Source: Trichonephila clavipes
Taxonomy: Eukaryota
Length of the DNA: 64,000 nucleotides
Assembly (NCBI GenBank): GCA_019973935.1
Contig: BMAU01016994.1
Location: 944,762 to 1,008,761, forward strand
Direction: 5' to 3'
Shown: positions 1 through 64,000 of the stretch, piece by piece
How the letters are laid out: each line of letters starts with the position of its first letter
Position numbering within the stretch: position 1 is the first letter of the stretch
Made by a program: the position numbers and the translations under genes
The notes under the pieces: generated by a model
Database searches by the model: none
The model's input: the letters and a program-made list of their open reading frames with translations, nothing else
What the model was told of the DNA's origin: nothing

Positions 1-1166
1 ATTTTCAAATTGAGTCTTTCACAAGAAAATGTTACTTTTCTAAGAAAATAACCTAGAACAATTTTTCACAAATAGTTTGTATAGTTCTGTTTTCAAACAC
101 ATCTATTTCTTTTACAAATTAATGTTATTATTTCTGATACACATGAAAATATGACAAAAATTTCACCAAATTACAGTCGTCGCTAAACCTGAAAAAAAGT
201 TCGTTATTTGGAAAATTTCGTGAAATGGTGATTTATCTTTCAATATAGTTTAAAAACCACTTAAAATAAATTTAAAATTCACATAACTATACATTATTAT
301 AAAATTAATTGTTTCCATGCCTTCTTTTTTGTAAGTTAATATCTATTTATTTTACATACCTTACCTATAAAAGAATTCGTGGCTAGAAAAGCAGGGGGGA
401 AAACAACTTTGTTAAGAAATATATATATACTCAGTATTTCCAACTTTAAAAAGTACTTTTGTATTATGATTAACGAACTTTAATAACAATTTCCAATTTT
501 AAGCCTACAAGTAATTTTAAACATGCATATTTTATGACCAGTAATTTTAAGAATGCGTGTCCTTCAATTTAACTGCTGGTTAAGTCTATTGATTTTGTTT
601 GAGTGTTTTCGTTTAAAAAAAAAACGTTTTCTCTCATTCCTCGCATCTTTGCAGTGCACAAAATACCTCATCAGGTGTATTTTTTTTTACACAATTCAAG
701 TCTAATCGTTTCAAATGATTTTACTTGCTCATTACATCACGTGAAGGCCCAGAAATATTTCAAAAACAAAACCAAATCCCAAGATAAAAAGTTCGATAAA
801 TGGAAAATGCACCTAGCTATTGGGAGGTTATTTGACGAAGAAAATCATAAAATGTTCTTGGTTCCAGGAAAAAGTTCGCAACATGGAGGTTCGCTAAATG
901 GAGGGCCGATTATATTATATTTATAAAGAATTAATTTCCGAATTAAGCTTCCTTTTTATTACACTTCCTTAAGTTGGTATGGAATTGAAAACCTGTTTCC
1001 TTGTTGAATTTTAATAATTGTTCTTATAGATAATCCGAGAAAAAGAATGAATGTTGTTAAATTTGGAAACCTGGAACCTATGAACATTTTTAAAATATTA
1101 ACTTAAATGTTTTAAAAAACTAGCGAGAATTCTCAGATATAAATTTATATAAAACTTTTATAGAAC

Positions 1167-1168
<2 letters not shown>

Positions 1169-1203
<35 letters not shown>
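1169..1203. repeat. (TA)n microsatellite
   Basis: Uninterrupted run of about 17 AT dinucleotides is visible in the sequence. Confidence 0.95.
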
Positions 1204-1207
<4 letters not shown>

Positions 1208-1380
1208 ATCTTCAAAAAATTTCAAAATTATCTTGAACAGAAAAAAAAAATTTATTGAATAGAAAACCCTTTCATATCTTCCAAAATGAAAATCTGAGAA
1301 AAACACATTTAAAATTTGTAAAGGCATAAAATAGAAACTAATAATGTCTGTAAATCTCTAATTTTTAATACGTTTTTTCC

Positions 1381-2050
1381 AACTGAAGAAGGTTGTAAAA
1401 CAGCTTGTAATTTTCTATGAGACAAAAATTGTTTTAACCTATAATTATATCATATAGGAGCTAATCTCTGACTGCAATGTAATGGTATTAATAATAAATC
1501 ATTATTATTGTTGTTACTAAAATCAATAACTGTATGAATCACAAAACTTGAATTTTACTTTGCATATGCAGCACAGAATAAGTCTAATTGTCATACATCA
1601 CTTTGACACTATTGGTACTGCAATTCATGGTTAGCTGTTCTGTGATTAAGGTTTAATTTTTTTGATAAGTATGTAATTATCTTTTTATGGATCATGTCTA
1701 AGAAAAAGGATTTAAATTAATTATTTATATAGTTTCATTTTTAAAATTGGTCTTTTGAATAAAATAACGTAGTATATATATACATATACATTACATACAT
1801 TCAATAAATGCATACTAATCACTTGAATTAATGAAATTATATACTGATGTATAAAACAACACTTTGTTATAAGCAGATTTCAGTCTTTATTAGTATATGT
1901 ATTTTTATGTTACTAATAATTTTTGAATTGTGCGTTAATTGAAGATATTTAATTAACATAGTAACTCTTTTATAAATCAATACAAATTATTGTATTTTAA
2001 AAATATGAAGTAGCCAACGAGCTGATTCTTTGGGGGTGACAAAAAAAAAG
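1381..2050 (+). repeat. Dispersed repeat copy 1 with an A-rich tail, unclassified, possibly a SINE-like retroposon
   Basis: 1400-1620 aligns by eye with 8925-9130 (gagacaaaa..gttttaacct..ctactaaaatcaat..cttgaatttt). The tail at 1990-2050 (atatgaag..gctgatt..tttggg then poly-A) matches 9131-9195. Copy 1 carries about 370 bp of extra internal sequence. Confidence 0.6.
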
Positions 2051-2262
2051 AAAAAAAAATTCTTTGGGAGGAGTAGAAATTACTTTCAAATTTAAAGGAA
2101 ACACATCAACAGCTAAAATGCACAAGTTTTTTCTTGCATAATGTACGATGAGCAATAACAGTCTTTGAACAGTGAAGAAGGTCAAGCAGTCGTAAAAGCA
2201 CAAATTGGGCTTCTTCCCCCCACCTCCCCCTCAGGGGGCTCACCTTCTTTAGGTGAGTACAG

Positions 2263-2371
2263 GTTTCACGCTCCCGAGGTGCCCTAGTGATCTTTTCCTT
2301 CTCCCTAGGGGTTTACTGTCTTTGGTAAACACGGGCTTCACGAACCCGGGGAACCCTAGTGATCCTTCTCT
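2263..2371 (+). repeat. Tandem monomers in the LINE 5' UTR
   Basis: Two units share ttcacg..ccc(g)gg..ccctagtgatc(c)tt(t)tc, at 2263-2304 and 2334-2371. Confidence 0.5.
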
Positions 2372-3316
2372 ATTTTCGGCCCTTTTTCTTGCCATTCCAA
2401 TTTCCCTTTACTTCTTTTCACGTCCAGACCACAGACCCACATTGGACAATGAAATTTGTTCCAACTTTATTTTTTTCTGGTAAAAAATTTAATATTTTTT
2501 ACTACCGTATAATGGTTTATATTTTATATTACGTTCTTTTCATTTGATTTTCTTACATTTCTTTCAATATTTTGATTTTGTTGCTACTTTTATGTTTGAT
2601 TATTGATTTTGTTATTTTATTTGTGTTCAATTGACAATGCTTTTCTTTACTTATTATCTTTTCTTTTTCTGCCACGAAGTCCTGTGGCAGACCAGGACTG
2701 AGTGGAATGAAGTTGTGTCTGATGGGTTTTCACTATTGGTATGATGACACAACGGACTGCTCCCTGGGAAACCTGGCACTGGGAGCGGGGTTTTGAACTT
2801 TTGAAGACCTTTGGACTGGTGAGGTGGGGTCTTGGAGGAAGCGGCCATGTAGAGGGTACAGGAGAAAAGCTGAGTTTTGCGTCTCAGGCCGCCAGATAGT
2901 ACAGGAGCCCAGGGCAGCCTAACCAGCATGTCCTGGCTGCTCTATCAGCTGGTGTATAATCCCGCCTGTCTTGTAGTTCCAGGTGATGCCTGGATGGGGT
3001 CCTGCATTGCAGAGCGGGGGGCTCTCCCGAGGCCACTACTGGTTGCTGAATCTAGGGCTAGCCCTGCCAAACTAGTCCTCTGAAAATCATAAGGGATTCT
3101 CCTCCTTTCTCAAAAAAAAAAAAATTCAAAATAAATCCAAATAAGGAAAAAACTCAAAACGCATCTATTAAAACCCCCATCCCACCCTATCCAACTCACG
3201 ATGCTCGGCCCATGGATTCTTTGAATTCATGCCCGGGATTACCCAACCTTATTGACAACATTGCTAAATGTTCAAGCTTTTTAATTTTATCAGTACCAAA
3301 CTGCGAAATGGCATGA

Positions 3317-4597
3317 AAATCTTCTTTTGTTATCCACAAAGCTATAATAGGAATAGGTGGAGAACCGAAATCTATTAAAAAACTACGATCTGGTGACTTG
3401 CTAATCGAGACTACATCTGCATTACAAAGTAAATCTTTTTTGTTGGCTAAAACCTTTTTAGATTTTCCGTTAACCGTAACTCCTCACAAATCATTGAATT
3501 TATGTCGAGGTGTCATCTCCGAACCAGATCTTTTGTCTTCCTCTGAAGCAGAAATCTTGGAAGGACTTTCTGACCAGGGTGTTACCCAGGTCAGAAGAAT
3601 TTCAGTAAAAAAAGACTCATCCCTTTTTCCCACTAAAAATTTAATTCTAACTTTCAATAGCCCTAAATTACCATCAAACATTAAAGCTGGATACTTAAAT
3701 TGCAAAGTACGTCCATATATACCGAATCCTCTGCGCTGTTTTAAGTGCCAGAGGTTCGGACACTCACAAACTTCCTGCCGCGGTCAACTTACTTGCTCTA
3801 GATGTGCATCTGTTGGACATGCTTCCACAGATTGCAGTCTAGAGCCTAAATGTATTAATTACTTACAACCTCATCCATCAGACTCCAAATTATGCCCTAA
3901 ATGGAAAATAGAGAAACAAATACAGGAAATAAAAACAACTCAAAATATTTCTTACCCAGAAGCACGTAAATTAATAGTCCCACAGTTACCTCAAACCTAC
4001 GCTCAAGCTACCAAATCCTCTACTTTAAATAATTCTACCCAAACAGATGAAAATATAACTAAAATAAACTGTCCACCTTTAAAATTACTTGCACCACTAT
4101 CATCCAAACAAAGAACAAATATTCCTACTGCTATTGCCACATCATCCTCTGCCCAAACGCAACTGTTACCTTCCATTTCTTCAAAGAAATCTACTATATC
4201 AAATCCCCAGCCACCAACTCCCATGTCTAAGACAAAAGGGAAAATTAAAGAGCAACCATCTCAATTACATTGTCCCCGAAAAGATAACATAAAAATAGAC
4301 TTAATGTGCATAAAACCTACATCCAATTTAAAGAAAAATCCTGAAAAAAACTCATCCATAAAGATTGCGAGGGAACAAGATTCCCCCAATGAAATATCTC
4401 CCGTCTCCAAAAAATCTTGCAGACGGAAAACTTTTAAAACCTCGGATGCCATGGACACAGACGCTAATCCTTCTGACACGGATTACGTCACAGGTCTGGC
4501 ATCCAAAGAAGATGAGAGCCTTTTAGAGGCTGATTTTAAACAAGTGGCAGAAAATCCCTTAAAAGGGCCCCTTTCGCCAAGTTCGCCCAAAAAATAA
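3317..4597 (+). CDS. LINE ORF1, gag-like nucleic-acid-binding protein with CCHC zinc knuckles; no in-frame ATG, so the 5' end may be frameshifted
   Basis: The ORF track lists 3398-4597. The frame is open back to 3317 after a TGA at 3314-3316. It contains the motifs KKLRSGDLLIE, CFKCQRFGHSQTSC and CSRCASVGHASTDC. The track start codon is a TTG, not an ATG. Confidence 0.8.
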   Translation, partial: KSSFVIHKAIIGIGGEPKSIKKLRSGDLLIETTSALQSKSFLLAKTFLDFPLTVTPHKSLNLCRGVISEPDLLSSSEAEILEGLSDQGVTQVRRISVKKDSSLFPTKNLILTFNSPKLPSNIKAGYLNCKVRPYIPNPLRCFKCQRFGHSQTSCRGQLTCSRCASVGHASTDCSLEPKCINYLQPHPSDSKLCPKWKIEKQIQEIKTTQNISYPEARKLIVPQLPQTYAQATKSSTLNNSTQTDENITKINCPPLKLLAPLSSKQRTNIPTAIATSSSAQTQLLPSISSKKSTISNPQPPTPMSKTKGKIKEQPSQLHCPRKDNIKIDLMCIKPTSNLKKNPEKNSSIKIAREQDSPNEISPVSKKSCRRKTFKTSDAMDTDANPSDTDYVTGLASKEDESLLEADFKQVAENPLKGPLSPSSPKK

Positions 4598-4746
4598 CTT
4601 CCCTGGTTTCTTGGAACTGTCGTGGCTATAGATCGCATACAGATGACGTAAAACACATCGTACGTCAGTACCATCCAGTATGCGTAGCACTTCAAGAGAC
4701 TTTCCTGAAGTCTTGTCACACTACAAAGATACGTCGGTATGGTTGT

Positions 4747-7700
4747 GTGCGGAAAGACACGGAGGAACCCTCTGTGTCCGGAGGCGTATGTATTTTTACA
4801 TCCCTCGATGTTCCATCTAGTGCTCTGCCGCTCCGTACCTCGTTACAGGCTGTAGCTGTGAGAATCCACTCCACGAGCCTAATCACAATCTGCTGTCTTT
4901 ACTTGCCACCAAATACTGTTATCCACCAACATGACTTGAACAACCTGGTTGATCAGTTGCCAACACCCTTTATCATACTTGGTGACTTCAATGGACATAG
5001 CACTCTGTGGGGTAGTACGAAGACGAACCCTCGTGGCAGACAGATTGAACAGGTGCTTTCTGATCACTGTCTCTGTCTGCTTAATCACGAGGAACCAACG
5101 TACTTTCACAAACCAACACGATCCTTTCACACATTAGATTTGGCCATCTGCTCACCATCACTCTTACCTCATTTAAATTTGTCAGTTGAGAAGGGCCTCT
5201 ATAATAGTGACCACTTCCCTGTTATCCTTTCTCACGATTCTGATCCGGGTGGAAAAACCTTCCCACCTACGTATTCTTATAGTCGTGCAGACTGGGCCCT
5301 TTTCACGCAGTTGACTATAACTGATGCAATGGTCAAGACAGACAGTGTTGATACTGCTGTACAAGAAGTCACCAATGTTTTGATTGCTGCTGCTGATTTC
5401 TCAATACCAAAGAGTTCAGGTCATTCATTCCAACATTACAAACCTTGGTGGAATGCTGATTGTCAGACAGCATATAAGAACCAGCGGAAGTTATGGGGAA
5501 TCTTTCGCAGATATCCCACTACGGAGAATCTCTTCGGGTTCAAAAAGGCAAAAGCAAATGCTCGCAGAGTAAGGCGTCGGAGTCGGAGGCAATCATGGAT
5601 TCGATATGTGTCCTCACTCAACTCGTCAACGTCCAGTAAACAATTATGGAAAAAGGTCAAGGCAGCAAACGGGATATATTGGGAATTTTCCTTTCCTATT
5701 TTACAAACATCAGACTCTGTCTTTTCTTCCCCAGACGAAATAGCTAATATTCTGGGTGAAACTTTTCAGAGTGTATCGAGTGCAGCCTCTTATAATTCTC
5801 GTTTTCTCGAGATTAAGAGGCAATCAGAGCGTACCCCGATTAATTTTTCCACTCGTTCCTTTTTTCCATATAACTGTGATTTTACGATTACTGAGTTACA
5901 AAAGGCACTCACTCAAGCGCACAATACAAGCCCTGGATCGGATGGAATCACATACGCGATGCTCCGTCATCTACATCCAAACTCTCTGGCCAACATTCTT
6001 TTTTTATTCAACAGAGTTTGGAAGGAGCATTGCTTTCCCTCCAGCTGGAGGGAGGCCATTGTGATTCCAATCCTTAAGCTGGGCAAGGTGGCAACAGATC
6101 CTCTGAGTTACCGTCCCATTGCTCTGACGAGCTGCTTCTGTAAGACCTTTGAACGTATGGTTAATACTCGATTGGTATATGTTTTAGAGAAAGAAAAGTG
6201 TATTTCTCCTCTGCAGAGTGGATTCCGCAAGGGCCGATCCACTCTTGATAACCTCGTATTCCTAGAGTTGCAAATCAGGGATGCCTTTGTTAGGAGAAAC
6301 CACTTGGTTTCCCTTTTCTTTGATATAGAAAAGGCATACGACCGAACTTGGCGTTATGGGATTCTCCGTAATATGTATGATTTTGGCCTAAGGGGAAATC
6401 TTCCTATTTTTATTTTTAACTTTTTAGCTGTTCGTTATTTTAATGTATGCATTGGTCACTCATCTTCTCATAAATTCATTCAAGATCAAGGTGTTCCTCA
6501 GGGTAGCATTTTGAGCGTTACCCTTTTTAATATTCATATGAGTAACATACTTCATCAACTTCGACCTTCAGTATGAGGAATGCTTTATGTTGACGATCTG
6601 CAGGTCTCTTGTCAAGGTTCAGATATGCGACTAATTGAGCGACAGCTGCAAACAACTGTCAATCGATTAGTTCAGTGGTGCGATCAGAATGGACACACGA
6701 TATCTCCATCCAAGAGCAGCTGTGTCCATTTTTGCAGGAAACGTAATCTACACCCAGATCCTTCTATTCATATAGGACATATTCAAATACCTGTCGTCAG
6801 TGCGGTGCGCTTCCTCGGAGTAATCTTTGACTGCAAATTGACTTTCCTTCTGCATGTCCTTTACTTGCGGAAGAGGTGTGAACGATCCCTCAACATCTTA
6901 AAGGTACTATCAAATACCTTATGGGGAGCGGATAGAGTCTCGTTACTCCGAGTGTACCAAGCACTAATACTTTCACGTTTGGACTATGGTTGTGTAGTGT
7001 ACGGTTCTGCTCGTGCGTCTGTCTTAAAACAATTGGACACAATACATCATTCTGCTCTAAGAATCTGCTCTGGTGCCTTCAGAACTTCACCTGTTACCAG
7101 CTTGTATGTGGTATGCCACCAACCACCTTTAGAACTAAGGCGGAGGCAATTATGTGCCAATTATTTTATTTGTGCTATGTCTGTTCCTTCTCATCCATTA
7201 AAACCCTTTGCTCTTGCCATTGGTCTCAACCGACTCTATGAGGCCCGTTCATTTAACATCAAACCTTTTTCGAAAAGAGCAAAGGCTGTTCTAAATGACG
7301 CCCACTTAAATAACATAAATATCCAGGAAAATAATATCCTTGCATTTCCACCCTGGGACATCCAAATTTTTAACTATCACAACCCCTTTTCGGGCTATGA
7401 CAAAGCAGGCACTGCCGATGTTATTTATCAGCAACTCTTTTCTTTTCATCGCAGTAAGTATTCTAAGTACATACCCGTCTTCACGGACGGGTCGAAGACT
7501 GCAGGACATGTTGGGTGTGGTGTTGTTTTTAAGAATACCATTTTAAGTTTTAGCTTACATAATTCCATGTCTGTCTTTAGTGCAGAATTAACTGCCATTC
7601 TTATCGCACTTCAACATATATTAATTTCCAACCACTGTCGTTTTTGTGTGTACACGGATAGCATGAGTGCTCTAGAATCCTTGCATTTTTTTAACAGAAC

Positions 7701-7764
7701 GCCGACACCCCACTGTGATCGAAATACTTCTTCTTCTGCAAAAATTGGAAAGGAAGGGTTTTGA
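4747..7764 (+). pseudogene. LINE ORF2 (endonuclease, reverse transcriptase, RNase H), interrupted by one in-frame TGA at 6574-6576 and frameshifted after 7764
   Basis: ORFs 4747-6576 and 6580-7764 are in the same frame (both coordinates are 1 mod 3). They are separated only by TGA followed by GGA, and the junction reads ..LRPSV*GMLYVDDLQ. The downstream frames still encode SWVPGHVGILGNEQAD and WQETWD motifs, so the C-terminus is frameshifted. Confidence 0.85.
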
Positions 7765-8440
7765 TATAATTTTTTCCTGGGTACCTGGACACGTGGGTAT
7801 ACTTGGTAATGAACAGGCTGATATACTGCTGCACGATCAATGTCTGATCACATGCAGCGGCCTGTCTGTTGCCAGGATTTAAAAACTTCTGCACAGAACT
7901 ATATCCATCGTGTATGGCAAGAGACTTGGGATCAAAACAGGTCCTCAACAAACTGCATAGCATTCATCCTTCCACTTCTCATTGGGCAGCACTACCAGTG
8001 CGAAGACACGATGTCCACTTGACTTGACTTCGCATTGGTCACACTCGTTTCACGCACAGGCACCTTCTGTTGGGTGAAAATGCCCCAGAATGTCCCTCGT
8101 GCAAAGTCCCATATTCAGTCTATCATATTTTAATAGATTGTCCCGTTTTTAACCATCATCGCGTCACCTTCTTTCATACATCTGTTTTAACCTTATCTGA
8201 CTTGGTGGGGAATCCCCCCACCGAAAACTTTTTGCCTTCCTTTTAAAGATTGGATTTTTACATTTAATTTAATTTGTATGTTTCTTTGTATTTTTAATAT
8301 ATTTTTATGTATGTATGCATGCATATATGTGTACATATATACTTTTAAACATATATATTTTTAAAATTATACAGCTTTTATTTTAACAAGTGTTTGGTGC
8401 AGCTTGGCCAAATTTGGCCCTTGCGCCACTAAACTTCACA

Positions 8441-8462
8441 TTCACTTCACTTCACTTCACTT
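8441..8462 (+). repeat. (TTCAC)n 3' terminal microsatellite of the LINE
   Basis: ttcacttcacttcacttcacttc sits immediately before the 3' copy of the TSD. Confidence 0.8.
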
Positions 8463-8924
8463 CCCCCACCTCCATTGTGGAAAACCAAGAGGGAGACACC
8501 AGATACTTTTTTTGTCCTCAGTTACTTCCCTAACCAGTTTATGTCGTCTAAAATCTAATTCTTAGTACACAGTTTTGTCGTATTTTCATAAATACCAGAA
8601 ATAATAACATAAATTTATAAAATAAGAAATGGAAATGTGGTTAAAAAAGATTATACCAATTTTATGAAAAAGTGCTCTAATGACCATTTTCACAGAAAAA
8701 TTACGTTTTCTTTTTAAAGATTTGTACTGAAACTTATTATGTTCTTGATGAGAGTTTCTTATAAGGCAATTCAGAAATTGAAATTTAAGTACAATTTATT
8801 TTTACCATCTACATTTTCTTAAACAGGATACCACATAATGTAGCTTATTTTCTGAGCTGTTATTGGTTACCTAACACACACACATGCGCAAAAATTAAAC
8901 AATATGTTTGAAATGAATTTGGAA

Positions 8925-9195
8925 AGGAGCTTATAATTTTCTTTGAGACAAAAGTCGTTTTAACCTACAATTATATTATTAAGAAGCTAATCTCTTATTA
9001 TTATCTAATGATGTTAACATCAAATAATTATTATTGCTACTAAAATCAATGACAGTGTGTGACTTAAAACTTGAATTTTCATTTACATGTACTACATAGA
9101 ATATGTCAGGTGTATTGTTATGCAACACTTTTATCATATATGAAGTGACCGAAGCTGATTGTTTGGGATAACAATAAATAAATTTTTTTTTGCTC
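8925..9195 (+). repeat. Dispersed repeat copy 2 (same family as 1381-2050)
   Basis: See the copy 1 entry. This copy also ends in an A/T-rich tail (aaataaataaattttttttt). Confidence 0.6.
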
Positions 9196-9789
9196 CCATA
9201 AAAATAATTTTTCTAACAGGCTTCAGTAGTAAAAGTATGAGTTAATAGCCATTTCCTTGAAATAATCGATTATTCTCACAAATATATCTTTTTATAAAAA
9301 CAAAAAAGTTGTTTGTGATGCTGTAATAAATTTATTTCTACTTAAGGTGAAGTTAATAAAAGAAACTACATCTTTACAACGACTATATGACTATAAATAA
9401 CACTTTTCAACTGCTTCTTTGATGTCACGCTTTTCGTCTCTCAATGATTGGAGATTCAAAGAGAAATAAAAGTCGCACACTTGATGAATTGTAGTGCGAT
9501 CTATAACAAATAATATTCATAAATGCATTGAAGAATTTAATAAAAATTAATTCATTACAGTAAAATTAAATGAAAAAAATTAATAAAATATTAAAAATTT
9601 TCATTTAAGTGCTATTTTTATTATTAAACAAGATTTTTTAAAAACAAAAATAGATAACAGGTTAATATGTTGTAAATTTTTAAAAGTTTATCGAAAATAA
9701 ATTTCAAAATTAAAAAAACTGATTTTGTAAAATATAATTAATTTAGTAAAATGTACTTATAGCTTTCCAACGGGTATCGCAAGATTGTC

Positions 9790-10080
9790 TTAGAGCAATG
9801 GTGCACAAAAGGAGGGTGTCCTAGGGGTCCGACCCCCCAAAGCCCTTGATTTTTTTCCGATTTATTATAATTCCAAGTATATAGTACGTAAAAATTTAAT
9901 TAAGTATTTGTTATTAATGATTCATTCTATTAATTAATGCTAATTATTTATTCAATAATTAGCTTTTTGCTGTTTTATGTTCCCGAAAATAGACAATCAA
10001 AAAGGAGCATGTTACAAGAATGGTGGACTTTCCCCCCCCTCTCCTTGAAAAATTCCTGTGTGCGCTTTGTCTTAGATTAA
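9790..10080. mobile_element. MITE-like non-autonomous derivative of the piggyBac-like element at 41151-43843
   Basis: The left ~150 bp (caatggtgcacaaaagg..cccttgattttttt..ttattataattc..aatttaattaagtatttgttattaat) matches 41151-41290. The right ~70 bp (cccctctccttgaaaaattcctgtgtgcgc) matches 43800-43843. Confidence 0.6.
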
Positions 10081-10374
10081 AGCTTAAATGCTTATGTAGA
10101 ATTTCCCATCTTTGTAGATGCAGAAAATAAGCATAGAAATATTATTTACTCCCAATTTTTATAGTACATGTTACTGGAAGTGACATCACAAACTAAAAAA
10201 TTAAAAGATGATAGGCAAGGTGATAGGTTTAGAGCAATTATTCTAGAGAGAGAGATCTTACACCTTTATTTTTCCATTTAATATTGCTATCCTTTTGTCA
10301 CATACCGACAATTCAAATCTAATTCTAACTCTCTTATCCTTTTCACTAGAGTTTTTGCTATTCCTGGTGGCCGC

Positions 10375-10570
10375 AGTAACTTAGTGGTTGTGGTCACGAA
10401 CTCATGGCTTGAGTGTCGTGAGCTCAAGTCCTGTTGCCACTAAAGACGCGCCGTGTAGATGAGGCCATTCCTCCTGCTGATGTGGTAGTTAGGAAAGTGG
10501 GGTGCCTGCTCATGTGTCCTCCTCGTCATGCAACCTAGGTTTCTGATCAATAGCCCTCTTTTTGCTTTGT
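10375..10570 (+). repeat. Possible tRNA-like SINE fragment
   Basis: The region has a GC-rich tRNA-like head (gtaacttagtggttgtggtcacg .. gagctcaagtcc) unlike the surrounding AT-rich DNA. The evidence is weak. Confidence 0.25.
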
Positions 10571-10599
10571 AGAGCAACGTTAGACATCAAATGACCATT

Positions 10600-10990
10600 C
10601 CGGATTTTTCACCCACTAATAAAGTATACACTCCACAACAATTGTCTTCAAACTGTGTTCCACGGAACCCTGGAGTTCCATGATACGTGCCCAGGGGTTC
10701 CACGAGTCACAATAAATAAATCGAAAAAAATTATAAATGTGTATGCAAAATGGATTCGCGTTCTCTATGAAGTTTGTATCCTCACAAGAATTTAAAACTT
10801 ATTCTTGTCATTAAGAAACTGAAAATTTTGTTTCAACATAATAACTTTATTTTGCAATACTTTTTAAACTTTTATTATATTATAATAAAAGATATATTAA
10901 AATGTGTTTTATTTATATATATTACCTAATAGATTGTAAAAATTTTATTGTTTACTATCCCGGGTTCCACGAGATAATTGTATACTCGTT
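10600..10990. repeat. MITE-like repeat sharing terminal sequence with the MITE end at 57033 (ttc.caaactgtg..cc.gggg..cacgag)
   Basis: 10636-10700 resembles 57033-57085. A subterminal direct repeat gggttccacgag occurs at 10688 and 10966. Confidence 0.35.
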
Positions 10991-11572
10991 AGTACAACGT
11001 CTTGCAAAACTAAATAGTTTTCCATTGGAAAGTGCCCCTTTTGACATATGTTGGGAAAACACCTACAATAAGGGAGAGGTAACGACTTATCGACCTATCA
11101 ACAGATTTGATGTCCAAACTCTAAATTCAAGCAAGAAAAGCTCCTAAATTTTTTGTTGCAAATTCATACTAAATACTCAGTATTCCTCTAAACATTTTAA
11201 TGCCGTTCATAACAATGTGTATAAGTGAAAAATATTTCTTGGCATAAGTGGTTACAAAAACAAAGTATAGAAATAAATTAAGATTAGAATATGTAATGCG
11301 ATATTGCAGTTAATTTCAATGGGCTTAGACTTCCAACGGTTTGTGAGAAAAAATCAAGCATACATTCTAGTAACTATACATATTGCATGGGTGGGTGAAA
11401 CCTGGATCACAGATTAATATTATTAATAATCGGTTTAATTTCGAATCGAAAATTTTTAATAATCGATGCAATGCTTTTTTTAATTGCCTTTACAAAAAAG
11501 TGTGTGTGGCATAGGGTTCGACAAAAATACTTTCTAGTTCTAGGGACTCCACAAAAAGACCTAGTTCTAGCT

Positions 11573-12222
11573 CAGTGGTGGCCAACCTGTGGCCCGGTGA
11601 AGTTGTAACAGGGGCGCGCGAAGACATACCGAAAAATTAAAAGAAATTTGAATACATAATAATGAATAATTTCTACAATTTTATTGAAGTGGGGTTGTCT
11701 CAGACAAAAGTCTCAAAATTTGGATCAAAATATGTTTGTGTGAATAAATGTTTTCTGCTATGAACATAATAAAATAAATATTACTTATAACTAGCTGATA
11801 TACACCTATAATAACCTAATTTTGTTAGCATCTGCAAAAGTTAATCCTAATATAGATGACTTGGTAAAAGAAAAAAAAGGAATAATCCAAAAGCGACATT
11901 AAGTAAATACTAACTCTGTTTAATAATTACTTAAAATTAAACATTTCAAGTTACTAATTTTTATTTTGTACCTAACTTAACTCAATTGAACCTGTAAAAA
12001 GTTTATTAACAATAAAACCTATATAAATTTGCACTTCATCTTATTTTTAAATTTCCTGCATTAAAAAAAAAAGTGCTATTTGCGTAAAAATTCCACAATA
12101 AGCCTACAAGTAACATTTTTTTTACTTTTCCATATTTGTTTGATGGATGTGTTGGAAGTGGCACTCATTATTATTTTTTATCAAATTGTGGCACTCTTCT
12201 CAAAAAGGTTGGCCACCCGTGT
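11573..12222. mobile_element. Tc1-like MITE (~650 bp) with CAGTG termini
   Basis: The left end reads CAGTGGTGGCCAACCTGTGGCCCGG. The right end reads GGTTGGCCACCCGTG, which is its reverse complement with one mismatch. There is no coding capacity. Confidence 0.6.
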
Positions 12223-13394
12223 TCTTGGGGTTCTGTGAAGAAAAGTTTGAAGACCACTTTTGAGGAATAATCCCACTACCAATTCCACAGTTGACATGTG
12301 CAAGTAATTCTTCTGGTAAAAACTAACAGTGTGTGTGTGTGTCAGCTGATCTCAAGGTCACTTGACCGTTACCTTTTCGAAAGGATGCCATGGGGCGTGG
12401 TTTCTTGATGTATAGTTTAAGGTTACTTTTTTTTTTAAATCCCCATTTTTTCATGTAAAAAAAGCAAAATTAGTGTTTCTGATGTGGTTTAAATTCGTAG
12501 CAAAAAATATTCTTTTTCATAAAATATAGTGTTATTAATGTGTATTTAAGCAGTTTATTGTATTTTTCTAAAGTAACATTTTAAAAACTTTTGTAAATTG
12601 CATACACATGGTGCCATCTGCTGACTTTGTTATAAAGCTTGCCAACTATGGCATCAAAAAATTCTGGAAGCAAGGATATATGTATTTTTCGTAATTTAAA
12701 AAATTTCTAGACTTTATGACATTTCTACATTTCAAGGCAGATTTATGAGTAATTTACGTTCTCAGCAAAAGTTTTACACCTGAATAATGTGATTTCACTG
12801 TGCAAAAGTACCCTAACCATTTCAGTACATTTGGCAGTCCCCCTTAAGAAAACAGTTAACTTCTAATTTTATCAAAATGTTTCAAAATACTCATTCCAAG
12901 TAACATATTTATGTATTAATTAAAATTTTTAATGAGAAGGAATGGGCTGCATTTATTTTACAAATACTGTTATATCAGGTTAAATATTTGTAATCCGCAG
13001 TTACAATTCCAGTTCTATAGTTTCTGCACTTATTTTAAGGATAAAATAGAGCTGAAAATATTCTTTCACATAAATCAGTAGTTTGGAAAAGCATCAGAGC
13101 TTTTTCATGGACAAATTGGAAACATTTTCCTGCAAGTGTATCCTAAAATTTGAAATGAAATTATAATTATGGCTAAGCAAAATAAAAAACTAAGTTAATA
13201 TTCTTGATCAGAATATATGTAGAGGTTTTTCATTGTAGGCAATTCAGTGATCTAGACTAGGTTGGCACACCTTTTCATTATAACCCATGGCTTTTCAGAG
13301 TTCTGTAAAAGTAAGAATATTAAATGAGAGACCTTTGCAGACCCCCTAGAAAGGTGCACCTGGAGTTCACATACTACAGTTGAAGAACTGCTGA

Positions 13395-13759
13395 TCTAGA
13401 GCAGTGATTCACAACCTCCGGTCCACGGACCGGTACTGGTCCGTCGATAAAATGGTGCCAGGCCGCCTAAACAACATTCAACTATTGTCATTTTATTTAA
13501 AATGGTGCATTTCTCTCGGATTTGTGCAACTTTCCACGGAAATAACTTTATATTCCACGTTAAATTACTTTTATTCATTTTTGGTGTAACTATATTTTAT
13601 TCTGAAGGCATATTTAAATGTAACTAAATTTAAATTGTTAAACCAAAACAATCTACAATATAAACAATCAATGTGTCTCACCCTCGGCGGGCAACGGTAA
13701 AATTATCAAACGTTGATCGGTCCGCAGCGATAAAAAGGTTGCGGAGCACTGATCTAGAG
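13395..13759. mobile_element. Tc1-like MITE (~365 bp) with ~22-bp TIRs
   Basis: The left end is tctagagcagtgattcacaacc. The right end is ggttgcggagcactgatctaga, which is the inverted repeat. Inner inverted repeats ggtccacggaccgg and cggtccgcagcg are also present. Confidence 0.7.
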
Positions 13760-15229
13760 TATTCAATCTTTTAAATGTTTTCTTTTTTGTTACATTTTAT
13801 GAAATTTCTCCTGTTGTACATTTAATAGGAATTTTCATTCATGTAAGCATAAAAAAATTTAAAGAGTGAAAAAATGAGTGTATTTTTTTAGTTAAATAAA
13901 AGATTTAATGTTTAGCCTGGGAAATTTTTTTTTTTAAAACTAACAGAAAATGAATTTAATAAAAACAGCTGAAAAATAAAAAGTACGTAAAAGAAATTGA
14001 TACTACTATAATGTATGAGATAATCGGAAAATTTAAATTTAATGAAATGTTAAATTTTGTGTGTGTATGTTCTCTGATTATTAGTAGAAACCTATGGCAA
14101 TTGTGTATTATGCAAAGTCACCAAAGTAGCACCACAGTCACTTTTATCAAGACAATTGTAATACATATACGTTCAACCCTATTTAACGAATTTCATGATT
14201 TAACGAATCTTTCTCTTTTCCCAATTAAAAGGAAAACAAAACAAAATCTTATTTAAGGAATAATAAGCCCTGAATTAGTGAATTACTTTGGCACCTGTAA
14301 TTTTTTTATTAGTTTGTATTGGAAAAAATTGGTTTTTTTTTCAAATGACATTTTTGGCAAGAACAGAATAGGACTTCTTGTAAGCAGCAAATTTGTACAG
14401 GCAAGGGTGAAGGCCATTATTATACTTTACAGGTGCAGATGAGTCATGAATGTAACCCATTATGAGTAGGATAGAAAATTACTCATTCCAATCAACAATG
14501 TGGTTGATATTTTAAGATTTTAACGATAATGGTACATTTCATGACAAACTGCCTATCTGTGCAACTGAAGTTGAAGGAATTGTTTATTGGAGCCAATAAG
14601 TAGCAATTCCAATACTAAACTTGATAATGAAACTAATATCAAAACTCTTACATTTTCTGATGCTTTACATTGTTTGGAAACTGTGAAAACATACCCTTCT
14701 CTTATGCTGCAGAATGTAAATGATACAGTATTTTCTTCTCTGCAAGAAGTCGGAGAACTTTTGTGAGTCAGGAAACAAGAAGACTTTCAAGCATTTAAGT
14801 CAGTAGTTTAAAATTTCCAATTCACCAGCACATAATTCATTAATAATATTTTTAGCTGATGAACAAAAAGTATGCAATTTCTAACTATGGATATTTTTTG
14901 CGTATTTGCTTGTAGAATTTCCATAATGTAAGTGCAAAAAATTTGTATTTTGTTTGGACCCTGGTATAACAAATGGCCCCGATTTTCTGACTGTATATCA
15001 TAATATGCATGAATAATCTTTAAATTTCTAACATTTTGTTTAGGTTAAAAAATAATCAACTTTAAATTTATTTCCAAGTAACAAAAAAATCATAATTGTA
15101 TTTAGTGTTCTGACTAAATTTTTAAAACTTATTTTCATAAGCATGTTTTATAAAGAGAAACATCACTAAAGAATGTTACAAGTATGTTTTACTCTTCGAT
15201 TAATTTTTTTGTAAATATCTCATGAATGA

Positions 15230-15955
15230 TCTCATCTCCTGTTTTGGATGGCTTGCTGTAATTTTCCTTGAGTTTCACAAAACAATTTGCTTTGATCGAA
15301 GTTTCTTTTGGCATAAAATCCTCTAAAGGAACACTTTTTTTTATCCCAAAAGATAGTTACCAAGACCTTTTATTTTGAAAGAGTCTGAATTTTCTGTTTT
15401 TGTGGCTGATGAGGAATGATGCCACTCAAATGAATGGTGCTTGCTTTTTGGGGTGATTCAAGACACCAAGGTCTCATCACCAGTCACAGTCTGATCAAGA
15501 AAGGTACCCCCATTTGTGTTATATGCCAAGAGTGTTAATGCTAAGTCCATTCTCTTAGTTTTGTCTTGGTCGTTCTGAGTTGTTACAGAAACAGTCATGC
15601 ACAAATTTTGCTGTAACTGAAATGTTGTGACATTGTTTCACTAAACAAAAAATGAGAAATGTCTGGAAACAAAATGTGCAATTTGTCAAAAGTTGCATGC
15701 CTGTCTTGCAAGGTCTGATTTCATTTTGACCACTCCAATTGTACAAGGGGGATTTCTTCCAACCTGCTCTGATAGTGCAAACACATTATGAAAGCTAGTT
15801 GATCTCCTGAAAAGTGTAAGAGGAGTGACCTACATGGCTAAAATGTGGGAGCAATCTTTTGTCTAGATGCAGTGAACACATGACTTAATAAACTGGCAGC
15901 AGAAGAGTATAACATGCAAATTCTGAAACTCATTAACAGATACAACAAATGTTGT
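15230..15955 (-). mobile_element. mariner-like transposase fragment (pseudogene)
   Basis: The minus-strand translation gives KVLVTIFWDKK..FRGFYAKRNFDQSKLFCETQGKLQQAIQNRR and ..KTKLREWT.H.., which match the conserved mariner central region. The 5' side abuts the SINE inserted at 15961. Confidence 0.55.
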
Positions 15956-15960
15956 TTTGG

Positions 15961-16355
15961 GCCGTGGGTAGCCTAGTGGTTAGAGCATCGGACTCCAGAC
16001 CGGAAGGCCTGGGTTCGATGCTCGATGTCACCAAATACCCTCCGAGTGCACACGGAGTACGTGCTCATTAAATCAGTGGGTCCGTAGTCTTGTGGGCTTA
16101 TTCACTAGCGCAGGAACTGGAGAATATTTCCCTCCCCTTCAGTTCACTTGCAGAAATTGTGGAGGTGGAGATAGAGGTCGTGTCGCCATCTATCGTCCCT
16201 TCGGGGAAGTTTCTCTGAGCTTAAATCGCACTGTCACCTGTATGGTGCTCAAGGCCAACGACAGGCGTACCTCTTGCCCATGCCACGATGAATTTCAAGG
16301 GCCTCGTTCTGACTACGTCAGACAGGTGGCATTAGTCACAACACAACAACAACAA
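15961..16355 (+). mobile_element. tRNA-derived SINE, copy 1 (tRNA-like head, ~300 bp body, (CAA)n tail)
   Basis: The head is gccgtgggtagcctagtggttagagcatcggactccagaccggaaggcctgggttcgatgc, with A-box and B-box-like motifs. The tail is acaacacaacaacaacaa. It is about 90% identical by eye to 26031-26416. Confidence 0.85.
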
Positions 16356-17654
16356 ATGTTTAAATGAAGGTAGTGATTTTATAGTACAGTGAAGGAAGCT
16401 TCTGGTATGCGACCAAATCCCCCCAATGAATATTGTGCTTTTTATTTTATATAATTAAGTAATTTTTATTTCTTAGTTGACCCGTGTAGTTGTACATTAC
16501 CAGTGGCTTAGTATTTACTTACTTTCTACTATATTAAACCTTTAGGTAATTTAAAGCAAATATAAGAGGAAGTACTTTTTCCCCTTTAATTGTGTTAAGC
16601 TTTTTCATATTATGGCAAGAGATTGTTCATCTTTTATCAATTAAAATAAAATTTTCTTGTTTAGCAAATTTAATTAAGTTTTCTGAAAAGGATTTTAGAT
16701 GAAAATATTTTTGGGTATAATTTTTATGTTCAATTTATGAAATGTCAATTTTAACAGTGTTTTTTTTCATCATAATTGATGACCATAAAAAGTTAAAATA
16801 GATGAAAGTATTTTATTCATAAAGCGAAATAATAATAACTTATGATAGGTTTTATATGATTGTATTGAGAAATTGAAGAGAATGTTTTTTTTTCCTGTTA
16901 TTTCATACATATATAACAAAACTTTTTATAGTTTGAGGTAAAAGATTGTTGTCAATGGAACCATTATATTTCTTGACTATTGGAGTTTATATAAAATATG
17001 AGTTCACAAGTTGCCTATATGAATATTTATAGCTGTAGTTTTATTTTATTTTATTTAACTTGATAATGGGCACCATATCCAATTGTTGATTATGTATAAG
17101 TTTAAGAGAAAAAGAGGAATAAATTATAAAGAGATGTAGCTTATCCACACACATTTTGGATCTGATTTAATTGAAATTTATTTAAAACATTACACTGCAT
17201 TCCAAAGAAATGTTCTTTACTGTATTAAATGCATTTCTTAAATAATTGCTTACTAATTTTAAATAATCCATTTGCTAATTGCAATGCTAGTGAAAAACTT
17301 TTTATAATTGGTCTGCATATTGTGTTTAGTCATTTAATTTGATAGAGGCTGTTGCATTTGTTTTGTTTTTGCTTCTGTTTTTTTATTGTATTCTTCTCTC
17401 TCTTTTTTTAGAAAGGTTTAGGAAGCAAACCAATATAAATTCAAATCTTACCTTTTATAAATTTAGCAAAAAGGAAAACAGGCTTAAACAAATGAAGGGA
17501 AAAAAATCTAATATCAAATTAAAGGTTTTCAGAGAAATTAGGCCAAATGCACCTATTTAGAACAAAAATTGCATTGTATAGCTTTAACAGAAAAGTAATC
17601 ATTGTTATTTTTTTATTTTAAAGAAGCATTATATTTATATAAATATATTTGCAG

Positions 17655-17850
17655 GGTTATTCATGGACCACAAGATATGATTATTATTCCTCCTTATCAT
17701 TATTGCATCATTCGCAATCCTGTGCTTCGAAATTCTGAAAGTGCTGTAGTTTATGATAGTGTTGGTCAAATCAAGTTAAAACATGCTGATTTGGAAGTGA
17801 GATTGCAACAAGATCCTTTTCCATTATACCCTGGAGAAGTTATTCATGTG
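17655..17850 (+). CDS. MVP: MVP exon (partial CDS, vault repeat 2 region): [35 protein letters not shown]
   Basis: The acceptor AG is at 17653-17654 and the donor is GTATGA at 17851. It is colinear with human MVP ..[31 protein letters not shown]. The first base completes a codon begun in an upstream exon that I did not find. Confidence 0.85.
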
Positions 17851-18854
17851 GTATGAAAATTAATCATAATTTTAAGTATTTAAATAAGTGTGTGGATGTT
17901 AATTTTTTTTTAAAAAAATCTATTAATATCCAATGATTCTTGGTAGGTTCATACCAATTTTTTTTTAAAAATTAGGAATAAAAAATCCACATGTAACATT
18001 TGGAACATGTAAAATTTGTCCAAAAATTTTACATGTTCTGCTTATGTGCAGTTTTCAGTTCTCTATTTCAAAGTATTTTTATTCCTGAAAAGGATTCCTT
18101 ATGAGTATTTTAAAGTTTAAATAAGATTTATAATAAAAATGACAAAAAGCAAAATTGTTTTAAAAAATTGTTTTTAATATATATATGTACTACTGTGTGG
18201 CTAACTTGTTTTGACATACGTCTGGTTATACCAATCCTAAAATCCAGCATAAAATGCACACTTTTAACACAAATAATAAGATCGAAATTTACAGGTGTGC
18301 TTTATATGTCGGGTATAAAAGTGAGAGCTTTAAAAATTAAAAAAAAAGATGAATATAGGAAAAAAATAGATCTCTATACAGATCAAAATAGAGTTTATTT
18401 AAAAGAAATAACATTTCTTATGAACTTAAAGGGTTGTAATTCTACAAGCATGCTATTTTTTTTATAAAGCTTTGAATAATACCTTGAACAAATGACTTTA
18501 AAACATAAGAGCATTATGCAAATGCATTCCAGGTTTCCTCTTAAAAAAGGAGGTGCACATTATACGGAACTTTCTTAGACTATGAAATGCTTATTTTTAA
18601 CTGACAATTATATCTTTAAAATATTAATTTTCATAGAAAAAATTAATATTCTCAAATCAATTTTTTTAAATACTGTTTCATTTAAATGTTTTTAATTATA
18701 TATATGGATTTTACTTTGTTAAAAACTTTTAAACTAATAAATATATAACGTTTTTAGTATTTTAAAAATTTAATTTTTTTAAACACCTGAATACAAGATT
18801 TTGTTACAGCTTAAATAAATTTAAGTTAAAAAATTAAATTTTTTTACATTGCAG

Positions 18855-18975
18855 GGAGTGACCCCGTTAACAGTTGTACCATCAAATACTGCCTTGCGAC
18901 TCAAGGCAGTTCGAGATTTTGAAGATGATACTATCAAAAGAATTGCTGGTGATGAATGGTTGTTTGAAGGACCAG
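18855..18975 (+). CDS. MVP: MVP exon: [41 protein letters not shown]
   Basis: The acceptor is gcag at 18851-18854 and the donor is GTATG at 18976. It matches human [41 protein letters not shown]. It ends in phase 1. Confidence 0.9.
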
Positions 18976-19171
18976 GTATGCTATTCACATTTTACTAAAG
19001 AATGTATTGCTTTTTTAATGCAAGATTGAAACATTACTTTGCATATTTCATTACAGTATCGAATAAGTTGTTTCTGAACTTAATTTGTACAAAGTATTAT
19101 GTGTTTATATACACACATTAGATGTATGGGTATATATATGTATGTTTGTATATACAGTTTATGACCAATAT

Positions 19172-19525
19172 TTTTTTCCCTGCTAATCGGCTGCATAATT
19201 GCGGCTAAGCCTTTGCAGCATGGCAAGTCCCCAAATGTGAGAGCCATTTCATGGTTGTCATCTAGTGGCAGCTCTTGCTATTGAATTTTGATGCTCGAAT
19301 TAATTTTAATTCAAGCTCTCGTTGGATGCTGAATGTTTGCAGTGATTTTAATTTCGTCAAGAGTAACAGCCAAACTGATACTCAAGGGAATTTTTACATG
19401 CCATATAATCTTATGACATTGGTGCCTATGATTTTTGCATCTAGAAAATCTATTAACTCCAGCTGGGATCGAACCCGCAACCTTGGGCTCACAAAGCAGG
19501 CACGCTATCTTTGAGCCACTGAGCC
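19172..19525 (-). mobile_element. tRNA-derived SINE (unrelated family), minus orientation, with a 12-bp TSD
   Basis: The reverse complement of 19440-19520 is a tRNA-like head (gtcggctcagtggctcaaagatagcgtgcctgctttgtgagcccaaggttgcgggttcgatcccagctgg). The minus-strand poly-A tail corresponds to ttttttt at 19172-19178. The element is flanked by tatgaccaatat at 19160-19171 and 19526-19537. Confidence 0.75.
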
Positions 19526-21347
19526 GACAATATATATGACCAATATCATACAAAATACAACACCAACATAGAATGGTCAGAAAGTAAAGAAACTTGGCAA
19601 GCAGAGAGAAACATTGATCATGAGCGATCAATCAATGATTTTTCAGATAATACTCATAATTTGGGGAGAACAAGTCAGCTCATTAGGTTTGAGGACCTCC
19701 AAAGACAATACATGAGGCAGCATGTCTAAGAAAAGAATAAAAGGGAATACAGATGGCATTCGGAGGAATAGCTCTCCATCTCATGTCAACTCTCTCTCTC
19801 TCTTTTTTTTATACAGCCCTTACAGGGCATGCAAAATATGTCCAATTGCTTCCCAGATCTGTTTGGTTCAGGAGAAATCTTGGAGAATAATAGCCAGGGG
19901 AAAAATTTTAGCTGATGTGTGCAATCAGGTGTTTCCCTGCTGGTAATGAGCATTGGGCACCCTTTTGAGGAAGGAGAGTGTCACAAGCCACAGATCATCA
20001 TCTAGGTATCGCTAAGCCTTCATAATGCTCTGAATATGAACCAGAGGGGATCTACTATCTTAGGCAATTGTGTCCCAAACCATACAAGCAACATTACTTG
20101 GTGAAATGTTCCACAGATACAGCCAAATTGGACTGCCACCTTCCTACATTGCAACTATCATTAGACAAACAGAAGCATAATTTGTTTAATGATTCTGATT
20201 GATATGGTAACATATCACATGTTGCAAATACAGTGCCATAAATGGCTTGCAAGGCCACCATCACTTGTTAATGGATGTCTAAGGATGTAAATATCTGCAT
20301 GCTGACATTGCTGTGGCCTCATTGACACCCCTCAAACTTGCCACTTTTCCTCATTTGAACCACCTTTGTCTCAGCCAATTTGCTGTAGATGCATCTAGGT
20401 GAGCATCAGCAGAAATTTGATATCTGAACCAACTTGCCCTTCACAATCCAGTCTCCTTGCAATATCATTTGTCTTCTGGACTTGCCTCCATTCATGGTGG
20501 CAAGGCATTCTCTGCTATTATGTGTGTCCTCTGAGGCAAGAACAAAATTTCAACAATCCCTAACAGAAATAACATAATTATTACCTATTGTTCTGTTTCT
20601 TTCCATTAATGTGTGCTGAAGCATTTCACACAATTTGTATTGCTAAGTAAGGTTCGCCTACCATGAAATTGGCATAATTTTCTGGCTACTTCTTCTTTAG
20701 TTGTGTTGAATTTTCTGTGTATATACATGTTTAATAATATGAACTTTATATTGGTTCTTGATTTTTCTTTATTAATATGTTTTGTAATAATTATAGTTAA
20801 ACATTAAAATAATACCAAAAAACAAATAAAAATGTTTTTATTATTTTATAACAAATTTTCGTTTGATATACATTTTACTCTTTATGGAATTGTAATACAT
20901 GTATATAACATAAAATTAAAAAAAATATATGGGAATGCTCATATTAATAAAATATGTTTTCTTGAAAACCTGATATTGTTTCAATGCAGTGTTAATAGTG
21001 ATAGCTAAAATGTTTCTTGTTGTGTAAACATAATTCTTTATTTTGCTTGTAGCTTATTCTTTCACTGAGCATGATGCTAATTAAAGTGACTTTCCAATTA
21101 TAGTTTGTTGAATCATTTTAAGTGAAAAATTTTTGCTTTTCTTTTTTTCTAATACAAAATGTATAAAAGTTGCTGCAAATTTTTTTAAAGAATTTGAGCT
21201 TTAAATCACTAGGAGGAAAAATACACTTATTCCAAAACTAATAAACTATAATATTCATTAAACTTTTTGTAGGTAATTTAATTGACTGCTTTTCATTTAG
21301 CAGCATTAATTACTCCATCTGTTAAAAATCTTCTATCTACTTCTCAG

Positions 21348-21574
21348 GTACCTTTATTCCACGGAAAGAAGTAGAGGTATTGGAAACTATTTCAGCTATT
21401 GTGATTAATCCTAATCAAGCCCTCAAACTAAGAGCTACTGCTGAAACTGTAGATAGGAATGGAAAAGAAAGAGTAACTGGTGAAGAATGGATAGTGAAGA
21501 AAACTGGAGCATATTTGCCTGGAGCTTATGAAGAAATAGTTGATGTAGTTAATGCTTATGTATTAACAGATAAA
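21348..21574 (+). CDS. MVP: MVP exon: (G)[75 protein letters not shown]
   Basis: The acceptor AG is at 21346-21347 and the donor is GTAAGT at 21575. It matches human [50 protein letters not shown].. Confidence 0.9.
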
Positions 21575-24008
21575 GTAAGTTATTTGGAAATTTAGTTCAA
21601 CTCTTTTAAATATTTTTATGTGAAAAACTGATTACAAATGAATTATCAAAATCCTTTTTAAAAAAGAAATGTTGAAGAAGTATATTGAGTTTTTGTTATT
21701 CCCCTTGCTCCCTATGCATTTGAAATGAAAGTTAGACAAATTATGTTTTAGTGTGTGATTGAGTCACAACCTACTTTACAAATTAATAGTTTTCCAATTT
21801 TAAAATTTTGAATATGCAAAATTTCATAATGTATTATATTAATAAAGATATTTGTAATTATGAGACTCTTTGTTAAAAGGCAGTTCTCAAAATTCCTTAT
21901 TTTCATTGCCAATTCATTGTATAATAAACATAATTATGTAATTTTTTTGGAGGAGGAACTTTATGTTAAAACACTTTGTGTAGAAAGTCATACTTGAGAA
22001 CTCAAAACCGATAACTGTTTCAAGTGAGTCATGTCTTCGATTCTATTGAAGATGTGCCAAACACTAAAGCTGATCCATGTTAAGTCTGTCAGGGCTCATA
22101 GTCATTCGTCATGTTGAATATGGAATTTTGAAGAATGGGGTCCGAGCACAGGTTTCACTTTTTATTCTTTCATCATGGTTCAGAATTACAAGTCTTACCA
22201 GTAGCTTTAGTGTTGTATCCAACAATAATAGAATAAAATTTTAAAAAATCATTGAATGAGAGAAATCTCTGCAGATATATTTATAGTGAACTGTGGTTTG
22301 TAATCAAAGCTAAAAAACTTATTTTTGACTTTTTAAATATTTTTCCATAGTTCATTAAATTTAATTAGTCCTTAACACTGAGTTTTCAATGTATTTTTCT
22401 GATTTATATATATATAATTTTATATATATTCCTCCTAAATATTAATTTTTAATACCATATATTTCCTTGTATAATTCAAGAAGTTTTGTAACTTTTTTAA
22501 AACTAAAGTATGTGATTGGCATATATATGGATTTGCTAACCCTGAAAAAAAAAACTTAGTTTCTAAAAAACAATTTTTTTTAGAACATTTCCATTAGCCA
22601 TACACAAATGATTTTGATCTCTTAACTTTTTGGAAGTTTTTGAATTCAGTTATTTTTTTTTTTATTCAAGAAGTCATACGAGTCCTTTGAAGTTGGCATA
22701 ATAATCAGAGATTCCATAAAATTTGTAAAATTTTTCCATGTGTTGAGGTGCTTAAATATATATGATCATCATGTGGCAAGTTTTTCATCCAGAACATGAA
22801 ACATAGGCAAATAACCACAAACAGCCTTTTTATTTTGTCATCTCTAATTCTAGATGTTTTTTCCCTCCCATCCTTGAACTTGTTTCTTATTTACAAAGAA
22901 ATGTTGGACAGAAATGCTCTTAATAGAACTTTCAGAAAACAGAAACACTTGTAGTTTGATATAAGCTATACTGAAAGTTCTCTTCCCATTAATTTTCCAG
23001 AAAAAAGTGGCATGAAAAATAATACAAGTACAGATAGTTTGCAAAATAACAAACGATACCAATGTTTATGTCATCCAGATATAGCTTTTCTTTTTTATAT
23101 TATAATAGATTATATTAAAATTTAAAGCTTCCAAGAAGAGAGGAGAGAGAAATTTAAAAATTTACCTCTCCAATTCTGTTGTTCCTGAACGCTATTATTA
23201 GTTTTCCTTATTTAGCTTTGTAATAGTTTATTATATACAGATTTGTTTTTAATAAGTGCTACAATGAAACCATTCTTTTCCTGTATCAATGTATTATTTG
23301 TTTATATTTTTTTTATGAAAAGAGAAATTTATTTAGTTGATTGATAGTTATATTTTCATGAGTAGTAAAATAATGATTTTGTAAGGGTAACAAAGTCAAA
23401 TCACAGATCTTTTTTTAAAAAAATTATTTTTTTTAATTTGGTGATCTACTGATTAGTTTTAATTACTCATCTATATATTTGGAAAGTGCATTTATATATT
23501 TTAAATTAATAGCTCAATGGTGTTTTTACAATATCTTTTTTCTCTTGTTTACAAATCTATTGACTTAGGAAACATATATATTCAAAGAAATCTTTAATAA
23601 GACTAAAACTAAGTAAAAAGACTTTGTAACATGAAAAACATTTCATTTTACAAAGTCCATTCAAATAACTTGTTTTAACTCTTAAAGTATTTTTCTGCTA
23701 GTCATCTAAATAGCTAAAAAGTTATCACTTTTGATGAATGTGTTATTGTAAAGTTGAAAACAATCTCATTTTCCTGTTCTCCATAACCATTTTCTATAAT
23801 TTTGGAAGAAAAAGTAGAGAGCTATAAAATTTATTGTGATCTAAAATAAATATGATCCCAACACCATTTAATAGACTCACACAGACAAAATAACTTTTTC
23901 GGTTGAGTAAAATAGTACAAAGGTTAAAAACTACTTCATTTCTAGCAAAATACAGATTTCTTATAGTGTTATGGTTTAAAATTCTTAATGTACTTTTTCT
24001 TTTTTAAG

Positions 24009-24245
24009 GAAGCTGTTCATGTTAAAGCAAAGAAGTCTTTTGTAGATGAATTTGGAAAAACAAGGAAAAATGGGGAGGAATGGCTAATAACATTAGCAGA
24101 TACTGAAACTTTCATTCCTGGTGTTTATGAAGATGTAGTAGGAATTGTAAAGATCACAACTCTTTCTAATCGTCAGTATTGTGTTATTCTGGATCCCTTG
24201 GATACAGATGGTAAACCTCAGTTAGGAAGGAAAAAACTTATAAAG
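24009..24245 (+). CDS. MVP: MVP exon: [79 protein letters not shown]
   Basis: The acceptor AG is at 24007-24008 and the donor is GTTTGT at 24246. It matches human ..[60 protein letters not shown]. Confidence 0.9.
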
Positions 24246-25117
24246 GTTTGTTTTTTACCTAATTTATTCTTGTGAAATATGGTGATTATTAATTTTACAG
24301 TTTCATTAAAAAGGTTTTTGCATACTCTTTCAAGGTTAATATTGCTTGACTTAAATTTTCATTTTTGGGGTCAGTTGTTTCATGAAATAAATTTAGAATA
24401 AAAGTGTAATCTGATATTGAATCTTAAAATGTTTTTTAATTTTAAAAAAAAAATTCACTACGAAATTTTCAAATCACTTAATGTTATCAAAAATAAAACT
24501 CGTTATCATTTCTGTCATCAGTGCTATTATCTCTTGTTAGATTAAATGAGCAATTATAAAATTATATGATTTATAGATTGTTTTTACACTTTGAATTGAT
24601 TCTTTAAAGATTAATTCGTTTGCTTAAATTTTTTTTAAATCGGCATTTGGTTTGAAGTTTATGTACATTTATTATAGTATATGATTTTTAAAAATTAATA
24701 ATAGTGTTTTAAATAATTGTAAATGTTTTATCTAGAAGATGAAGTTCTAAATTTAAGTGATCTTTATATAATTATGATTTGTGAGATTTACAAAATATGT
24801 ATAAGAGCGCATATATATTTTGTGCAGGTTAACATTTGTGAAAGTGAAATTTATGCTTTTAAATATATATATACTTAAACTAGTCCAAATTGTTAAAAAT
24901 AAGGAGTTTAAATTACATGTTCATATAATTTGCATATTAATTTTTTTTTTCTTAAATTTATCTTTTTGCTTTATTCTTTAGATACATATCAGTTATATAC
25001 TTGGCACCCTTCTCTAAATTTTAAAATATATTTTAAATATGGTTGTAATGCAATGGTTTTTAATTTTTGATGCCATTTATAAAGTAGCTTACATTTTAAA
25101 TTCATTTTTAAAATTAG

Positions 25118-25249
25118 GGTGAAAAATCATTTTTCTTGCAACCTGGAGAAAAATTAGAAGCTGGTATTCAGGATGTTCATGTTCTAAGTGAAAATGAAGG
25201 TATTATTTTAAGAGCAAGAGAAGCATTTCAAGACAATAGTGAAACTCCT
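25118..25249 (+). CDS. MVP: MVP exon: [44 protein letters not shown]
   Basis: The acceptor AG is at 25116-25117 and the donor is GTAAGT at 25250. It matches human [33 protein letters not shown].. Confidence 0.9.
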
Positions 25250-25701
25250 GTAAGTGTTTTTTTTTTATTGTAATAAAATGTTAAAATTTCCAGAAATTTC
25301 ATTCTGCTCATTAAAAGTATTGATTTCAAATTCTTTATTTTCCTATTTGAATTCTATATAGTTTATTAATACCATTAACTGAAGGGAAAAAAATTTCAAA
25401 CATGTGTATATTAATAAATTTAGCTCTAAAATTGAAAATAAGCTATATATTGTTTTATACGTATGTGAATCTCAAGTTGACTCCTAATGTATTCAGTGGA
25501 AAAGTCTGCTAACAATAGATATTGTTTTAACTGTATGCAAAATACATTTTATCAAAGTGAGGATAATTCTTTTTCTTTTTTTTACTTTATACTTTCCATT
25601 TTCTCAAAATTTGAGTTTAAAGTTATTTTATGAAAACTGCATTACTTATATTTAGGCTTTTTATAGACAGTTATTAAATTGCATTGATATTTGTTTTCTA
25701 G

Positions 25702-25851
25702 ATTTTTAATCGTAATCCTGGAGACCGTTGGATGATTAAAGGTCCTACTGAATACATTCCATCAACTGAAGTAGAAATTGTTACCAAACGATATGCTATT
25801 GCACTAGATGAAAATGAAGGAATATATGTGAGAAATATTAAGTCTGGTCAA
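25702..25851 (+). CDS. MVP: MVP exon: [50 protein letters not shown]
   Basis: The acceptor AG is at 25700-25701 and the donor is GTAAGT at 25852. It matches human ..[45 protein letters not shown]. Confidence 0.9.
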
Positions 25852-26030
25852 GTAAGTAGAGATCAACAGCCTTTGTTTGTATTAAAAAAGATACTTCAGA
25901 ATTTTTTTCATTTTCAGTGAGAAATGCTTTGAGATGTAAGAATTTTGAACAAATCTTGTATAACATTTACTGAAATTTGAAAATGTTTAACTGCAGAATT
26001 TAAGATATACTTGTTTAAGTTATTTATAAG

Positions 26031-26416
26031 GCCGTGGGTAGCCTAGTGGTTAGAGCATCGGACTCCAGACCGGAAGGCCTGGGTTCGATGCTCGATGTCA
26101 CCAAATACCCTCCGAGTGCACACAGATACGTGCTCGGCAAATCAGTGGGTCCGTAGTCTTGTGGGCTTATTCACTAGCGCAGGAACTGAGAATATTTCCT
26201 CCCCTTCAGTTCACTTGCAGAAATTGTGGAGGTGGGAGATGGAGGTCGTGCCATCTCCATCGTCCCTTCGGGAGTTCCTCACCGAGCTTAAATCGCACTG
26301 TCACCTGTATGGTGCTCAAGGCCAACGACAGGCGCACCTCTTGCCCATGCCACGACTTCGTGGGCCTCGTTCTGACGACGTCAGACAGGTGGCATTAGCC
26401 ACAACAACAACAACAA
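26031..26416 (+). mobile_element. tRNA-derived SINE, copy 2 (same family as 15961), in an MVP intron, with an 11-12 bp TSD
   Basis: It has the same head and body as copy 1 and a (CAA)n tail at 26401-26416. It is flanked by gttatttataa(g/t) at 26019-26030 and 26417-26428. Confidence 0.9.
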
Positions 26417-28107
26417 GTTATTTATAATATGATTGTGTGTGTGTGTGTGACTATAACATCCACTACATTTGTAATTTTTTGTTACTTTCTTTAAGAAAAG
26501 GACTTACTTTCAATAACAGCTAACTTTTCAAGAAGGTCAATCAGTTGTTTAATGATCACGATGAGGAACTTTCTAATTCCGACAGTGTTCCAGTTCTGTT
26601 CTAGGCTTGAGTTCTAGTTTGACTAAAGACTACTGTGTTTAGTAATATTATAATGGGTACTGCTACATGTTAACTTTAGCTGGACTGAAAAAATTCTCTA
26701 TTTAGCCTAGTATGAAAGTTAAAAAGGGAGGTATTCTTTCATGTGTAGTCCCTTTAATTCAACTGTAGCTCAAAATTATGAAGTGTCACCTGTAGTTTTC
26801 ATCTTGTTCCAAATAATGTAAATTATAATTAAAAAATTTCAGTATTTATTGTAATTACAAAATATTTTCATATATATTTATTGTTTAAATTTATTCTTGG
26901 GTTTCTTTCATGTGTCCCTTTTATTACAAATAAACCTTACTGAGCAATACTTTTACAACATATTCGTAATAATAATACAGATTTTTTTTATGTTGGGGTT
27001 TACTGTTTCACTGCAATGTGCTATTAATAATATTTAAGCTGTTCCGTAGCTTTTGTGATCCATGTCCTCTTGCAATGCATACTTTGAAGGTAGTAAACTG
27101 TTATGCAATACTTGTTAAGATCCATTAGCCTTGTTACTTTGTGGCTACTATTACTTTGTGTGACTTGTAAACAAAGTAATTGTTCTAAGAGTGAAAGAAT
27201 TAGTTCTCTTTTGTTAGTCAATCATCTGGTTTATGGACATTCTGTAACACAATGACATGATAGTTGTCTTAATGATGGTTTGTGCATACCATCAAGTTTC
27301 TTCAAAAAGAGGCTAGCCAACTGCTAAAGCTGTAGCATTGATGTTGCAGAATTTAAATCCATTGTTGGTCATTACATTTAGCTTTCTACCTCATGTTAAG
27401 TTCTGGTAAACACAGGTTACAGAATCTTGTATGTGGATTCTACAAACCCCCAAAAATGATTTTTTTTTCATCTTACTGACAAGACCTTGATATGCTAGCA
27501 TATATTACTAACATTGAATGTTCTTGATGTATGGATGTTTATATTTCTATAATGTATATCTTTCTGGATGCTGACTACTTTTTCAGTACATCCTTGTACA
27601 TTATATATTGAAAATAAAATCTAAAATTCCAACTTCAAAAATGCTCTTAAATATTAGACCATCTCTGAAGTCAAAATAAAGCCAAAGAAATGTTTGCAAC
27701 CAAGTCAAATCATAAGTAATAATAAAGATGAATAATGAATTTTAATGAGTTTTGTTTTCCATTTAATTTTTGCTTTTAATCATAAATTATAATCTTTTTG
27801 AGTTATTTTACTGTGTATTTCATTTTAATAAAACAAAAAAAAATAGCCATGAATTGTTCTTATATGGCCTTTGAATCTTTATTAATATGATTTACTACAA
27901 TGTAGCTTTTTCATAGAACATATCTAGTGCATTGTAAAATGTTTATCTATAAGAATGAATTAATTTTTTTTTCAAATCTTTAAAAGGATTTAACTATTAA
28001 CTTGTTTTATATTTTATTATAAATTTCTTTATTAAAATAATTTGATTCTATTAGAAGTTTATAATTATATTATTAAGCTTAAAATTACATTTATTTCTTT
28101 ATGTCAG

Positions 28108-28370
28108 GTTCGTCTTATTTCTGGTTCTACCTATATGCTTAATCAAGATGAGGAACTTTGGGTAAAGGAATTGCCACCCCAAATAGAAGAATTGTTGAAT
28201 AAAGGTCATGACCCTTTAAGTGATAGAGGCTCCTGGAGACAAAAGGCAGATACTGCTCATTTTAAACAAAAAGCTACAAAATCAGAAGAAGAAGGAGCCA
28301 GAGCTGTTACTTTAAGAGTTCCACACAATGCAGCTGTCCAAATTTATGATTATAAACAAAAAAAGTCAAG
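28108..28370 (+). CDS. MVP: MVP exon: [87 protein letters not shown](R)
   Basis: The acceptor AG is at 28106-28107 and the donor is GTAAGT at 28371. It matches human [61 protein letters not shown]. It ends in phase 2. Confidence 0.9.
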
Positions 28371-31300
28371 GTAAGTATTTTTAGAAATAAAGATTTGGAA
28401 CATTTCTTTTTAATTATTTGAATGTGTATTATGTCTTGATTGATTCTGGAGAAGGCATAACTGATCTTTTTTTTTAAACTTATTTGTGTTACTTTTAAGT
28501 TATGCACTATTCAATCAAAACGAATTAAAACTTCTATGATATTTTCCTAAAAGTGCACATTATTTTTTCACGTTTTGACTGCCGTGGCAGTTTTTGGGAT
28601 TCCAGTGTAAAAAAATTTGAGTATCCAGTGTGGTACAAATTACACAACTATTACAAAATTCATATTTACTCTGATATACTACAAGTTTTATTATAGGTGC
28701 TCAAATATGGCAAGTCAAAAGAAAAACTTCCTGATAACTTGTAAATGGTGTCTTGGGCAATAATGGAAACTACAAATTAACTAGTGGCAGTCAAAATGTT
28801 AAAGTTCTTTTGTATATTTCGTTTGCTATGGGAAAATTAAGAGTAATTTCTATTAGCTGCTGAAATTATATTTGTATTAAAGAACATAAAACAGACTACA
28901 AAAACTACTTTTATGGAAGGGGTTTTGTAGGCAAAAAATGTATGGGGATAAAAAAGAGTGAGGTTTGAAACTTCAAATCTCTATCTTGTGTATGCCATTG
29001 TATGTAATACTTATCAAAAGAGTGGTATATTTTCTGTTAAAATTTCATCGATGAATTAAAAAGCATGAAAAAATGTTGAAAGTATGAATGTTCCTTTAAA
29101 AATATTCCTAATTTGTTTAGACTAGGGATGGCCAATGTGTGGCACATGTGCCACAGTGTAGAACAGCAAAGTTGTATCTGTGGCATGTGAAGACTTGCTG
29201 AAAATTCAAAATATTTGAAAAGATGATAATAATTAGCAATTTTTTTTAACAATTGTATTGAAATGCGGCTGTTTTAAACTAAAAAATACACTCAAAATTT
29301 ATTTGAAATACACTTAATTAATTAAATTACAATGGGAAATAATCACATGTAGAGACTCAATCTCTAATGTTGTGTATGCTGGCTTTCCGATATTATGGAA
29401 AATTTAAATAATTTTAATTTATAATCACAGAGAGAAAAGATTGTATTTTTCCTACGCAAGTTAAGTCCTATAACTTTTATGAAGAGTTTTTTGCTTTTGC
29501 AAAAAAGGTTAATTAATTCAGGAACTATTTACCAAAGTTAACAATTCTCCAAATGACGGATTAAAAAATTTAATATTCATTTTGCAGGATTCGTTCAGTA
29601 CTAAGTTTGCTAATTTTCAAGATGATAAAAAATGCTGTTCTTTTCACAAATCTTTTTTAACATCTCTGCAAGACTTTGATTATTGCCCACCTGAAATCGA
29701 AATTGTGACCTACAACACAATATATACTGAAAAACAAGTATAAGGAAGCTATTTCAACTGTAAATGATCCGAATTATGTTGAATTTTGGAAATTTGTACT
29801 AACAAGCAATTCTCCAAATTTACACGATTTGGCTGTCATATATTGCTGTAGGTTTAGATCAACATATATTTTGTAAACAAATGTTTTCTGTTATGAACAA
29901 AATAACATTAAAAACTCAAAATTAACTGATATGCACCTAAAACAATTTTGTTAGCATCTTGAAGAGATAACTCTGATCTCTACAGTGGCGTAGTGGATTC
30001 TAGGGGTTCAAAGCCTGACTGACCCCAATTACGTAATCCTTTTAAAAATCGGGGCCCGTGACTTTGCTGGGAGCTCCTAATATTTTCCATTATGCCACTT
30101 CTAATCTAATCCTAATATAGATTACTTAATAAAAAAAAACTGCAAATTCAAAAATCACATTAAGCAAATACTGACTATTTAATATTTATTTAGAATTAAA
30201 TCATTCAAGTTACTCCCTTTCATTTTATACCAAATATAACTGATTGAACCTGTATAAAGTTAATTAACAATAAAAGCTAACTTTGTACTTTTGTCTTATT
30301 TATTATATTTTTAAAAATTTGCGCTACTTATATTTGCATAAAAAAAGGAGTTATTTGTGCGAAAATCCCATGATAAATCTTTATGTAATTATTTTTTTCT
30401 CCTTTTCATACTTTTTTTTTTGTTGAAAATGCAAGTGGCATGTGTAGGGTTTTTTTTATCAGATAGTGATACTTCCCCAAAAAGTTTGGACACCCCTGGT
30501 TTAAACCTTGTGATCATGTTAGTTCTTAGATTATCTTCTCTCTATTGAAATCACTTATAAATATGTTCAATTATAATCAGAAATGAAGAAGGAATTAATA
30601 CATATTCTGGTTTCAACAAGTTTTTTAAATTTCCTGTTTTTTTTGGAACTCCAGATCTATTTCCTAAGTTATCTTAAGATTTGTGAGTTATTCAAAAAAA
30701 TTGCATTAGGATTTTTAAAACTTAATTCCTTCTTTTTGATTGAGTTTTATTAATTGTTTATATGAAAGCAATACCTTTTCAGCTTTTATTCTAAAAGGTT
30801 AAATAGTGAATCATTTTGATATGTTTAATATATTGTTTTTAACCTAATATATTTTTTGAGAGGAATGCTAAATATTTAAAAATTATATAAATGTTCTGGT
30901 TTATTGTGAAATATCTTAAATTGTATTATTTAGGAATTAAAGGTATTTTTCAGATGAAAAAATTCGTTAAAAATGTTTTAAACTTATGTGATTTAAAATG
31001 GTTTTAAAATTTCAAATTTAATGTTCTTATTTTCTTCAGAAAGATACATTAGATTGTATGTATGGATATACATTATATTGTATTCATTAATGTATTATTT
31101 TTGTATATATAATATATGTTCATGATTTTTTTCTAGATGTACTCGCATATAGTATTATTGTATGTCAGCATACTTTAAATTACCTCAGTCTGTATTATTT
31201 ATTTTTTAATGTATCAACTTTGTGAAACTTTCATCAAATACATCTCCTATTTGAAATATTTATTTTGTAAAATATTTTAAATAAACAAGTGTTTTATTTT

Positions 31301-31378
31301 TAAATTCACATTGATTTTAATAGTATGTGAATCAGTACCCAGTAATTTTATAATATAAAAAAAATTATTAACTTTCAG

Positions 31379-31576
31379 AGTTATTTTTGGTCCAGATCTT
31401 GTAATGCTAGCACCTGATGAACAATTTACACAACTTTGTCTTTCCGGTGATAAACCAAAAAGACCAAATGTTATTAAAACTCTCTGCTTACTCTTGGGAC
31501 CTGATTTTTGTACAGATATCATTACTGTTGAAACTGCTGACCATGCTAGACTTTCATTGCAACTTTCATATAATTG
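31379..31576 (+). CDS. MVP: MVP exon: (R)[65 protein letters not shown](W)
   Basis: The acceptor AG is at 31377-31378 and the donor is GTTTGT at 31577. It matches human [67 protein letters not shown]. Confidence 0.9.
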
Positions 31577-32829
31577 GTTTGTTATTATTCTTTATTTTTT
31601 GTTAGCATTAATTTTGTGAAAATAATGAGCTTTTATCGTAATTAACATGTTAATCACTAAAAAGTATTTTTTTTCAATGTTAACATTGGAAAAAAAAACT
31701 TTATTAAGTTAACTCATTCCATAAATAAAATATTATAAAATTATTCATTACTGGATTTGAAAAAAATTATTAGTTTTTAAGATGGTATTATTCTAAACAG
31801 AAATATTAAGTTTTTAAATATGGTGGCTGTATAAAAAAGCTTTTGGATAGTTAATAGTTTTTTAAAAATATATTTAATGTATTTTTTCGAATCTAAACCA
31901 CACCTCTAATTCTCAACAAGTTTTTGTAAAAAAATAAAAAATGGTTTATAAATATCAGATATTTACAAAAATTTAAATTGAGAACAAATAAAAAGTGAAT
32001 AATTAATTTATTTCACCAGTATTAAAAACTTAAATACATGCATAAGCCTGTAATTGTTCTAGTATCATGTTCAATTTCCCGAATCCAATGAATTTTTCTT
32101 CCTGCGATTCTAAGCCACATCCAATTTTCAGTATCATTTACATTGGGGAAAAAAGTGCAGCTTAGATTTGAATAAATGCAGAAGGAATGTATTTAAAATT
32201 TACTTTGTTATTATGATGTTTTATTAAGTATTTCACACATATTTCTTTTTAAGATGGCTTAAAATTAATTAAGCTTCTTTCACTTCAAAAAGAAGTTTTC
32301 CACATTTATAATTATGAGGCAGTAAGATGGAAAGTTGAAAAACTAGATTAAAAAGAAAATTCAAAAATGATAAGTTTTACCTTAAATCATATTGTGAAAC
32401 TGATTTTTACTATTTGACTTATTTAATACTTTAACACTATATTTTTTTATTAAATTGCCTTTGTCATTGCATAATGCTTCCTTGTTTAGACTATCCAATC
32501 TTTCAATCCTCTTGTCTATTTTCTCTCTTATCTAATCCTCTTATCTTATATATTTTTCTATTGTTAGTTAGTATGGTATTGGAATTATTGTCATTCATTT
32601 AAATCTTACTTTTTAAGACGGCATATGTAAGTTTTTATAGTACCAGTAGAAAAATAAAGTTTATAATCGCATTAATTAATTAAATATGCAGCCATTTTGT
32701 ATTATATCAAATGTCCTGCATTAAGGTTTAAAAAAGAAAAGAAAAATTGTTCGTAACAGATTGGATTTTGATTATGATATTTGGATGTCTTTGTTTTATT
32801 TTAATAATGGCTTTATTTCATCTCTGTAG

Positions 32830-32971
32830 GTACTTTGATATTGGTGATAAAAGCCCTGAAGCAGCTGCTAAATTATTCAGTGTTCCAGATTTTATTGGTG
32901 ACCTTTGCAAAGCAATAGCTTCCAGAATTCGTGGCTCTGTTGCTGGGACAAATTTTGATGATTTTCATAAA
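32830..32971 (+). CDS. MVP: MVP exon: (W)[47 protein letters not shown]
   Basis: The acceptor AG is at 32828-32829 and the donor is GTATAT at 32972. It matches human [49 protein letters not shown]. Confidence 0.9.
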
Positions 32972-35747
32972 GTATATACTCCAAAGATACTAATTATTAT
33001 TAATTTTTAATTTAATGTTAGCAAACTTATAATTTGTTATGTGGTTCTATAAATTGAAAATTACATTGAATTTTATGTTGACTTTACCTACTGAGATATT
33101 ATGTGTTTGAGAGAGAAAATGTTAAATTGATTGCCATTATAGTACTAAGCTTTTACTTATAGTTAAACAGCAGTGTGTAAAATGTCCTTTTATTGAACTT
33201 ATTGTTCTGTACTATAGCACTAACCATGTATATATGTTTTATGTATGCTAAATATTTTCCTATACATTCTTAATTTTATTATCTAATGATTAAATATGAA
33301 TTGTCTATTCATAATTAGAGTTCAGTTTTTAATTTAAGCCATATGTAACATAGTTAAGTAAATTATTCTGTGCTCTGATCTTATTTGGCATTTTAAAGTT
33401 AAATGTTTATTTTTTTTTAGATATAGGTATTATTCAATTGTTATAAAAAGTCTTTCAGTAGAATTTTTAAAAATAAATTGTATAAAAAAAGGGTGTTTTT
33501 AAGTGCCGTAAAGTGAATTTTCCAGTATGACACACATTTAAATGAGATTTTTATTTATGGATGTTTTTATGAGTTTCAAAATAAAAGTTACCATTAGGTC
33601 TCAATAGATCTGCAAACAAACCCAGCTTTAAACGTAATTGCAAAATTATTTAATGAAAGTAAGAAATGTAAACTGGTGAATTGATATATATTATATAAAT
33701 TTATGCAGAACTGTATGTTAATCGTCTTTATTTATATGGAAAAATTTTTTATCATTGGCATCTAGAGATATTTGATAAATTACTAAAAGGGTAAAATTTT
33801 AGTATTAATTACTAATTCTGATGTTAGTTGAATGTGAAAGAGAAATTAGGGGCAATAATTAAGTGACAAGAATAGTAGGGTAATTTTTAAATATACTACT
33901 CTATCTTAATATTGGAACTTTTTCATAATTTTAAAATAAAAATATTTTTTGAAGTTCATTAAAAGTAATTAGGATCAAGTAAAATTATATCTGTTATGTA
34001 CAGAAAGTTGTTGATACATGAATTATGCACCTTTTAAAAATGGAATTGTTTAAAAGCAATGTATTGTTTTTTTTCAATATGTTCAAAGTTTCAATATATT
34101 ATATTTCAGTATCACTTAAGTACTCTTCTTTGAACTTAATACATTTGTCTTTTTTTTTCTTTTTCTTCATATTTTTCAAACTTATCAGTTGTAATGGTCG
34201 TCAACAACACTTATTTGTATCTTCGTTTCTTCTGTGTTAAATCTGTCTCTTCATGTCACTTTCATTTATGGGAACAAAAAAAAGCACAGAACAAAAGTAA
34301 TAGAATGAAGTTAGTTGAGTAAAGGGGGTGTGGTACAAGGGAGACATTTTTTTGCCCAAAACTGGCGCAATGAGATTGCTGTGGCTTCAGGTGTATTGTG
34401 ATGGATAAACTAGTTTCTTGTTTGGCACAAATCATACCTTTTTTATTGCACCTTTTTACATAATCTTCATTAAGTTTTCTATTTAGAAATTTAAGTAATC
34501 TGACCTGATCGAATAAACTCCAAACGCACAATCTCCCTCACATTAAAGAAACAATTATCATTATACTGGTATTTTGATTTCACTTGATGAGCTTTTTTGA
34601 TGGCTTGATTGCCATTTGGTTTCGAGATCATAAGAATAGCACTATGTCTTGTCATCAGTAACAACCTTGGAAAAGAAATCTAAGTTGTGCTTCGGAACTC
34701 AGTTCTTTACAAGGTAAGTTCTTTCTAAGCATATTATATTTCCACTTGAATGAAGAATCCAAAGTGCAACACAAAAAAATCCATTTTGCTACAACTCTTC
34801 TCATTCCTAAATCTTCTGTTAATTGCACTTAATTGAACCAAGCTCCTAGATAATCTAGGTAACTTCCCCATTTTATTAATGGTCCATCATTAGTCTGCAA
34901 GAACAAGGTCATAAATTTGTTTATCAATGAGAGAACTGCTTGTGCATTGTTTTTTTAAATAGCCTATCCGTGTAAGGTGTTCAACATTGTGACAGTAGTT
35001 TATCTGATGTTTTCCAAACAGGAAATACATAAAATTTCATAGTTACTCACTGTTCTCTTAAATCAGATATTATAAAAAATGAGTGAAAATGGGGAATTGC
35101 TTTTTTTTAGAAACTTCCACTTTCAAAATGAGGCCTTTTGGTGGACTAAACTCAAAGAGGGATGCTCTACACTCATCTATCAAGAAAGAAAGTGCACACC
35201 ATAGAAGCTCTGCCCCCCTCTCCCCCAAAGTATTTTTCGGGGGTTTTGAGGGGTACCCTCTCACATTTCACAATTTAATCAATGTGATTATTTTATATTC
35301 TGGATTGTTTGCTTGTAAACAAAATTTTGAATGCTAAATAATTAAGATTTGTATTGGAATTTGAAATTGTGATGGATTTGAAAAATTGTCAAGAAATTTA
35401 TACCAATGCATTTTATAGTTTCAACCACTATTTTGAATCTTAAAAGGAGTCTTTGTAAGTGATTATATAAAATATTTTCTTACATTTACATTATTTAGTT
35501 GTATATATGATCATTTAATTTTATTTGTGAAACTAAATCAATATATATAAAACTAGGTAGTATGATGCAAGAAAATGTTTTTTGATTTTGAAATTTTTAA
35601 TGAGAAAATTATAGTGTTTAATTAGTTTTTTAAAAAATATTCAGAAAAAGAAATTCATTAAAAAAATGCCGTACATTTCTACAAAATGCAAAACTTTTTC
35701 AAAAATTTTGTAGTTCTGAATATTTTATGCATCATTTCTTCCTTTAG

Positions 35748-35959
35748 AATTCTGCCAAAATCATACGCACAGCTGTTTTTGGATTGGATGAAAACAAGAA
35801 AGTTAGAAGAACTTTTAACTTCCCTCAAAATAATCTGAATATTACTAGTGTGGATATTCAAAGTGTTGAACCTGTAGATCAACGAACCAGAGATTCATTG
35901 CAAAAGTCTGTTCAGCTTGCTATAGAAATTACCACTCAAAGTCAAGAAGCCACTGCTAG
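35748..35959 (+). CDS. MVP: MVP exon: [70 protein letters not shown](R)
   Basis: The acceptor AG is at 35746-35747 and the donor is GTAAAT at 35960. It matches human [62 protein letters not shown]. Confidence 0.9.
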
Positions 35960-36525
35960 GTAAATTTAATATTCATGAACTATCCATTTATTTTTTTTAA
36001 AAAAAATTTATCATTAAATACAATATATTGAAAACTATTTTTTTTAGATTTTTATTTCTTGTTCGGTTTTATAAATCATTATGACAAATTCAATTTTTTT
36101 TCTTTGATAAAATTAGTTTGTATTAAGCATATTTGTACAAATATATTGCCAAAAATTTTGGTGTATGTAATTTATATGTACAATTACTTAAATTTAAAAA
36201 ATATTTTTCAGCAATAAAATAATTATCAGTCTCAAATTTTAGACATCTCAAATCAAGTGTAATACTTTAATTGAAATTAGTTATATGGATTATATATACA
36301 TTTTTGGATATTAGACTATGCTTGCAAATAAGCCTTGAATTGATACGCTCTGCTTATTTAAAATGATTATTTGATTATATTGATTTAAAATTATATAATT
36401 TGTTCAATGTGATTGTTTATTTTTAGAAGCAGTGAAATTTTTTGTAGTAAATTTTGTGCGTAAATGTGTTAATCTAATATAAAATGGGATAGAAAAATTA
36501 AAAAGAGTTAATATAGAAATACTAG

Positions 36526-37878
36526 TATGAGGGGTGATAAAAAGGAAGGTTGCAAGTCAAATAAAGAAATATTTATTAACAATAGACAGAAAATACAAAA
36601 GGGAATTAAGAGGCATACATGCCCCTATTGCTCTTTTCAACATAATCACCAAGTCTATTTAGGCATTTATCAGATCGCAGAACTAACTTGCTTAACCCCT
36701 TTTGGTAGAAATTGGGCCCCTGTCCATTGAGCCAAGTCTCGGCGTATGTTTTCACAGCACTGTCTGAAGAGAACCATCTATGGGATAAGTGCTCCTTCAA
36801 CCTCGAAAATAAGAAATAGTCACTGGATGCCAAATCTGGGCAGTATGGTGGTGGTGGGGTGACTTAAGATTTCCCACCTGAACTGTTGCAACAATTCTTC
36901 CATTGCTCGAGCAATATGGGGCCTGGCGTTGTCATGCAGGAGAACACCTTCACTCAACGTGCTTGTCCGTTTGCACCATATGGCTTTGTGTAACCTTGTC
37001 AAAATGGCACAATAAGGATCTGCATTCATGGTCTGGCCACGTTCCAGGTAATCAATTAGGATAATACAACATGAATCTCAGAATATGGTTGCCATAACAT
37101 TACTGGCAGAGGGTGCAACCTTAATTTTTTTTTGTTCGTGATCTAGGGTGTTTCCACTCCATGGTTGCTTTTTTGCTTTTAGGGAAGAAATGAGGATGCC
37201 AAGTTTCTTCCCCTGTAACGATGTGATTGATGAATTGCTGGCCATCAGAATGGTAATACTGAAGAAATGTGAGATTGCACATCATTCGTGTGGCTTTGTG
37301 CTCATTGGATAACACATGTGGAACACAGAGGGCACACACCTTGGAATATCACAGCACATCAGAAACGATTTGCTGCACGCTGCCATAGCTCAGTCCCAGC
37401 TCTGACGAGATTTCACGCAGAGTTATCAGTCGATCATTTTCTTTCGATCGATTCTTCAACTCGTGCCATGTTGATTTCTGTTGTTGAGGAACTTGGCTGG
37501 CTGCTCTCTGCCATATTGGGGTTTTCGACATCCTGTCTACCTGATTGAAAAGAGTGACATCATTTCATTATTTGTTGTCTGCTCATTGCTTCTTCACCAT
37601 CAGCTTCCTTAGATTTGACTGTGAATGTCAGATGTGGACACATTATTTGCCCATAAAAATCAAATCGCAGCTCGCACTTCCATATGAGACCAATTTTCTT
37701 AGTGTCTTGCCATTTCAATCGTCCTCAACCATCTGGGAACTTTCACTACCTACCCACACACCAGCTGTATGACAAATAGTGCCATCTGTCTTCACCTTGG
37801 GGAAACAAAATTTCTCAACCGTATGTAGTTTTGGTTGTAAAAAAGGTTGTAACCTTTTTTTCTGATCATCCCTCATAA
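36526..37878 (-). mobile_element. mariner-like element (~1.35 kb) with ~30-bp TIRs; the transposase is a pseudogene with stops and frameshifts. It lies in an MVP intron.
   Basis: Minus-strand ORF fragments give ..HDNARPHIARAMEELLQQFRWEILSHP.. , ..SSDYFLFSRLKEHL.. , ..IVTGEETWHPHFFPKSKKATMEWKHP.. and an N-terminal HTH (ITLREISSELGLSYGSVQQI). The TIR on the left is tatgaggggtgataaaaaggaaggttgcaa. On the right the reverse complement is tatgagggatgatcagaaaaaaaggttacaacc. Confidence 0.8.
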
Positions 37879-39444
37879 AATTTTATAAACAAAGTGTCTT
37901 AAAATATACAAACACATCGAGAACTTAATCATCTTGTTATTATCACTAAATATTCTTTTAAGCACTAATGTGATGAAATAAGTTTAGTATAGGATTTAAT
38001 AGCACATGTTAACATTTGATACTGAAGGCATTTTTTAGTTGACACCAAAAGATTTACTAAACACATTAATTTTATTTGCATTCTTTTTTTTAGTTCCAGC
38101 TTCCAAGTCATTGTTTATGATTTTTAACTGTTTATGTGTCTCCATAAGATGAAATGCATTCAAAAAACACAAATTCTTTGTGTCTAACACAATTTCCTTT
38201 GTGTTAGTCATGTATTTATCAATTTGATATAAAATTGTAGAATCTTTAAAGATGATTATCTCTTGTTAGTTAATCTAATTTTCATTGTTCGTTCTATAAA
38301 AGGCTAGTCACTCTAAGTTGTCATTGTTTGTTTCTACTTGGACTTTATATTGAATTACAGGAAAGTTAACTTTTGTAAATTAACCAGTTGAAACCTCTCT
38401 TCATCAAAAGATTGAGAAAAGGGATTTCATTCCACAATCATAGTATTTTAGTCATATTTTTAAAGAATAAGTTCTTTTTCATGGTTTGTTATTGGCCTAA
38501 GTAGTTAGGTTCAATGTATCATTATTTACTATTATTTAAAGTTTTTTCCCCCTACACGATAAACTAGTCTGAGATAAGTTATCTGTATCATCAAAAAGAG
38601 TTATTTCAATTTAATTTTAAAATATAGATCCCTTTAGAGTCTGATGTACATAATAATTAAACAAACTCTAAAAATTACTTACTATTCAAAAATGTTAGAT
38701 AATATTGAGTAATATAACCATAGTAGAGAGAGATTTCTTCGCATACTGGTATTATTAGTTATGAAACAAACTGAGATTGAGTTACCTGCTACTTTTTGTA
38801 AAAAGTGTTTAATGTATGAGAAAATTAATACTTTGATTTTTGAGGGTACTGTGTATATGGTTTTGGTTGTATATGTGATTAAGAACATTTCCTAAAATCA
38901 TGGAAATTTGTAAAATACTTCTGAAATTTATTATGTGTGTATCATAATTTATTTAATTGTTTTGGGTGATTAAATTACAAAAGTATTGATGTAGTAGAGA
39001 AAAAAAATGTCTAATGAAAGTGCTTACAGATTTATTACAATCTTTAATTCCAACAATGAAAAATATTTGTTATATTTCACTTCAAAATATGCAAAGAATG
39101 GGATAATTGTTGAACACATGTTTTCAAATGGGCTAGGTTTATGAGGAGCAATTCATGATAAATGTAATCTTGTGTTTGTGATTGAATTCAAAGCTGATGT
39201 TTGATTTGTACTTATAAAATCGAGATACAATATCAAATTTGATAATTGATAAAGATGTCTGAGAATTAAGATTCTTCAAAAAGTTTTTCAAAACAAAATC
39301 TTTATTTCAGGCGTCACACAAAAAAAATTCGAAAAGAAAAATTTTTTGTAAAAAACTAGAATATGCAATAGTGAAACACATGAACTGACTAGCTGGAACA
39401 TTTATTATGACAAAAATGTTATGTATTTCATCTCCTCATTGTAG

Positions 39445-39688
39445 ACATGAAGCAGAGAGAAGGGAGCAAGAAGCTCGTGGTCGCCTTGAACGACAGCGAA
39501 TATCTGATGAGGTAGAAGCAGAAAAATCAAGGAAAAGCTTGTTGGAATTAAAAGTCAGTAGCATGTCCATTGAAAATTGTGGTCAGGCTAAAGCAGAAGC
39601 TTTGAGTCGTGCAGAGGCTAAAAGAATTGAAGCTGAAGCTGCTGTAGAGCAGGCTAAATCAAAGGCAGAGGCTATGACAATTGAAGCA
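39445..39688 (+). CDS. MVP: MVP exon: (R)[81 protein letters not shown]
   Basis: The acceptor AG is at 39443-39444 and the donor is GTATGT at 39689. It matches human [85 protein letters not shown]. Confidence 0.9.
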
Positions 39689-41150
39689 GTATGTTGCTTA
39701 TTGTTCTGTGAATTACTAATTTTTCTTTACGAAGTTAAAAGTATGAATTGTAAATTAAGTTTAAATTATTTTGGTAAATATTTAACAAGTTCACATATTT
39801 TAATGGCTACATTAATTTTGCTTTTAACAGTTCATTTTTCTTAATTTCTAAATTACATGAGTATTTTTTCCCCTCTTGACTGCTGGTTTGAAAATAAGGA
39901 TTTAATTTTTATATTTACTAATATAATTTTCATTCATGACTGTGATCTCATCAAGGTATAGGATTTTCATACAGCTATTAAACATTTTTTTTTCAAACAT
40001 TGCTTCTTTTATAAAACAGTTTAAAAATATAGAGGAATGTAATTTTCATTTATGAAAAATGATATATATATTTTTAAAAATAATAATTTTATATGCCAGT
40101 TCTGCCACCTTATTAAAAATTTTTGTTTCATTTTATATCGTTGTCACTCCTGAAGTGTGTCTAGTCACTAGATTTTGAAACTGCTTAATTCGCTTCCCTC
40201 ATATTTTTTACTTGTATTCATAATTTTAATTACAAATACAATAAGAAATTATGTAATTGTATGAAAAAAACCAATATTTACTATGCTTAATTTCTTTCTT
40301 TATTTAAAAACTAAATATATTTTCATTATGTAAGTGCAAAGTTTTATTTAACCTGCAAGAACTTGAATTGTGGGACTTTTTCTTATATGCTTTAAAAAGT
40401 GCATAATGTGTTTATTGTAATATGCAAATGTTGCTTTTCTCTCCAAGTTTTATAACTCCTCATTACTGTTAGTGATAGTAATGAGCTTTGTACTTTGCTA
40501 GTAGGGATTCGTCACATGGCCATTAATTCTTGTGAAAGAAATTCTTATTGTCAGAGTTCTACTGTTTCCAATTTTATGTTCAGTGTGAGTTTTTTCATTG
40601 TGTGAGTTCTGTCATTTTAATGTTAGTTAAATCCTTCTGATTAGTGTTCCACCTCTGTATTTATCAGCTATACATCTTGACTTTTAACAAAAAATTATGC
40701 ACTGCTATTAACCTCTTATTTTCTGAGGAATGTTATGAAATTCGCTCCCTAATGCCACCATTTTTCACATAGGTGCTCATAATTATACAGTTATTTGTAA
40801 GTGTATCATTATAAAAATCTTTTGTGAAATAAATAAATCCTTCAGAAACACTCAAGTCCATTTCATTGCATTTTAAAGCCTTTGGAATAGTTTTACTGAT
40901 TGCATGACATTGCAAAAAATTGCATTTTCGTAAGGCATATATACTTGCCAAAATAGTTAACCAACCAGCTAAGTGAGGCATGCTTGAGTTCTCTCATTAT
41001 TGATTTAAGGTTAAGCAACATTATTGATTATTGGTTAAGCAACTTGTTCTAAAGGTTTTATTGTAAGAATGCTCTAAGGTTTCTACTATACATAAACCTG
41101 ATTTTGTTTATGGATGTTTTATGTATCATTGTTTATAGTATTGTTGTTTT

Positions 41151-43843
41151 CAGTGGCACACACAAGGGCAGAGCAACCCCCCCTCATCACCCTTGAATTT
41201 TTTCTTTTGGTTGATTATAATAATTCTATGCATATAGAATATAAAATTTAATGAAGTATTTGTTATTAATTAATTATTTATTTTATTAACCATTTGACGG
41301 TTAGGGAAATTAGCAGTTTTTGTTTACTTAATTCACACAGGTTAGTAAGCAGTAGTGGAAAGTGGCAGCTGTTTTCCCCTGCCATTCTTTTGAAAATGTC
41401 ACCCTTCTCCGGCGATGCCATAGATAGCTCGCCTCACGCGTTTTAAAGATTTCTTAAAGTATTTGTAGTACACAAATAACAGTTTTTACGTACTTTAAAA
41501 TAATTAATAAATGATAATTATTAAATAGTAAATTATAAATGATTATAATCAATTATATAAATAATAATAGTTAATTATAAATATAAGACAAATATTAAAT
41601 TGAAAGGACTAAACAAAAACAACTAATGTAAAACTTTATGAAGCATTTAAATATAGTAATTACCTAAAAAATCTTTTAGTGTGTGATATACTTTAAAACA
41701 TGGAATTGCACATAATGGGGCATTACAGTCTTTGCAATAAGTACGTGTTTCACAGCGAATTCTTTTTCCATTGGCATCATTTTTGCTGCAACATACCACA
41801 CATCGTCTAGTAGGTCCTTTCTTTTTTTCTGTAGGTGGAATATAATCAAGAAAGTGGCGTGCTGACAATCTTAAAGTATTCGAAACTATTTCAGCAGGTT
41901 TTAATTTCAAATGCCTGCTTGTGATATTTTTCAACAATTCTTTCAGCTAGTTCAATTCTGAATTCCAAATTTGATTTTTTTATTCCCTTTTTTTTTCCAC
42001 AGCTGAAAAGCATTAAAAATTATGTCCAATAAATAACCAAATATTTTCTTGTAATATTTCCTTTGACGAGATCGAGTTAGGTCATAGTATCCAATTTGCT
42101 GATCCATGCGATCTACACCACCCATCATATTATTATAATCTGAAACGATCTTAAGCTTCTCTATTTCCGCATTTTTCAATTTATTTGGGACTTTTACGAT
42201 TTCAGGATTATGAATTGAGCTTATAGAATAAATATATTTTTTTATCTCTCCATTGCATGGTTGATGGTCTTACCTCTTTGATAGGCAAGTAAGTCTCCCT
42301 TTTTAAGCTTTTCTGTTTTCAGCTCCTTTGTTAGATCTTTTCTGTTAGGTCATAATGTTCCAAAAAAATTAGTTTTAGATTTTTCCTAACTCGGGAGAGT
42401 TGTAGTAATTATCCATAGTAAGGCAGTATCCTTTGTTTAATAGCAACTGAGACAATGTCAAAACTACCTGAGTAGAAAATGAACATTCTTTATTTTCTTC
42501 AGATACATCTGTACCTTTACTGACATAAATTATAATAGACCACACATATCCACTATGAGATTCACATAACATAAACATTTTGATACCGAATCTGACCCTT
42601 TTAAGTGGTAAGTATTAGGTCCAAGAAAGCCTCCCTTTATACAGCAATAGACTTTCATCAATACATATGTCTTGTTCGGGTGTATAAACTTCAGAAAAAT
42701 TTTTCTGTAAGTAATTTAAAGCAATGCATATCTTTTTTTTAGTTTTGGCTGAGGATGAGAAGAATCAGTGTTTTCATTCCTATCAAAATGAATAAATTGC
42801 ATAATACGGTCAAACCTTCTCAAACTCATGAGGTTAGAAAAACTAGGAGTTTCAATTAACTTTCTTTTTGACCAAAACATTCTTACAGTTGGTTTTGTAA
42901 TTATTCCTTTCAAGATTAATGTTGCAAAAAATACTCTCAATTCATTCGCATTCGTTTCACTCCAATGATGAATTCGAAAATGTTCTTTGCTCTTAAATTT
43001 ATTTAAATTTTCAGCAACAAAAATGTTGGTTTCAGTAACAATATAATTTACAATCTCATGAGTAAAAAATAGCTCGAGGTACTCTAGTGGATCAGAAATA
43101 TTTGTCACACAAGCTTTCATGCCCACATCAGCAGTAAAACTAAATCAGCTAGGAGCATGAGAACTTGAATCAATTTTACACTACTGTCGAACACTTGAAA
43201 AATCTTCCTCATTGCTTGAATCGTCTTCTAAGCTTGATATGCTGTGAACAAAGTCTTCATCAGACTCAAAACTTCATAAGCTTTTTGTATCGAAATCAAA
43301 ATCATCATCATAATAATCTAATTTTCACTTTTGAGCCATTGTACTTTACAAACACCCTAAAAACATGTCAAAATAGGCATAAAAAACAAGGTTAAAAAAA
43401 TCCCCCTTCATTATGAAAAGAAACTCATGGAACCCGTACTGCCATCTGTAGACAGTAAAACTAACTAAATTTCGCGAGTAGGATTCGTTTGTAACATAAT
43501 TAATGCAGAATAATAAATTCGAACAAAGCAAACTCGTCAGCGTGATTTGGGGAGTTTTACAACACAAGTAGTACTCGTTTCTAACCATTTGGGTCGAAAT
43601 CTTGCTCCCGAGCTGAACTCGTTTTCGCGCATTCTGAAGCACGATTTGATTGTGAACTGAACTCGTTCATAACCATCAAAGGGTTAATTAATACTAATTA
43701 TTTATTAAATAATTTGTTTTTAATGTTTTTTTCCTGACTAAATCAAAAGAATATGTTTGACAATTTATTGGGCTACAATATAAGAATGATAAACTTGCGA
43801 CCCTCAACCCCTCCTCTTGAAAAATTCCTGTTTGCACCACTGG
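41151..43843 (-). mobile_element. piggyBac-like DNA transposon; the transposase is a pseudogene split across at least four ORF fragments. It lies in an MVP intron.
   Basis: The minus-strand ORFs are 42716-43126 (..RIHHWSETNANELRVFFATLILKGI..FWSKRK..MSLRRFDRIMQFIHF), 42375-42578 (..SGYVWSIIIY..VVLTLSQLLLNKGYCLTMDNYYNS), 41952-42179 (..NNMMGGVDRMDQQIGYY..RKYYKKIF) and 41647-41937, which is the C-terminal Cys-rich domain (CVVCCSKN..RIRCETRTYCKDCNAPLC). The terminal 150 and 70 bp are shared with the MITE at 9790-10080. Confidence 0.8.
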
Positions 43844-44047
43844 TCGTTTTTATAAATGTGTACTTTTTTTTTTTTGCTTAAATAATTTGTAATGAAAAGA
43901 TTACATGATTTCTTTTTCAAATTTTGGTTTATGTTCCTTTTATACAAAGAGACATGATATGAATAATCATCTACTAATTGGAAGTGTTACATAAAGCATC
44001 AAAACTGTTAATTGAAAAAGATGCAGTAAAAAATTTTCTATTTGTAG

Positions 44048-44236
44048 GAAACAGAGTTGGAACGTCTTCGCAAAGCTAGAGAGGAAGAACTAAATTACCG
44101 TAAGGAGCAAAATAATATAGATGTACAAAAATTGAAAGAAGTAGCTGATATTGAAGTTCAGAAATTTAAAAGTATGGTTGAAAGCCTTGGAAGTGATACA
44201 ATTCAAGCTGTGGCTTGTGCTGGACAAGATTTTCAA
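44048..44236 (+). CDS. MVP: MVP exon: ETELERLRKAREEELNYRKEQNNIDVQKLKEVADIEVQKFKSMVESLGSDTIQAVACAGQDFQ
   Basis: The acceptor AG is at 44046-44047 and the donor is GTACAT at 44237. It matches human [64 protein letters not shown]. Confidence 0.9.
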
Positions 44237-46172
44237 GTACATTTCCATTCTAATTATTTATTTTTCTAATTTCATTAAGTAGAACAAATTAATTTAGGGA
44301 GAAATAGTGGGGTTATTTAATTAGACATAGTTAATAGTACTAAATAATTTTTTAAAATTCTAACTTTGGCTTCATTGAATTTTAATTTTCTGCTTGTTGG
44401 CAGATTAAGATTGTTTGTAAATCACAATCATGTTTTTCAAATTATTTTGAATTACTTTTAAACATTAATTTTTTTAAATTCTCATCTAAAGGTATTTCAT
44501 TCTGGAAAGATAAAATTAAATTTTTAATTAGGTTTTTTTTCTCAAAATAACTAAATAAAAAGTAATATGCCAAATTTAAAACACGTTTTTCTTGTTTCAT
44601 AATTGAATTTAATTATAGAAATTGTGTTGAATATAATTTGCATAATAATTATATAAATGAATTAAAAGGCGGACTGAATTGATACATAAATTATCTGTAT
44701 TGATAATTTTTTATATAACTTTTAAATAATTAATTTTTTTAATACCATTTATGTCTGTGTCATTGCATATACTATTCTTTCCTCATAATTCTTTCTTAAT
44801 TTTATTGATCATGGAACCAAATCCTTCATGAAATTTCATATTCTTTAAGAGTTTGTCATTAAAAACCTAAACTTAGTGAGTAAAGAGTTTCCTAACATTT
44901 TTAAATTTAGTTTAAAAGTTTATGTGGATTTCAATGATATAATTGTTTTTTGTGCTGTAAAAAAACTAGTGTTTATCTATAAAGTTTTGATCTTTGTATA
45001 AAAATTTATCATATTTTAACTTAAACACATGCACTTTAAATTACTTTAAAAATGAGTCATAAAACTTTGAAGAAATTAACTATCTGCTTTATAATTAATG
45101 AAGTACTAGTATATTTACAAATTTTAATATTTTTCTGTGAAATTTTATTATGCAATATAAGTACGATAAATATTTTTCAATGTTATATTTTGTATTTCAT
45201 TCTCTGTTCACACTTCTATAATTTTCCTTCAAGAAGTTAATAGGTTTCTAATACATTTGACCTTTGTTGTGTGAAATATAAATGAAGTAAAACTAATTGT
45301 AATAATAATTTAATTACTATAAATATGTATTTGCATAAAACTGTTAAAATGTATTAATTACATCTAGTTTTTGTAATTAATAAATAGGGCATTTTTCCTT
45401 TTATATTTAATTTTTTTTGTCTAATTTGAATTGGTGCTTTATTGGCACAGTATTGAGATTTTTCATTTGCACTAAAATCAGGCTATAATTACCCAGTGAT
45501 AAAGTCAACTTTGTAGCTGTTAGATTTGAGTTCTTATTTTATTTTTTCATAGAAAATAATAATTGGCTCATGTTATATCAAACTGAGCCCTCAAGTCTTC
45601 ATTAAATATAATGAAGCTTTGTGAGTGAGGTACCCAGTGATGATGCTGTACTTATCTGACCAAAATTGAAAATTACAAAAACCATCATTAAATAATCTAA
45701 TGTATTGTTCTAGTGATAGGTTAAGGCTGTCTTTGTCTGAGAGCCTAAACTATACACACACACACACACACAGAGCTTTAAAATTTAAAAATATTTTCAT
45801 AAATCTCTCATATTTTTCATTTCAACACATAAAGGGGTAGTTAAAACTAGCTTTACAGTGTAGGAGTAAAAAGGCAAAGCATTTTATAACCCCCCCTCTA
45901 AAAAAGGGATCAATTCACTATGCTGCTCTCTATAAGGATTGAAGCCTGAACATAATAATTTTTGTATCAGTTGTTTTATATCTGAAAAAATATTTCAAAT
46001 ATGGGTCCTATTCTTTATCATTAAGCAAATACAGTCTTAGTTTGAGCAAAAGTAGGCAAAAAGATGAATTAAAGGTTGTTGAATTAAAGCTTTTGATGTA
46101 ATTATATGTATCGTATTATATGCATGTATAATTTGTTTTTATTGCAAAATTTAATTTTTGGTAAATTTTTAG

Positions 46173-46325
46173 GTTAAACTTCTCCAAGGTCTTGGAATTA
46201 AATCAGCTTTGATTACAGATGGTAATACACCTATCAATCTCTTTAACACTGCTGAAGGTTTCCTTGGTGGTGCTATAGCTGCAAAAAAGCAGCGTCTTGA
46301 CAGAGGAGATTCAATGAGTTCCTAA
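46173..46325 (+). CDS. MVP: MVP terminal exon: [50 protein letters not shown]
   Basis: The acceptor AG is at 46171-46172 and the TAA stop is at 46323-46325. It matches human [32 protein letters not shown].. The C-terminal tail is shorter than in the vertebrate protein. Confidence 0.9.
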
Positions 46326-46884
46326 GGTGTGATAATTCATATTCTAAATCTTAAATTTCCATTCATATTTAATTAACTGGAAACTAGATTTATCTTTTGG
46401 CTTTCGTGATTATTAATTAATTAGTAAATGAACTTTTTGATTTATTAGTGCAAACAAATTTTTTAAATATTCATCATGTAGATAATGATTATTAAGTTTT
46501 CTGTACTAATTTTGTGATTAATTACTTTATTAAAAGTTCTGTTTTATTTGAATTAATGTAAAAAAAACAGAGCACATAATTATCATTAAGAAGAAATAAT
46601 TCTATCCATGTAATAATTTTAAAAAAGACACAAAATTATTAATTGAAGATTACTTATTGATATTGAGTATTACAATGTGTTTGAACTACTTACATATCTA
46701 TACTTTTTAAGGAATTCCATGCACGAGTTTTTTTGTAAACTTTATTACTATGTGTAAAATGAGCACCTGATTATATTTTAAAATGAAAAGGTTTTTTTCC
46801 CTGCTTTTGTTTTATTTTTTAAATTCTATTTTGAAAGTTTACAAAATATATTATCTTCTATAATATTTAGTATAAATTTACTGA

Positions 46885-46890
46885 AATAAA
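46885..46890 (+). promoter_or_regulatory. Candidate MVP polyadenylation signal (AATAAA)
   Basis: This is the first canonical AATAAA I found downstream of the stop, about 560 nt away. Other A/T-rich variants are present closer to the stop. Confidence 0.25.
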
Positions 46891-49639
46891 ATGTATTATA
46901 AATATATAATTATTATAATTAAAACTTGTGGATATTTTAAGTTGAGTATTTTAAATCATACTGATATATCTATATATAATACTGATATATATAGAAATTC
47001 TGAGATACCAATTATACTGAAATACTATCTATATATCAGTACATATAAATCTCTTTAGTAAAAAGAGTTTTTATAATTGTTTGATGTTGCTGTTGATGTT
47101 ATATATTAAACAAAAACATTTTGTACTTAAGATTGAAGCTCCTTAACTAGTCTTTATCTATGTTTTTAATGCATTTTTTAAGTATGTAATCTATTTGATT
47201 TAGAATACAATGTTTACTGTTACACATGTAATTAGGTTTGTGCTGACATATTGTAGTCTTTCATTTTTTTCTCTGGATAAAATGATAATCAGTATTTTGA
47301 ACGTATGTGATGCTTACAGTTACAGTCACAGGTTTTATGGGATATGGAGCAATAAAGGCTGTTATCCCTTGATCACAATCATGCGATATGTGATGCTTGG
47401 TGCTTTTTATGTTCAACATTTTATACTTCTGTATTGAAAATCTGTTTTTTATATGCATTGAAAATAATTTGTAAGCAGCTTTACTGTATGTTATATATTT
47501 TTATCTTAAAATTCTATATGTATGTTATATTTTATATTTTTTAAATTAGATATATCTGGCAATTATTTTTATGTATATTGTTCAAACAATGAATAAATTG
47601 TGCAATTTTAAAAAAAAATTATAAAAATATATTTTTGAGCTAATGTGCCTTCATTTATATATTTATAAAAGTGAAAAATCCAAGGATGCTGTTCAGAATC
47701 TAATTATAATATATAATCTCTTAAATGTATGGTTCTTAATTTATTTTGATACATGTGATTACTACTTGAAAGTTTACTATTGAGGGTAAAAAATGTTTGT
47801 TAAATTAATTCATGATATAAATCGGAAATGCCAAAGTTATAAGAAAAGGAAAGTGGGTAAGGTTTATCTTTATGAAGAATTTTAAAGTTTTTTCCTCTTT
47901 GGTATCTTATGGATAGACTAAACACTCAAGTTGGTTTTGGGACACTGTTATAAGTTTTTGTATTGTTAATAATGTAATACATAGCCATAGTTATAATATT
48001 TAACCATTGTTTACTTTGTAAATGTTTTCAAATAAATACAAGAAAAAGATACTTGTTAAAATGCTTAAAATCATTCCACACAGTGAGCAATTTTGTATTT
48101 TTAGTATGTAAATAGAAAAAGGACTTATATTGCTAATTCTATTTTTGTAAATATACTAAGTATACTGCTGATTGATATAATATATTCATTTAAAAAAAGT
48201 TAAGTCTTTATTATGAAATAGTTATTTATTTGTATGAAATACATGTATAAAATGTTCCTCGTGTTTAATATTATACTATTTCTGCATTTAGCTTTAACTT
48301 AGTAGGTCAAATTATAAATCATATGAGCTTGTCATTGTTGGTAGTAATAAAGGAAGTGTTAAACTAAATCTCTCTTATTTTGGGATTTACTTGAAAATTT
48401 TTTTGATGACTAAATGCTCTCTGTATATGAAACAAAAGTTAAATATTTTTTTAAAGTATTTTTTTTTCTTTAATATTTCTACTCATTTACATGGTTTATT
48501 TTTAGTCATAAATATTATACCATATTGGGGATTTAATATTTTTCATACAAACTTTTCTTTAATTTACAAACTAATAGTGTAAAAGGTGTTGAATTCAATT
48601 ATGTTCAGAAAAATAAAGTCAATTTATATAAAAGTAAGGTGAATGCTTATGAACAAAGTTTAATGCTGCTACTCATATCTTATTTGTTTCAAAAATTGCA
48701 ATGAATTGTTAATATATATAATAAAGTTGTGAATTAAGAAATTTCTTTTTCTCTGTCAAAATGTATATTCATTTCCATATTAGATTCTCTTGTGTTATAT
48801 TATTGCAAATTTATAACTTCAGTCATAATCCATGTTAATTTGGGTTATTATTAATTATTTTATTTAAAATTATGTAAAAATTATTTTAATATGTAACTAC
48901 ATTATATATATATTAAAATATGGAATAATTTTTCTATTCTGACCTTTTTGAATTTATATTATTCTTTTAGTTTTTTTTTCTGATAATGAAATCATTAAAA
49001 AGTATAAAATTCTTTCAAATTATTTATTAATTGTCTGACATATATGAGTTGTAATCTTAATCTTATATACTTTTTTATCATTATTCCGATTTTGTTGAAA
49101 TTCTTGTTTTATTTTTTAATTTAATCCTGTTTAAATGTTAAACAAATTATATATATGTGTATATAATTCATATGAAATTGTATTTTTCTGGTTATATTGT
49201 TTTCTTTTTCAGAAAATTATTATCCATTTTTATTAAATTTTCATATTGATTTTCAAATCTACATGTTTATTTGTAATATGAATATGTTCAGAAATTGTTC
49301 TGTAAATTGTAGCCTACTTAATAAAATGCTTTGATTTATTTGTTTACATTTTTTCTTTAATTAAAATGATTTTCAATCAAGGGGGAAATATTTAATACTT
49401 CATCTGTCCAATTTAGGTTCATATTATCTGTATTAAATTTGATTGAAATTATATAATTATCATTCATTTTAAATAATTAAAATTGCAGTCATTGAATAAG
49501 AAAACAAATTTGAGTAGCTTAAATATTTGATATTTTCCCCCTCATTTATGAATAAAAATTATGAAAAAGTGATTGGAGTAGTAATTTTAAAATTTTATTT
49601 CATAGAATTCAGATTTTCAGGGCTTTGTTATACAAGGTA

Positions 49640-50450
49640 AACAGAAAGTCCTTGCCGTTTTTAATGATCCAAAAGAACATGACATTCAAACCGAGTAGCC
49701 CATTGTGTTAGTGTGTGTGTGTGTGTCCTCGAAGTAATCACCATCGTCATCCAGCACCTTCTGCCAACGCGTCTCCAGTTATATCCCCTTGCGGTAAAGC
49801 TCGTGGGTGAGGGACGCAAAGAAGTCCGTGAGAGCCTGGTGCACGTCTGCTTCATTGGTGAAGGATTTACCATGAAGGTGAATGTTCCAACTGCTGCAAA
49901 TACTGGTCCGCAGTGACCGTTTGGCCCATTGGTAGCAACTCATGTACATCTTACCTAAGCGATGCAGAAGAAGTCTAACCATTTCACTGGAAGTGTGGAA
50001 TTGTCTGGCAAGTTCACCAAATGTAAGATTACTGTCCTCATCAATGGCCTCCTGCAGGGCTTCGTCATCCAAGGCCTGTGGTCACCCTGTTCAAGCTTTA
50101 TCACAGAGGGACAAATATCCCGACCTGAATTTTTGAAGCCAATGCCTTGCTGTACGTTCATTGACAGCACTATCCCCAAATGCTTGACATATTTGGCGAC
50201 TTGATGCAGCGGCTGATAAGCCCACTTTGAAGTCGTAAAGTAAACAACCCCGAACGAGCTCCTTCGATATGTCCATTTCGCTTCTCTACTGTACGAGTTC
50301 CGGTTGATGAATGTGAGCAGCGGACTTGCATTTATAGCAACTGATATTCCTACTCTCGACTGACAGTTTCTCAATCACGTCATACACAAATTTGCATACT
50401 TATTCTCACTTCTTTCAACGGAAACGCGCAAACGGCAAGAACTTATTTGT
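49640..50450 (-). mobile_element. Internally deleted mariner-like element (~0.8 kb, MITE-sized). It keeps the N-terminal paired HTH and the C-terminal tail but lacks the catalytic core.
   Basis: The minus-strand ORFs give MDISKELVRGCLLYDFKVGLSAA..NERTARHWLQKFRSG (HTH1), ..LTFGELARQFHTSSEMVRLLLHRLGK (HTH2), then EADVHQALTDFFASLTHELYRKGI..W.RV (C-terminus). Terminal inverted cores are aagtccttgccgtt at 49646 and aacggcaagaactt at 50431. Confidence 0.65.
49706..49724. repeat. (GT)n microsatellite
   Basis: A gtgtgtgtgtgtgtgtgt run lies at the inner 3' end of the deleted mariner. Confidence 0.9.
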
Positions 50451-51623
50451 TTATTTTGTATTTGTAAATTTTTTTTATAAATATTTATTTCACTCATTTC
50501 TTTAAGTTATAGGAATTTAATAGAAACTCTCTTTAAACCCAACTAAGAAAAATTTTGCTTTTATTAACCCATTTAATGTTGAAATATCTTTTGTACCTTT
50601 AATCATAACATTTTTTAAATTTCTCTATGGTATGCCAATCGATATTTTTATCCTTATAACCTGTTGGCCTGAACAAATAGCTGCAAAGCTACGCTTGACA
50701 ACTCTAAAAGGAATTTGAAAGCTTGTATTCATTACTTTAACTCTTTTGATATGGTGGCTGTCTGCTATTTCATATATTTTTCATGCATTTTATAGATTTA
50801 AATTTTCTTCGTGAATAATAAATTTTCTATATTAGTTAAATTTAGTGGTTATTTCATGGATTTAGATTTAGTTTGTGATTTTTACAATATGCATTCGCTA
50901 AATTGGTGACCCGTGTTTAAAAAAAAAATTTCTAACAACTTTCATCTGAGAGTCTTCAAGAATCTTTTACCAGTGATACACCTTCAAGTTCGTGCCATTG
51001 ATTCGCAGCCGTAAGTCTTTCCCTGAGTGCAGGTCATATTTTTCTCTACCTTTCTCTTTCTTGGTTATTCTAGTCATTTTCTCAGTATATGCATCTTTTC
51101 CTCTGTTTTTGCTTGCATAGTATTTATATCGCCTGATGTGGCACTTGTGTCATCGTGGATAGAATTTCAAACTATCTTTTTGGAAAAGCAATCCAGAGGC
51201 AAGGGTCTTTCAAATGGAGAGCCAGTTTCATGGAGGTAATATCATAAATAAAACTATGCATCGTTATCTGGTTTCAGTTTCGAAATAGAAAGTGTTGTTA
51301 AATGTAAAGGTTCTTTTGTCAAATAAAGGTTCTTCTCTTAAACGGGATTGGTACTAGGCATTAATTGAGAGATTAGTAGGAACTTGTTTTAGATCTGCTA
51401 AGCTGAAATTTTTGTTGTAAGATTTAGTATTTGGAGGTAAGAAACTTTTGGAAGGTTTACTAAATATTTTGCACTCTTCATGGAAACTATGTCTACCATT
51501 TTCTACTTTCAATCCTGTCTGTTTCTGCTGGGGATATTGATTCACATGCAACAACTGCCCACAAGGTTCATGAAATATCTTCCCCATATTGGGCTTTCAG
51601 CAGTTACTGAAAATTTTAATTAA

Positions 51624-53141
51624 GGGGGTTCACCTATGTGACGGCGTGCTTTTCAAGTATTTTTAAGGATTTTTTTTTTTTTTTTGACGACCAGTAAAAG
51701 ATATAGAGCTTTAAGTGTTTTTTTTATCATTTATTTATATGTATTTTAAGAGTATTATATAAATTGTTAACCAAAAATATCAATAGAACGTGAGTTTTGG
51801 CGCTCTAAACGCACCCGCCTCGGAAAAAATGGACGCTCACTTCCTCCACGATTCCGGCAGATTGACTTATCTGAAGTAATAAAACAAATAAAAAACGGCG
51901 TTTTAATTTGTAAGCTTAAATGCACGGAATAGACTACATTCAATTGAAAATACAAAAATTGGAGCTTTGGTAGGCCTCTGAAGAAAAAGTTCCAAATTTC
52001 ATGCTTCTTTTGTCGTTTTTGTTGTAAAAAAAGTAGAAATATTGGTAATTTTGAAATTATCGTAGTCCATTCCGTGCGTCTATATGTGCTGAGTCTACCA
52101 TATAAATTTGAAGGCATTAGGTCAAACTGTTCTTTTTTGAGATATGATGGAGGAAAGTTACGCATTTAAAGTTTCAAGTTTGGTTAAAACTATGATAACT
52201 TATTTTATCCCCAATTGGTGATGCTTGGTGCATAGAGTACTCCTTTCTCTTCCTCTTAAAATTATTCCAAAGCAGATTGTTTAGCTCTTGTATCAATTCT
52301 TGTTTAACGGCGCCGCTCAGAGCGCGTTTCATCACGTTTCTGTTCATAAGTATGCGCTTCGCGGCCAACAGGGCATCCCATAGTCGTCATTACTTTTAAT
52401 ACTCCTACAAAACCTTCGTTACAGATAATGACATAAGTATGTTGCAATTTCATCGATCTTGGAGCCAGAATGTAGATGTTTTGGAACAAAAGTCCAAATC
52501 AACGAATTTATAGATTCGTTATTGTTCTGCGTCTCTGCGAGAAAGATAAATCACTTTTACAAGTTTTACTTATTACAGTTTCAGAAATAGCAGCAAATAC
52601 TGAAACAAACTCCAAAATGAGGAATTTGAAGTGATGGGAATCTTCATGTTTATGCTGTTTTTTTTAGTTTTCTCACAGAAGCTGATGTAAATTCCGTAAC
52701 ATTTTGGGTGGTAAAACGGTTTCCGCTAAACGTTCTCTTTTTATTACGACCAGGATGAACATTTCCTGTCGTACTTCCTTTTCGACCACTCATTGCAAAA
52801 ATAATTTGCAGCTGTTGTGCTCTTCGAAGCTAAACCAAGACTAAAACAAGTTTGACAAAATATTCAATAACTATGGATATTTCCTTTTAAACCTGTAAAA
52901 ACTTGTCTATACTTGTAAGAACGTATATTTGTATAGAAGGTTATCTCAGGTTTCAAGCCGACTGTACACAATAGGCCCAGCCTTTGACTGCCAACTCAGC
53001 GCTCCGAACAGCTGCTGTATCTTTATAATGACTTCGAATTTTTAAAAATCACTTTATCGTCGTATTCTAGACATGTCAAGGAAGCAATTTATGAAAGGAA
53101 AAAAAATCGATTTTTTCGAACAAATCACATAGGTGAACCTT
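51624..53141. mobile_element. Unclassified TIR element (~1.5 kb), terminal repeat ttaag(g/a)(g/a)ggttcacctatgtga
   Basis: Position 51618 reads ttaagggggttcacctatgtga. The reverse complement of 53127-53148 reads ttaagaaggttcacctatgtga. Internal minus-strand ORFs (51767-52165, 52174-52368) have no family match that I recognise. Confidence 0.55.
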
Positions 53142-53989
53142 CTTAACACGCATTACTGGCTGAATTTTTTTCTTTTTTAAGTAAAAAGATAGGTCTATGG
53201 GGTATTTTTGAAAAAAGAATTTCTAGGCTTCAGTAAATTTAGGCACCACAAGAATTAAAGTCAGAAAGTTCATATTAAAAAATGTTTCGCTTTCCTTAAT
53301 GAGAACTTAGAAGATATTATCTATGACGAAAGCAACAGTTGGGATTTCATCTAGCTACCTACATATCTTTGATAATTCAGTTAACATTGGTGAGTTGTAT
53401 TTTTAAGCATTTCACTAAATACAGGGCTCTCAAACAGCTTACGCTCAACAAATAATGGCCTAATTCGAGCTTTTGATTCAAAGCATTTAAACTTGATTCT
53501 GTTCCTATTTTGGAGGCTGAATTTCTCTCTGGAGAAATTTAATCTAAAAATAAGCATCTTATCGACAATACTGCCTTCCTTATTAAGGCAGACATAGTAC
53601 TGATATTTTTTATATGGACTTTTATTGCAAGTAAGTGTTGATTTCACTCATATTTTCTTCAAATTTCTTTGTTGTTGTAACAACTTTTAAATACCAAAAG
53701 AAGGCAGCATATAATTGCCTACTGCATCGAAACTCAATCCTTCAATATTTGCTTCCTCCTCCAGTGTTTGTCAGTCCTACTTGCTGGTGGACTTGCATTC
53801 ATCCAGTATTTGAATAAGTTGGGTTTCTTTTGAAAGAAATTTAATTGGAGCAGATCCTTATAGAGTGAGTGACATAAAGAGACTTTCCATTTTGTAAAAA
53901 AGAAAACTGAGGATTCTCTCTCTCCGGGGTGATCTCTCTACTATGCCTGACTCCTATCCACTGCGGCATATCCACAATTTTTCATTGGA

Positions 53990-54400
53990 TCTTGCCGATA
54001 AAACAATTTTTTAAAAAATTGAGCTGGTAGAAGCATATCATCATATACCAATTGAGCCTAAAGATATCCATAAAACTAATTATCGCGCCTATTGATCTTT
54101 CCGAGTATGCGCAAATGCCAATAGGCCTTCATAATGCTACCTAAAGTTTTCGGGTTTATAGATGAGGTTTCGCGGGATATCCATGGGCATATATGCTTAC
54201 TTGGACGATTTGTTAATAGCTTTAAGTGATGAGGATTCCCTTAAATTGGATCTTGAAAAAGAGTTTTCCATGGTTTGTGCAGCATTATAATACTGTCATA
54301 AATCTGGAGAAATGTGTTTGGTCCGAAAAAGTTAGATTTTCTTGTCATTTCCATGGGTATTAATCCTTTACAACAAAGAGGTCGAGCTTTGCTAAATTGT
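53990..54400 (+). pseudogene. LTR-retrotransposon reverse-transcriptase fragment (degraded)
   Basis: The plus-strand translation gives ..VEAYHHIPIEPKDIHKT..FRVCANANRP.. and ..YAYLDDLLIALSDEDS..LEKCVW.. , which is the RT palm with the Y.DD motif. Stops and frameshifts interrupt it. Confidence 0.45.
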
Positions 54401-54565
54401 TCTCTGCCATAAGGGAACGTTGTACCCTAATAGTCATGAACTTGTGACCCAATTTTTCGAGCCTTGGTGCTAGACAAAAGAAACAGGGTTGCCAAACTTC
54501 GAATCTCTACGTCTAATAGTTCTGGAGATATCATGCTGAGCGAATGAGTCGCTTTTTTCATTTAA

Positions 54566-54566
<1 letters not shown>

Positions 54567-54598
<32 letters not shown>
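54567..54598. repeat. (AT)n microsatellite
   Basis: An uninterrupted atatat run is visible. Confidence 0.95.
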
Positions 54599-54600
<2 letters not shown>

Positions 54601-55439
54601 AAGAAAAACGTTTCGTTCTCTCATTCATCACGAGGTCTGTAAAACTACTAGACCTAGATACTTGAAATTTGGCAAATATATTTCTTTCCTTTCGTTTGCT
54701 AAGAGCGAGATTGGGGAAATCAACTGCCGAGGGGCATGCAATGAACGTTATAGCTTTAAAAAATTCTCCCTCCTCCTCTTTTTATTTAAATTATTTGCTA
54801 AGAAAGATTTAACGGATATCGACTCAAGGGGTTCGGGGATTACAGGGGCGTATAGATAGAAAAATTCCCGTTTTGGAACTAGTAGACCTTCAGACTTGAA
54901 ACCGAGTAGGATTGTCTCCTTTGCTGCGAACAGATCCACTAAATATCTGTTTTGCGAAAATCATCATCCTAGGAGGAGTGTTACGCTGACGAAAAAGGTA
55001 AAAAAGACAGGACTTGAATTGAAATATATTTAACTTAAGTGCCAAGGGCTGCATCAAGTTGATCGATGAAAACAATGGCAAATAATGACTGGTATGTCAG
55101 TCTTTTGGTGGAAAAGACAGGAACCGCACATCAGGCAACATATGGCAACCAGACGACAAGTATCATGGTATACTGTGGCCAGACGTCTTCTATAAGGTGG
55201 CTTATTCGCTCGTCATTTTGAACGATGCATGCCACTAAGAGCAGCCCATTGGTGGTATTTCTTACAGTGGTGTCAAGAATACAAAGACTGGGCATCTTAT
55301 CAACAAAATTACGTTCTACTTAATGATGAATCATTTCATTCCGAACAATTATTTTGAGTGGCAGCTGATATGGATGTAGGTAGGAATACAACTACATCCC
55401 ACTAAAATCAGGGAAAGAGCATATTAGGGGTGTGGAGAG

Positions 55440-55860
55440 GCATTATCTATTGAATGAACGAAAGGAGCTCCGTATTTTCGACAGTGGCTCTCTTACCGGA
55501 GATTGTTATAAAGGGGAAATTATCCTCTCACTCGTGTGTCTGTTCCGAGGTGCAATGGGGGCAGATTTTTTATTTTTGTCGATGCCAATACACGTCGTTC
55601 TCACAGGTCCTCTGCTTTTGAGGAGCTTCTACAAAGTGAAAATATCTTCAGAATGAATTGGCCAGTGTACACTACTGATTTAAATCCCATTGAACATGTA
55701 AGTGCTCCGGAGAGTCCCAGACAGCTGAATCAGATTGTCTTTGAAAAATGGCACCTCTTACCTCAAGAACTACTGCATAATTTGGTATTTAGAATGAAAA
55801 AAGGGCGTCATGTATCCTTTGCAGTTAGAGGAGGTCATATCCCTTTCTAAGGGACATTAA
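55440..55860 (+). pseudogene. Tc1-like transposase fragment (C-terminal third)
   Basis: The plus strand gives FRGAMGADFLF..VDANTRRSHRSSAFEELLQSENIFRMNWPVYTTDLNPIEHV..FEKWHLLPQELLHNLVFRMKKGRHVSFAVRGGHIP. This is the same family as the minus-strand copy at 56290-57033. Confidence 0.7.
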
Positions 55861-56289
55861 TTTGTTCTTCCTCATGACAAAATGTTTTTTTATCACCATT
55901 CTATCAAATACTTTCTTTGCTTTATTCCGTAATTTTTTTAGTATAACTAATTTTTTGTCTACCAACCTTAAAGTGTTACATTGTGACTCTGTAGTGGGAA
56001 TTTCGTGTTACCCAGTGGATTTTTTTGGAATTACGAAACATTCTGGAAAGTCACTTAAGTTTTGTACGCTGATGTATATCTTGGTATTTAAATTTTCATA
56101 TACACTCATGTCCATAAAGGATAATGAAGTTCAGGCAAAGAAAGAGACAGAAGCAAAACAAATTTGACTTATTTGTAAAGTCTATTTATTAAACAAAAGG
56201 TAAAGAGCAAAAAAGATGCTATATGTTTGACATAATTAATAAAAATTGCGATTTTTACTCCCTGGAGCAAATTTCGCAAAAGAACCTAT

Positions 56290-57033
56290 TAACAAAAAAC
56301 AGTAGTATAATGGTTAGTATAATGGTTAATACGGAGTATGTCTCCCGGACGATGCAATACAGGCCTTACAACGCCTAGGCATGCTGAGTATCAAATTATC
56401 AATCTGATCTTGGGGAATATTACACCACTCATCAAGCAATGCCCTCCGAAGTTCTGGTAGACAGGTGGGAGGGGGTTGACGGGCTGCAATTCGTCGGCCA
56501 AGCATACCCTACACATGCTCTAGTGGATTCAAGTCCGGTGAGTATGCTGGCTAATCCATACGGGTGATATCCTCCGATTGAAGGCATTCGTCTACAATGT
56601 TTGTACGGTGAGGACGGGCGTTGTCATCCATAAACAGAAATTCAGCAGCCATGGCGCCCCGAAACAAACGTACATGTTGTTCCAGAATGACATCCCGATA
56701 GATGTGGTCTGCCATCGTTACACTCTGAAGATGCAGGTCAGTTCTGGAACCAAGAATAATTCCTCCCCAAACGAGCCAACCTGTACCACCGTAACGGTGT
56801 CGTTCAATTGTGTTCTCTTGGTGGTAACGGGTACCTGGCGCTCTCCATATTAAAGTCCGGCGAGAATCAGACTGCAAACAAAACCTGGACTCTTCGGAAA
56901 ACATCACACAAGACCACTGTTGTGGTGTCCACAATACATGCTCTCTACTCCAGATTAATTGGAGGTGACAGTGAGTTGTGGTAAGTGGAACACATCTGAC
57001 AGGCCTACGAGTATATAGACCAGTGCTTCTCAA
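56290..57033 (-). pseudogene. Tc1-like transposase (DDE domain through the C-terminus), 5'-truncated
   Basis: The minus-strand ORF 56551-57033 gives ..EHVLWTPQQWSCVMFSEESRFCLQSD..LVWGGI..FMDDNARPHRT.. The C-terminal ..MPRRCKACIASSGRHTPY lies in the adjacent frame at 56290-56550. The expected N-terminal ~100 aa are absent, and a CAGTG MITE end starts at 57033. Confidence 0.75.
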
Positions 57034-57090
57034 ACTGTGGGGTGAGCCCCCCTGGGGGGCACGAGCATATCGAAAATAAAAGATTTAAAA
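57033..57090 (+). repeat. Left terminus of a Tc1-type MITE (cagtgcttctcaaactgtggggtgagcccccctggggggcacgag)
   Basis: It starts with CAGTG and matches 10636-10700. The right end was not identified. Confidence 0.4.
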
Positions 57091-59379
57091 AATAATTAGT
57101 TTACTGGAATGAATTAAAACAAAATACTTTCAGACATAATAAAAAATGCACTTTTACTCTGATATAATTTATAGGCGATATTCACCCTCTAACCGGATAG
57201 CACGGAAAATTCCGTCAGTGTAAAGATGCTTCGAAAATGCACTGCACGGATTTTTCTGCCTTCAAGTAACGTTTTCAAAAGCGGATTAGCCGCAATTTTC
57301 TGAAATCCTTTCCCCCTTTTAAAGGTTTAACATCTTGAAAGATAATTGGGGACGGTGGAAGCAACACAGCAGGACACTAATAGGAAGTTTTATGGCTCGC
57401 AGGAAACCCCGTGTTTTGACCCTGGGGCAATCGTAAAAAATCGAGGGGAAATTTCTTTAGACCCCAGGAAGTGTTTATTTGTTACCTCGTTTTTTAAAAG
57501 TTTTGTAAAGTCCCAACGCATAAGTAAAATATGTTACAATTCCCTTTTGGTTTCATATTAATTTGAAACTGTAACAAGTTGGGGCGTGTCAGTGCAATCT
57601 GCTATTTTATATAGATAGACAAATTATCTTTTTTTAAGTATATTCTTTCGCTTCATTTTTCTTATTTTAATCAAAGCTTTCAGTTTTTGAAACATGATTA
57701 TTTTATTATAAGATACCGAAAAAATTAAAACACCAAACACTTTAAAATTTGAAACCTTTTCAATTTTCCAACCACTCTAAAAATGAATAAATTTAAACTT
57801 CATCAAATCATTTGAAACATTTTCTTACACTTTGATAAAAATAATAACGAAAAAAAAAATAATTAAGATTTATTAGTTTTTTTTTTTAGATTTCAAAGCC
57901 CAAGTGTTCAGGGAAGTTTAAGTACAGTGCCTAGTTACATATTGTTAAAATACACCGAATTATATTTGAATTTTAAGTGCTTGAACTTCAGTTTACATCA
58001 AAGACAACATGAATGAAGATTTTCACACATTTTTTTTATAACTTGAATGCTTGAATAAATGGTAATATCAAAAATATACGGAAACATTTACAGTAGACAT
58101 TTATGCATATACATAAACATAAAAATCAATTTTAAATTCGAGCTATTCAAAAACATTCGAATTATTGTTCAAAAATATCTATTTATACAAAATACCTCTC
58201 AACATTTATCTTTTTTAAAGGCTAACTGAATAAGTAATTAAAATCTGGATATTTTTTGAAATCTCGACCGTATAAAGCTAGAAATTTTATGTTAGAAATT
58301 CCATTTGAAATTTCGAAAAAAAAAATGCATCGCGCAGTTAAAAATTATTTAAAAGTTTTAGCAATTGTTTGAGTATAATAAAAATTTCAAATTTTTTATT
58401 ATATAGCTTCTTTGGTATCTTTTAATATATTTCGATTTCATACAATTCAGTTAAAAACTGCATGCTAAGAGCAAAAAATATACTAAAACAATTGATGAAT
58501 ATTCAATTACAATAAATTCTTACATAGAAGCAAAACTGAGAAGCTAAAGCGTAGGAATGAAAAATTTTGAGTATATCTGAAGTAGTTTTCGAAATATTTA
58601 TTTTAAAGTTCAGAAAATTTGTGTGCGTTATGTTATACTTAATATTAATTAAATGGTTAAAATAATATGTTAATACTAGTCATGTAATCGTTTGATGACA
58701 CATTCATATACTAATAAAAATTATCATGGTCATTGATGCAAATGTCAAGAATTTTATGTAATTTTAAATTCAGACATTAAGATATTGATGTAGAAAATAT
58801 AAAACGACCATCTAAAATACATAAAAAATGCAGTCTGCTATAAAATGATCTTGACAAACAAAATCCGGCATTTTCACTTACTATGGCAGAGCCGGCTTAG
58901 TCAGGTGCGATCTGGAAAAACAGAGAGAACCGCGGTTTTGATGGATGCCGCTCTAGCTTTTAAAGTTCCCAGGAAAAATTATATATATATAAATTACAAA
59001 TGCAAAAAGAAATCTTGTAATTTTCCATACATTTTTATAACAACGAATTGTGGAATTGGCTTCCAATGCATTGTTGCGTTTGACTATATGTAAGGTAACC
59101 AACCCTACTTTAGATAGATTTGTACTACTTTTTCGTAACCATATTCCTTTTAAAATTAATTCGTGCAGCTGAAATACACCTTTTGCACCTTAAAAATTTA
59201 TGTAACATATAACGAATTTTAATTTATGCAACTTGTGAAACGTTCATAATTAACCATTTCCGTCTAAACAGTTTACATGAAAAAAAAAAGTTTGGACTCC
59301 CTCATTCATTAGGGATTTATATAAGATTCTAACATTAAATTTTATTTTTCACCGAATAGGATCGAGTGGTAGTGTATAG

Positions 59380-59690
59380 TGTTTCCACACCACAGGTCTG
59401 GGGCTCTATTAACGGGCTGCGCAAGGTCGACTCTGCCTTTCATCCCCGCTACATTGGATCGATAAAGGAGTACCAAGCTTGCTTCGGGTCTTAAAGACTG
59501 AAGGTCTCTCTTCAGACAGACCACCAAATCGGGACATCTGTTCATGCACCTCAGCGTCCAATGGTCACGTGTATTATGATGGGCACAGTAGTTCCTGGCC
59601 CTCATGGATTGTTGTGCCACTGAGTTTGAGTCTTAAGTTTGAGGATTACCTCACTTTGGGGATACCCCTTAGATAAACATGTATTTCCAC
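59380..59690 (-). repeat. GC-richer repeat-like block, possibly a SINE or other retroposon
   Basis: It is an isolated ~45% GC block with no long clean ORF and some tRNA-like stems. The evidence is weak. Confidence 0.2.
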
Positions 59691-62205
59691 TCATTTGCAA
59701 TTAAACATTTTTCTTTCAATTACGTTTATTTCAGAAGGAAGTTTTATTTTTCAAATGTATGTGCTTAATAACATGTATATTTGTGTATTATATTAAACAT
59801 TTGATCAATCCAAAATTACATATTTTTAGCTCCTCTAAAAGCTTTTAGGATTTTACAACTGATCTTACAATCCATATACGTTTTATAGTAGTATATTTAA
59901 AAATGATAAAGAGACATTTTTACGATTGTGTGAGCTTTTATGCCTCGTTTATAAATATAAAAAATTGCATTCAGCTACAGTTTTTAAAATGTACTGAAAT
60001 AAGTGGAGGAATAGGATATTTACATATTATGAATATTTTTGACTGCAGTAAGATATATTTATATTTCAGTTTCTTTACAATTTGAATAGAAGTTGTAAGC
60101 TACATTTTGCGAATAGTTTGATATTGAGTATAAACCCATAGGCTGTTTAATATTGTAAAGTGTTTTACTTTGATACCAGCACACATTAAAATAAGACTCA
60201 TTTGCAGTTATATGATCAGCCTCAGTGATATTTAAATCTTCAAAAATAGTCTAAACGCGCGCGCGTACGAAAACATTCTTTCACAACCGCACACCACATC
60301 TCTCTCTCATACTATATCTTCCCTACAGCAGGAAATATTTGTGTATACTGAAAATTTAATACAGGATACATTTTCAAGTGTTAAATTTTTTTAAAAAATT
60401 TGGTATGAATACATTGTGGAACTGTCGATTAACTTCACTGAACAAAATTGTTTTAAGTGTACTGTTTTTTGAAAGACAAAATTACTAAGGGAGAACTTTT
60501 CTCACAATAGAATTTGTAATGACTGAATTGTATGAAAATGTAGCTACGATGTGTGACATTTTTCCTTGTAATAAAAGAAACAGAAAGATAAGAAATTTAA
60601 CTTGAGTAGAAAATGGTTAGAAGTGCTGTCATGCGCATTTGAAGAAGTATATCCCCCATTAAAATTAAAAATTATTGACTGAATGTGTGTTATGTCCATC
60701 ACAAATGCCGATGTAGAAAATGAATTTTTATTTAATACAAGAAGTTCGAAAAGGCGAACACTAGGAAGGAAAATTTAAATTCTTTCCGAAAAATATTCAG
60801 TTAACATAAAAATATCTTTTATATGATTTTAATTAAAATAAATTAAAAGTATTGAGATCCTTTTTTATGCTATTTTAAATTAAAAATATAACTGAATAGA
60901 GAAAGATCGGTTTTATTTCATAAATATAATCATCGTATGTATATCACCGTATGTACCAGTTATTGTGTTATTGTTTAAAAAATGAGATAGGGCCTTTGCT
61001 CTTTTTACCTCATTACTTTTTTTAAAAAACAGGAAAGTGAGCGCGTTTTCTTACTCTCATATTCAAAAATGAATACAGGATGCTTTTTTCTGGTTCAAAT
61101 CGCAATACCAAATATATATATATATATATATTTTAATTTTTAAAAAATGACAGAAAAATAAATTTTGTTTGAAGAAAATATAAATATTTTTCAATTTCTA
61201 GCATACTATTTATTTCATTTTTTCCTTTTTTTTTTACCCTGCATTTTGTTTTAATTTTACTGTGACTGAACATATAGGAGAAAGAAACACCGAATTCCAC
61301 TACAGCTATCAAAGAAGATTGCCCAAGGCAACTTAACAGCTAGCGTTAAACGATTGATCTCTTGGTTCTTACTTGACAAAGGAACCGAACTAGGTCATAA
61401 AATTGTCCCCGTTCGACCTCCCAAGTTCTAAAAGGGGGAAAGGAAAGAAGTCTGTTGCATTTTTAAAGCGAACTTCAAAATAAGAGTTAAACGCTTTCCG
61501 AATAATTTTTCAGGAGGAAGGTATCCACTTAGAGGGTTAAGCCATCAAAAATAAAAACTTCTTCAATACCTAATTAGCTATCTTTGATCCTATAACCAAA
61601 TAAAAAACTTTTATTTGATTTACTGTCATCCCGTGATCAGAGATTTTTTTATTACGCTTTTTTTACCCTAACATACTACTCTTTCAGAGAAAAACCAGAT
61701 CCCGGACCCAGAATCGAAAAACTTTAGGAACATAAAAAATTAATCACTGTCATTATTTTTGAAATACTGCACATTATAGCTGTAATCTGTTTGACCTTCT
61801 AAGTTATTGGTACAGTTAGTTATGACCCCTCTCTTACGTGTTCTCTGTTGCGCTTTTTTTCATGCAAAAGAGTTTTATGATATTTGGAAAACCACGGAGA
61901 GAGAGAGAGAGCACACACACTATCTCATAAAGGATTACTTGGCCAAGACATATTTTTATAAATATTCTCAATGTATAAAGCATAACGAAAAACGTTTCAC
62001 ACAATTTTTTAGCAGTAACATATGCCGCGTTGCGTGGTTAGACATTCTTCACTACAACACGGTTGAATTAAATAACAATAAACATTTATTAACTTTAAAG
62101 ATTAAACGAGCAATTAAGAGGTAAACTTCTAAAAACTACAACACATGGTGAATCAGGCACGCTACAAGCTGAGCTGTAAGGTCGCTGCATACTCCCCTTC
62201 CAGTG

Positions 62206-63410
62206 TCAACGATACCTAGTTGGAAGATGAACTTTGCGACCAGAACGTGTAGATGGCTGGGTAGGCGTTGAAGCTGTTGGATCAGATTCCACAGTAGCAG
62301 GTGTTGAAGCTGTTGCATTAGGTTCCACAGTAGCAGGTGTTTCATTCTTGGTTTGAGGTAGTTGAAAGTCCTCAGTGTTAAGAAAGAAGGCAGGTTTGCA
62401 TCTATCAATAGATACAGATACCCGTTTACCATTGATGTCAAGGAAAAACACTTTATCCTTCCTTTGTAAGACTTTGAAAGGGCCATCATAGGGTTGTTGA
62501 AGTGGACGACGTAACATGTCTCGGCGAAGAAAAACATGTGTTGCTTCCAACAGTCCTGGATGGATAAAAACTGGACGTTTGCCATGGTGTTTTGGTTGTT
62601 TAGGGTGAAGTGATTGCATGTGAGACTTAAGTTTCGAAACAAAATTCACAACATCATCGTCTGGCTTGGAAGAGTCAAACATCTCCCCTGGCAGTCGAAT
62701 AGTGGTCCCAAAAACTAATTCAGCTGGGGTACACAGAATATCTTCTTTAAGAGAAGCTCGTAGACCTAGTAAGATGATAGGGAGTACTTCTGTCCAACGC
62801 TCAGTAGCATGGCATTTGATTGCACTTTTCAATGGGCGGTGCAATTCTTCGATCATCCCATTAGCTTGAGGGTGGTATCCAGTTGTACGACACTTCTGAA
62901 CACCAAGTAGTTTGCTAAGAGCTTTGAAGAGCGAGGACTCAAACTGCCTGCCTCTGTCGGTTGTGAGAATTGCAGGAGTTCCAAAGCGAAACACCCAAGA
63001 GGAAAAAAGAAGGCCTCAGCCACAGTCTCAGCAGTTATGTCTTTGAGAGGTTGGGCCTCTGGCCATTTCGAAAAACGGTCAATCATTGTCAGGCAATAGG
63101 TGTAGCCATTTAATGGAGGTAGAGGTCCAATGAGATCCAGATGAACATGATCAAAACGTTGGGAAGGTTCTTGAAATGATGAAAGAGGTGATCTAGTATG
63201 ACGATGAATTTTGGATTTTTGACAAGCTAGGCAGTGTCTTGCCCACTTAGCTACATCTGATGAGATTGATGGCCAAACAAAATGCTGCTTCATCAAATGC
63301 ACTGATCGACGTATGCCAGGATGGGATAAATTATGCATAGCAGAGAAAACATCTTGGCGATGCTGTTTTGGGATGTAGGGTCTGGCTGTGCCCGTTGATA
63401 GATCACACAT
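62206..63410 (-). pseudogene. LTR-retrotransposon integrase (HHCC zinc finger, DDE core with DRG..YHPQANG, GPF/Y C-terminal motif), split by one frameshift
   Basis: ORF 62853-63410 gives H..H..C..C (HNLSHPGIRRSVHLMKQHFVWPSISSDVAKWARHCLACQKSK) and ..HVHLDLIGPLPP..TMIDRFSKWPEA. ORF 62206-62994 gives ..ILTTDRGRQFES..GYHPQANGMIEELHRPLK..YDGPFKVL. Confidence 0.85.
62267..62338. repeat. 36-bp tandem duplication inside the integrase C-terminus
   Basis: gttgaagctgttg(g/c)at.ag.ttccacagtagcaggt occurs twice in tandem. It encodes the repeated peptide TPATVE..TAS. Confidence 0.8.
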
Positions 63411-63436
63411 AATTTCAGTAGACGAATTGGGAAAAG

Positions 63437-64000
63437 TTACCTTTTGAGTTCCAAGGAAGTTCCAGATGCTATTAGGGTGTGAAGCTCCTGATCAGTCTGT
63501 TGTGTCTCAGCAATACAGTCATAGTCAATTTGACTTGGGAAGGTGATTGCAGAAACACGAGAGAGAACATCAGCAGCAATATTGTCAGATCCTGGAATGT
63601 GTACAATATTTGTGGTGAACTGAGAGATGAAATCCAGCTGACGGATCTGCCGTGGAGAACACTTGTCACTTTTTTGCCTAAAAGCATAAGTGAGGAGCTT
63701 GTGGTCAGTAAACACTGTGAAATCTCTAGCTTCCAGCATATACCGAAAGTGTCGGATAGCCGAGTAGATAGCAAGGAGTTCACGGTCGTAGGCACTGTAA
63801 GACTTTTCAGATGAAGTAAGTTTTCTGGAAAAGAAAGCCAATGGCTGTAACTCAGAGTCCACAACTTGGTGAAGTGCACCTCCTATGGCATAATCAGAGG
63901 CGTCCACATGAAGAGCAAGCGGGGCAGAAGGTGAAGGATGAGCAAGAAGTGCAGCATCAGCAAGAGCTTGTTTACACCTCTGAAATGCTGTAATTGCCTC
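63437..64000 (-). pseudogene. LTR-retrotransposon RNase H / RT C-terminus (Ty3/gypsy or BEL/Pao type), continuing beyond the window end
   Basis: The minus-strand ORF 63437-63907 gives ..DASDYAIGGALHQ..LAFFSRKLTSSEKSYSAYDRELLAIYSAIRHFRYMLEARDFTVFTDHKLLTYAF. The order RT, RNase H, integrase on the minus strand fits these families. Confidence 0.8.

Follow-up and report, generated by a model that had tools for sequence, protein, structure and literature searches.

The 64-kb window, by which we mean the whole stretch of DNA analyzed here, very probably contains, on the forward strand between positions 2228 and 8460, one full-length, inactivated copy of an abundant family of RNase H-carrying LINEs from a nephilid orb-weaver, with an architecture of the I-group type. 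Read from 5′ to 3′, this segment comprises a 5′ UTR of about 984 nt (2228–3211), a gag-like ORF1 (3212–4597), an ORF2 (pol) that overlaps the end of ORF1 (4594–8272), and a 3′ UTR (8273–8460) terminating in a microsatellite-like (TTCAC)5 tail at 8435–8460. The 3′ end of the element carries this (TTCAC)n tail and no poly(A), and self-BLAST revealed neither an LTR nor a TIR. Target site duplications (TSDs) enclose the segment, the left copy, TTCCCCCCACCTCC, occupying 14 nt (2214–2227) and the right copy, TTCCCCCACCTCC, occupying 13 nt (8461–8473). The two match save for one extra C in the left copy, a length difference that sits in a C6/C7 run, and both abut the element precisely, as the original prediction had claimed. 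The succession of AP endonuclease and reverse transcriptase domains, the TSD, the 3′ tail, and the absence of terminal repeats together correspond to an APE-type LINE.

Sibling gene models place both ends of the element independently of the TSD. The peptide PLRGLTFFR, encoded by the conserved 5′ terminus at 2227–2253, is common to three of them (P0007, P0153, and P0169), and because the residues preceding it differ among the three, the 5′ end of the family lies at about 2227/2228. The end of the 3′ UTR (8402–8460) is found again in P0003 and P0011. The 5′ UTR terminus also includes a consensus splice donor, AG|GTGAGT, at 2251–2258, and an imperfect direct repeat occurs at 2249–2295 and 2321–2367. 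Farther downstream, an AT-rich stretch (2440–2668) gives way to a GC-rich block (2669–3122) that is matched by approximately 17 sibling gene-model exons at 77–96% identity and whose predicted fold has z = -3.4. We considered whether this block, which ends in an A-run, is a nested structured RNA or SINE, and rejected this candidate: no Rfam or tRNA match was found in the 5′ UTR, and sibling gene models share the block, which makes it part of the 5′ UTR of the family. An antisense ORF (2654–2929) was likewise rejected as an ORF0-like gene. Its sole support is P0048, whose pieces lie in opposite orientation; P0048 is therefore a chimeric gene model and provides no evidence for the antisense ORF.

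ORF1, examined by translation, alignment to siblings, and Pfam (zf-CCHC) as well as by the structural model described below, encodes in order an RRM fold, a set of three CCHC knuckles, and a tail of low complexity, and it ends at a TAA codon (4595–4597). The original prediction reported the ORF1 start codon to be missing. An ATG is present at 3212–3214, where it opens MDSLNSCPGLPN, giving an N-terminus like that of intact sibling ORF1 proteins. An AlphaFold model of the sibling P0125 adopts a beta-alpha-beta-beta-alpha-beta arrangement at residues 24–92, and the top Foldseek matches of this model in the PDB are all RRM domains, human L1 ORF1p among them. On the basis of this modeled fold, ORF1 is of Type I, with an RRM immediately upstream of the CCHC knuckles. 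Neither a Pfam match to Transposase_22, the L1-type ORF1 with coiled coil, RRM, and CTD, nor a poly(A) tail is present, features that would be expected of an L1 clade member.

ORF2 lies in the -1 frame relative to ORF1 and extends over about 1224 codons to a TAA at 8270–8272, rather than the approximately 1005 codons previously assigned to it; siblings and related proteins are 1225–1226 aa long and end in GFLHLI. It is open in a single frame from 4597 to about 7690, save for a TGA at 6574–6576. Its first domain is an AP-type endonuclease (4606–5214; Pfam Exo_endo_phos, 6.5e-14, and Exo_endo_phos_2, 1.3e-22). Sequence matches of ORF2 in the PDB are L1 ORF2p, R2, and the TRAS1 endonuclease, with the TRAS1 ORF2p domain (1.2e-5) representing the only endonuclease match of the element there. 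The reverse transcriptase domain follows at 6106–6825 (Pfam RVT_1, 7.5e-34), with its YVDD motif just 3′ of the in-frame TGA. An RNase H domain occupies 7471–7840 and is interrupted by two frameshifts, and its Pfam score (RNase_H, 7.6e-14) was accordingly taken on a frameshift-corrected translation, the frames having been compared by tblastn against P0013, P0004, and P0001; all of the D-E-D-H-D residues are readable. The C-terminal region (7841–8272), which contains two further frameshifts, carries a CX2CX7HX4C motif at 8091–8141 as well as a LTRLRIGHTRFTH box broken by a TGA at 8025–8027.

Comparison with siblings reveals the extent of the damage in this copy. The TGA at 6574–6576 is real, as originally predicted, and the proposed check of this position in siblings shows Arg in all 13 copies that cover it, reading PPSVRGMLYVDDL; thus, the stop arose from an ancestral CGA codon by a CpG C-to-T transition. 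The second TGA in ORF2 gives LT*LRIGHT where siblings have LTRLRIGHT. Four frameshifts were located late in ORF2: +1 in the T-run at 7686–7692, +2 (‘AT’) near 7821–7824, +2 in the A-run at 7934–7937, and -1 in the G-run at 8207–8210. Such terminal frameshifts had been noted before, and they prove to affect about 195 codons rather than about 130. Together with the supposed loss of the ORF1 start codon, they had been taken for the only other damage, a view that is contradicted by the additional ORF2 stop and by three lesions in ORF1: an in-frame TGA at 3314–3316 (Arg in 12 of 12 siblings), a one-codon deletion near 3250 relative to siblings, and a Cys-to-Tyr change in the third knuckle at 3860–3862 (Cys in 17 of 17 siblings). 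Disabling lesions therefore number at least seven, comprising three nonsense codons and four frameshifts, to which the lost zinc ligand is added.

The copy has private changes at 9 of 460 ORF1 residues and at 28 of 1027 ORF2 residues, or approximately 2.5% overall, figures that, like the family consensus, derive from protein-level comparison with gene models that are often mis-spliced. Eleven of the private changes are Arg losses of the CpG type, the third TGA included, and the observed/expected ratio of CpG is 0.64 in the element versus 0.54 for the window outside it. By this protein-level measure, the private residues suggest roughly 1% nucleotide decay since insertion. The lesions and the private residues, many of them CpG-type, lead us to regard the copy as dead and moderately young, and not freshly inserted; its earlier description as recently inserted and almost intact is thus overstated.

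A portion of this damage might have been introduced during assembly. Homopolymer runs hold three of the four frameshifts, with indels in T7, A4, and G4 runs, as well as the TSD length difference in its C run, and assembly errors at such sites could exaggerate the damage. If the frameshifts, and perhaps the TSD difference, were long-read homopolymer errors, only the three TGAs would be real and the copy would be far closer to intact. We consider this unlikely, because one of the frameshifts is a 2-nt ‘AT’ insertion that involves no homopolymer change, the change in the A-run amounts to +2 nt, and homopolymer errors cannot account for the three nonsense codons, the codon deletion, the Cys-to-Tyr replacement, or the roughly 35 further private substitutions. 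The copy would be dead in both cases.

The best matches to the element are all T. clavipes gene models, with 83–96% amino-acid identity, compared with about 60% for Araneus. Searches recovered 367 ORF2-like proteins at E ≤ 1e-10 and 1869 ORF1-like proteins at E ≤ 1e-5. Of the sibling gene models for ORF2, 37 reach at least 85% identity, and none of these has a complete, uninterrupted ORF2. In Trichonephila antipodiana, the RepeatMasker category ‘LINE/I’ is the most common non-Penelope LINE class, with 56,156 pieces making up 0.85% of the genome (PMC7976613).

The original prediction placed the element in the I/R1/LOA group on the strength of its RNase H domain and CCHC-bearing gag. Outside the I group, reports of RNase H in LINEs are limited to plant L1, Proto1, and Dualen (PMC4640811), and the presence of this domain supports assignment to the I group (I/LOA/R1/Nimb/Ingi/Tad1/Outcast), an assignment made by domain architecture rather than by RT phylogeny. 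The CCHC-containing ORF1 is compatible with this group, in which a Type I ORF1 with RRM and CCHC knuckles occurs, but it is not diagnostic, given that Type I ORF1 is also found in Jockey, L2, and plant L1 elements (PMC4120745). With regard to R1, the relatives of the element are not labeled as such, no rRNA or other Rfam match was found in the window, and the insertion lies in neither rDNA nor another repeated target of the kind that R1 elements enter sequence-specifically.

Database names would instead suggest a Jockey-clade element. Dozens of T. clavipes siblings with 85–96% amino-acid identity are automatically labeled ‘X-element/jockey’, and almost all named matches bear Jockey-clade labels (‘transposon X-element’, ‘BS’, ‘mobile element jockey’). 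These labels are automatic best-hit transfers, however, and Swiss-Prot includes entries for the Jockey clade and R1 but is not known to include any for I or LOA. The Jockey clade is characterized by the lack of RNase H and by a poly(A) 3′ end, whereas a Pfam RNase_H domain follows the reverse transcriptase in the element and in nearly every full-length relative, and the 3′ end is (TTCAC)n. We therefore judge membership in the Jockey clade to be improbable.

Returning to the insertion itself, the element entered a unique, C-rich 13-mer within AT-rich DNA that precedes exons of the major vault protein, and the flanks predict a pre-insertion site with a single TSD copy, GGGCTTCTTCCCCC(C)ACCTCCATTGTGG. 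The major vault protein exon matched no NCBI spider protein, yielding only fragments of exon size with at most 76% identity, and the host is accordingly placed as Trichonephila or a close relative. It is highly improbable that the flanking 13-mers match by chance and that the segment is instead a segmental duplication or a chimera of several elements. The region 2254–2668, which has no match among sibling gene models and hence lacks support as family sequence, would fit such an origin. Exact-pattern scans of metagenome contigs for the empty site and for sibling 5′ ends gave no match, an outcome that was anticipated and carries no weight for or against it. Against it, the repeats adjoin ends that siblings set independently, and a match of this grade within 20 nt outside each of two random window boundaries arose in only 58 of 200,000 trials (probability approximately 3e-4). 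Moreover, the ORF1, ORF2, and UTR blocks are collinear with those of siblings, and neither a second copy of the element nor a flanking duplication occurs within the 64-kb window.

These results support the original reading of a full-length LINE with a genuine TSD, and its insertion would have proceeded by target-primed reverse transcription. By analogy with established LINE biology, the endonuclease would have nicked the target DNA, the (UUCAC)n end of the RNA would have primed reverse transcription at the nick, and a staggered cut of the second strand would have produced the 13–14 bp duplication. Neutral decay in what may have been methylated DNA could then account for the three Arg CGA-to-TGA changes, several Arg-to-Cys, Trp, or Gln CpG transitions, the lost zinc ligand, and the four small indels. 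With these lesions, neither protein can still be produced from this copy. Recoding of the in-frame TGAs, as selenocysteine or by programmed readthrough, would leave the copy functional and has in its favor that all three stops are TGA, but its probability is negligible and the sibling comparison effectively refutes it: siblings carry Arg at all three sites, as CGA-to-TGA decay predicts, recoding would leave the frameshifts and the missing zinc ligand in place, and no SECIS-like Rfam match was found.

The element is an ordinary copy, and its significance beyond annotation is small. Hundreds of gene models in Trichonephila that are named ‘X-element/jockey/BS’ prove to be decayed copies of a LINE that bears RNase H and resembles the I group, and the exact ends, TSD, and tail now given for one full-length copy could seed a curated consensus. 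The case also documents TE decay, apparently CpG-driven, in a spider genome.

Among known systems, the element most resembles the I group, typified by the Drosophila I factor and including Nimb, LOA/Lian, Outcast, Ingi, Tad1, and R1. Shared features are the two ORFs, an ORF1 with RRM and CCHC knuckles, the ORF2 order of AP endonuclease, reverse transcriptase, RNase H, and Cys-His motif, a short simple-repeat 3′ end in place of poly(A), and a TSD of approximately 10–14 bp. The I factor has a (TAA)n tail and a TSD similar in length to that of the element, whereas the tail unit here is TTCAC, and the two ORFs, separated in the I group, here overlap (AUAA). Jockey-clade elements (jockey, X-element, BS) are likewise arthropod LINEs with a Type I ORF1 and an ORF2 that joins AP endonuclease to reverse transcriptase, and differ in the RNase H and 3′-end features described above. 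Further counterparts are related spider LINE families, represented by P0012 from Araneus ventricosus, P0017 encoded by Logan contig L001, and P0020 from T. clavipes, which show 57–60% identity to the element and share with it an ORF2 of 1225–1226 aa, its domain order, and the C-terminal box.

In these related families, ORF2 opens at the ATG of an ATGA overlap between stop and start, whereas the family of the element has ATAA. ORF2 begins here with an ATA codon within AAAAAATAA, overlapping the ORF1 stop, and ATA occupies this position in all four family copies seen (the element itself, P0059, P0078, and P0170). The junction, CCCAAAAAATAACTT, reads CCC-AAA-AAA-TAA. From these sequences, we raise tentatively the possibility, on balance doubtful, that this LINE family amplified without an AUG codon for ORF2. 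ORF2 could be produced by -1 slippage of P-site tRNA-Lys where the A6 run meets the ORF1 stop, by slippage during transcription from A6 to A7 (P0078 can be read as ORF1 fused in frame to ORF2, SPKK-ITYLVSWNCRG), or by non-AUG reinitiation. Alternatively, the G-to-A change may mark a dead sub-lineage. The ATA start is a minor lead on LINE ORF2 translation. Human L1 ORF2 is translated by AUG-independent reinitiation and Bombyx SART1 ORF2 by UAAUG coupling, both of them unconventional mechanisms that act close to the stop codon of a bicistronic RNA and to which the ATA start described here might be analogous.

Direct reading of window positions 1900-8800 and translation of all frames revealed a single collinear retroelement on the + strand, comprising a 5′ UTR (2228-3211), ORF1 (3212-4597), ORF2 (4594-8272, in the -1 frame) and a 188-nt 3′ UTR that terminates in (TTCAC)5 at 8435-8460. 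ORF2 matches the Pfam families Exo_endo_phos/Exo_endo_phos_2, RVT_1 and RNase_H, with readable signatures of the endonuclease (SWNCRG, LQET, GDFNGH, SDH) and reverse transcriptase (FFDIEKAYD, QGVPQGS, YVDD) and the D-E-D-H-D catalytic residues of RNase H. ORF1 matches zf-CCHC and has three knuckles, of which two follow the pattern CX2CX4HX4C and the other CX2CX3HX6C. Its fold was taken from an AlphaFold model of an intact sibling ORF1 (P0125), of only moderate confidence (pLDDT 70-90 over residues 12-98), which shows a beta-alpha-beta-beta-alpha-beta unit. The top Foldseek matches of this model in the PDB are all RRMs, human L1 ORF1p among them. An RRM fold combined with CCHC knuckles makes ORF1 a 'Type I' ORF1 as previously defined (PMC4120745).

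The element is directly adjoined by the repeats TTCCCCCCACCTCC (2214-2227) and TTCCCCCACCTCC (8461-8473), which differ only by a single C of the C-run. Both boundaries are fixed independently by siblings: the peptide PLRGLTFFR, translated from 2227-2253, is common to three sibling gene models in which the preceding residues all differ, and the translated 3′ UTR terminus is present in two. Among 200,000 random pairs of boundaries within the window, 58 gave a flank match as good as that observed. The sibling-fixed ends and the rarity of a chance match indicate that the element is full length and that the target-site duplication is real, in agreement with the original prediction, which had correctly spotted a LINE insertion at 2228-8460 and its flanking duplication.

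Alignment of the conceptual ORF1 and ORF2 proteins to siblings indicates that the copy is clearly dead, and not almost intact as had been proposed. The in-frame TGA previously noted in ORF2 at 6574-6576, where 13/13 siblings encode Arg, is confirmed, but the inventory of damage was otherwise incomplete. Further TGA codons occur at ORF1 codon 35 (3314-3316; Arg in 12/12 siblings) and in ORF2 at 8025-8027 (Arg in siblings, within LTRLRIGHT); ORF1 also has a one-codon deletion near 3250 and has lost a Cys of its third knuckle (TAC at 3860-3862; Cys in 17/17 siblings). Four frameshifts interrupt ORF2: +1 in the T-run at 7686-7692, +2 ('AT') near 7821-7824, +2 in the A-run at 7934-7937 and -1 in the G-run at 8207-8210. 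Assembly error might account for three of the indels, which fall in homopolymers, but not for the nonsense codons. The ORF1 ATG, reported as missing, is in place at 3212 and gives the family N-terminus MDSLNSCPG. Residues private to this copy relative to the sibling majority number 9/460 in ORF1 and 28/1027 in ORF2, and this level of roughly 2.5% would correspond to about 1% nucleotide decay, taken as an upper bound since subfamily variants that were not sampled would be counted as private too. Eleven private changes, the third TGA included, replace Arg with a stop, Cys, Trp or Gln, which is the signature of CpG deamination; the observed/expected CpG ratio of the element is 0.64, and that of the remainder of the window 0.54. 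The copy thus appears to be moderately young.

ATA (4594-4596) occupies the position that aligns with the ORF2 initiator. In sister families, at least 12 gene models begin MTSF(I/L)SWNCRG, and L001, an intact Logan contig encoding ORF2 of a related spider LINE family (57% identical), has an ATGA stop/start overlap (L001:1261-1270). The junction here, CCCAAAAAATAA at 4586-4600, reads CCC AAA AAA TAA CTT, with an A6 run immediately before the ORF1 stop, and a G->A change retains that stop (TGA->TAA) while eliminating the AUG. From the last upstream stop (4537-4539) to the endonuclease there is no in-frame ATG. Three other family copies whose gene models read through this position (P0059, P0078 and P0170) encode Ile at the same codon, and the P0078 model reads as an in-frame ORF1-ORF2 fusion. 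That ATA represents the family state is only a lead, drawn from four copies compared at the protein level. Were it the master state, ORF2 expression would require a -1 slip within the A6 run at the stop, transcriptional slippage on the A-run, or non-AUG reinitiation.

The first 26 nt of the element are conserved and include AG|GTGAGT, a consensus 5′ splice donor at 2251-2258, 24 nt into the element, from which three sibling gene models (P0007, P0153 and P0169), as gene predictions, splice into ORF1. Further downstream, a GC-rich block (2669-3122; 53%) is matched by many sibling gene-model exons and exceeds shuffled sequences in folding stability (z = -3.4); Rfam and tRNA searches of this block returned no match. 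Short sense ORFs begin within it at 2741 and 2928; an antisense ORF of 91 aa lies at 2654-2929. The stretch 2254-2668, between the conserved terminus and this block, is putative family sequence, as the sibling matches lie on either side of it.

The family is abundant. At E<=1e-10 the ORF2 query retrieved 367 proteins, and at E<=1e-5 the ORF1 query retrieved 1869; for both, the best matches are all Trichonephila clavipes gene models (83-96% identity), with relatives in Araneus ventricosus, Argiope and Stegodyphus at 50-62%. These matches place the host among the nephilid orb-weavers, as T. clavipes or a species close to it. A search of the 64 kb window yielded no further copy.

A major vault protein gene on the same strand has its first recognisable exon approximately 9 kb downstream; its exons span 17632-46268 (+; Pfam Vault_3 and Vault_4). 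These were mapped, at approximately 17632, 18858, 21347, 24006, 25118, 25720, 28093, 31377, 32831, 35739, 39440 and 46173, with a human MVP query suitable only as a probe. The first coding exon was sought but not found, and the exon at 28.1 kb returned no spider MVP protein from NCBI. Two copies of a GC-rich (about 52%) interspersed repeat of ~390 bp, 92% identical, are placed in introns of this gene (15960-16352 and 26030-26416, +) and may represent a SINE-like or other non-autonomous element. The gene region also holds a piggyBac-type transposase fragment (42716-43126, -; DDE_Tnp_1_7, 2.5e-22). A 160-aa ORF at 56551-57033 (-) looks by eye like the C-terminal half of a Tc1/mariner transposase (…FMDDNARPH…), with no Pfam match at E<=1e-3; the tail of P0040, a chimeric LINE-labelled gene model, matches 56554-56661. 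An LTR-retrotransposon pol fragment (62206-63907, -; RT_RNaseH, 4.5e-27; Integrase_H2C2, 1e-16) runs past the window end, and a 36-bp tandem repeat occupies 62263-62341.

Among LINEs, RNase H is documented for the I group, plant L1, Proto1 and Dualen (PMC4640811), and Type I ORF1 is known in I, Jockey, R1, Tad1, plant L1 and L2 (PMC4120745). Taken together, the order AP endonuclease-RT-RNase H, the Type I ORF1, the tail of simple repeats and the target-site duplication of 13 bp fit the I group by architecture, and the I-group architecture of the original assignment stands. The 'X-element/jockey/BS' names attached to siblings are automatic transfers, contradicted by the presence of RNase H and by a tail that is not poly(A). 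Penelope aside, 'LINE/I' is the largest of RepeatMasker's LINE classes in T. antipodiana (56,156 pieces; PMC7976613). The element is an ordinary LINE insertion. Unlike R1 elements, it is not specific to rDNA, and Rfam gave no rRNA match in the window.

Follow-up and report, generated by a model that had tools for sequence, protein, structure and literature searches.

The window analysed here, a stretch of 64,000 nucleotides of Trichonephila clavipes DNA, carries within an intron of the gene for the major vault protein (MVP) a 2.7-kb block that contains piggyBac transposase segments and has outer ends starting CAGTGG, as well as a separate short element similar to those ends. A sequence-only reading of the window had taken the short element for a piggyBac-derived MITE, and had ascribed the unusual ends of the block either to a divergent piggyBac subfamily or to a misplaced boundary. 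The question is therefore whether the block is one transposon or two. The block is a decayed canonical piggyBac within an older hAT-like miniature transposon, that is, an ordinary nested insertion, and very probably two unrelated cut-and-paste DNA transposons, one nested in the other, are present within this single MVP intron. The coordinates of all features are detailed in Table 1.

Table 1. Features of the two transposons and of the adjacent MVP exons (positions of the window)
Feature	Position	Strand	Remarks
Left 8-bp TSD of copy 1, TCTTAGAG	9788-9795	.	7/8 match to 10070-10077
Short non-coding TIR element copy 1 (hAT-like MITE), 274 bp	9796-10069	+	Uninterrupted; nhmmer E=1.4e-72
Right 8-bp TSD of copy 1, TCTTAGAT	10070-10077	.	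Pairs with 9788-9795
MVP exon upstream of host intron	39440-39688	+	tblastn, T. clavata MVP P0121 residues 752-834, 97.6% identity
Left 8-bp TSD of copy 2, GTTGTTTT	41143-41150	.	7/8 match to 43843-43850
Left part of copy 2 (insertion host)	41151-41289	+	TTAA target 41286-41289; terminus CAGTGGCACACACAAGG
piggyBac relic, 2394 bp	41290-43683	-	Element 5' end at 43683; absent at the orthologous sites of T. inaurata and T. clavata
piggyBac 3' TIR, CCATTTGACGGTTA	41290-41303	+	One mismatch to family CCCTTTGACGGTTA
piggyBac transposase pseudogene	41665-43339	-	ATG at 43339; aligned codons 87.7% identical to intact P0001
piggyBac 5' TIR	43670-43683	-	CCCTTTGATGGTTA on the minus strand
piggyBac TTAA target-site duplication	43684-43687	.	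Partner 41286-41289
Right part of copy 2	43688-43842	+	Ends ...CCTGTTTGCACCACTG
Right 8-bp TSD of copy 2, GTCGTTTT	43843-43850	.	Pairs with 41143-41150
MVP exon downstream of host intron	44048-44239	+	tblastn, P0121 residues 835-898

Nested structure of the block

The true piggyBac ends are internal to the block, at 41290 (TTAA then CCATTTGACGGTTA) and 43683 (TAACCATCAAAGGG then TTAA), confirming the suspicion of a misplaced boundary. TTAA followed by CC(A/C)TTTGA(C/T)GGTTA is present at 41286-41303 and 43670-43687, and these are the two occurrences of TTAACCCTTTGAYGGTTA in the whole window, facing inward (0.15 expected by chance). The relic is bounded by a TTAA duplication and has short TIRs, in which 12 of the 14 positions of CCATTTGACGGTTA and CCCTTTGATGGTTA are paired; its left arm begins with CCA instead of CCC, due to one substitution. 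In the intact copy the TIR is perfect over 14 bp, plus TTAA. The piggyBac superfamily is defined by TTAA, a TIR of 12-19 bp and DDD, and the reported range of TIR starts, C[C/A/T][C/A/T], covers CCA (PMC5381638).

The short element matches the block over its outer 139 + 155 bp, aligning to 41151-41289 and 43688-43842 with ~75-78% identity, as the sequence-only reading had proposed to check; blastn of the short element against 41290-43683 gave no similarity. When 41290-43683 and one TTAA were deleted in silico, the remainder was colinear with copy 1 through the junction (positions 139/140 of the excised composite), and one blastn HSP between both spans composite positions 40-181 (E=2e-26). Since the piggyBac landed inside the older short element, the 290-bp element represents the piggyBac landing site and not a piggyBac derivative. 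The earlier description of this element as the two termini of the block is thus correct as to homology with the outer ends, but those ends are not those of piggyBac. Its span is 9796-10069 rather than 9790-10080, and the block ends at 43842, not at 43843. The outer termini were rightly described as cagtgg(t/c)(g/a)cacaaagg-like, and read CAATGGTGCACAAAAGG, CAGTGGCACACACAAGG and CAGTGGTGCAAACAGG.

The piggyBac relic and its relatives

The three minus-strand translations of 41600-43345 included HHWSETNANE...MSLRRF, LLNKGYCLTMDNYYNS, NNMMGGVDRMDQ...RKYY and a Cys-rich C-terminus, in agreement with the transposase segments previously recognised in the block. The stitched translation matched Pfam DDE_Tnp_1_7 (E=1.7e-75, profile positions 1-348 of 349) and zf-Tnp_2 (E=1.7e-6, 28.9 bits, cut-off 24), pointing to the DDE_Tnp_1_7 core with Asp-containing blocks (DDD) and to the C-terminal cysteine-rich domain of the piggyBac superfamily. 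The blocks CIDES, TMDNYYNS and GGVDRMDQ were found in the relic, and we take them to be those of D268, D346 and D447 of T. ni piggyBac. The nearest proteins were spider PGBD4-like (84-90% identity). The intact relative P0001 matched in PDB the piggyBat transposase (E=1.1e-64) and the piggyBac transposase (E=1.5e-39), with its motifs icIDEs, MDNYYNS and GGVDRMDQ aligned to piggyBat. Judged from the Pfam, spider PGBD4-like and PDB matches, the coding relic is a piggyBac.

Compared with the intact relative, the relic ORF showed six frameshifting indels (+2, -11, +1, +1, +1, -2), six premature stops and one in-frame 3-bp deletion, and its aligned codons were 87.7% identical to those of the 561-aa P0001. 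The indels and stops leave it without the intact ORF of an autonomous element, and its condition of relic, already claimed, is upheld; the proposed split over at least four frames cannot be literal, because one strand has three frames. CpG loss was heavy, and ~4% of the three-way aligned sites (93 in ~2270) carried substitutions specific to this copy.

From TTAA to TTAA, the relic was 91.7% identical to the intact copy L003. At least one piggyBac terminus of the same kind was detected in 11 independent relatives (L001-L010, L012), both termini in seven of them, and a twelfth relative (L036) showed the 3' terminus. Intact copies L003-L006 have at both ends TTAA then CCCTTTGACGGTTATGAACGAG ... 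CCCTAACCGTCAAAGGG then TTAA. Flanking DNA was kept in four relatives, two T. inaurata copies (L012, L036) and two Logan copies (L001, L002), and was unlike the short element in all four. Twenty-one contigs, drawn from at least 10 sequencing runs (ERR14858xxx/ERR14875xxx), had the 561-aa ORF of P0001; these copies, located at different loci, are flanked by TTAA, and their 14-bp TIRs are perfect. These intact relatives could conceivably, although with considerable doubt, constitute a piggyBac family that is currently or was very recently active in a Trichonephila-like spider; if active, this arachnid piggyBac would be naturally functional and testable as a transgenesis vector. For annotation, the exact boundaries of the Trichonephila piggyBac family are provided (TTAA then CCCTTTGACGGTTA...).

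The short element and its orthologous sites

The sample of the short element comprises two insertion sites, represented by two paralogous copies and two orthologs of one copy. The nested copy occupies the MVP intron, and copy 1 lies ~7.6 kb upstream of the first MVP exon detected in the window; the search for further copies that had been suggested, run on 272,599 bases of Trichonephila/Nephila DNA, gave no additional insertion site. No ORF is present in the copies, which measure 274-294 bp and have an AT-rich core containing TTAATTAA and a direct subterminal motif CCCC..CTTGAWWWWTTCC at both ends. Copy 1 starts with CAATGGTGCACAAAAGG and ends with ...CCTGTGTGCGCTTTG, and 12 of 16 positions are matched in the ~16 bp TIR of copy 2. 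Three of the ends read CAGTG, CAGTG and CAATG, and the fourth, CAAAG, is degraded. The search for the terminus pattern gave five matches with up to three mismatches, compared to 0.6 expected by chance. Both sites are flanked by 8-bp duplications matching at 7 of 8 positions each, and 0.12% of the positions in the window show a match of at least 7/8 at this fixed spacing (chance rate 0.0012 per site). Being short, non-coding and near genes, with TIRs, TSDs and an AT-rich core, the element has the descriptive features of a MITE.

As a piggyBac-derived MITE, the stretch 9796-10069 was rejected, having 8-bp duplications and no sequence in common with 41290-43683. Its termini, CAGTGGYRCA..., are unlike CCCTTTGAYGGTTA, and the TTAA duplication that had been expected, present at the inner piggyBac, is absent from its flanks (TCTTAGAG/TCTTAGAT and GTTGTTTT/GTCGTTTT). 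The hAT superfamily is defined by an 8-bp TSD, a YARNG terminal motif and a TIR of 10-25 bp (PMC3014272, PMC3942097), and the short element has all three. Duplications of 8 bp and CAGTG (YARNG) termini point, as structural features, to a hAT-type element, with both the duplication length and the assignment based on a very small sample of two insertion sites.

In the MVP intron orthologs of T. inaurata and T. clavata the short element is uninterrupted, with a single TTAA and without piggyBac, and copy 1 likewise has a single TTAA at the junction position. The T. inaurata element is complete (L034 46213-46493, ...TTATTAATTAATGC...) and its flanking HSPs meet at 46339/46338; that of T. clavata is located at L011 ~44646-44920, and the megablast HSPs to both species resume exactly at 43684. 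In T. clavata ~283 bp of left flank are missing and the left terminus is scrambled, so that only the right half and the core are cleanly comparable; its right-side TSD is still GTTGTTTT, and by species comparison the ancestral GTTGTTTT was recovered for both sides. Occupation of the same site in both species indicates that the short element was inserted before the split of the compared Trichonephila species. The intron of the window has ~88-92% identity to T. inaurata and ~80-87% to T. clavata, the more distant species.

Alternative readings and comparison with known systems

That the whole of 41151-43842 is one divergent autonomous piggyBac-like element with CAGTGG...CCACTG ends, and the 290-bp element its internally deleted MITE derivative, is scarcely credible. 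Matches of the short element are indeed confined to the outermost 139 + 155 bp, as for an internal-deletion derivative, but the canonical TTAA/CCC...GGG ends lie within the block, all family copies extending to a terminus end at these inner positions, and the four copies keeping flanks are surrounded by unrelated DNA. Logan contigs of ~2.42-2.43 kb break at TTAA, which fits a repeat unit of ~2.4 kb and not of 2.7 kb; moreover, the arms are joined through a single TTAA at the orthologous sites of two species, and duplications of 8 bp, not TTAA, flank the short element. The apparent piggyBac with CAGTGG ends and without TTAA is a misread nested pair, and consequently no divergent piggyBac subfamily exists here; this correction is the main value of the analysis. 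Less improbable, but still unlikely, is that the short element, although certainly real as the insertion host, belongs to another superfamily with 8-bp duplications (P element, MULE-like) or to an uncharacterised one. Many hAT elements (Ac/Buster-type) have the target preference nTnnnnAn, which neither duplication fits fully, GTTGTTTT having T at positions 2 and 7, and TCTTAGAG C at 2 and A at 7 (two sites only). There are two duplications in all, with one mismatch in each, and the YARNG motif has been credited to the P superfamily (PMC2820524), so it is not uniquely diagnostic. Against this, the 8-bp duplication, the CAGTG (YARNG) motif and the ~16 bp TIR are together the structural features by which non-autonomous families are assigned to hAT (PMC3014272, PMC3942097).

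The nested structure would be the same if the piggyBac had been ancestral in the short element and both the T. inaurata and the T. clavata lineages had lost it by precise excision, a timing that we consider very improbable. Excision of piggyBac restores a single TTAA exactly (PMC5381638), making an excised site indistinguishable from one never occupied, and the relic differs by ~8% from either of two other copies of the family. However, because T. clavata is more distant than T. inaurata, two independent excisions would be needed, or one plus lineage sorting, and the relic-specific change of ~4% is near half of the intron divergence between the window and T. inaurata, as expected if the insertion took place around or after the T. 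inaurata split. By parsimony, the piggyBac probably inserted after the split from T. inaurata.

According to the nested model, a non-coding short element of ~280-295 bp with TIRs of ~16 bp (CAGTGGYRCAMACARGG), presumably mobilised by a hAT-type transposase, entered the MVP intron, producing the 8-bp target duplication GTTGTTTT. An autonomous piggyBac of 2.4 kb inserted at a TTAA in its AT-rich core, duplicating the TTAA, probably later and in the T. clavipes lineage, and this copy then decayed neutrally and is now inert. Nothing indicates an effect on MVP, the relic being intronic, antisense and ~205 bp from the nearest exon. Further outcomes of the analysis are the description of an old hAT-like MITE of apparently low copy number and the dating of three lineage-specific MVP insertions, the piggyBac and two SINEs.

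With piggyBac-like elements (PBLE), of which the spider-annotated PGBD4-like clade is the nearest, the relic and its family share the TTAA duplication, the 14-bp TIR starting with CCC, a length of ~2.4 kb and a single transposase ORF with DDE_Tnp_1_7 core, DDD-motif blocks and C-terminal Cys-rich zinc finger; solved relatives are the transposases of piggyBat (PDB 9c0f) and T. ni piggyBac (PDB 6x67/6x68). Unlike PBLE, the relic is dead (6 stops, 6 frameshifts), has one TIR base mutated (CCA) and sits within another transposon, for which reason its ends looked non-canonical. Human MER85 is a piggyBac-derived MITE mobilised via PGBD3-related ends. Genuine piggyBac MITEs of this kind have piggyBac TIRs and TTAA duplications, whereas the short element has neither, and the only likeness is that of a short TIR element close to a piggyBac. 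From hAT MITEs, such as those related to Drosophila Mar/BuT2 and the 32 non-autonomous hAT families of Anolis, the short element differs in its apparently low copy number (two insertion sites in ~270 kb), in duplications without a clear fit to nTnnnnAn (two sites) and in the direct subterminal motif at both ends; it resembles them in being short and non-coding with an AT-rich core, in its short TIRs starting with CAGTG (YARNG), in its 8-bp duplications and in its location in or near a gene.

Identity and limits of the nested elements

The 2.7-kb block at 41151-43843, in an intron of the major vault protein (MVP) gene, contains a minus-strand piggyBac transposase relic. The coding motifs quoted in the sequence-only reading were present in three minus-strand translations of 41600-43345, and the superfamily proposed there was confirmed by the stitched conceptual protein, which covered the whole Pfam profile DDE_Tnp_1_7 (E=1.7e-75) and matched the piggyBac zinc-finger family zf-Tnp_2 (E=1.7e-6). 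The CAGTGG termini of the block had been described as non-canonical piggyBac ends; canonical TTAA-flanked piggyBac ends were found inside the block instead, and the anomaly, for which a misplaced boundary had rightly been suspected, was gone once the boundary was placed correctly. With up to 3 mismatches allowed, TTAACCCTTTGAYGGTTA matched the 64 kb only at these two inward-facing ends (chance expectation 0.15), and the search for real piggyBac-derived MITEs in the window with this terminal inverted repeat (TIR) pattern gave no matches beyond the two ends of the relic itself. The limits of the unit follow from the canonical TTAA-bounded ends of related copies and from 91.7% identity, TTAA to TTAA, with the intact copy L003. 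By the criteria of PMC5381638 the unit is entirely canonical, and the inner element counts as an ordinary piggyBac-superfamily transposon that is now dead.

The relic lies within a short, non-coding TIR element. An element of 290 bp had been reported at 9790-10080 as just the two termini of the block; the homology stands, as it aligns to 41151-41289 plus 43688-43842 (copy 2), while its bounds are corrected to 9796-10069 (copy 1). After removal of the piggyBac unit and one TTAA, the excised composite measured 294 bp and was colinear with copy 1 through the junction (...ATTTTATTAATTAATACTAATT... in the composite, ...ATTCTATTAATTAATGCTAATT... in copy 1), a single blastn HSP covering its positions 40-181 with the junction at 139/140. 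Blastn found no similarity between the short element and the piggyBac interior.

Coordinates of the nested elements, their flanking duplications and the orthologous short element (window positions unless stated)
Feature	Position	Sequence	Remarks
Nested pair	Intron between MVP exons 39440-39688 and 44048-44239		
piggyBac unit	41290-43683		2394 bp
piggyBac end	41286-41303	TTAA+CCATTTGACGGTTA	Inward from CAGTGG arm
Opposite piggyBac end	43670-43687	TTAA+CCCTTTGATGGTTA	Other strand
Target site duplication, copy 1	9788-9795 and 10070-10077	TCTTAGAG/TCTTAGAT	Abuts CA...TG ends
Target site duplication, copy 2	41143-41150 and 43843-43850	GTTGTTTT/GTCGTTTT	Abuts CA...TG ends
Complete short element, T. 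inaurata	L034 (MVP locus) 46213-46493	...TTATTAATTAATGC...	Both CAGTGG termini; core uninterrupted

Class and copy number of the short element

The proposal that the short element is a piggyBac-derived MITE was not sustained, as its flanks are not TTAA and its TIRs are not those of piggyBac. Where a TTAA duplication had been expected, both insertion sites carry 8-bp flanking duplications; a match of at least 7/8 at this fixed spacing occurs by chance at 0.12% of window positions. The termini begin CAGTG or CAATG (terminal sequence CAGTGGYRCAMACARGG), with an inverted repeat of about 16 bp that matched at 12/16 positions in copy 2. Non-autonomous families are placed in hAT by their 8-bp duplication, YARNG terminal motif and short TIR (PMC3014272, PMC3942097); the YARNG motif is assigned to the P superfamily in PMC2820524. 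With these three features the short element behaves like a hAT-like MITE, a class suggested by two sites only. Conservation across copies is highest in the 3' subterminal CTTGAAAAATTCCTGTKTGC, and the alignments place a similar CCCC..CTTGAWWWWTTCC motif, in direct orientation, just inward of the left TIR; both could be transposase-binding sites.

Blastn with a word size of 7, and nhmmer run with profiles of 3 and of 4 sequences, found no short copies apart from the two known insertion sites and the orthologs of these in 272,599 bases of nephiline DNA, and copy number appears low in this sample. The DNA covered was the window, the three orthologous MVP loci, two piggyBac loci of T. inaurata and two Logan contigs. 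Weak TIR-pattern matches at 28984-29000 and 63966-63982 were dismissed, with no element around them. A metagenome scan with the conserved 20-mer CTTGAAAAATTCCTGTKTGC gave 21 matches, all seed-only in unrelated, mostly bacterial-looking sequence.

Orthologous MVP sites and neighbouring repeats

The MVP gene lies on the plus strand of the window, with exons from 17632 to 46322. Their best match is T. clavipes MVP (98% in total, 100% for several exons), which makes T. clavipes the most likely source of the window. Comparison was made with the orthologs in T. clavata (L011), T. inaurata (L034) and Nephila pilipes (L035). The T. inaurata alignment is colinear: the window jumps from 41282 to 43684 where the L034 coordinates abut at 46339/46338. 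In T. clavata, the core and right half of the short element agree with the T. inaurata result, and the right flank is still GTTGTTTT. The orthologous intron of N. pilipes, of about 1 kb, was not alignable around the site and is uninformative on absence of the short element.

The uninterrupted short element at the orthologous sites of T. inaurata and T. clavata argues that it predates the sampled Trichonephila divergences, and the piggyBac is most parsimoniously a later, separate event. A piggyBac that was ancestral and precisely excised twice would explain the uninterrupted sites less parsimoniously. Nesting of one DNA transposon in another is commonplace, and the AT-rich TTAATTAA core of the MITE simply is a good piggyBac target.

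Side observations were made at the same loci. At about 44640-44670 of the T. clavata locus, compared with window 40867-41170, some 283 bp of left flank of the short element, present in T. inaurata, are gone, and the left terminus reads TAGTGGTTAGAGCATTGGGCAGA as against CAGTGGCACACACAAGGGCAGA; a deletion or rearrangement specific to this lineage seems to have affected the edge of the element. Two copies of a SINE of about 385-395 bp (15960-16343 and 26030-26406; 92% mutual identity in a flank-inclusive alignment) have a tRNA-like 5' head (GGCCGTGGGTAGCCTAGTGGTTAGAGCATCGGACTCC...GGTTCGATGC), in which ARAGORN called no tRNA, and a tail resembling (CAA)n; an 11-bp duplication, GTTATTTATAA, brackets the second SINE copy. 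The two SINEs sit within MVP introns and are missing at the orthologous T. inaurata positions (L034 abuts at 21756/21745 and 31403/31391), and are thus lineage-specific insertions.

Directly after copy 1 of the short element, a stretch of about 50 bp (TGCTTATGTAGAATTTCCCATC..., 10084-10133) shows 92% identity to T. clavata L011 54239-54290 and resembles the arms of the inverted pair I6 (14907-14955 / 18402-18450); it probably represents a further family of short repeats. The direct repeat pair at 1501-1584 and 9024-9107 (84 bp, 76% identity), extended by blastn to 9003-9131 against 1477-1604 (72%), is another dispersed repeat upstream of MVP. Window 1-12843, which holds copy 1, had no long colinear match in the T. 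inaurata or T. clavata MVP loci (10 kb of upstream flank included), so that either its conservation between species is poor or its arrangement differs. Downstream of MVP, 56090-56643 matches T. clavata L011 20486-21048 (80% identity), and its first 370 bp or so match T. inaurata L034 14321-13947 in reverse (82%). Neither match comes near the colinear order seen elsewhere in the locus, and the segment is a dispersed repeat or else a rearrangement.

Decay of the relic and its intact relatives

Measured against the intact ORF, that of the relic is interrupted by premature stops at codons 5, 22, 53, 65, 241 and 333, and by indels of +2, -11, +1, +1, +1 and -2 that shift the frame; it also has one 3-bp in-frame deletion and has lost its stop codon. 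Identity over aligned codons is 87.7%, and the conserved Asp blocks CIDES, MDNYYNS and GGVDRMDQ are still discernible. In a three-way alignment of the relic, L003 and L012 (T. inaurata), 93 substitutions over about 2270 sites (about 4%) were private to the relic, which had also lost 37 of 85 CpGs. The private divergence is near half of the 8-12% intron divergence between the window and T. inaurata, which fits an insertion around or after the T. inaurata split.

A protein search retrieved P0001, an intact relative of 561 aa with 84% identity to the relic protein at full coverage, and "PGBD4" fragments of Trichonephila and Stegodyphus with 85-90% identity. Ten contigs carrying P0001 (L001-L010) were retrieved, most of 2418-2431 bp and starting and/or stopping at or a few bases from TTAA+CCCTTTGACGGTTATGAACGAG and CCCTAACCGTCAAAGGG+TTAA, as an assembler would leave them at a repeat edge. 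L001 and L002, and likewise the T. inaurata copies L012 and L036, extend into flanks unrelated to the short element. TTAA and the 14-bp inverted repeat are perfect in the intact copy (pair I4).

In Logan, the P0001 ORF was identical on 21 contigs, which came from 10 or more sequencing runs (including ERR14875821 and ERR14858314); these copies lie at different loci between TTAA flanks, and their 14-bp TIRs are perfect. Since the ORF is identical, the TIRs perfect and the flanks varied, these relatives look young enough for activity, and the family may possibly be active in some spider. The relic itself is related to the PGBD4-like proteins of spiders that public databases already contain, and to the piggyBat and piggyBac transposases of solved structure.

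Follow-up and report, generated by a model that had tools for sequence, protein, structure and literature searches.

Two repeats with tRNA-like heads and (CAA)n tails in the spider Trichonephila clavipes, very probably insertions of a tRNA-derived SINE family

Introduction

A head, a body of obscure origin and a simple-repeat tail make up the commonest SINE architecture, which is found in 41% of families (PMC3531059). In stringent-type LINE/SINE pairs, such as UnaL2/UnaSINE1 of the eel with its (TGTAA)n, a stem-loop is followed by short repeats; (TAA)n is the terminal repeat of the I element (PMC3747384). Within the chelicerates, the Ruka SINE of ixodid ticks is tRNA-derived and tRNA-Ser-like, has a length of about 180-195 bp and is abundant among genes (PMC3160391). 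For Trichonephila antipodiana, a congener of the spider considered here, RepeatMasker distinguishes the SINE classes tRNA-Deu, MIR, tRNA-Core and tRNA (PMC7976613), and published spider genome papers give SINEs as percentages only.

Here we describe two repeats of T. clavipes, located in a 64-kb stretch of DNA that was analysed as a whole (the window). Each is very probably an inserted member of a tRNA-derived SINE family that this species carries and that a LINE mobilises in the cycle proposed below. The element shows no structural difference from a generic tRNA-derived SINE: it is shorter than 700 bp, has a head with A and B boxes, an unrelated body and a variable simple-repeat tail, is flanked by a target-site duplication (TSD), and occurs in dispersed, numerous copies with subfamilies that carry internal deletions. 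It is an ordinary, lineage-specific SINE, routine "junk" DNA and no new kind of element. By description, it shares with Ruka the chelicerate host, the tRNA origin and the interspersion among genes in gene-rich DNA, Ruka being about 180-195 bp long. With the SINE classes of T. antipodiana it has the genus and the element class in common, and one of those RepeatMasker labels probably covers it. A full-text search with 17-21-mers retrieved no description of the family in the searchable literature.

Results and Discussion

Position, ends and mutual identity of the two copies

The sequence-only reading had proposed two copies of about 390 bp that share the start of the head and a body of about 300 bp, and that end in CAA repeats rather than poly-A. 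The comparison of the two loci bears this out.

15960-16355, + strand: copy 1, 396 bp, consisting of tRNA-like head, body and (CAA)n tail
26030-26416, + strand: copy 2, 387 bp

The copies are 92% identical over about 400 alignment columns (BLAST/MAFFT), with 363 matches, 23 mismatches and 14 gap columns, and the indels between them shift the reading frame. Both start with GGCCGTGGG and finish in CAA repeats; the similarity spans the entire body of about 300 bp downstream of the head and has GGCCGTGGG and the CAA run as its exact limits; the ends are sharp and the flanks mutually unrelated. Two occurrences of a 61-nt head string, neither with any mismatch, are all that the window contains (+ strand, 15961 and 26031; shuffle expectation, 0 matches), and no further copy is present within the 64 kb. 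As is usual for SINEs, which are shorter than 1 kb and typically shorter than 700 bp, the copies are small and interspersed, lying 10 kb apart and not in tandem.

The first 94 nt are the same in both copies, and 37/37 differing columns lie beyond them (P about 3e-5 if the differences were uniformly distributed). The lack of divergence in this part would fit conservation of the promoter in the source genes together with little decay after insertion, and the two copies look fairly young.

tRNA-like head and putative promoter

The head had been described as tRNA-like with A and B boxes, and both boxes are readily recognised.

15969-15979 (copy 1) and 26039-26049 (copy 2), + strand: A box TAGCCTAGTGG, 11/11 to TRGCNNAGTGG
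16012-16022 (copy 1) and 26082-26092 (copy 2), + strand: B box GGTTCGATGCT, 10/11 to GGTTCGANNCC
15983-16023 (copy 1) and 26053-26093 (copy 2), + strand: self-complementary part of the head, predicted to form a 15-bp hairpin and not a cloverleaf

An internal promoter for RNA polymerase III (Pol III) was defined by A and B boxes at a spacing of 30-60 nt, in an element free of internal TTTT. The boxes are separated by 32 nt, and neither TTTT nor AATAAA occurs inside either copy; judged by these motifs, both copies appear to carry such a promoter. The first flanking TTTT lies 22 nt downstream of one copy and 59 nt downstream of the other, in the order of their numbering.

A low or pseudogene-like tRNA score had been anticipated for the head, and was indeed obtained. 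ARAGORN reports 0 tRNA genes in it, and the Rfam tRNA model RF00005 aligns over its full length with only 14.2 bits (E 1.3, relaxed search; gathering score 29), leaving the acceptor stem and the T stem unpaired. The fold predicted for the head alone has an energy of -35.3 kcal/mol (z -4.4). Rfam families reaching their gathering score are absent anywhere in the window, and the weak matches of snoRNA and miRNA models close to the copies (E 0.5-1) were taken as chance.

Compared with approximate sequences of several human tRNAs, the head is 68-71% identical over 60-68 nt to Lys-CTT, Glu-CTC, Met, Ile and Arg-CCG, and it matches tRNA-Trp at 22/27 positions around the anticodon arm. No single parent tRNA seems nameable. 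For comparison, SINEBase accepts a tRNA origin at an identity of at least 60% over at least 60 nt (PMC3531059).

Kinship with CORE-SINEs was also considered. The head resembles that of MIR: its local score with an approximate MIR consensus is 59, where shuffles reach at most 29. With the same approximate consensus, the body scores 17-29, inside the shuffle range, and no CORE domain of about 65 nt follows the head; a CORE-SINE/MIR relationship of the body was consequently rejected.

3' hairpins, tails and target-site duplications

The 3' end of each copy contains two predicted hairpins, the second of which abuts the CAA repeats.

16308-16322 (copy 1) and 26371-26385 (copy 2), + strand: predicted hairpin 1, TCTGAC-NAC-GTCAGA, the loop base differing (T/G)
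16326-16339 (copy 1) and 26389-26402 (copy 2), + strand: predicted hairpin 2, GTGGC-ATTA-GYCAC
16337-16355, + strand: (CAA)n tail of copy 1, CACAACACAACAACAACAA, with CAACAACAACAA at 16344-16355
26399-26416, + strand: (CAA)n tail of copy 2, with (CAA)5 at 26402-26416

In predicted hairpin 2, a G-C pair of copy 2 corresponds to G-U in copy 1. The predicted hairpins are short, the last 80 nt of copy 1 fold no better than shuffles (z -1.1), and family variants that read ...ALENNN or ...ASENNN have lost hairpin 2. The tails, (CAA)4-5 in the window, form a variable simple repeat at a fixed 3' boundary. A short tandem-repeat tail other than poly(A), placed after small predicted stem-loops, is reminiscent of UnaL2/UnaSINE1, and the 3-7 units seen across copies are as expected from slippage in stringent-type pairs; the repeat unit of the spider element is however CAA, and the defining feature of such pairs is a 3' end shared with the partner LINE.

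26019-26029: left TSD of copy 2, GTTATTTATAA
26417-26427: right TSD of copy 2, GTTATTTATAA
15942-15953: candidate left TSD of copy 1, ACAACAAATGTT, ambiguous

The clean duplication of 11-12 bp claimed for copy 2 is perfect over 11 bp, or over 13 bp when the final AA of the tail is counted, and an 11-mer at fixed positions would arise by chance with a probability of about 1e-6. Around copy 1 there is no clean TSD: the candidate sits 6 bp (GTTTTG) upstream of the head, and its right partner ACAACAAATGTT at 16349-16360 overlaps the tail.

Copy number, boundaries and subfamilies

The family was counted through its translations, to which 200 different "hypothetical proteins" correspond; the figure is an indirect one, taken from mis-annotated proteins of the proteome, and not a genome count. 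The first protein search gave 109 matches, and a search of 1.84 billion representatives gave 142 clusters defined at 50% identity. In a search that covered a collection of about 15 billion proteins, the source was T. clavipes in 119/119 matching proteins checked. Each of the 200 entries is listed on one contig, the lengths of these contigs differ for the most part, and the copies are dispersed; exact-pattern scans of metagenome, genome and viral contigs with head and body strings gave 0 matches. The multi-copy nature expected of a SINE (PMC3531059) is thereby found at the level of the proteome, where the sequence-only reading had called for copies to be counted, and the family appears to be dispersed over the T. 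clavipes genome in hundreds of copies or more.

The same proteins define the ends of the element. About 50 of them read ...GPRSDYVRQVALA, then T3-7, N3-6 or Q3, and then unrelated sequence; in about 50 T. clavipes entries, a run of 3-7 ACA/AAC/CAA codons comes after ...VRQVALA and marks a common 3' boundary. A common 5' boundary (GCCGTGGG...) is marked by 22 proteins in which unrelated sequence gives way to AV-GSLVVRASDSRPEGLGSM.

The two copies derive from two subfamilies, i.e. two source genes, whose diagnostic variants are common to the window copies and T. clavipes entries. Copy 1 represents the majority subfamily, with the 3' region ...CCACGATGAATTTCAAGGGCC..., and its translated motif HDEFxGPRSD is common to 57 T. 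clavipes entries. Copy 2 represents a minority subfamily in which 4 bp of the 3' region are missing (read as PMPRLRGPRSD) and the central stem has ATG in place of ATA; this variant is also present in the protein entries P0038, P0041 and P0044.

Alternative explanations

Mobilisation by a reverse transcriptase other than that of a LINE, e.g. of a Penelope-like element, would leave the SINE-like retroposon itself intact as an interpretation, but we consider it improbable. Penelope is the largest "LINE" category in T. antipodiana, with 49,982 copies and 1.33% of the genome (PMC7976613), and no LINE within the window has a 3' end or a (CAA)n tail like those of the SINE. However, the 11-13 bp TSD and the short repeat tail that comes after predicted hairpins are in line with a LINE of the stringent type acting by target-primed reverse transcription, and no datum specifically indicates Penelope.

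Local segmental duplication of a stretch containing a tRNA pseudogene might be suspected from just two window copies on one strand, 10 kb apart. Yet the similarity is bounded by GGCCGTGGG and the CAA run with unrelated flanks on either side, copy 2 carries its perfect TSD, and the 200 dispersed protein-derived copies have the same ends; since the boundaries are family-wide, this explanation is already refuted, and we give it hardly any credence.

The NCBI annotation as "hypothetical protein TNCV_..." would make the copies members of a true protein-coding gene family, and ORFs of 91 and 110 aa do overlap them, besides the 200 database matches. The frames nevertheless vary among these proteins (EVEIEV vs GGGDRGRVAIY; HDEFRGPRSD vs ATMNF), as do their starts and stops; they read into unrelated flanks and CAA-repeat codons, belong to no Pfam family, and the window copies are themselves separated by frame-shifting indels. 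For practical purposes, the coding interpretation is therefore refuted, and its probability seems negligible to us.

A functional and possibly Trp-CCA-like tRNA gene in the head, with an unrelated repeat beside it, would agree with the anticodon loop CUCCAGA, the match to tRNA-Trp around the anticodon arm and the intact boxes. This reading is extremely unlikely and already refuted by the low tRNA scores with their unpaired stems, by the long predicted hairpin and by the body that always accompanies the head, whose presence in full at both loci likewise excludes a bona fide single-copy tRNA gene without body similarity.

Proposed life cycle and implications

For the LINE-mobilised SINE, which remains the preferred reading, we infer the following cycle. 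Pol III would initiate at the internal A and B boxes of the degenerate tRNA head and, because no TTTT lies inside the element, pass through the body of about 300 nt and the (CAA)n tail, terminating presumably at the flanking T-run 22 or 59 nt downstream. The enzyme of some LINE would then use target-primed reverse transcription to insert copies of this RNA elsewhere in the genome. This enzyme probably recognises the predicted 3' hairpins and CAA repeats in the "stringent" manner, with slippage on the repeat, which would explain why the CAA tail is short and varies in length, and also the TSD of 11-13 bp.

A bolder version, in which the SINE is young, possibly still active, restricted to T. clavipes and driven by a spider LINE of the stringent type with a (CAA)n end, is put forward as tentative and on balance unlikely. 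It draws on the single species among the 119/119 checked matches, the intact and identical heads, and the presence of at least two subfamilies. If true, nephilid spiders would gain a first characterised SINE/LINE pair, along with an insertion-marker system.

For a spider SINE family, the boundaries, the putative promoter, the tail and the markers of subfamilies are now defined precisely. At least 200 public "hypothetical proteins" of T. clavipes are frame-variable translations of it, i.e. annotation artefacts that pollute protein databases, and the CAA tail with the predicted 3' hairpins offers a handle for locating the partner LINE in spider genomes. The current understanding of SINEs is unchallenged, and the practical value is modest.

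Genomic setting

Copy 2 is intronic, located in the major vault protein (MVP) gene between the exons 25720-25854 and 28093-28380, and copy 1 lies upstream of the first detected MVP exon. An orthologous empty site was sought in two MVP homologues (L001 and L002), which come from distant arachnid-like contigs and are compact, without comparable introns. Copy 1 had been said to sit at the 5' edge of a mariner fragment. The minus strand does carry, at about 15150-15800, a fragment of a mariner-type transposase in a decayed state, the stitched translation of which matches PF01359 with 24.1 bits (E 3.3e-5); as its N-terminal side faces the head of copy 1, the wording is right in mariner's own orientation. 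A paralogous mariner copy, which would represent the pre-insertion site, is absent from the window.

The sequence-only reading had taken the trinucleotide-repeat tail as a hint at one particular partner LINE. The only LINE in the window, at 3398-8463, was rejected as the partner of the SINE because it ends in (ACTTC)n and its 3' end has no similarity to the SINE. In keeping with T. clavipes as the host, its ORF2 product shares 85-97% identity with many proteins of this species, against 64% for Nephila pilipes and 50-62% for Araneus ventricosus.

Structure and boundaries of the SINE

As the sequence-only reading had proposed, the element is a tRNA-derived SINE whose tail consists of CAA repeats; it is of an ordinary, lineage-specific kind. 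Its 61-nt head string, quoted in that reading, recurs exactly twice on the + strand, at 15961 and 26031, without mismatch and against 0 occurrences expected in shuffles, so the two-copy claim holds.

15960-16355 (+), copy 1 of the SINE
26030-26416 (+), copy 2 of the SINE

Over 400 aligned columns the two copies match at 363, mismatch at 23 and are gapped at 14, with a BLAST identity of 92%; sensitive BLAST (word size 7) returned no third copy or fragment in the window. The 5' end is defined by GGCCGTGGG at 15960 in copy 1 and 26030 in copy 2, and the 3' end by the last base of the CAA run, at 16355 and 26416, respectively. The CAA run closes both copies, in agreement with the tail described earlier, and Tandem Repeats Finder together with a pattern search placed CAA repeats across the 64 kb only at these two 3' ends.

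Copy 2 is flanked on both sides by the target-site duplication (TSD) given in the sequence-only reading, GTTATTTATAA, at 26019-26029 and 26417-26427, which extends to 13 bp if the AA that closes the tail counts as target-derived. In AT-rich DNA such as this, the chance that an 11-mer matches at two fixed positions is about 1e-6. A (TG)8 microsatellite at 26434-26449, 7 bp past the right TSD, is probably pre-existing target DNA. Copy 1 is without a clean TSD; its best candidate, ACAACAAATGTT at 15942-15953 and 16349-16360, is ambiguous, with the left half 6 bases short of the head and the right half overlapping the tail.

The tRNA-like head

ARAGORN found no tRNA genes in the window, and the window search of Rfam gave no families at the gathering score. 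When the head alone was submitted to a relaxed search, it aligned end to end with the Rfam tRNA model at 14.2 bits (cut-off 29), with unpaired acceptor and T stems and the anticodon loop CUCCAGA, which is the pseudo or low-scoring tRNA that had been predicted. The A and B boxes claimed for the head are both recognizable: TAGCCTAGTGG agrees with TRGCNNAGTGG at 11/11 positions and GGTTCGATGCT with GGTTCGANNCC at 10/11, the two being spaced by 32 nt. In a comparison with a panel of human tRNAs, which we take as a lead only, several members share 68-71% identity with the head over 60-68 nt, and tRNA-Trp is the closest only around the anticodon arm; no single parent tRNA stood out. The predicted fold of the head alone is not a cloverleaf but a 15-bp hairpin at 15983-16023 (z = -4.4; copy 2 counterpart at 26053-26093 (+)). 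The anticodon-arm and T-arm parts, GAGCATCGGACTCCAG / CTGGGTTCGATGCTC, have become complementary to each other.

Body and 3' region

Neither TTTT nor AATAAA occurs inside copy 1 or copy 2, and the nearest downstream TTTT lies 22 nt past copy 1 and 59 nt past copy 2, which is the arrangement required by a Pol III-transcribed retroposon. The copies contain 52-55% G+C, compared with about 25-33% in the surrounding introns, and carry 20-22 CpGs each. The hairpins of this region are predictions made from two DNA copies.

16308-16322 (copy 1) and 26371-26385 (copy 2), predicted 3' hairpin TCTGAC-NAC-GTCAGA
16326-16339 (copy 1) and 26389-26402 (copy 2), predicted 3' hairpin GTGGC-ATTA-GYCAC

The latter lies directly against the CAA repeats; one of its pairs is G-C in copy 2 and G-U in copy 1. 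A central hairpin is also predicted, formed by GGAGATAGAGG...CCATCTATC in copy 1 and GGAGATGGAGG...CCATCTCCATC in copy 2, in which pairing would be retained despite the sequence change between the copies. The last 80 nt of copy 1 fold no better than shuffles (z = -1.1).

A dispersed family seen through database proteins

Database 'proteins' translated from the SINE served as a proxy for genomic copies. The 110-aa ORF over copy 2 matched 109 proteins in a protein search, all of them T. clavipes 'hypothetical/uncharacterized protein TNCV_...' entries, every one assigned to one contig, and these contigs mostly differ in length. When 1.84 billion cluster representatives were scanned with index-free HMMER, 142 clusters matched, and the new cluster matches checked for source were T. 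clavipes in 10 of 10 cases. In about 50 of the 200 distinct sequences, ...GPRSDYVRQVALA leads into 3-7 residues of T (ACA), N (AAC) or Q (CAA) and then into unrelated sequence; 22 pass from an unrelated stretch into AV-GSLVVRASDSRPEGLGSM, the translation of GCCGTGGGTAGCCTAGTGG.... These common boundaries indicate that both ends of the SINE and its CAA tail are family-wide.

Since frames, starts and stops vary between entries and no Pfam family was found for them, the matching proteins are annotation artefacts, not genes. At least 200 T. clavipes entries (database proteins P0038-P0237) are such frame-variable translations, some being fused to neighbouring sequence and named, e.g., 'Tcb2 transposase' or 'secernin-1'. 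SINE translations are therefore a systematic annotation contamination among T. clavipes proteins, and their recognition, like the exact SINE boundaries, is a useful by-product of the analysis.

The majority 3' variant, HDEFxGPRSD (57 entries), is carried by copy 1. Copy 2 has a 4-bp-shorter 3' variant that reads PMPRLRGPRSD, with an ATG in the central stem, and shares it with the database entries P0038, P0041 and P0044; a shorter form of the SINE with an internal deletion is also present among the entries. The 94 nt at the 5' end are free of all 37 columns that differ between copies 1 and 2 (P about 3e-5 if these were spread uniformly). This clustering and the perfect duplication around copy 2 suggest that the two insertions are fairly young and that most of the differences separate their source genes.

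Proposed mobilization by a partner LINE

The evidence best supports the standard SINE cycle, in which Pol III would start at the A and B boxes and read past the tail to a flanking T-run, and a LINE enzyme would then carry out target-primed reverse transcription, leaving a TSD behind. The non-poly(A) tail, the length-variable trinucleotide repeat and the hairpins predicted directly upstream fit 'stringent' 3'-end recognition with slippage. The same stringent pattern has been described for UnaL2/UnaSINE1 with (TGTAA)n, the I element has a (TAA)n 3' end, and (CAA)n tails are also on record in algae, for some L1 and RTEX LINEs (PMC3747384). Speculatively, the TSD candidate at copy 1, with ACAACAA as its first bases, would fit microhomology priming between target and tail.

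One LINE was found in the window.

3398-8463 (+), near full-length non-LTR retrotransposon, ORF1 with a CCHC knuckle

Its ORF2 (endonuclease-RT-RNase H) is split at 6576/6580. It shares 85-97% identity with dozens of T. clavipes proteins, many of them 'X-element/jockey' entries, suggesting that the LINE family is young and abundant. Identity drops to 64% for a protein from Nephila pilipes and to 50-62% for those from Araneus ventricosus, which places the window in T. clavipes or a species very near to it. This LINE was rejected as the SINE partner, as it ends in a pentanucleotide tail, (ACTTC)6 at 8433-8463, and has no 3' similarity to the SINE. In favour of a Penelope-like partner, no class of this type in T. 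antipodiana is larger than Penelope (PMC7976613); we consider such a partner very improbable. For the LINE-driven cycle, a defined 3' motif is now available for seeking the partner.

Classification

The SINE agrees with the SINEBase working definition in size, interspersion, tail and promoter indication, and indirectly in copy number; against the human tRNA panel only, its head numerically reaches the SINEBase threshold of at least 60% tRNA identity over at least 60 nt (PMC3531059). Comparison of the body with a MIR consensus came out against CORE-SINE membership. About 106,000 SINE copies labelled tRNA-Deu, MIR, tRNA-Core and tRNA are reported for the T. antipodiana genome (PMC7976613), and one of these labels probably covers the present family too. 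The literature search found no paper containing the SINE sequence and no individual descriptions of spider SINE families; the family may already be in Repbase or Dfam.

Genomic setting

The major vault protein (MVP) gene was mapped with Pfam and with tBLASTN, the latter using a human MVP query. It comprises at least 12 exons over about 29 kb (17632-46268 (+)).

Exons of the MVP gene (Pfam, tBLASTN)
17632-17847 (+), exon
18858-18977 (+), exon
21347-21616 (+), exon
24006-24245 (+), exon
25118-25234 (+), exon
25720-25854 (+), exon
28093-28380 (+), exon
31377-31580 (+), exon
32831-33025 (+), exon
35739-35960 (+), exon
39440-39688 (+), exon
46173-46268 (+), exon

No exon for residues ~1-34 was found in the window, and the database search with the exons returned no T. 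clavipes MVP protein. The intron 25855-28092 holds copy 2 in the sense orientation; copy 1 is upstream of the gene as mapped, 1.3 kb from its first exon. Outside the window, the nearest matches to the MVP exons (83% aa) come from the Logan contigs L001 (SRR23967709) and L002 (SRR30809926), which belong to other, arthropod-like genomes. Their MVP genes are very compact, with short introns, and the two contigs carry no SINE copies.

The head of copy 1 adjoins a mariner fragment, as had been pointed out from the sequence.

~15150-15800 (-), decayed mariner transposase fragment (PF01359, 24.1 bits)

Nothing recognizable continues it on the other side of copy 1, and the window has no paralogous mariner copy marking the pre-insertion site. 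An MVP intron contains a second tRNA-like, SINE-looking element, unrelated to copies 1 and 2; nowhere else in the window is the B box matched perfectly.

~19300-19530 (-), SINE-looking element, GGCTCAGTGGCTCAAAGATAGCGTGCCTG...GGTTCGATCCCAGC

Transposon remnants occur at five further positions.

36636-37438 (-), transposon remnant
49779-50374 (-), transposon remnant
55536-57033, transposon remnant
41647-43126 (-), transposon remnant
62206-63907 (-), transposon remnant

They represent mariner/Tc1-like transposase fragments, a piggyBac-type (DDE_Tnp_1_7) fragment and a Gypsy-type pol (RT_RNaseH, integrase-like), the last with a 36-bp tandem repeat inside it at 62263-62341.

What the first reader, a model, noticed from the sequence alone, without database searches (positions are those of the whole stretch)
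17655..46325. Thirteen-exon Major Vault Protein gene reconstructed by hand; every intron carries transposons
Six-frame ORF fragments joined at canonical GT-AG sites give an uninterrupted ~820-aa protein. It is colinear with vertebrate MVP across the vault repeats, the shoulder/cap-helix region and the conserved [15 protein letters not shown]-terminus. Phases are consistent at all 12 junctions. The gene spans about 29 kb because its introns hold a SINE, a mariner and a piggyBac-like element. As far as I recall, MVP has been lost from several major invertebrate lineages, which would make its presence here worth noting.
Basis: partly seen in the sequence, partly recalled or inferred. Interest (0 to 1): 0.6.

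Follow-up and report, generated by a model that had tools for sequence, protein, structure and literature searches.

The report
Spider major vault protein gene

Summary
The 13 proposed exons (17655-46325, + strand) all have AG/GT flanks. Joined in frame +1, they give 820 codons with a single terminal stop. Residues 8-820 are 100% identical, without gaps, to GenBank GFV75487.1, "major vault protein [Trichonephila clavipes]". That confirms all 12 junctions and names the source species.

Pfam finds the Vault repeats and the MVP shoulder domain. Human MVP residues 44-851 align colinearly. The exons have the same lengths and splice sites in T. clavata and T. inaurata, and dN/dS is 0.09-0.12, so this is a functional gene under constraint.

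There are two corrections:
- **The gene is 5'-incomplete in the window.** The first coding exon (about 54 codons, start Met and most of vault repeat 1) is absent. A non-syntenic, transposon-rich block of at least 12.8 kb lies where relatives have it.
- **"Every intron carries transposons" is an overstatement.** The SINE, mariner and piggyBac are real, with target-site duplications and empty sites in relatives. Introns 2, 6, 7, 9, 10 and 11 hold insertions. Introns 3, 4, 5, 8 and 12 show no transposon signal.

MVP in arachnids is already published and annotated in many spiders. The finding is ordinary and already known.

The parts
17655..17850 (+). MVP coding exon. It starts with the third base of an Arg codon (phase-2 acceptor) and encodes the end of vault repeat 1 and repeat 2.
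   Evidence: AG/GT flanks. tblastn with T. clavata MVP. Same length and splice sites in L001 and L003. The donor of the relatives' exon 1 ends ...GAACG|gt, which completes CGG with G17655.
18855..18975 (+). MVP coding exon
21348..21574 (+). MVP coding exon
24009..24245 (+). MVP coding exon
25118..25249 (+). MVP coding exon
25702..25851 (+). MVP coding exon
28108..28370 (+). MVP coding exon
31379..31576 (+). MVP coding exon (start of the shoulder domain)
32830..32971 (+). MVP coding exon (shoulder domain)
35748..35959 (+). MVP coding exon (shoulder domain and start of the cap helix)
39445..39688 (+). MVP coding exon (cap helix)
44048..44236 (+). MVP coding exon (cap helix)
46173..46325 (+). Last MVP coding exon (cap ring, [15 protein letters not shown] motif, TAA stop at 46323-46325)
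19154..19602 (-). Intron 2 insertion with a tRNA-like SINE head on the minus strand (perfect B box GGTTCGATCCC at 19465-19475). It is absent from T. clavata and shared with T. inaurata.
   Evidence: The SINE assignment is an inference from the A/B-box-like head. ARAGORN and Rfam do not call it.
26030..26414 (+). tRNA-derived SINE in intron 6. The head is GGCCGTGGGTAGCCTAGTGGTTAGAGC...GGTTCGATGCT and the tail is (CAA)n. It is flanked by the 13-bp target-site duplication AAGTTATTTATAA (26017-26029 and 26415-26427). The site is empty in T. clavata and T. inaurata. A second copy (92% identical) lies at 15960-16352.
29123..30498 (.). Intron 7 insertion. It is absent from T. clavata and shared with T. 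inaurata. Its part at 29853-30498 is a dispersed repeat that also occurs at 11719-12221. The element type was not identified.
   Evidence: no Pfam hit
34259..35042 (-). Intron 9: two short insertions relative to T. clavata (34259-34600 and 34821-35042). Intron 9 also carries mariner-like translated fragments on the minus strand (e.g. VQLTEDLGMRRVVAKW). The coordinates of these fragments were not printed or mapped against the two insertions.
   Evidence: Insertions. Fragments are seen in the translations and recognised from knowledge of mariner transposases. Pfam did not reach threshold, so this is weak.
36528..37875 (-). Degenerate mariner element in intron 10 (1,348 bp). It has TA target-site duplications at 36526-27 and 37876-77 and terminal inverted repeats TGAGGGGTGAT... 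/ ...ATCATCCCTCA. The frameshifted transposase carries HDNARPH and PDLA(S)SDY motifs. It is absent from T. clavata and present in T. inaurata.
   Evidence: Pfam Transposase_1 E=3e-4, at 21 bits below the curated 24-bit cut-off. Terminal inverted repeats. Empty site. Shared with L003.
38410..39002 (.). Further 593-bp insertion in intron 10 relative to T. clavata. It ends in an A-run, so it may be retroposed. Type not identified.
41290..43683 (-). Degenerate piggyBac element in intron 11 (2,394 bp). It has TTAA target-site duplications at 41286-89 and 43684-87 and terminal inverted repeats CCATTTGACGGTTA / CCCTTTGATGGTTA. The site is an empty TTAA in both T. clavata and T. inaurata, so the insertion is specific to the T. 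clavipes lineage.
   Evidence: Pfam DDE_Tnp_1_7 E=2.5e-52 and zf-Tnp_2 E=9e-6. Boundaries. Empty sites.
1..12843 (.). Upstream block with no synteny to the relatives, lying in the intron that precedes exon 17655. It contains a non-LTR retrotransposon (ORFs 3398-4597, 4747-6576 and 6580-7764, + strand). The first MVP coding exon must lie beyond it, outside the window.

Best explanation
The window is nuclear DNA of the orb-weaving spider Trichonephila clavipes. [quoted passage not shown] In other animals, 78 copies of this protein assemble into the hollow vault ribonucleoprotein shell, and the same role is inferred here from very high sequence conservation. The gene is long because of the spider's large, AT-rich introns. 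About half of them have taken up transposable elements at different times. Insertions shared with T. inaurata are the intron 2 SINE-like element, the intron 7 repeat and the intron 10 mariner. Insertions specific to T. clavipes are the intron 6 SINE and the intron 11 piggyBac. The start codon and the first ~54 codons lie on an upstream exon. A TE-rich block of at least 12.8 kb has pushed that exon out of the window. What is shown: exon structure, identity, purifying selection, TE boundaries and empty sites. What is inferred: vault assembly, and the location of exon 1 beyond the window.
For: All exons have AG/GT flanks, and there is one open frame of 820 codons ending in TAA. Pfam finds Vault (217.6 bits), MVP_shoulder (178.8), Vault_2, Vault_3 and Vault_4. 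phmmer against the PDB aligns human MVP 44-851 to query 2-803 at 1,092 bits. Residues 8-820 are 100% identical, without gaps, to GFV75487.1 of T. clavipes. Identity to T. clavata and T. inaurata MVP is 97-98%. The introns are syntenic with T. clavata (75-88% nt) and T. inaurata (85-95% nt). All 13 exons have identical lengths and AG/GT flanks in both relatives, and dN/dS is 0.088-0.122. The donor of the relatives' exon 1 is phase 2, which matches the acceptor at 17655. The exon 1-exon 2 intron is 1.5 kb in T. clavata, 5 kb in T. inaurata and more than 10 kb in N. pilipes, so it is size-variable.
Against: The first coding exon was not found in the window on either strand, so the intactness of the whole gene in T. 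clavipes is not demonstrated. The GenBank model for this species also starts at an internal Met. No expression data were available. Vault assembly cannot be tested here.
Confidence: 0.96

Rival explanations
1. The T. clavipes gene has truly lost its canonical first coding exon through TE-mediated rearrangement or deletion. It would then make an N-terminally truncated MVP starting at Met8 of exon 17655, or use an alternative first exon or promoter inside the inserted block.
For: Exon 1 is absent from 17.6 kb of upstream sequence, although it lies 1.5-5 kb upstream in two congeners. Synteny ends abruptly at 12843/12844. The deposited T. clavipes model (813 aa) begins at the internal Met.
Against: The remaining 820 codons are under strong purifying selection (dN/dS ~0.1), and the phase-2 acceptor at 17655 is intact. 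In N. pilipes the same intron exceeds 10 kb and the gene model is split in the same way, which points to a gene-prediction artefact across a long intron. MVP N-termini form the waist contact between the two vault halves (established structural knowledge of rat vault, PDB 4V60), so loss of repeat 1 would probably be deleterious.
Confidence: 0.03
2. The locus is a decaying pseudogene or a non-functional duplicate of MVP.
For: The introns are invaded by many TEs, and the 5' exon is missing from the window.
Against: There is no stop or frameshift in 2,463 nt. All 24 splice dinucleotides are canonical. dN/dS against two species is 0.09-0.12, while intron divergence is 8-25%.
Confidence: 0.005
3. 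The MVP sequence is a contaminant or a horizontally acquired copy, for example from prey or a parasite, as reported for spurious insect MVP hits.
For: Contaminant MVPs have been described in pterygote assemblies (PMC11219742).
Against: Exons and introns are syntenic with three other nephilid genomes. The nearest proteins follow spider phylogeny: Trichonephila, then Caerostris and Argiope, then other spiders, then horseshoe crabs. Base composition and TE content are the same inside and outside the gene.
Confidence: 0.005

Closest known systems
GFV75487.1, major vault protein [Trichonephila clavipes] (813 aa)
   Same: Identical over its whole length to residues 8-820 of the protein reconstructed from the window. 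It is the same gene.
   Different: The deposited model starts at the first in-frame Met of exon 17655-17850. Both lack the true first coding exon.
T. clavata GFR31630.1/GFR31627.1 and T. inaurata GFY45221.1 major vault proteins (orthologues)
   Same: 97-98% amino-acid identity over 820 aa without gaps, identical exon lengths and splice sites, and syntenic introns.
   Different: They include the first coding exon, 1.5 kb and 5 kb upstream. They lack the intron 6 SINE and the intron 11 piggyBac. T. clavata also lacks the intron 10 mariner and has its own 7.9-kb insertion in the intron after the first shared exon. The 947-aa and 969-aa models carry N-terminal extensions of doubtful validity.
Vertebrate MVP (human and rat; solved vault structures such as 4V60, 4HL8, 7PKZ)
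   Same: Colinear alignment to human residues 44-851 at 1,092 bits. The Pfam domain families are Vault, Vault_2, Vault_3, Vault_4 and MVP_shoulder, and the alignment runs on colinearly through the C-terminal ~200 residues and the [14 protein letters not shown] motif. Naming those C-terminal residues cap helix and cap ring rests on knowledge of the solved structures.
   Different: There is a short variable insert between repeats 8 and 9 and a shorter loop after the shoulder domain. The C-terminal tail is different and shorter. Vault assembly has not been shown for any spider, as far as the tools here reveal.

Membership tests
Major vault protein (MVP) | N-terminal array of nine vault repeat domains (Pfam Vault, Vault_2, Vault_3, Vault_4) | tested here: met
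   Pfam: Vault x4 stretches (217.6 bits), Vault_2 x2, Vault_3 and Vault_4, all above the curated cut-offs. The alignment to human MVP starts at residue 44, so repeats 2-9 and the end of repeat 1 are in the window. Most of repeat 1 is on the off-window exon seen in relatives.
Major vault protein (MVP) | Shoulder domain following the repeats | tested here: met
   PF11978 MVP_shoulder, 178.8 bits, residues 482-599, full profile 1-118 of 118.
Major vault protein (MVP) | Long C-terminal cap helix and cap ring with the conserved [14 protein letters not shown] motif | tested here: met
   Ungapped alignment of residues ~614-803 to human 662-851, including [16 protein letters not shown]. Helical conformation was not modelled here.
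Major vault protein (MVP) | Orthology to annotated MVPs (best hits are MVPs, in phylogenetic order) | tested here: met
   3,162 hits at E<=1e-50. The listed top hits that carry a specific product name are named major vault protein or MVP-like; the other listed hits are unnamed or labelled only hypothetical/unnamed protein. Spiders come first, with 100% identity to the T. clavipes entry.
Major vault protein (MVP) | Complete open reading frame from the start codon | tested here: not met
   Within the window the start codon and ~54 codons are missing. This limits what the window shows and does not count against family membership.
Major vault protein (MVP) | Self-assembly of 78 copies into a vault particle, with associated vault RNA, TEP1 and PARP4 | not testable with these tools
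   No Rfam family, including vault RNA, reaches its gathering score in the window. The partner genes would lie elsewhere in the genome.
piggyBac transposon (intron 11 element) | TTAA target-site duplication, CC..GG terminal inverted repeats, and a DDE_Tnp_1_7 transposase with a C-terminal zinc finger | tested here: met
   TTAA on both sides, terminal inverted repeats matching at 12 of 14 positions, and an empty TTAA in two relatives. Pfam E=2.5e-52 and 9e-6. The ORF is broken into several frames, so the copy is inactive.
mariner/Tc1 transposon (intron 10 element) | TA target-site duplication, ~30-bp terminal inverted repeats, ~1.3 kb length, and a D,D34D transposase | tested here: met
   TA on both sides and a 1,348-bp element with terminal inverted repeats. 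Pfam Transposase_1 is only 21 bits against a cut-off of 24. The HDNARPH motif is visible in the translation. The copy is degenerate.
tRNA-derived SINE (intron 6 element) | Pol III A and B boxes in a tRNA-like head, a short simple-repeat tail, target-site duplication, multiple copies, no coding capacity | tested here: met
   The head has TAGCCTAGTGG and GGTTCGATGCT, and the tail is (CAA)n. There is a 13-bp target-site duplication, the site is empty in two relatives, and a second copy at 92% identity lies in the window. ARAGORN and Rfam do not score the head as a tRNA.

The most novel reading that the evidence does not exclude
In T. clavipes a TE-rich insertion block of at least 12.8 kb has separated, or deleted, the canonical first MVP exon. 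The spider would then express an MVP lacking most of vault repeat 1, or one with a TE-derived alternative 5' exon. This would be a natural test of whether the N-terminal waist contact is needed for vault closure.
Probability: 0.03. Interest if true: 0.3.

Novelty: already known. Interest (0 to 1): 0.07.

Why it matters
It matters little beyond quality control. The exercise shows that reconstructing exons by hand from raw sequence can reach base-perfect junctions. It also flags that the public nephilid MVP gene models are inconsistent at the 5' end: truncated in T. clavipes, split in N. pilipes and over-extended in T. clavata and T. inaurata. The dated intronic TE insertions (shared versus lineage-specific) are small, clean markers for Trichonephila phylogeny. 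The presence of MVP in a spider is not news, because arachnids other than mites and ticks are already documented to retain it (PMC11219742).

Tried and rejected
1. I searched for the missing first coding exon three ways, and nothing was found.
   - Regular-expression scans of the upstream frames.
   - tblastn with the T. clavata N-terminus at word size 2 and E<=100 on both strands. The only 'hit' was a 6-aa chance match, LDDINW, on the minus strand at 8534-8551.
   - Sensitive blastn with the T. clavata and T. inaurata upstream DNA.

2. I tried to extend beyond the window. The look-up of encoding contigs has no record for the T. clavipes protein. A database search with the exon-1 peptide returned only 13 short proteins and none from T. 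clavipes. That search did not even return the full-length nephilid MVPs, so it is uninformative about absence.

3. ARAGORN and Rfam gave no tRNA, vault RNA or other RNA family. The SINE heads are too diverged to be called as tRNA.

4. Pfam scans of concatenated ORF fragments gave no hits for introns 1, 2, 3, 4, 5, 6, 7, 8, 9 and 12. The mariner-like fragments in intron 9 therefore rest on visual motif recognition only.

I treated it only as a lead, and the PDB search and database proteins replaced it.

6. I did not run structure prediction, because sequence evidence was already decisive.

7. The pseudogene and contamination readings were considered and rejected on dN/dS and synteny.
Full report
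**Check of the observation**

I joined the 13 proposed segments exactly as listed. Every segment is preceded by AG and followed by GT; the last one ends in TAA. The 2,464-nt concatenate has 98 and 55 stops in two of the frames. In frame +1 it has a single stop, the terminal one, and gives 820 residues. The intron phases are 0,1,0,0,0,0,2,2,0,2,0,0, and the segment at 17655 begins with the third base of a codon. So 17655 is a phase-2 acceptor, not a translation start.

**Identity**

- Pfam finds Vault (217.6 bits, four stretches), MVP_shoulder (178.8 bits, full length), Vault_2, Vault_3 and Vault_4, all far above the curated thresholds.
- A search of PDB sequences aligns residues 2-803 colinearly with human MVP 44-851 at 1,092 bits. 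The alignment runs through the repeats, the shoulder and the C-terminal ~200 residues (the cap helix and cap ring of the solved vault structures, named from knowledge of those structures), including [16 protein letters not shown].
- A search of about 5.8 billion proteins gives 3,162 hits at E<=1e-50. The best is Trichonephila clavata MVP (97%), followed by other spiders (Caerostris, Argiope, Oedothorax, Uloborus, Parasteatoda), then horseshoe crabs, a scorpion, myriapods and molluscs.
- The 90% cluster of the top hit contains GFV75487.1, 'major vault protein [Trichonephila clavipes]', 813 aa. It is 100% identical, with no gap, to residues 8-820 of the reconstruction.

This settles three things. 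The window is T. clavipes DNA. The gene is already annotated.

**Evidence that the gene is functional**

I fetched the orthologous loci of T. clavata (L001) and T. inaurata (L003). The introns are syntenic, at 75-88% and 85-95% nucleotide identity. All 13 exons have the same length and AG/GT flanks in both species. Nei-Gojobori dN/dS is 0.088, 0.122 and 0.085 for the three pairs. This excludes a pseudogene, and the synteny excludes contamination.

Relatives encode about 54 further residues upstream: [53 protein letters not shown], that is, the start Met and most of vault repeat 1. These sit on an exon whose donor is ...GAACG|gt. That is phase 2, and it fits G17655 to make CGG, Arg.

| Species | Distance of that exon upstream of the orthologue of exon 17655 |
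|---|---|
| T. clavata | 1.5 kb |
| T. inaurata | 5 kb |
| N. pilipes | more than 10 kb (annotated as a separate 76-aa 'MVP') |

In the window the exon is found on neither strand. Synteny with T. inaurata runs upstream only to 12844. Positions 1-12843 have no counterpart in the relatives. They contain a non-LTR retrotransposon with a zinc-knuckle ORF1 and an endonuclease/RT/RNase H ORF2.

The most economical reading is that this size-variable intron has been inflated by nested insertions, so that exon 1 lies off-window. The GenBank model then starts at the first internal Met because the predictor could not bridge the intron. True loss of exon 1 cannot be excluded from the window alone. I give that about 3%.

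**Transposons in the introns**

The three named elements are real, and their boundaries can be set to the base from empty sites in the relatives.

- **Intron 6.** A 385-bp tRNA-derived SINE at 26030-26414 has A- and B-box-like motifs and a (CAA)n tail. It has a 13-bp target-site duplication, AAGTTATTTATAA. The site is unoccupied in both relatives, and a 92% identical copy lies at 15960-16352.
- **Intron 10.** A 1,348-bp degenerate mariner at 36528-37875 has TA duplications and terminal inverted repeats. Pfam Transposase_1 is weak (21 bits), but the HDNARPH motif is visible. The element is absent from T. clavata and shared with T. inaurata.
- **Intron 11.** A 2,394-bp degenerate piggyBac at 41290-43683 has TTAA duplications and CC...GG termini. 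Pfam gives DDE_Tnp_1_7 at E=2.5e-52 plus the zinc finger. Both relatives have an empty TTAA at the site.

Other insertions relative to T. clavata:

- Intron 2: 19154-19602, with a SINE-like head carrying a perfect B box.
- Intron 7: 29123-30498, which includes a repeat also found at 11719-12221.
- Intron 9: two short blocks. The intron also holds mariner-like fragments, which I did not map onto those blocks.
- Intron 10: 38410-39002.
- Intron 1: one ~330-bp stretch with a second, non-syntenic match in the T. inaurata locus.

Introns 3, 4, 5, 8 and 12 are colinear with both relatives and have no window-specific insertion. They gave no dispersed-repeat hit and no Pfam hit. Introns 4, 5 and 8 are also short (452-1,253 bp) with 21-23% GC. 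'Every intron carries transposons' is therefore not supported. About half do.

**Comparison with what is known, and significance**

Daly et al. 2013 found none in arthropods and proposed loss (PMC3762200). A 2024 survey then found MVP orthologues in 41 ecdysozoan taxa, including Chelicerata. It stated that arachnids other than Acari show no gene loss, and it confined the insect loss to Pterygota (PMC11219742). Together with the many annotated spider MVPs, this makes the presence of the gene in T. clavipes expected.

**Verdict**

This is an accurate hand annotation of a known, annotated and conserved gene. It has two overstatements: gene completeness, and TE content in every intron. Novelty: already known. 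Interest: low.

Noticed in passing
window 3398-7764 (+), probably extending to ~8300: A near-complete non-LTR (LINE) retrotransposon. ORF1 has a CCHC zinc knuckle. ORF2 has an AP-endonuclease, reverse transcriptase and RNase H, split by one frame break. A typical ORF2 C-terminal motif (LRIGHTRFTHRHLL...CPSC) follows downstream. It lies inside the intron that precedes the first in-window MVP exon.
   Followed up: partly
window 12843/12844: There is a sharp end of synteny with T. inaurata (...GGCAGTCCCCC|TTAAGAAAAC...). Everything upstream (1-12843) has no counterpart near the relatives' exon 1. The nature of the inserted block's terminus was not identified.
   Followed up: partly
window 15960-16352: A second copy (92% identical) of the intron 6 SINE lies in the upstream intron. 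It is absent from the T. inaurata orthologous site, so this SINE family has been recently active in the T. clavipes lineage.
   Followed up: partly
window 49633-50455 (-): An 823-bp insertion relative to T. clavata lies downstream of the gene. It carries mariner-like N-terminal HTH fragments (e.g. SKELVRGCLLYDFKVGLSAAASSRQICQAFG..., LTFGELARQFHTSSEMV). Pfam gave no significant transposase hit.
   Followed up: no
window 55536-57033 (both strands): There are Tc1-like transposase remnants: a weak DDE_3 hit at 55536-55850 (+), and a 160-aa ORF at 56551-57033 (-) with a DDNARPH-type motif. Part of it (56090-56643 and 56766-57022) matches sequence upstream of MVP in T. clavata and T. inaurata, so it is a dispersed family.
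   Followed up: no
window 62206-63907 (-): A pol fragment of an LTR retrotransposon (RT_RNaseH, Integrase_H2C2, rve) runs off towards the window end. The region is GC-richer (0.435).
   Followed up: no
window 54477-54687 and 1165-1216: A ~210-bp palindromic or self-complementary stretch and dinucleotide microsatellite tracts give many reciprocal BLAST hits. This is simple-sequence DNA.
   Followed up: no
proteins P0001, P0121, P0123, P0125, P0126 (public nephilid MVP models): The public gene models disagree at the 5' end. T. clavipes is truncated at an internal Met (813 aa). N. pilipes is split into 76-aa and 761-aa 'genes'. T. clavata (947 aa) and T. inaurata (969 aa) carry long N-terminal extensions with no similarity to other MVPs. 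These look like annotation artefacts.
   Followed up: partly
proteins P0001, P0002, P0004, P0126 (N-termini): A short motif, D(I/V/N)(N)WP(Q/P)L, recurs just upstream of the MAP.K(D/E)S start in several araneoid MVP models (Trichonephila, Caerostris, Oedothorax, Nephila). It could be a conserved in-frame 5' leader, an upstream exon or a regulatory element. It lies outside this window.
   Followed up: no
L001 16206-24120 (T. clavata): T. clavata has a ~7.9-kb insertion in the intron that is only 1,004 bp in the window (17851-18854). TE load in MVP introns therefore differs strongly between congeners.
   Followed up: no
protein P0124 (T. clavata, 356 aa, separate 19.6-kb contig): A second, partial T. 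clavata MVP entry sits on another contig and is 98% identical to the window protein over residues 305-659. It may be a haplotig or a recent duplicate.
   Followed up: no
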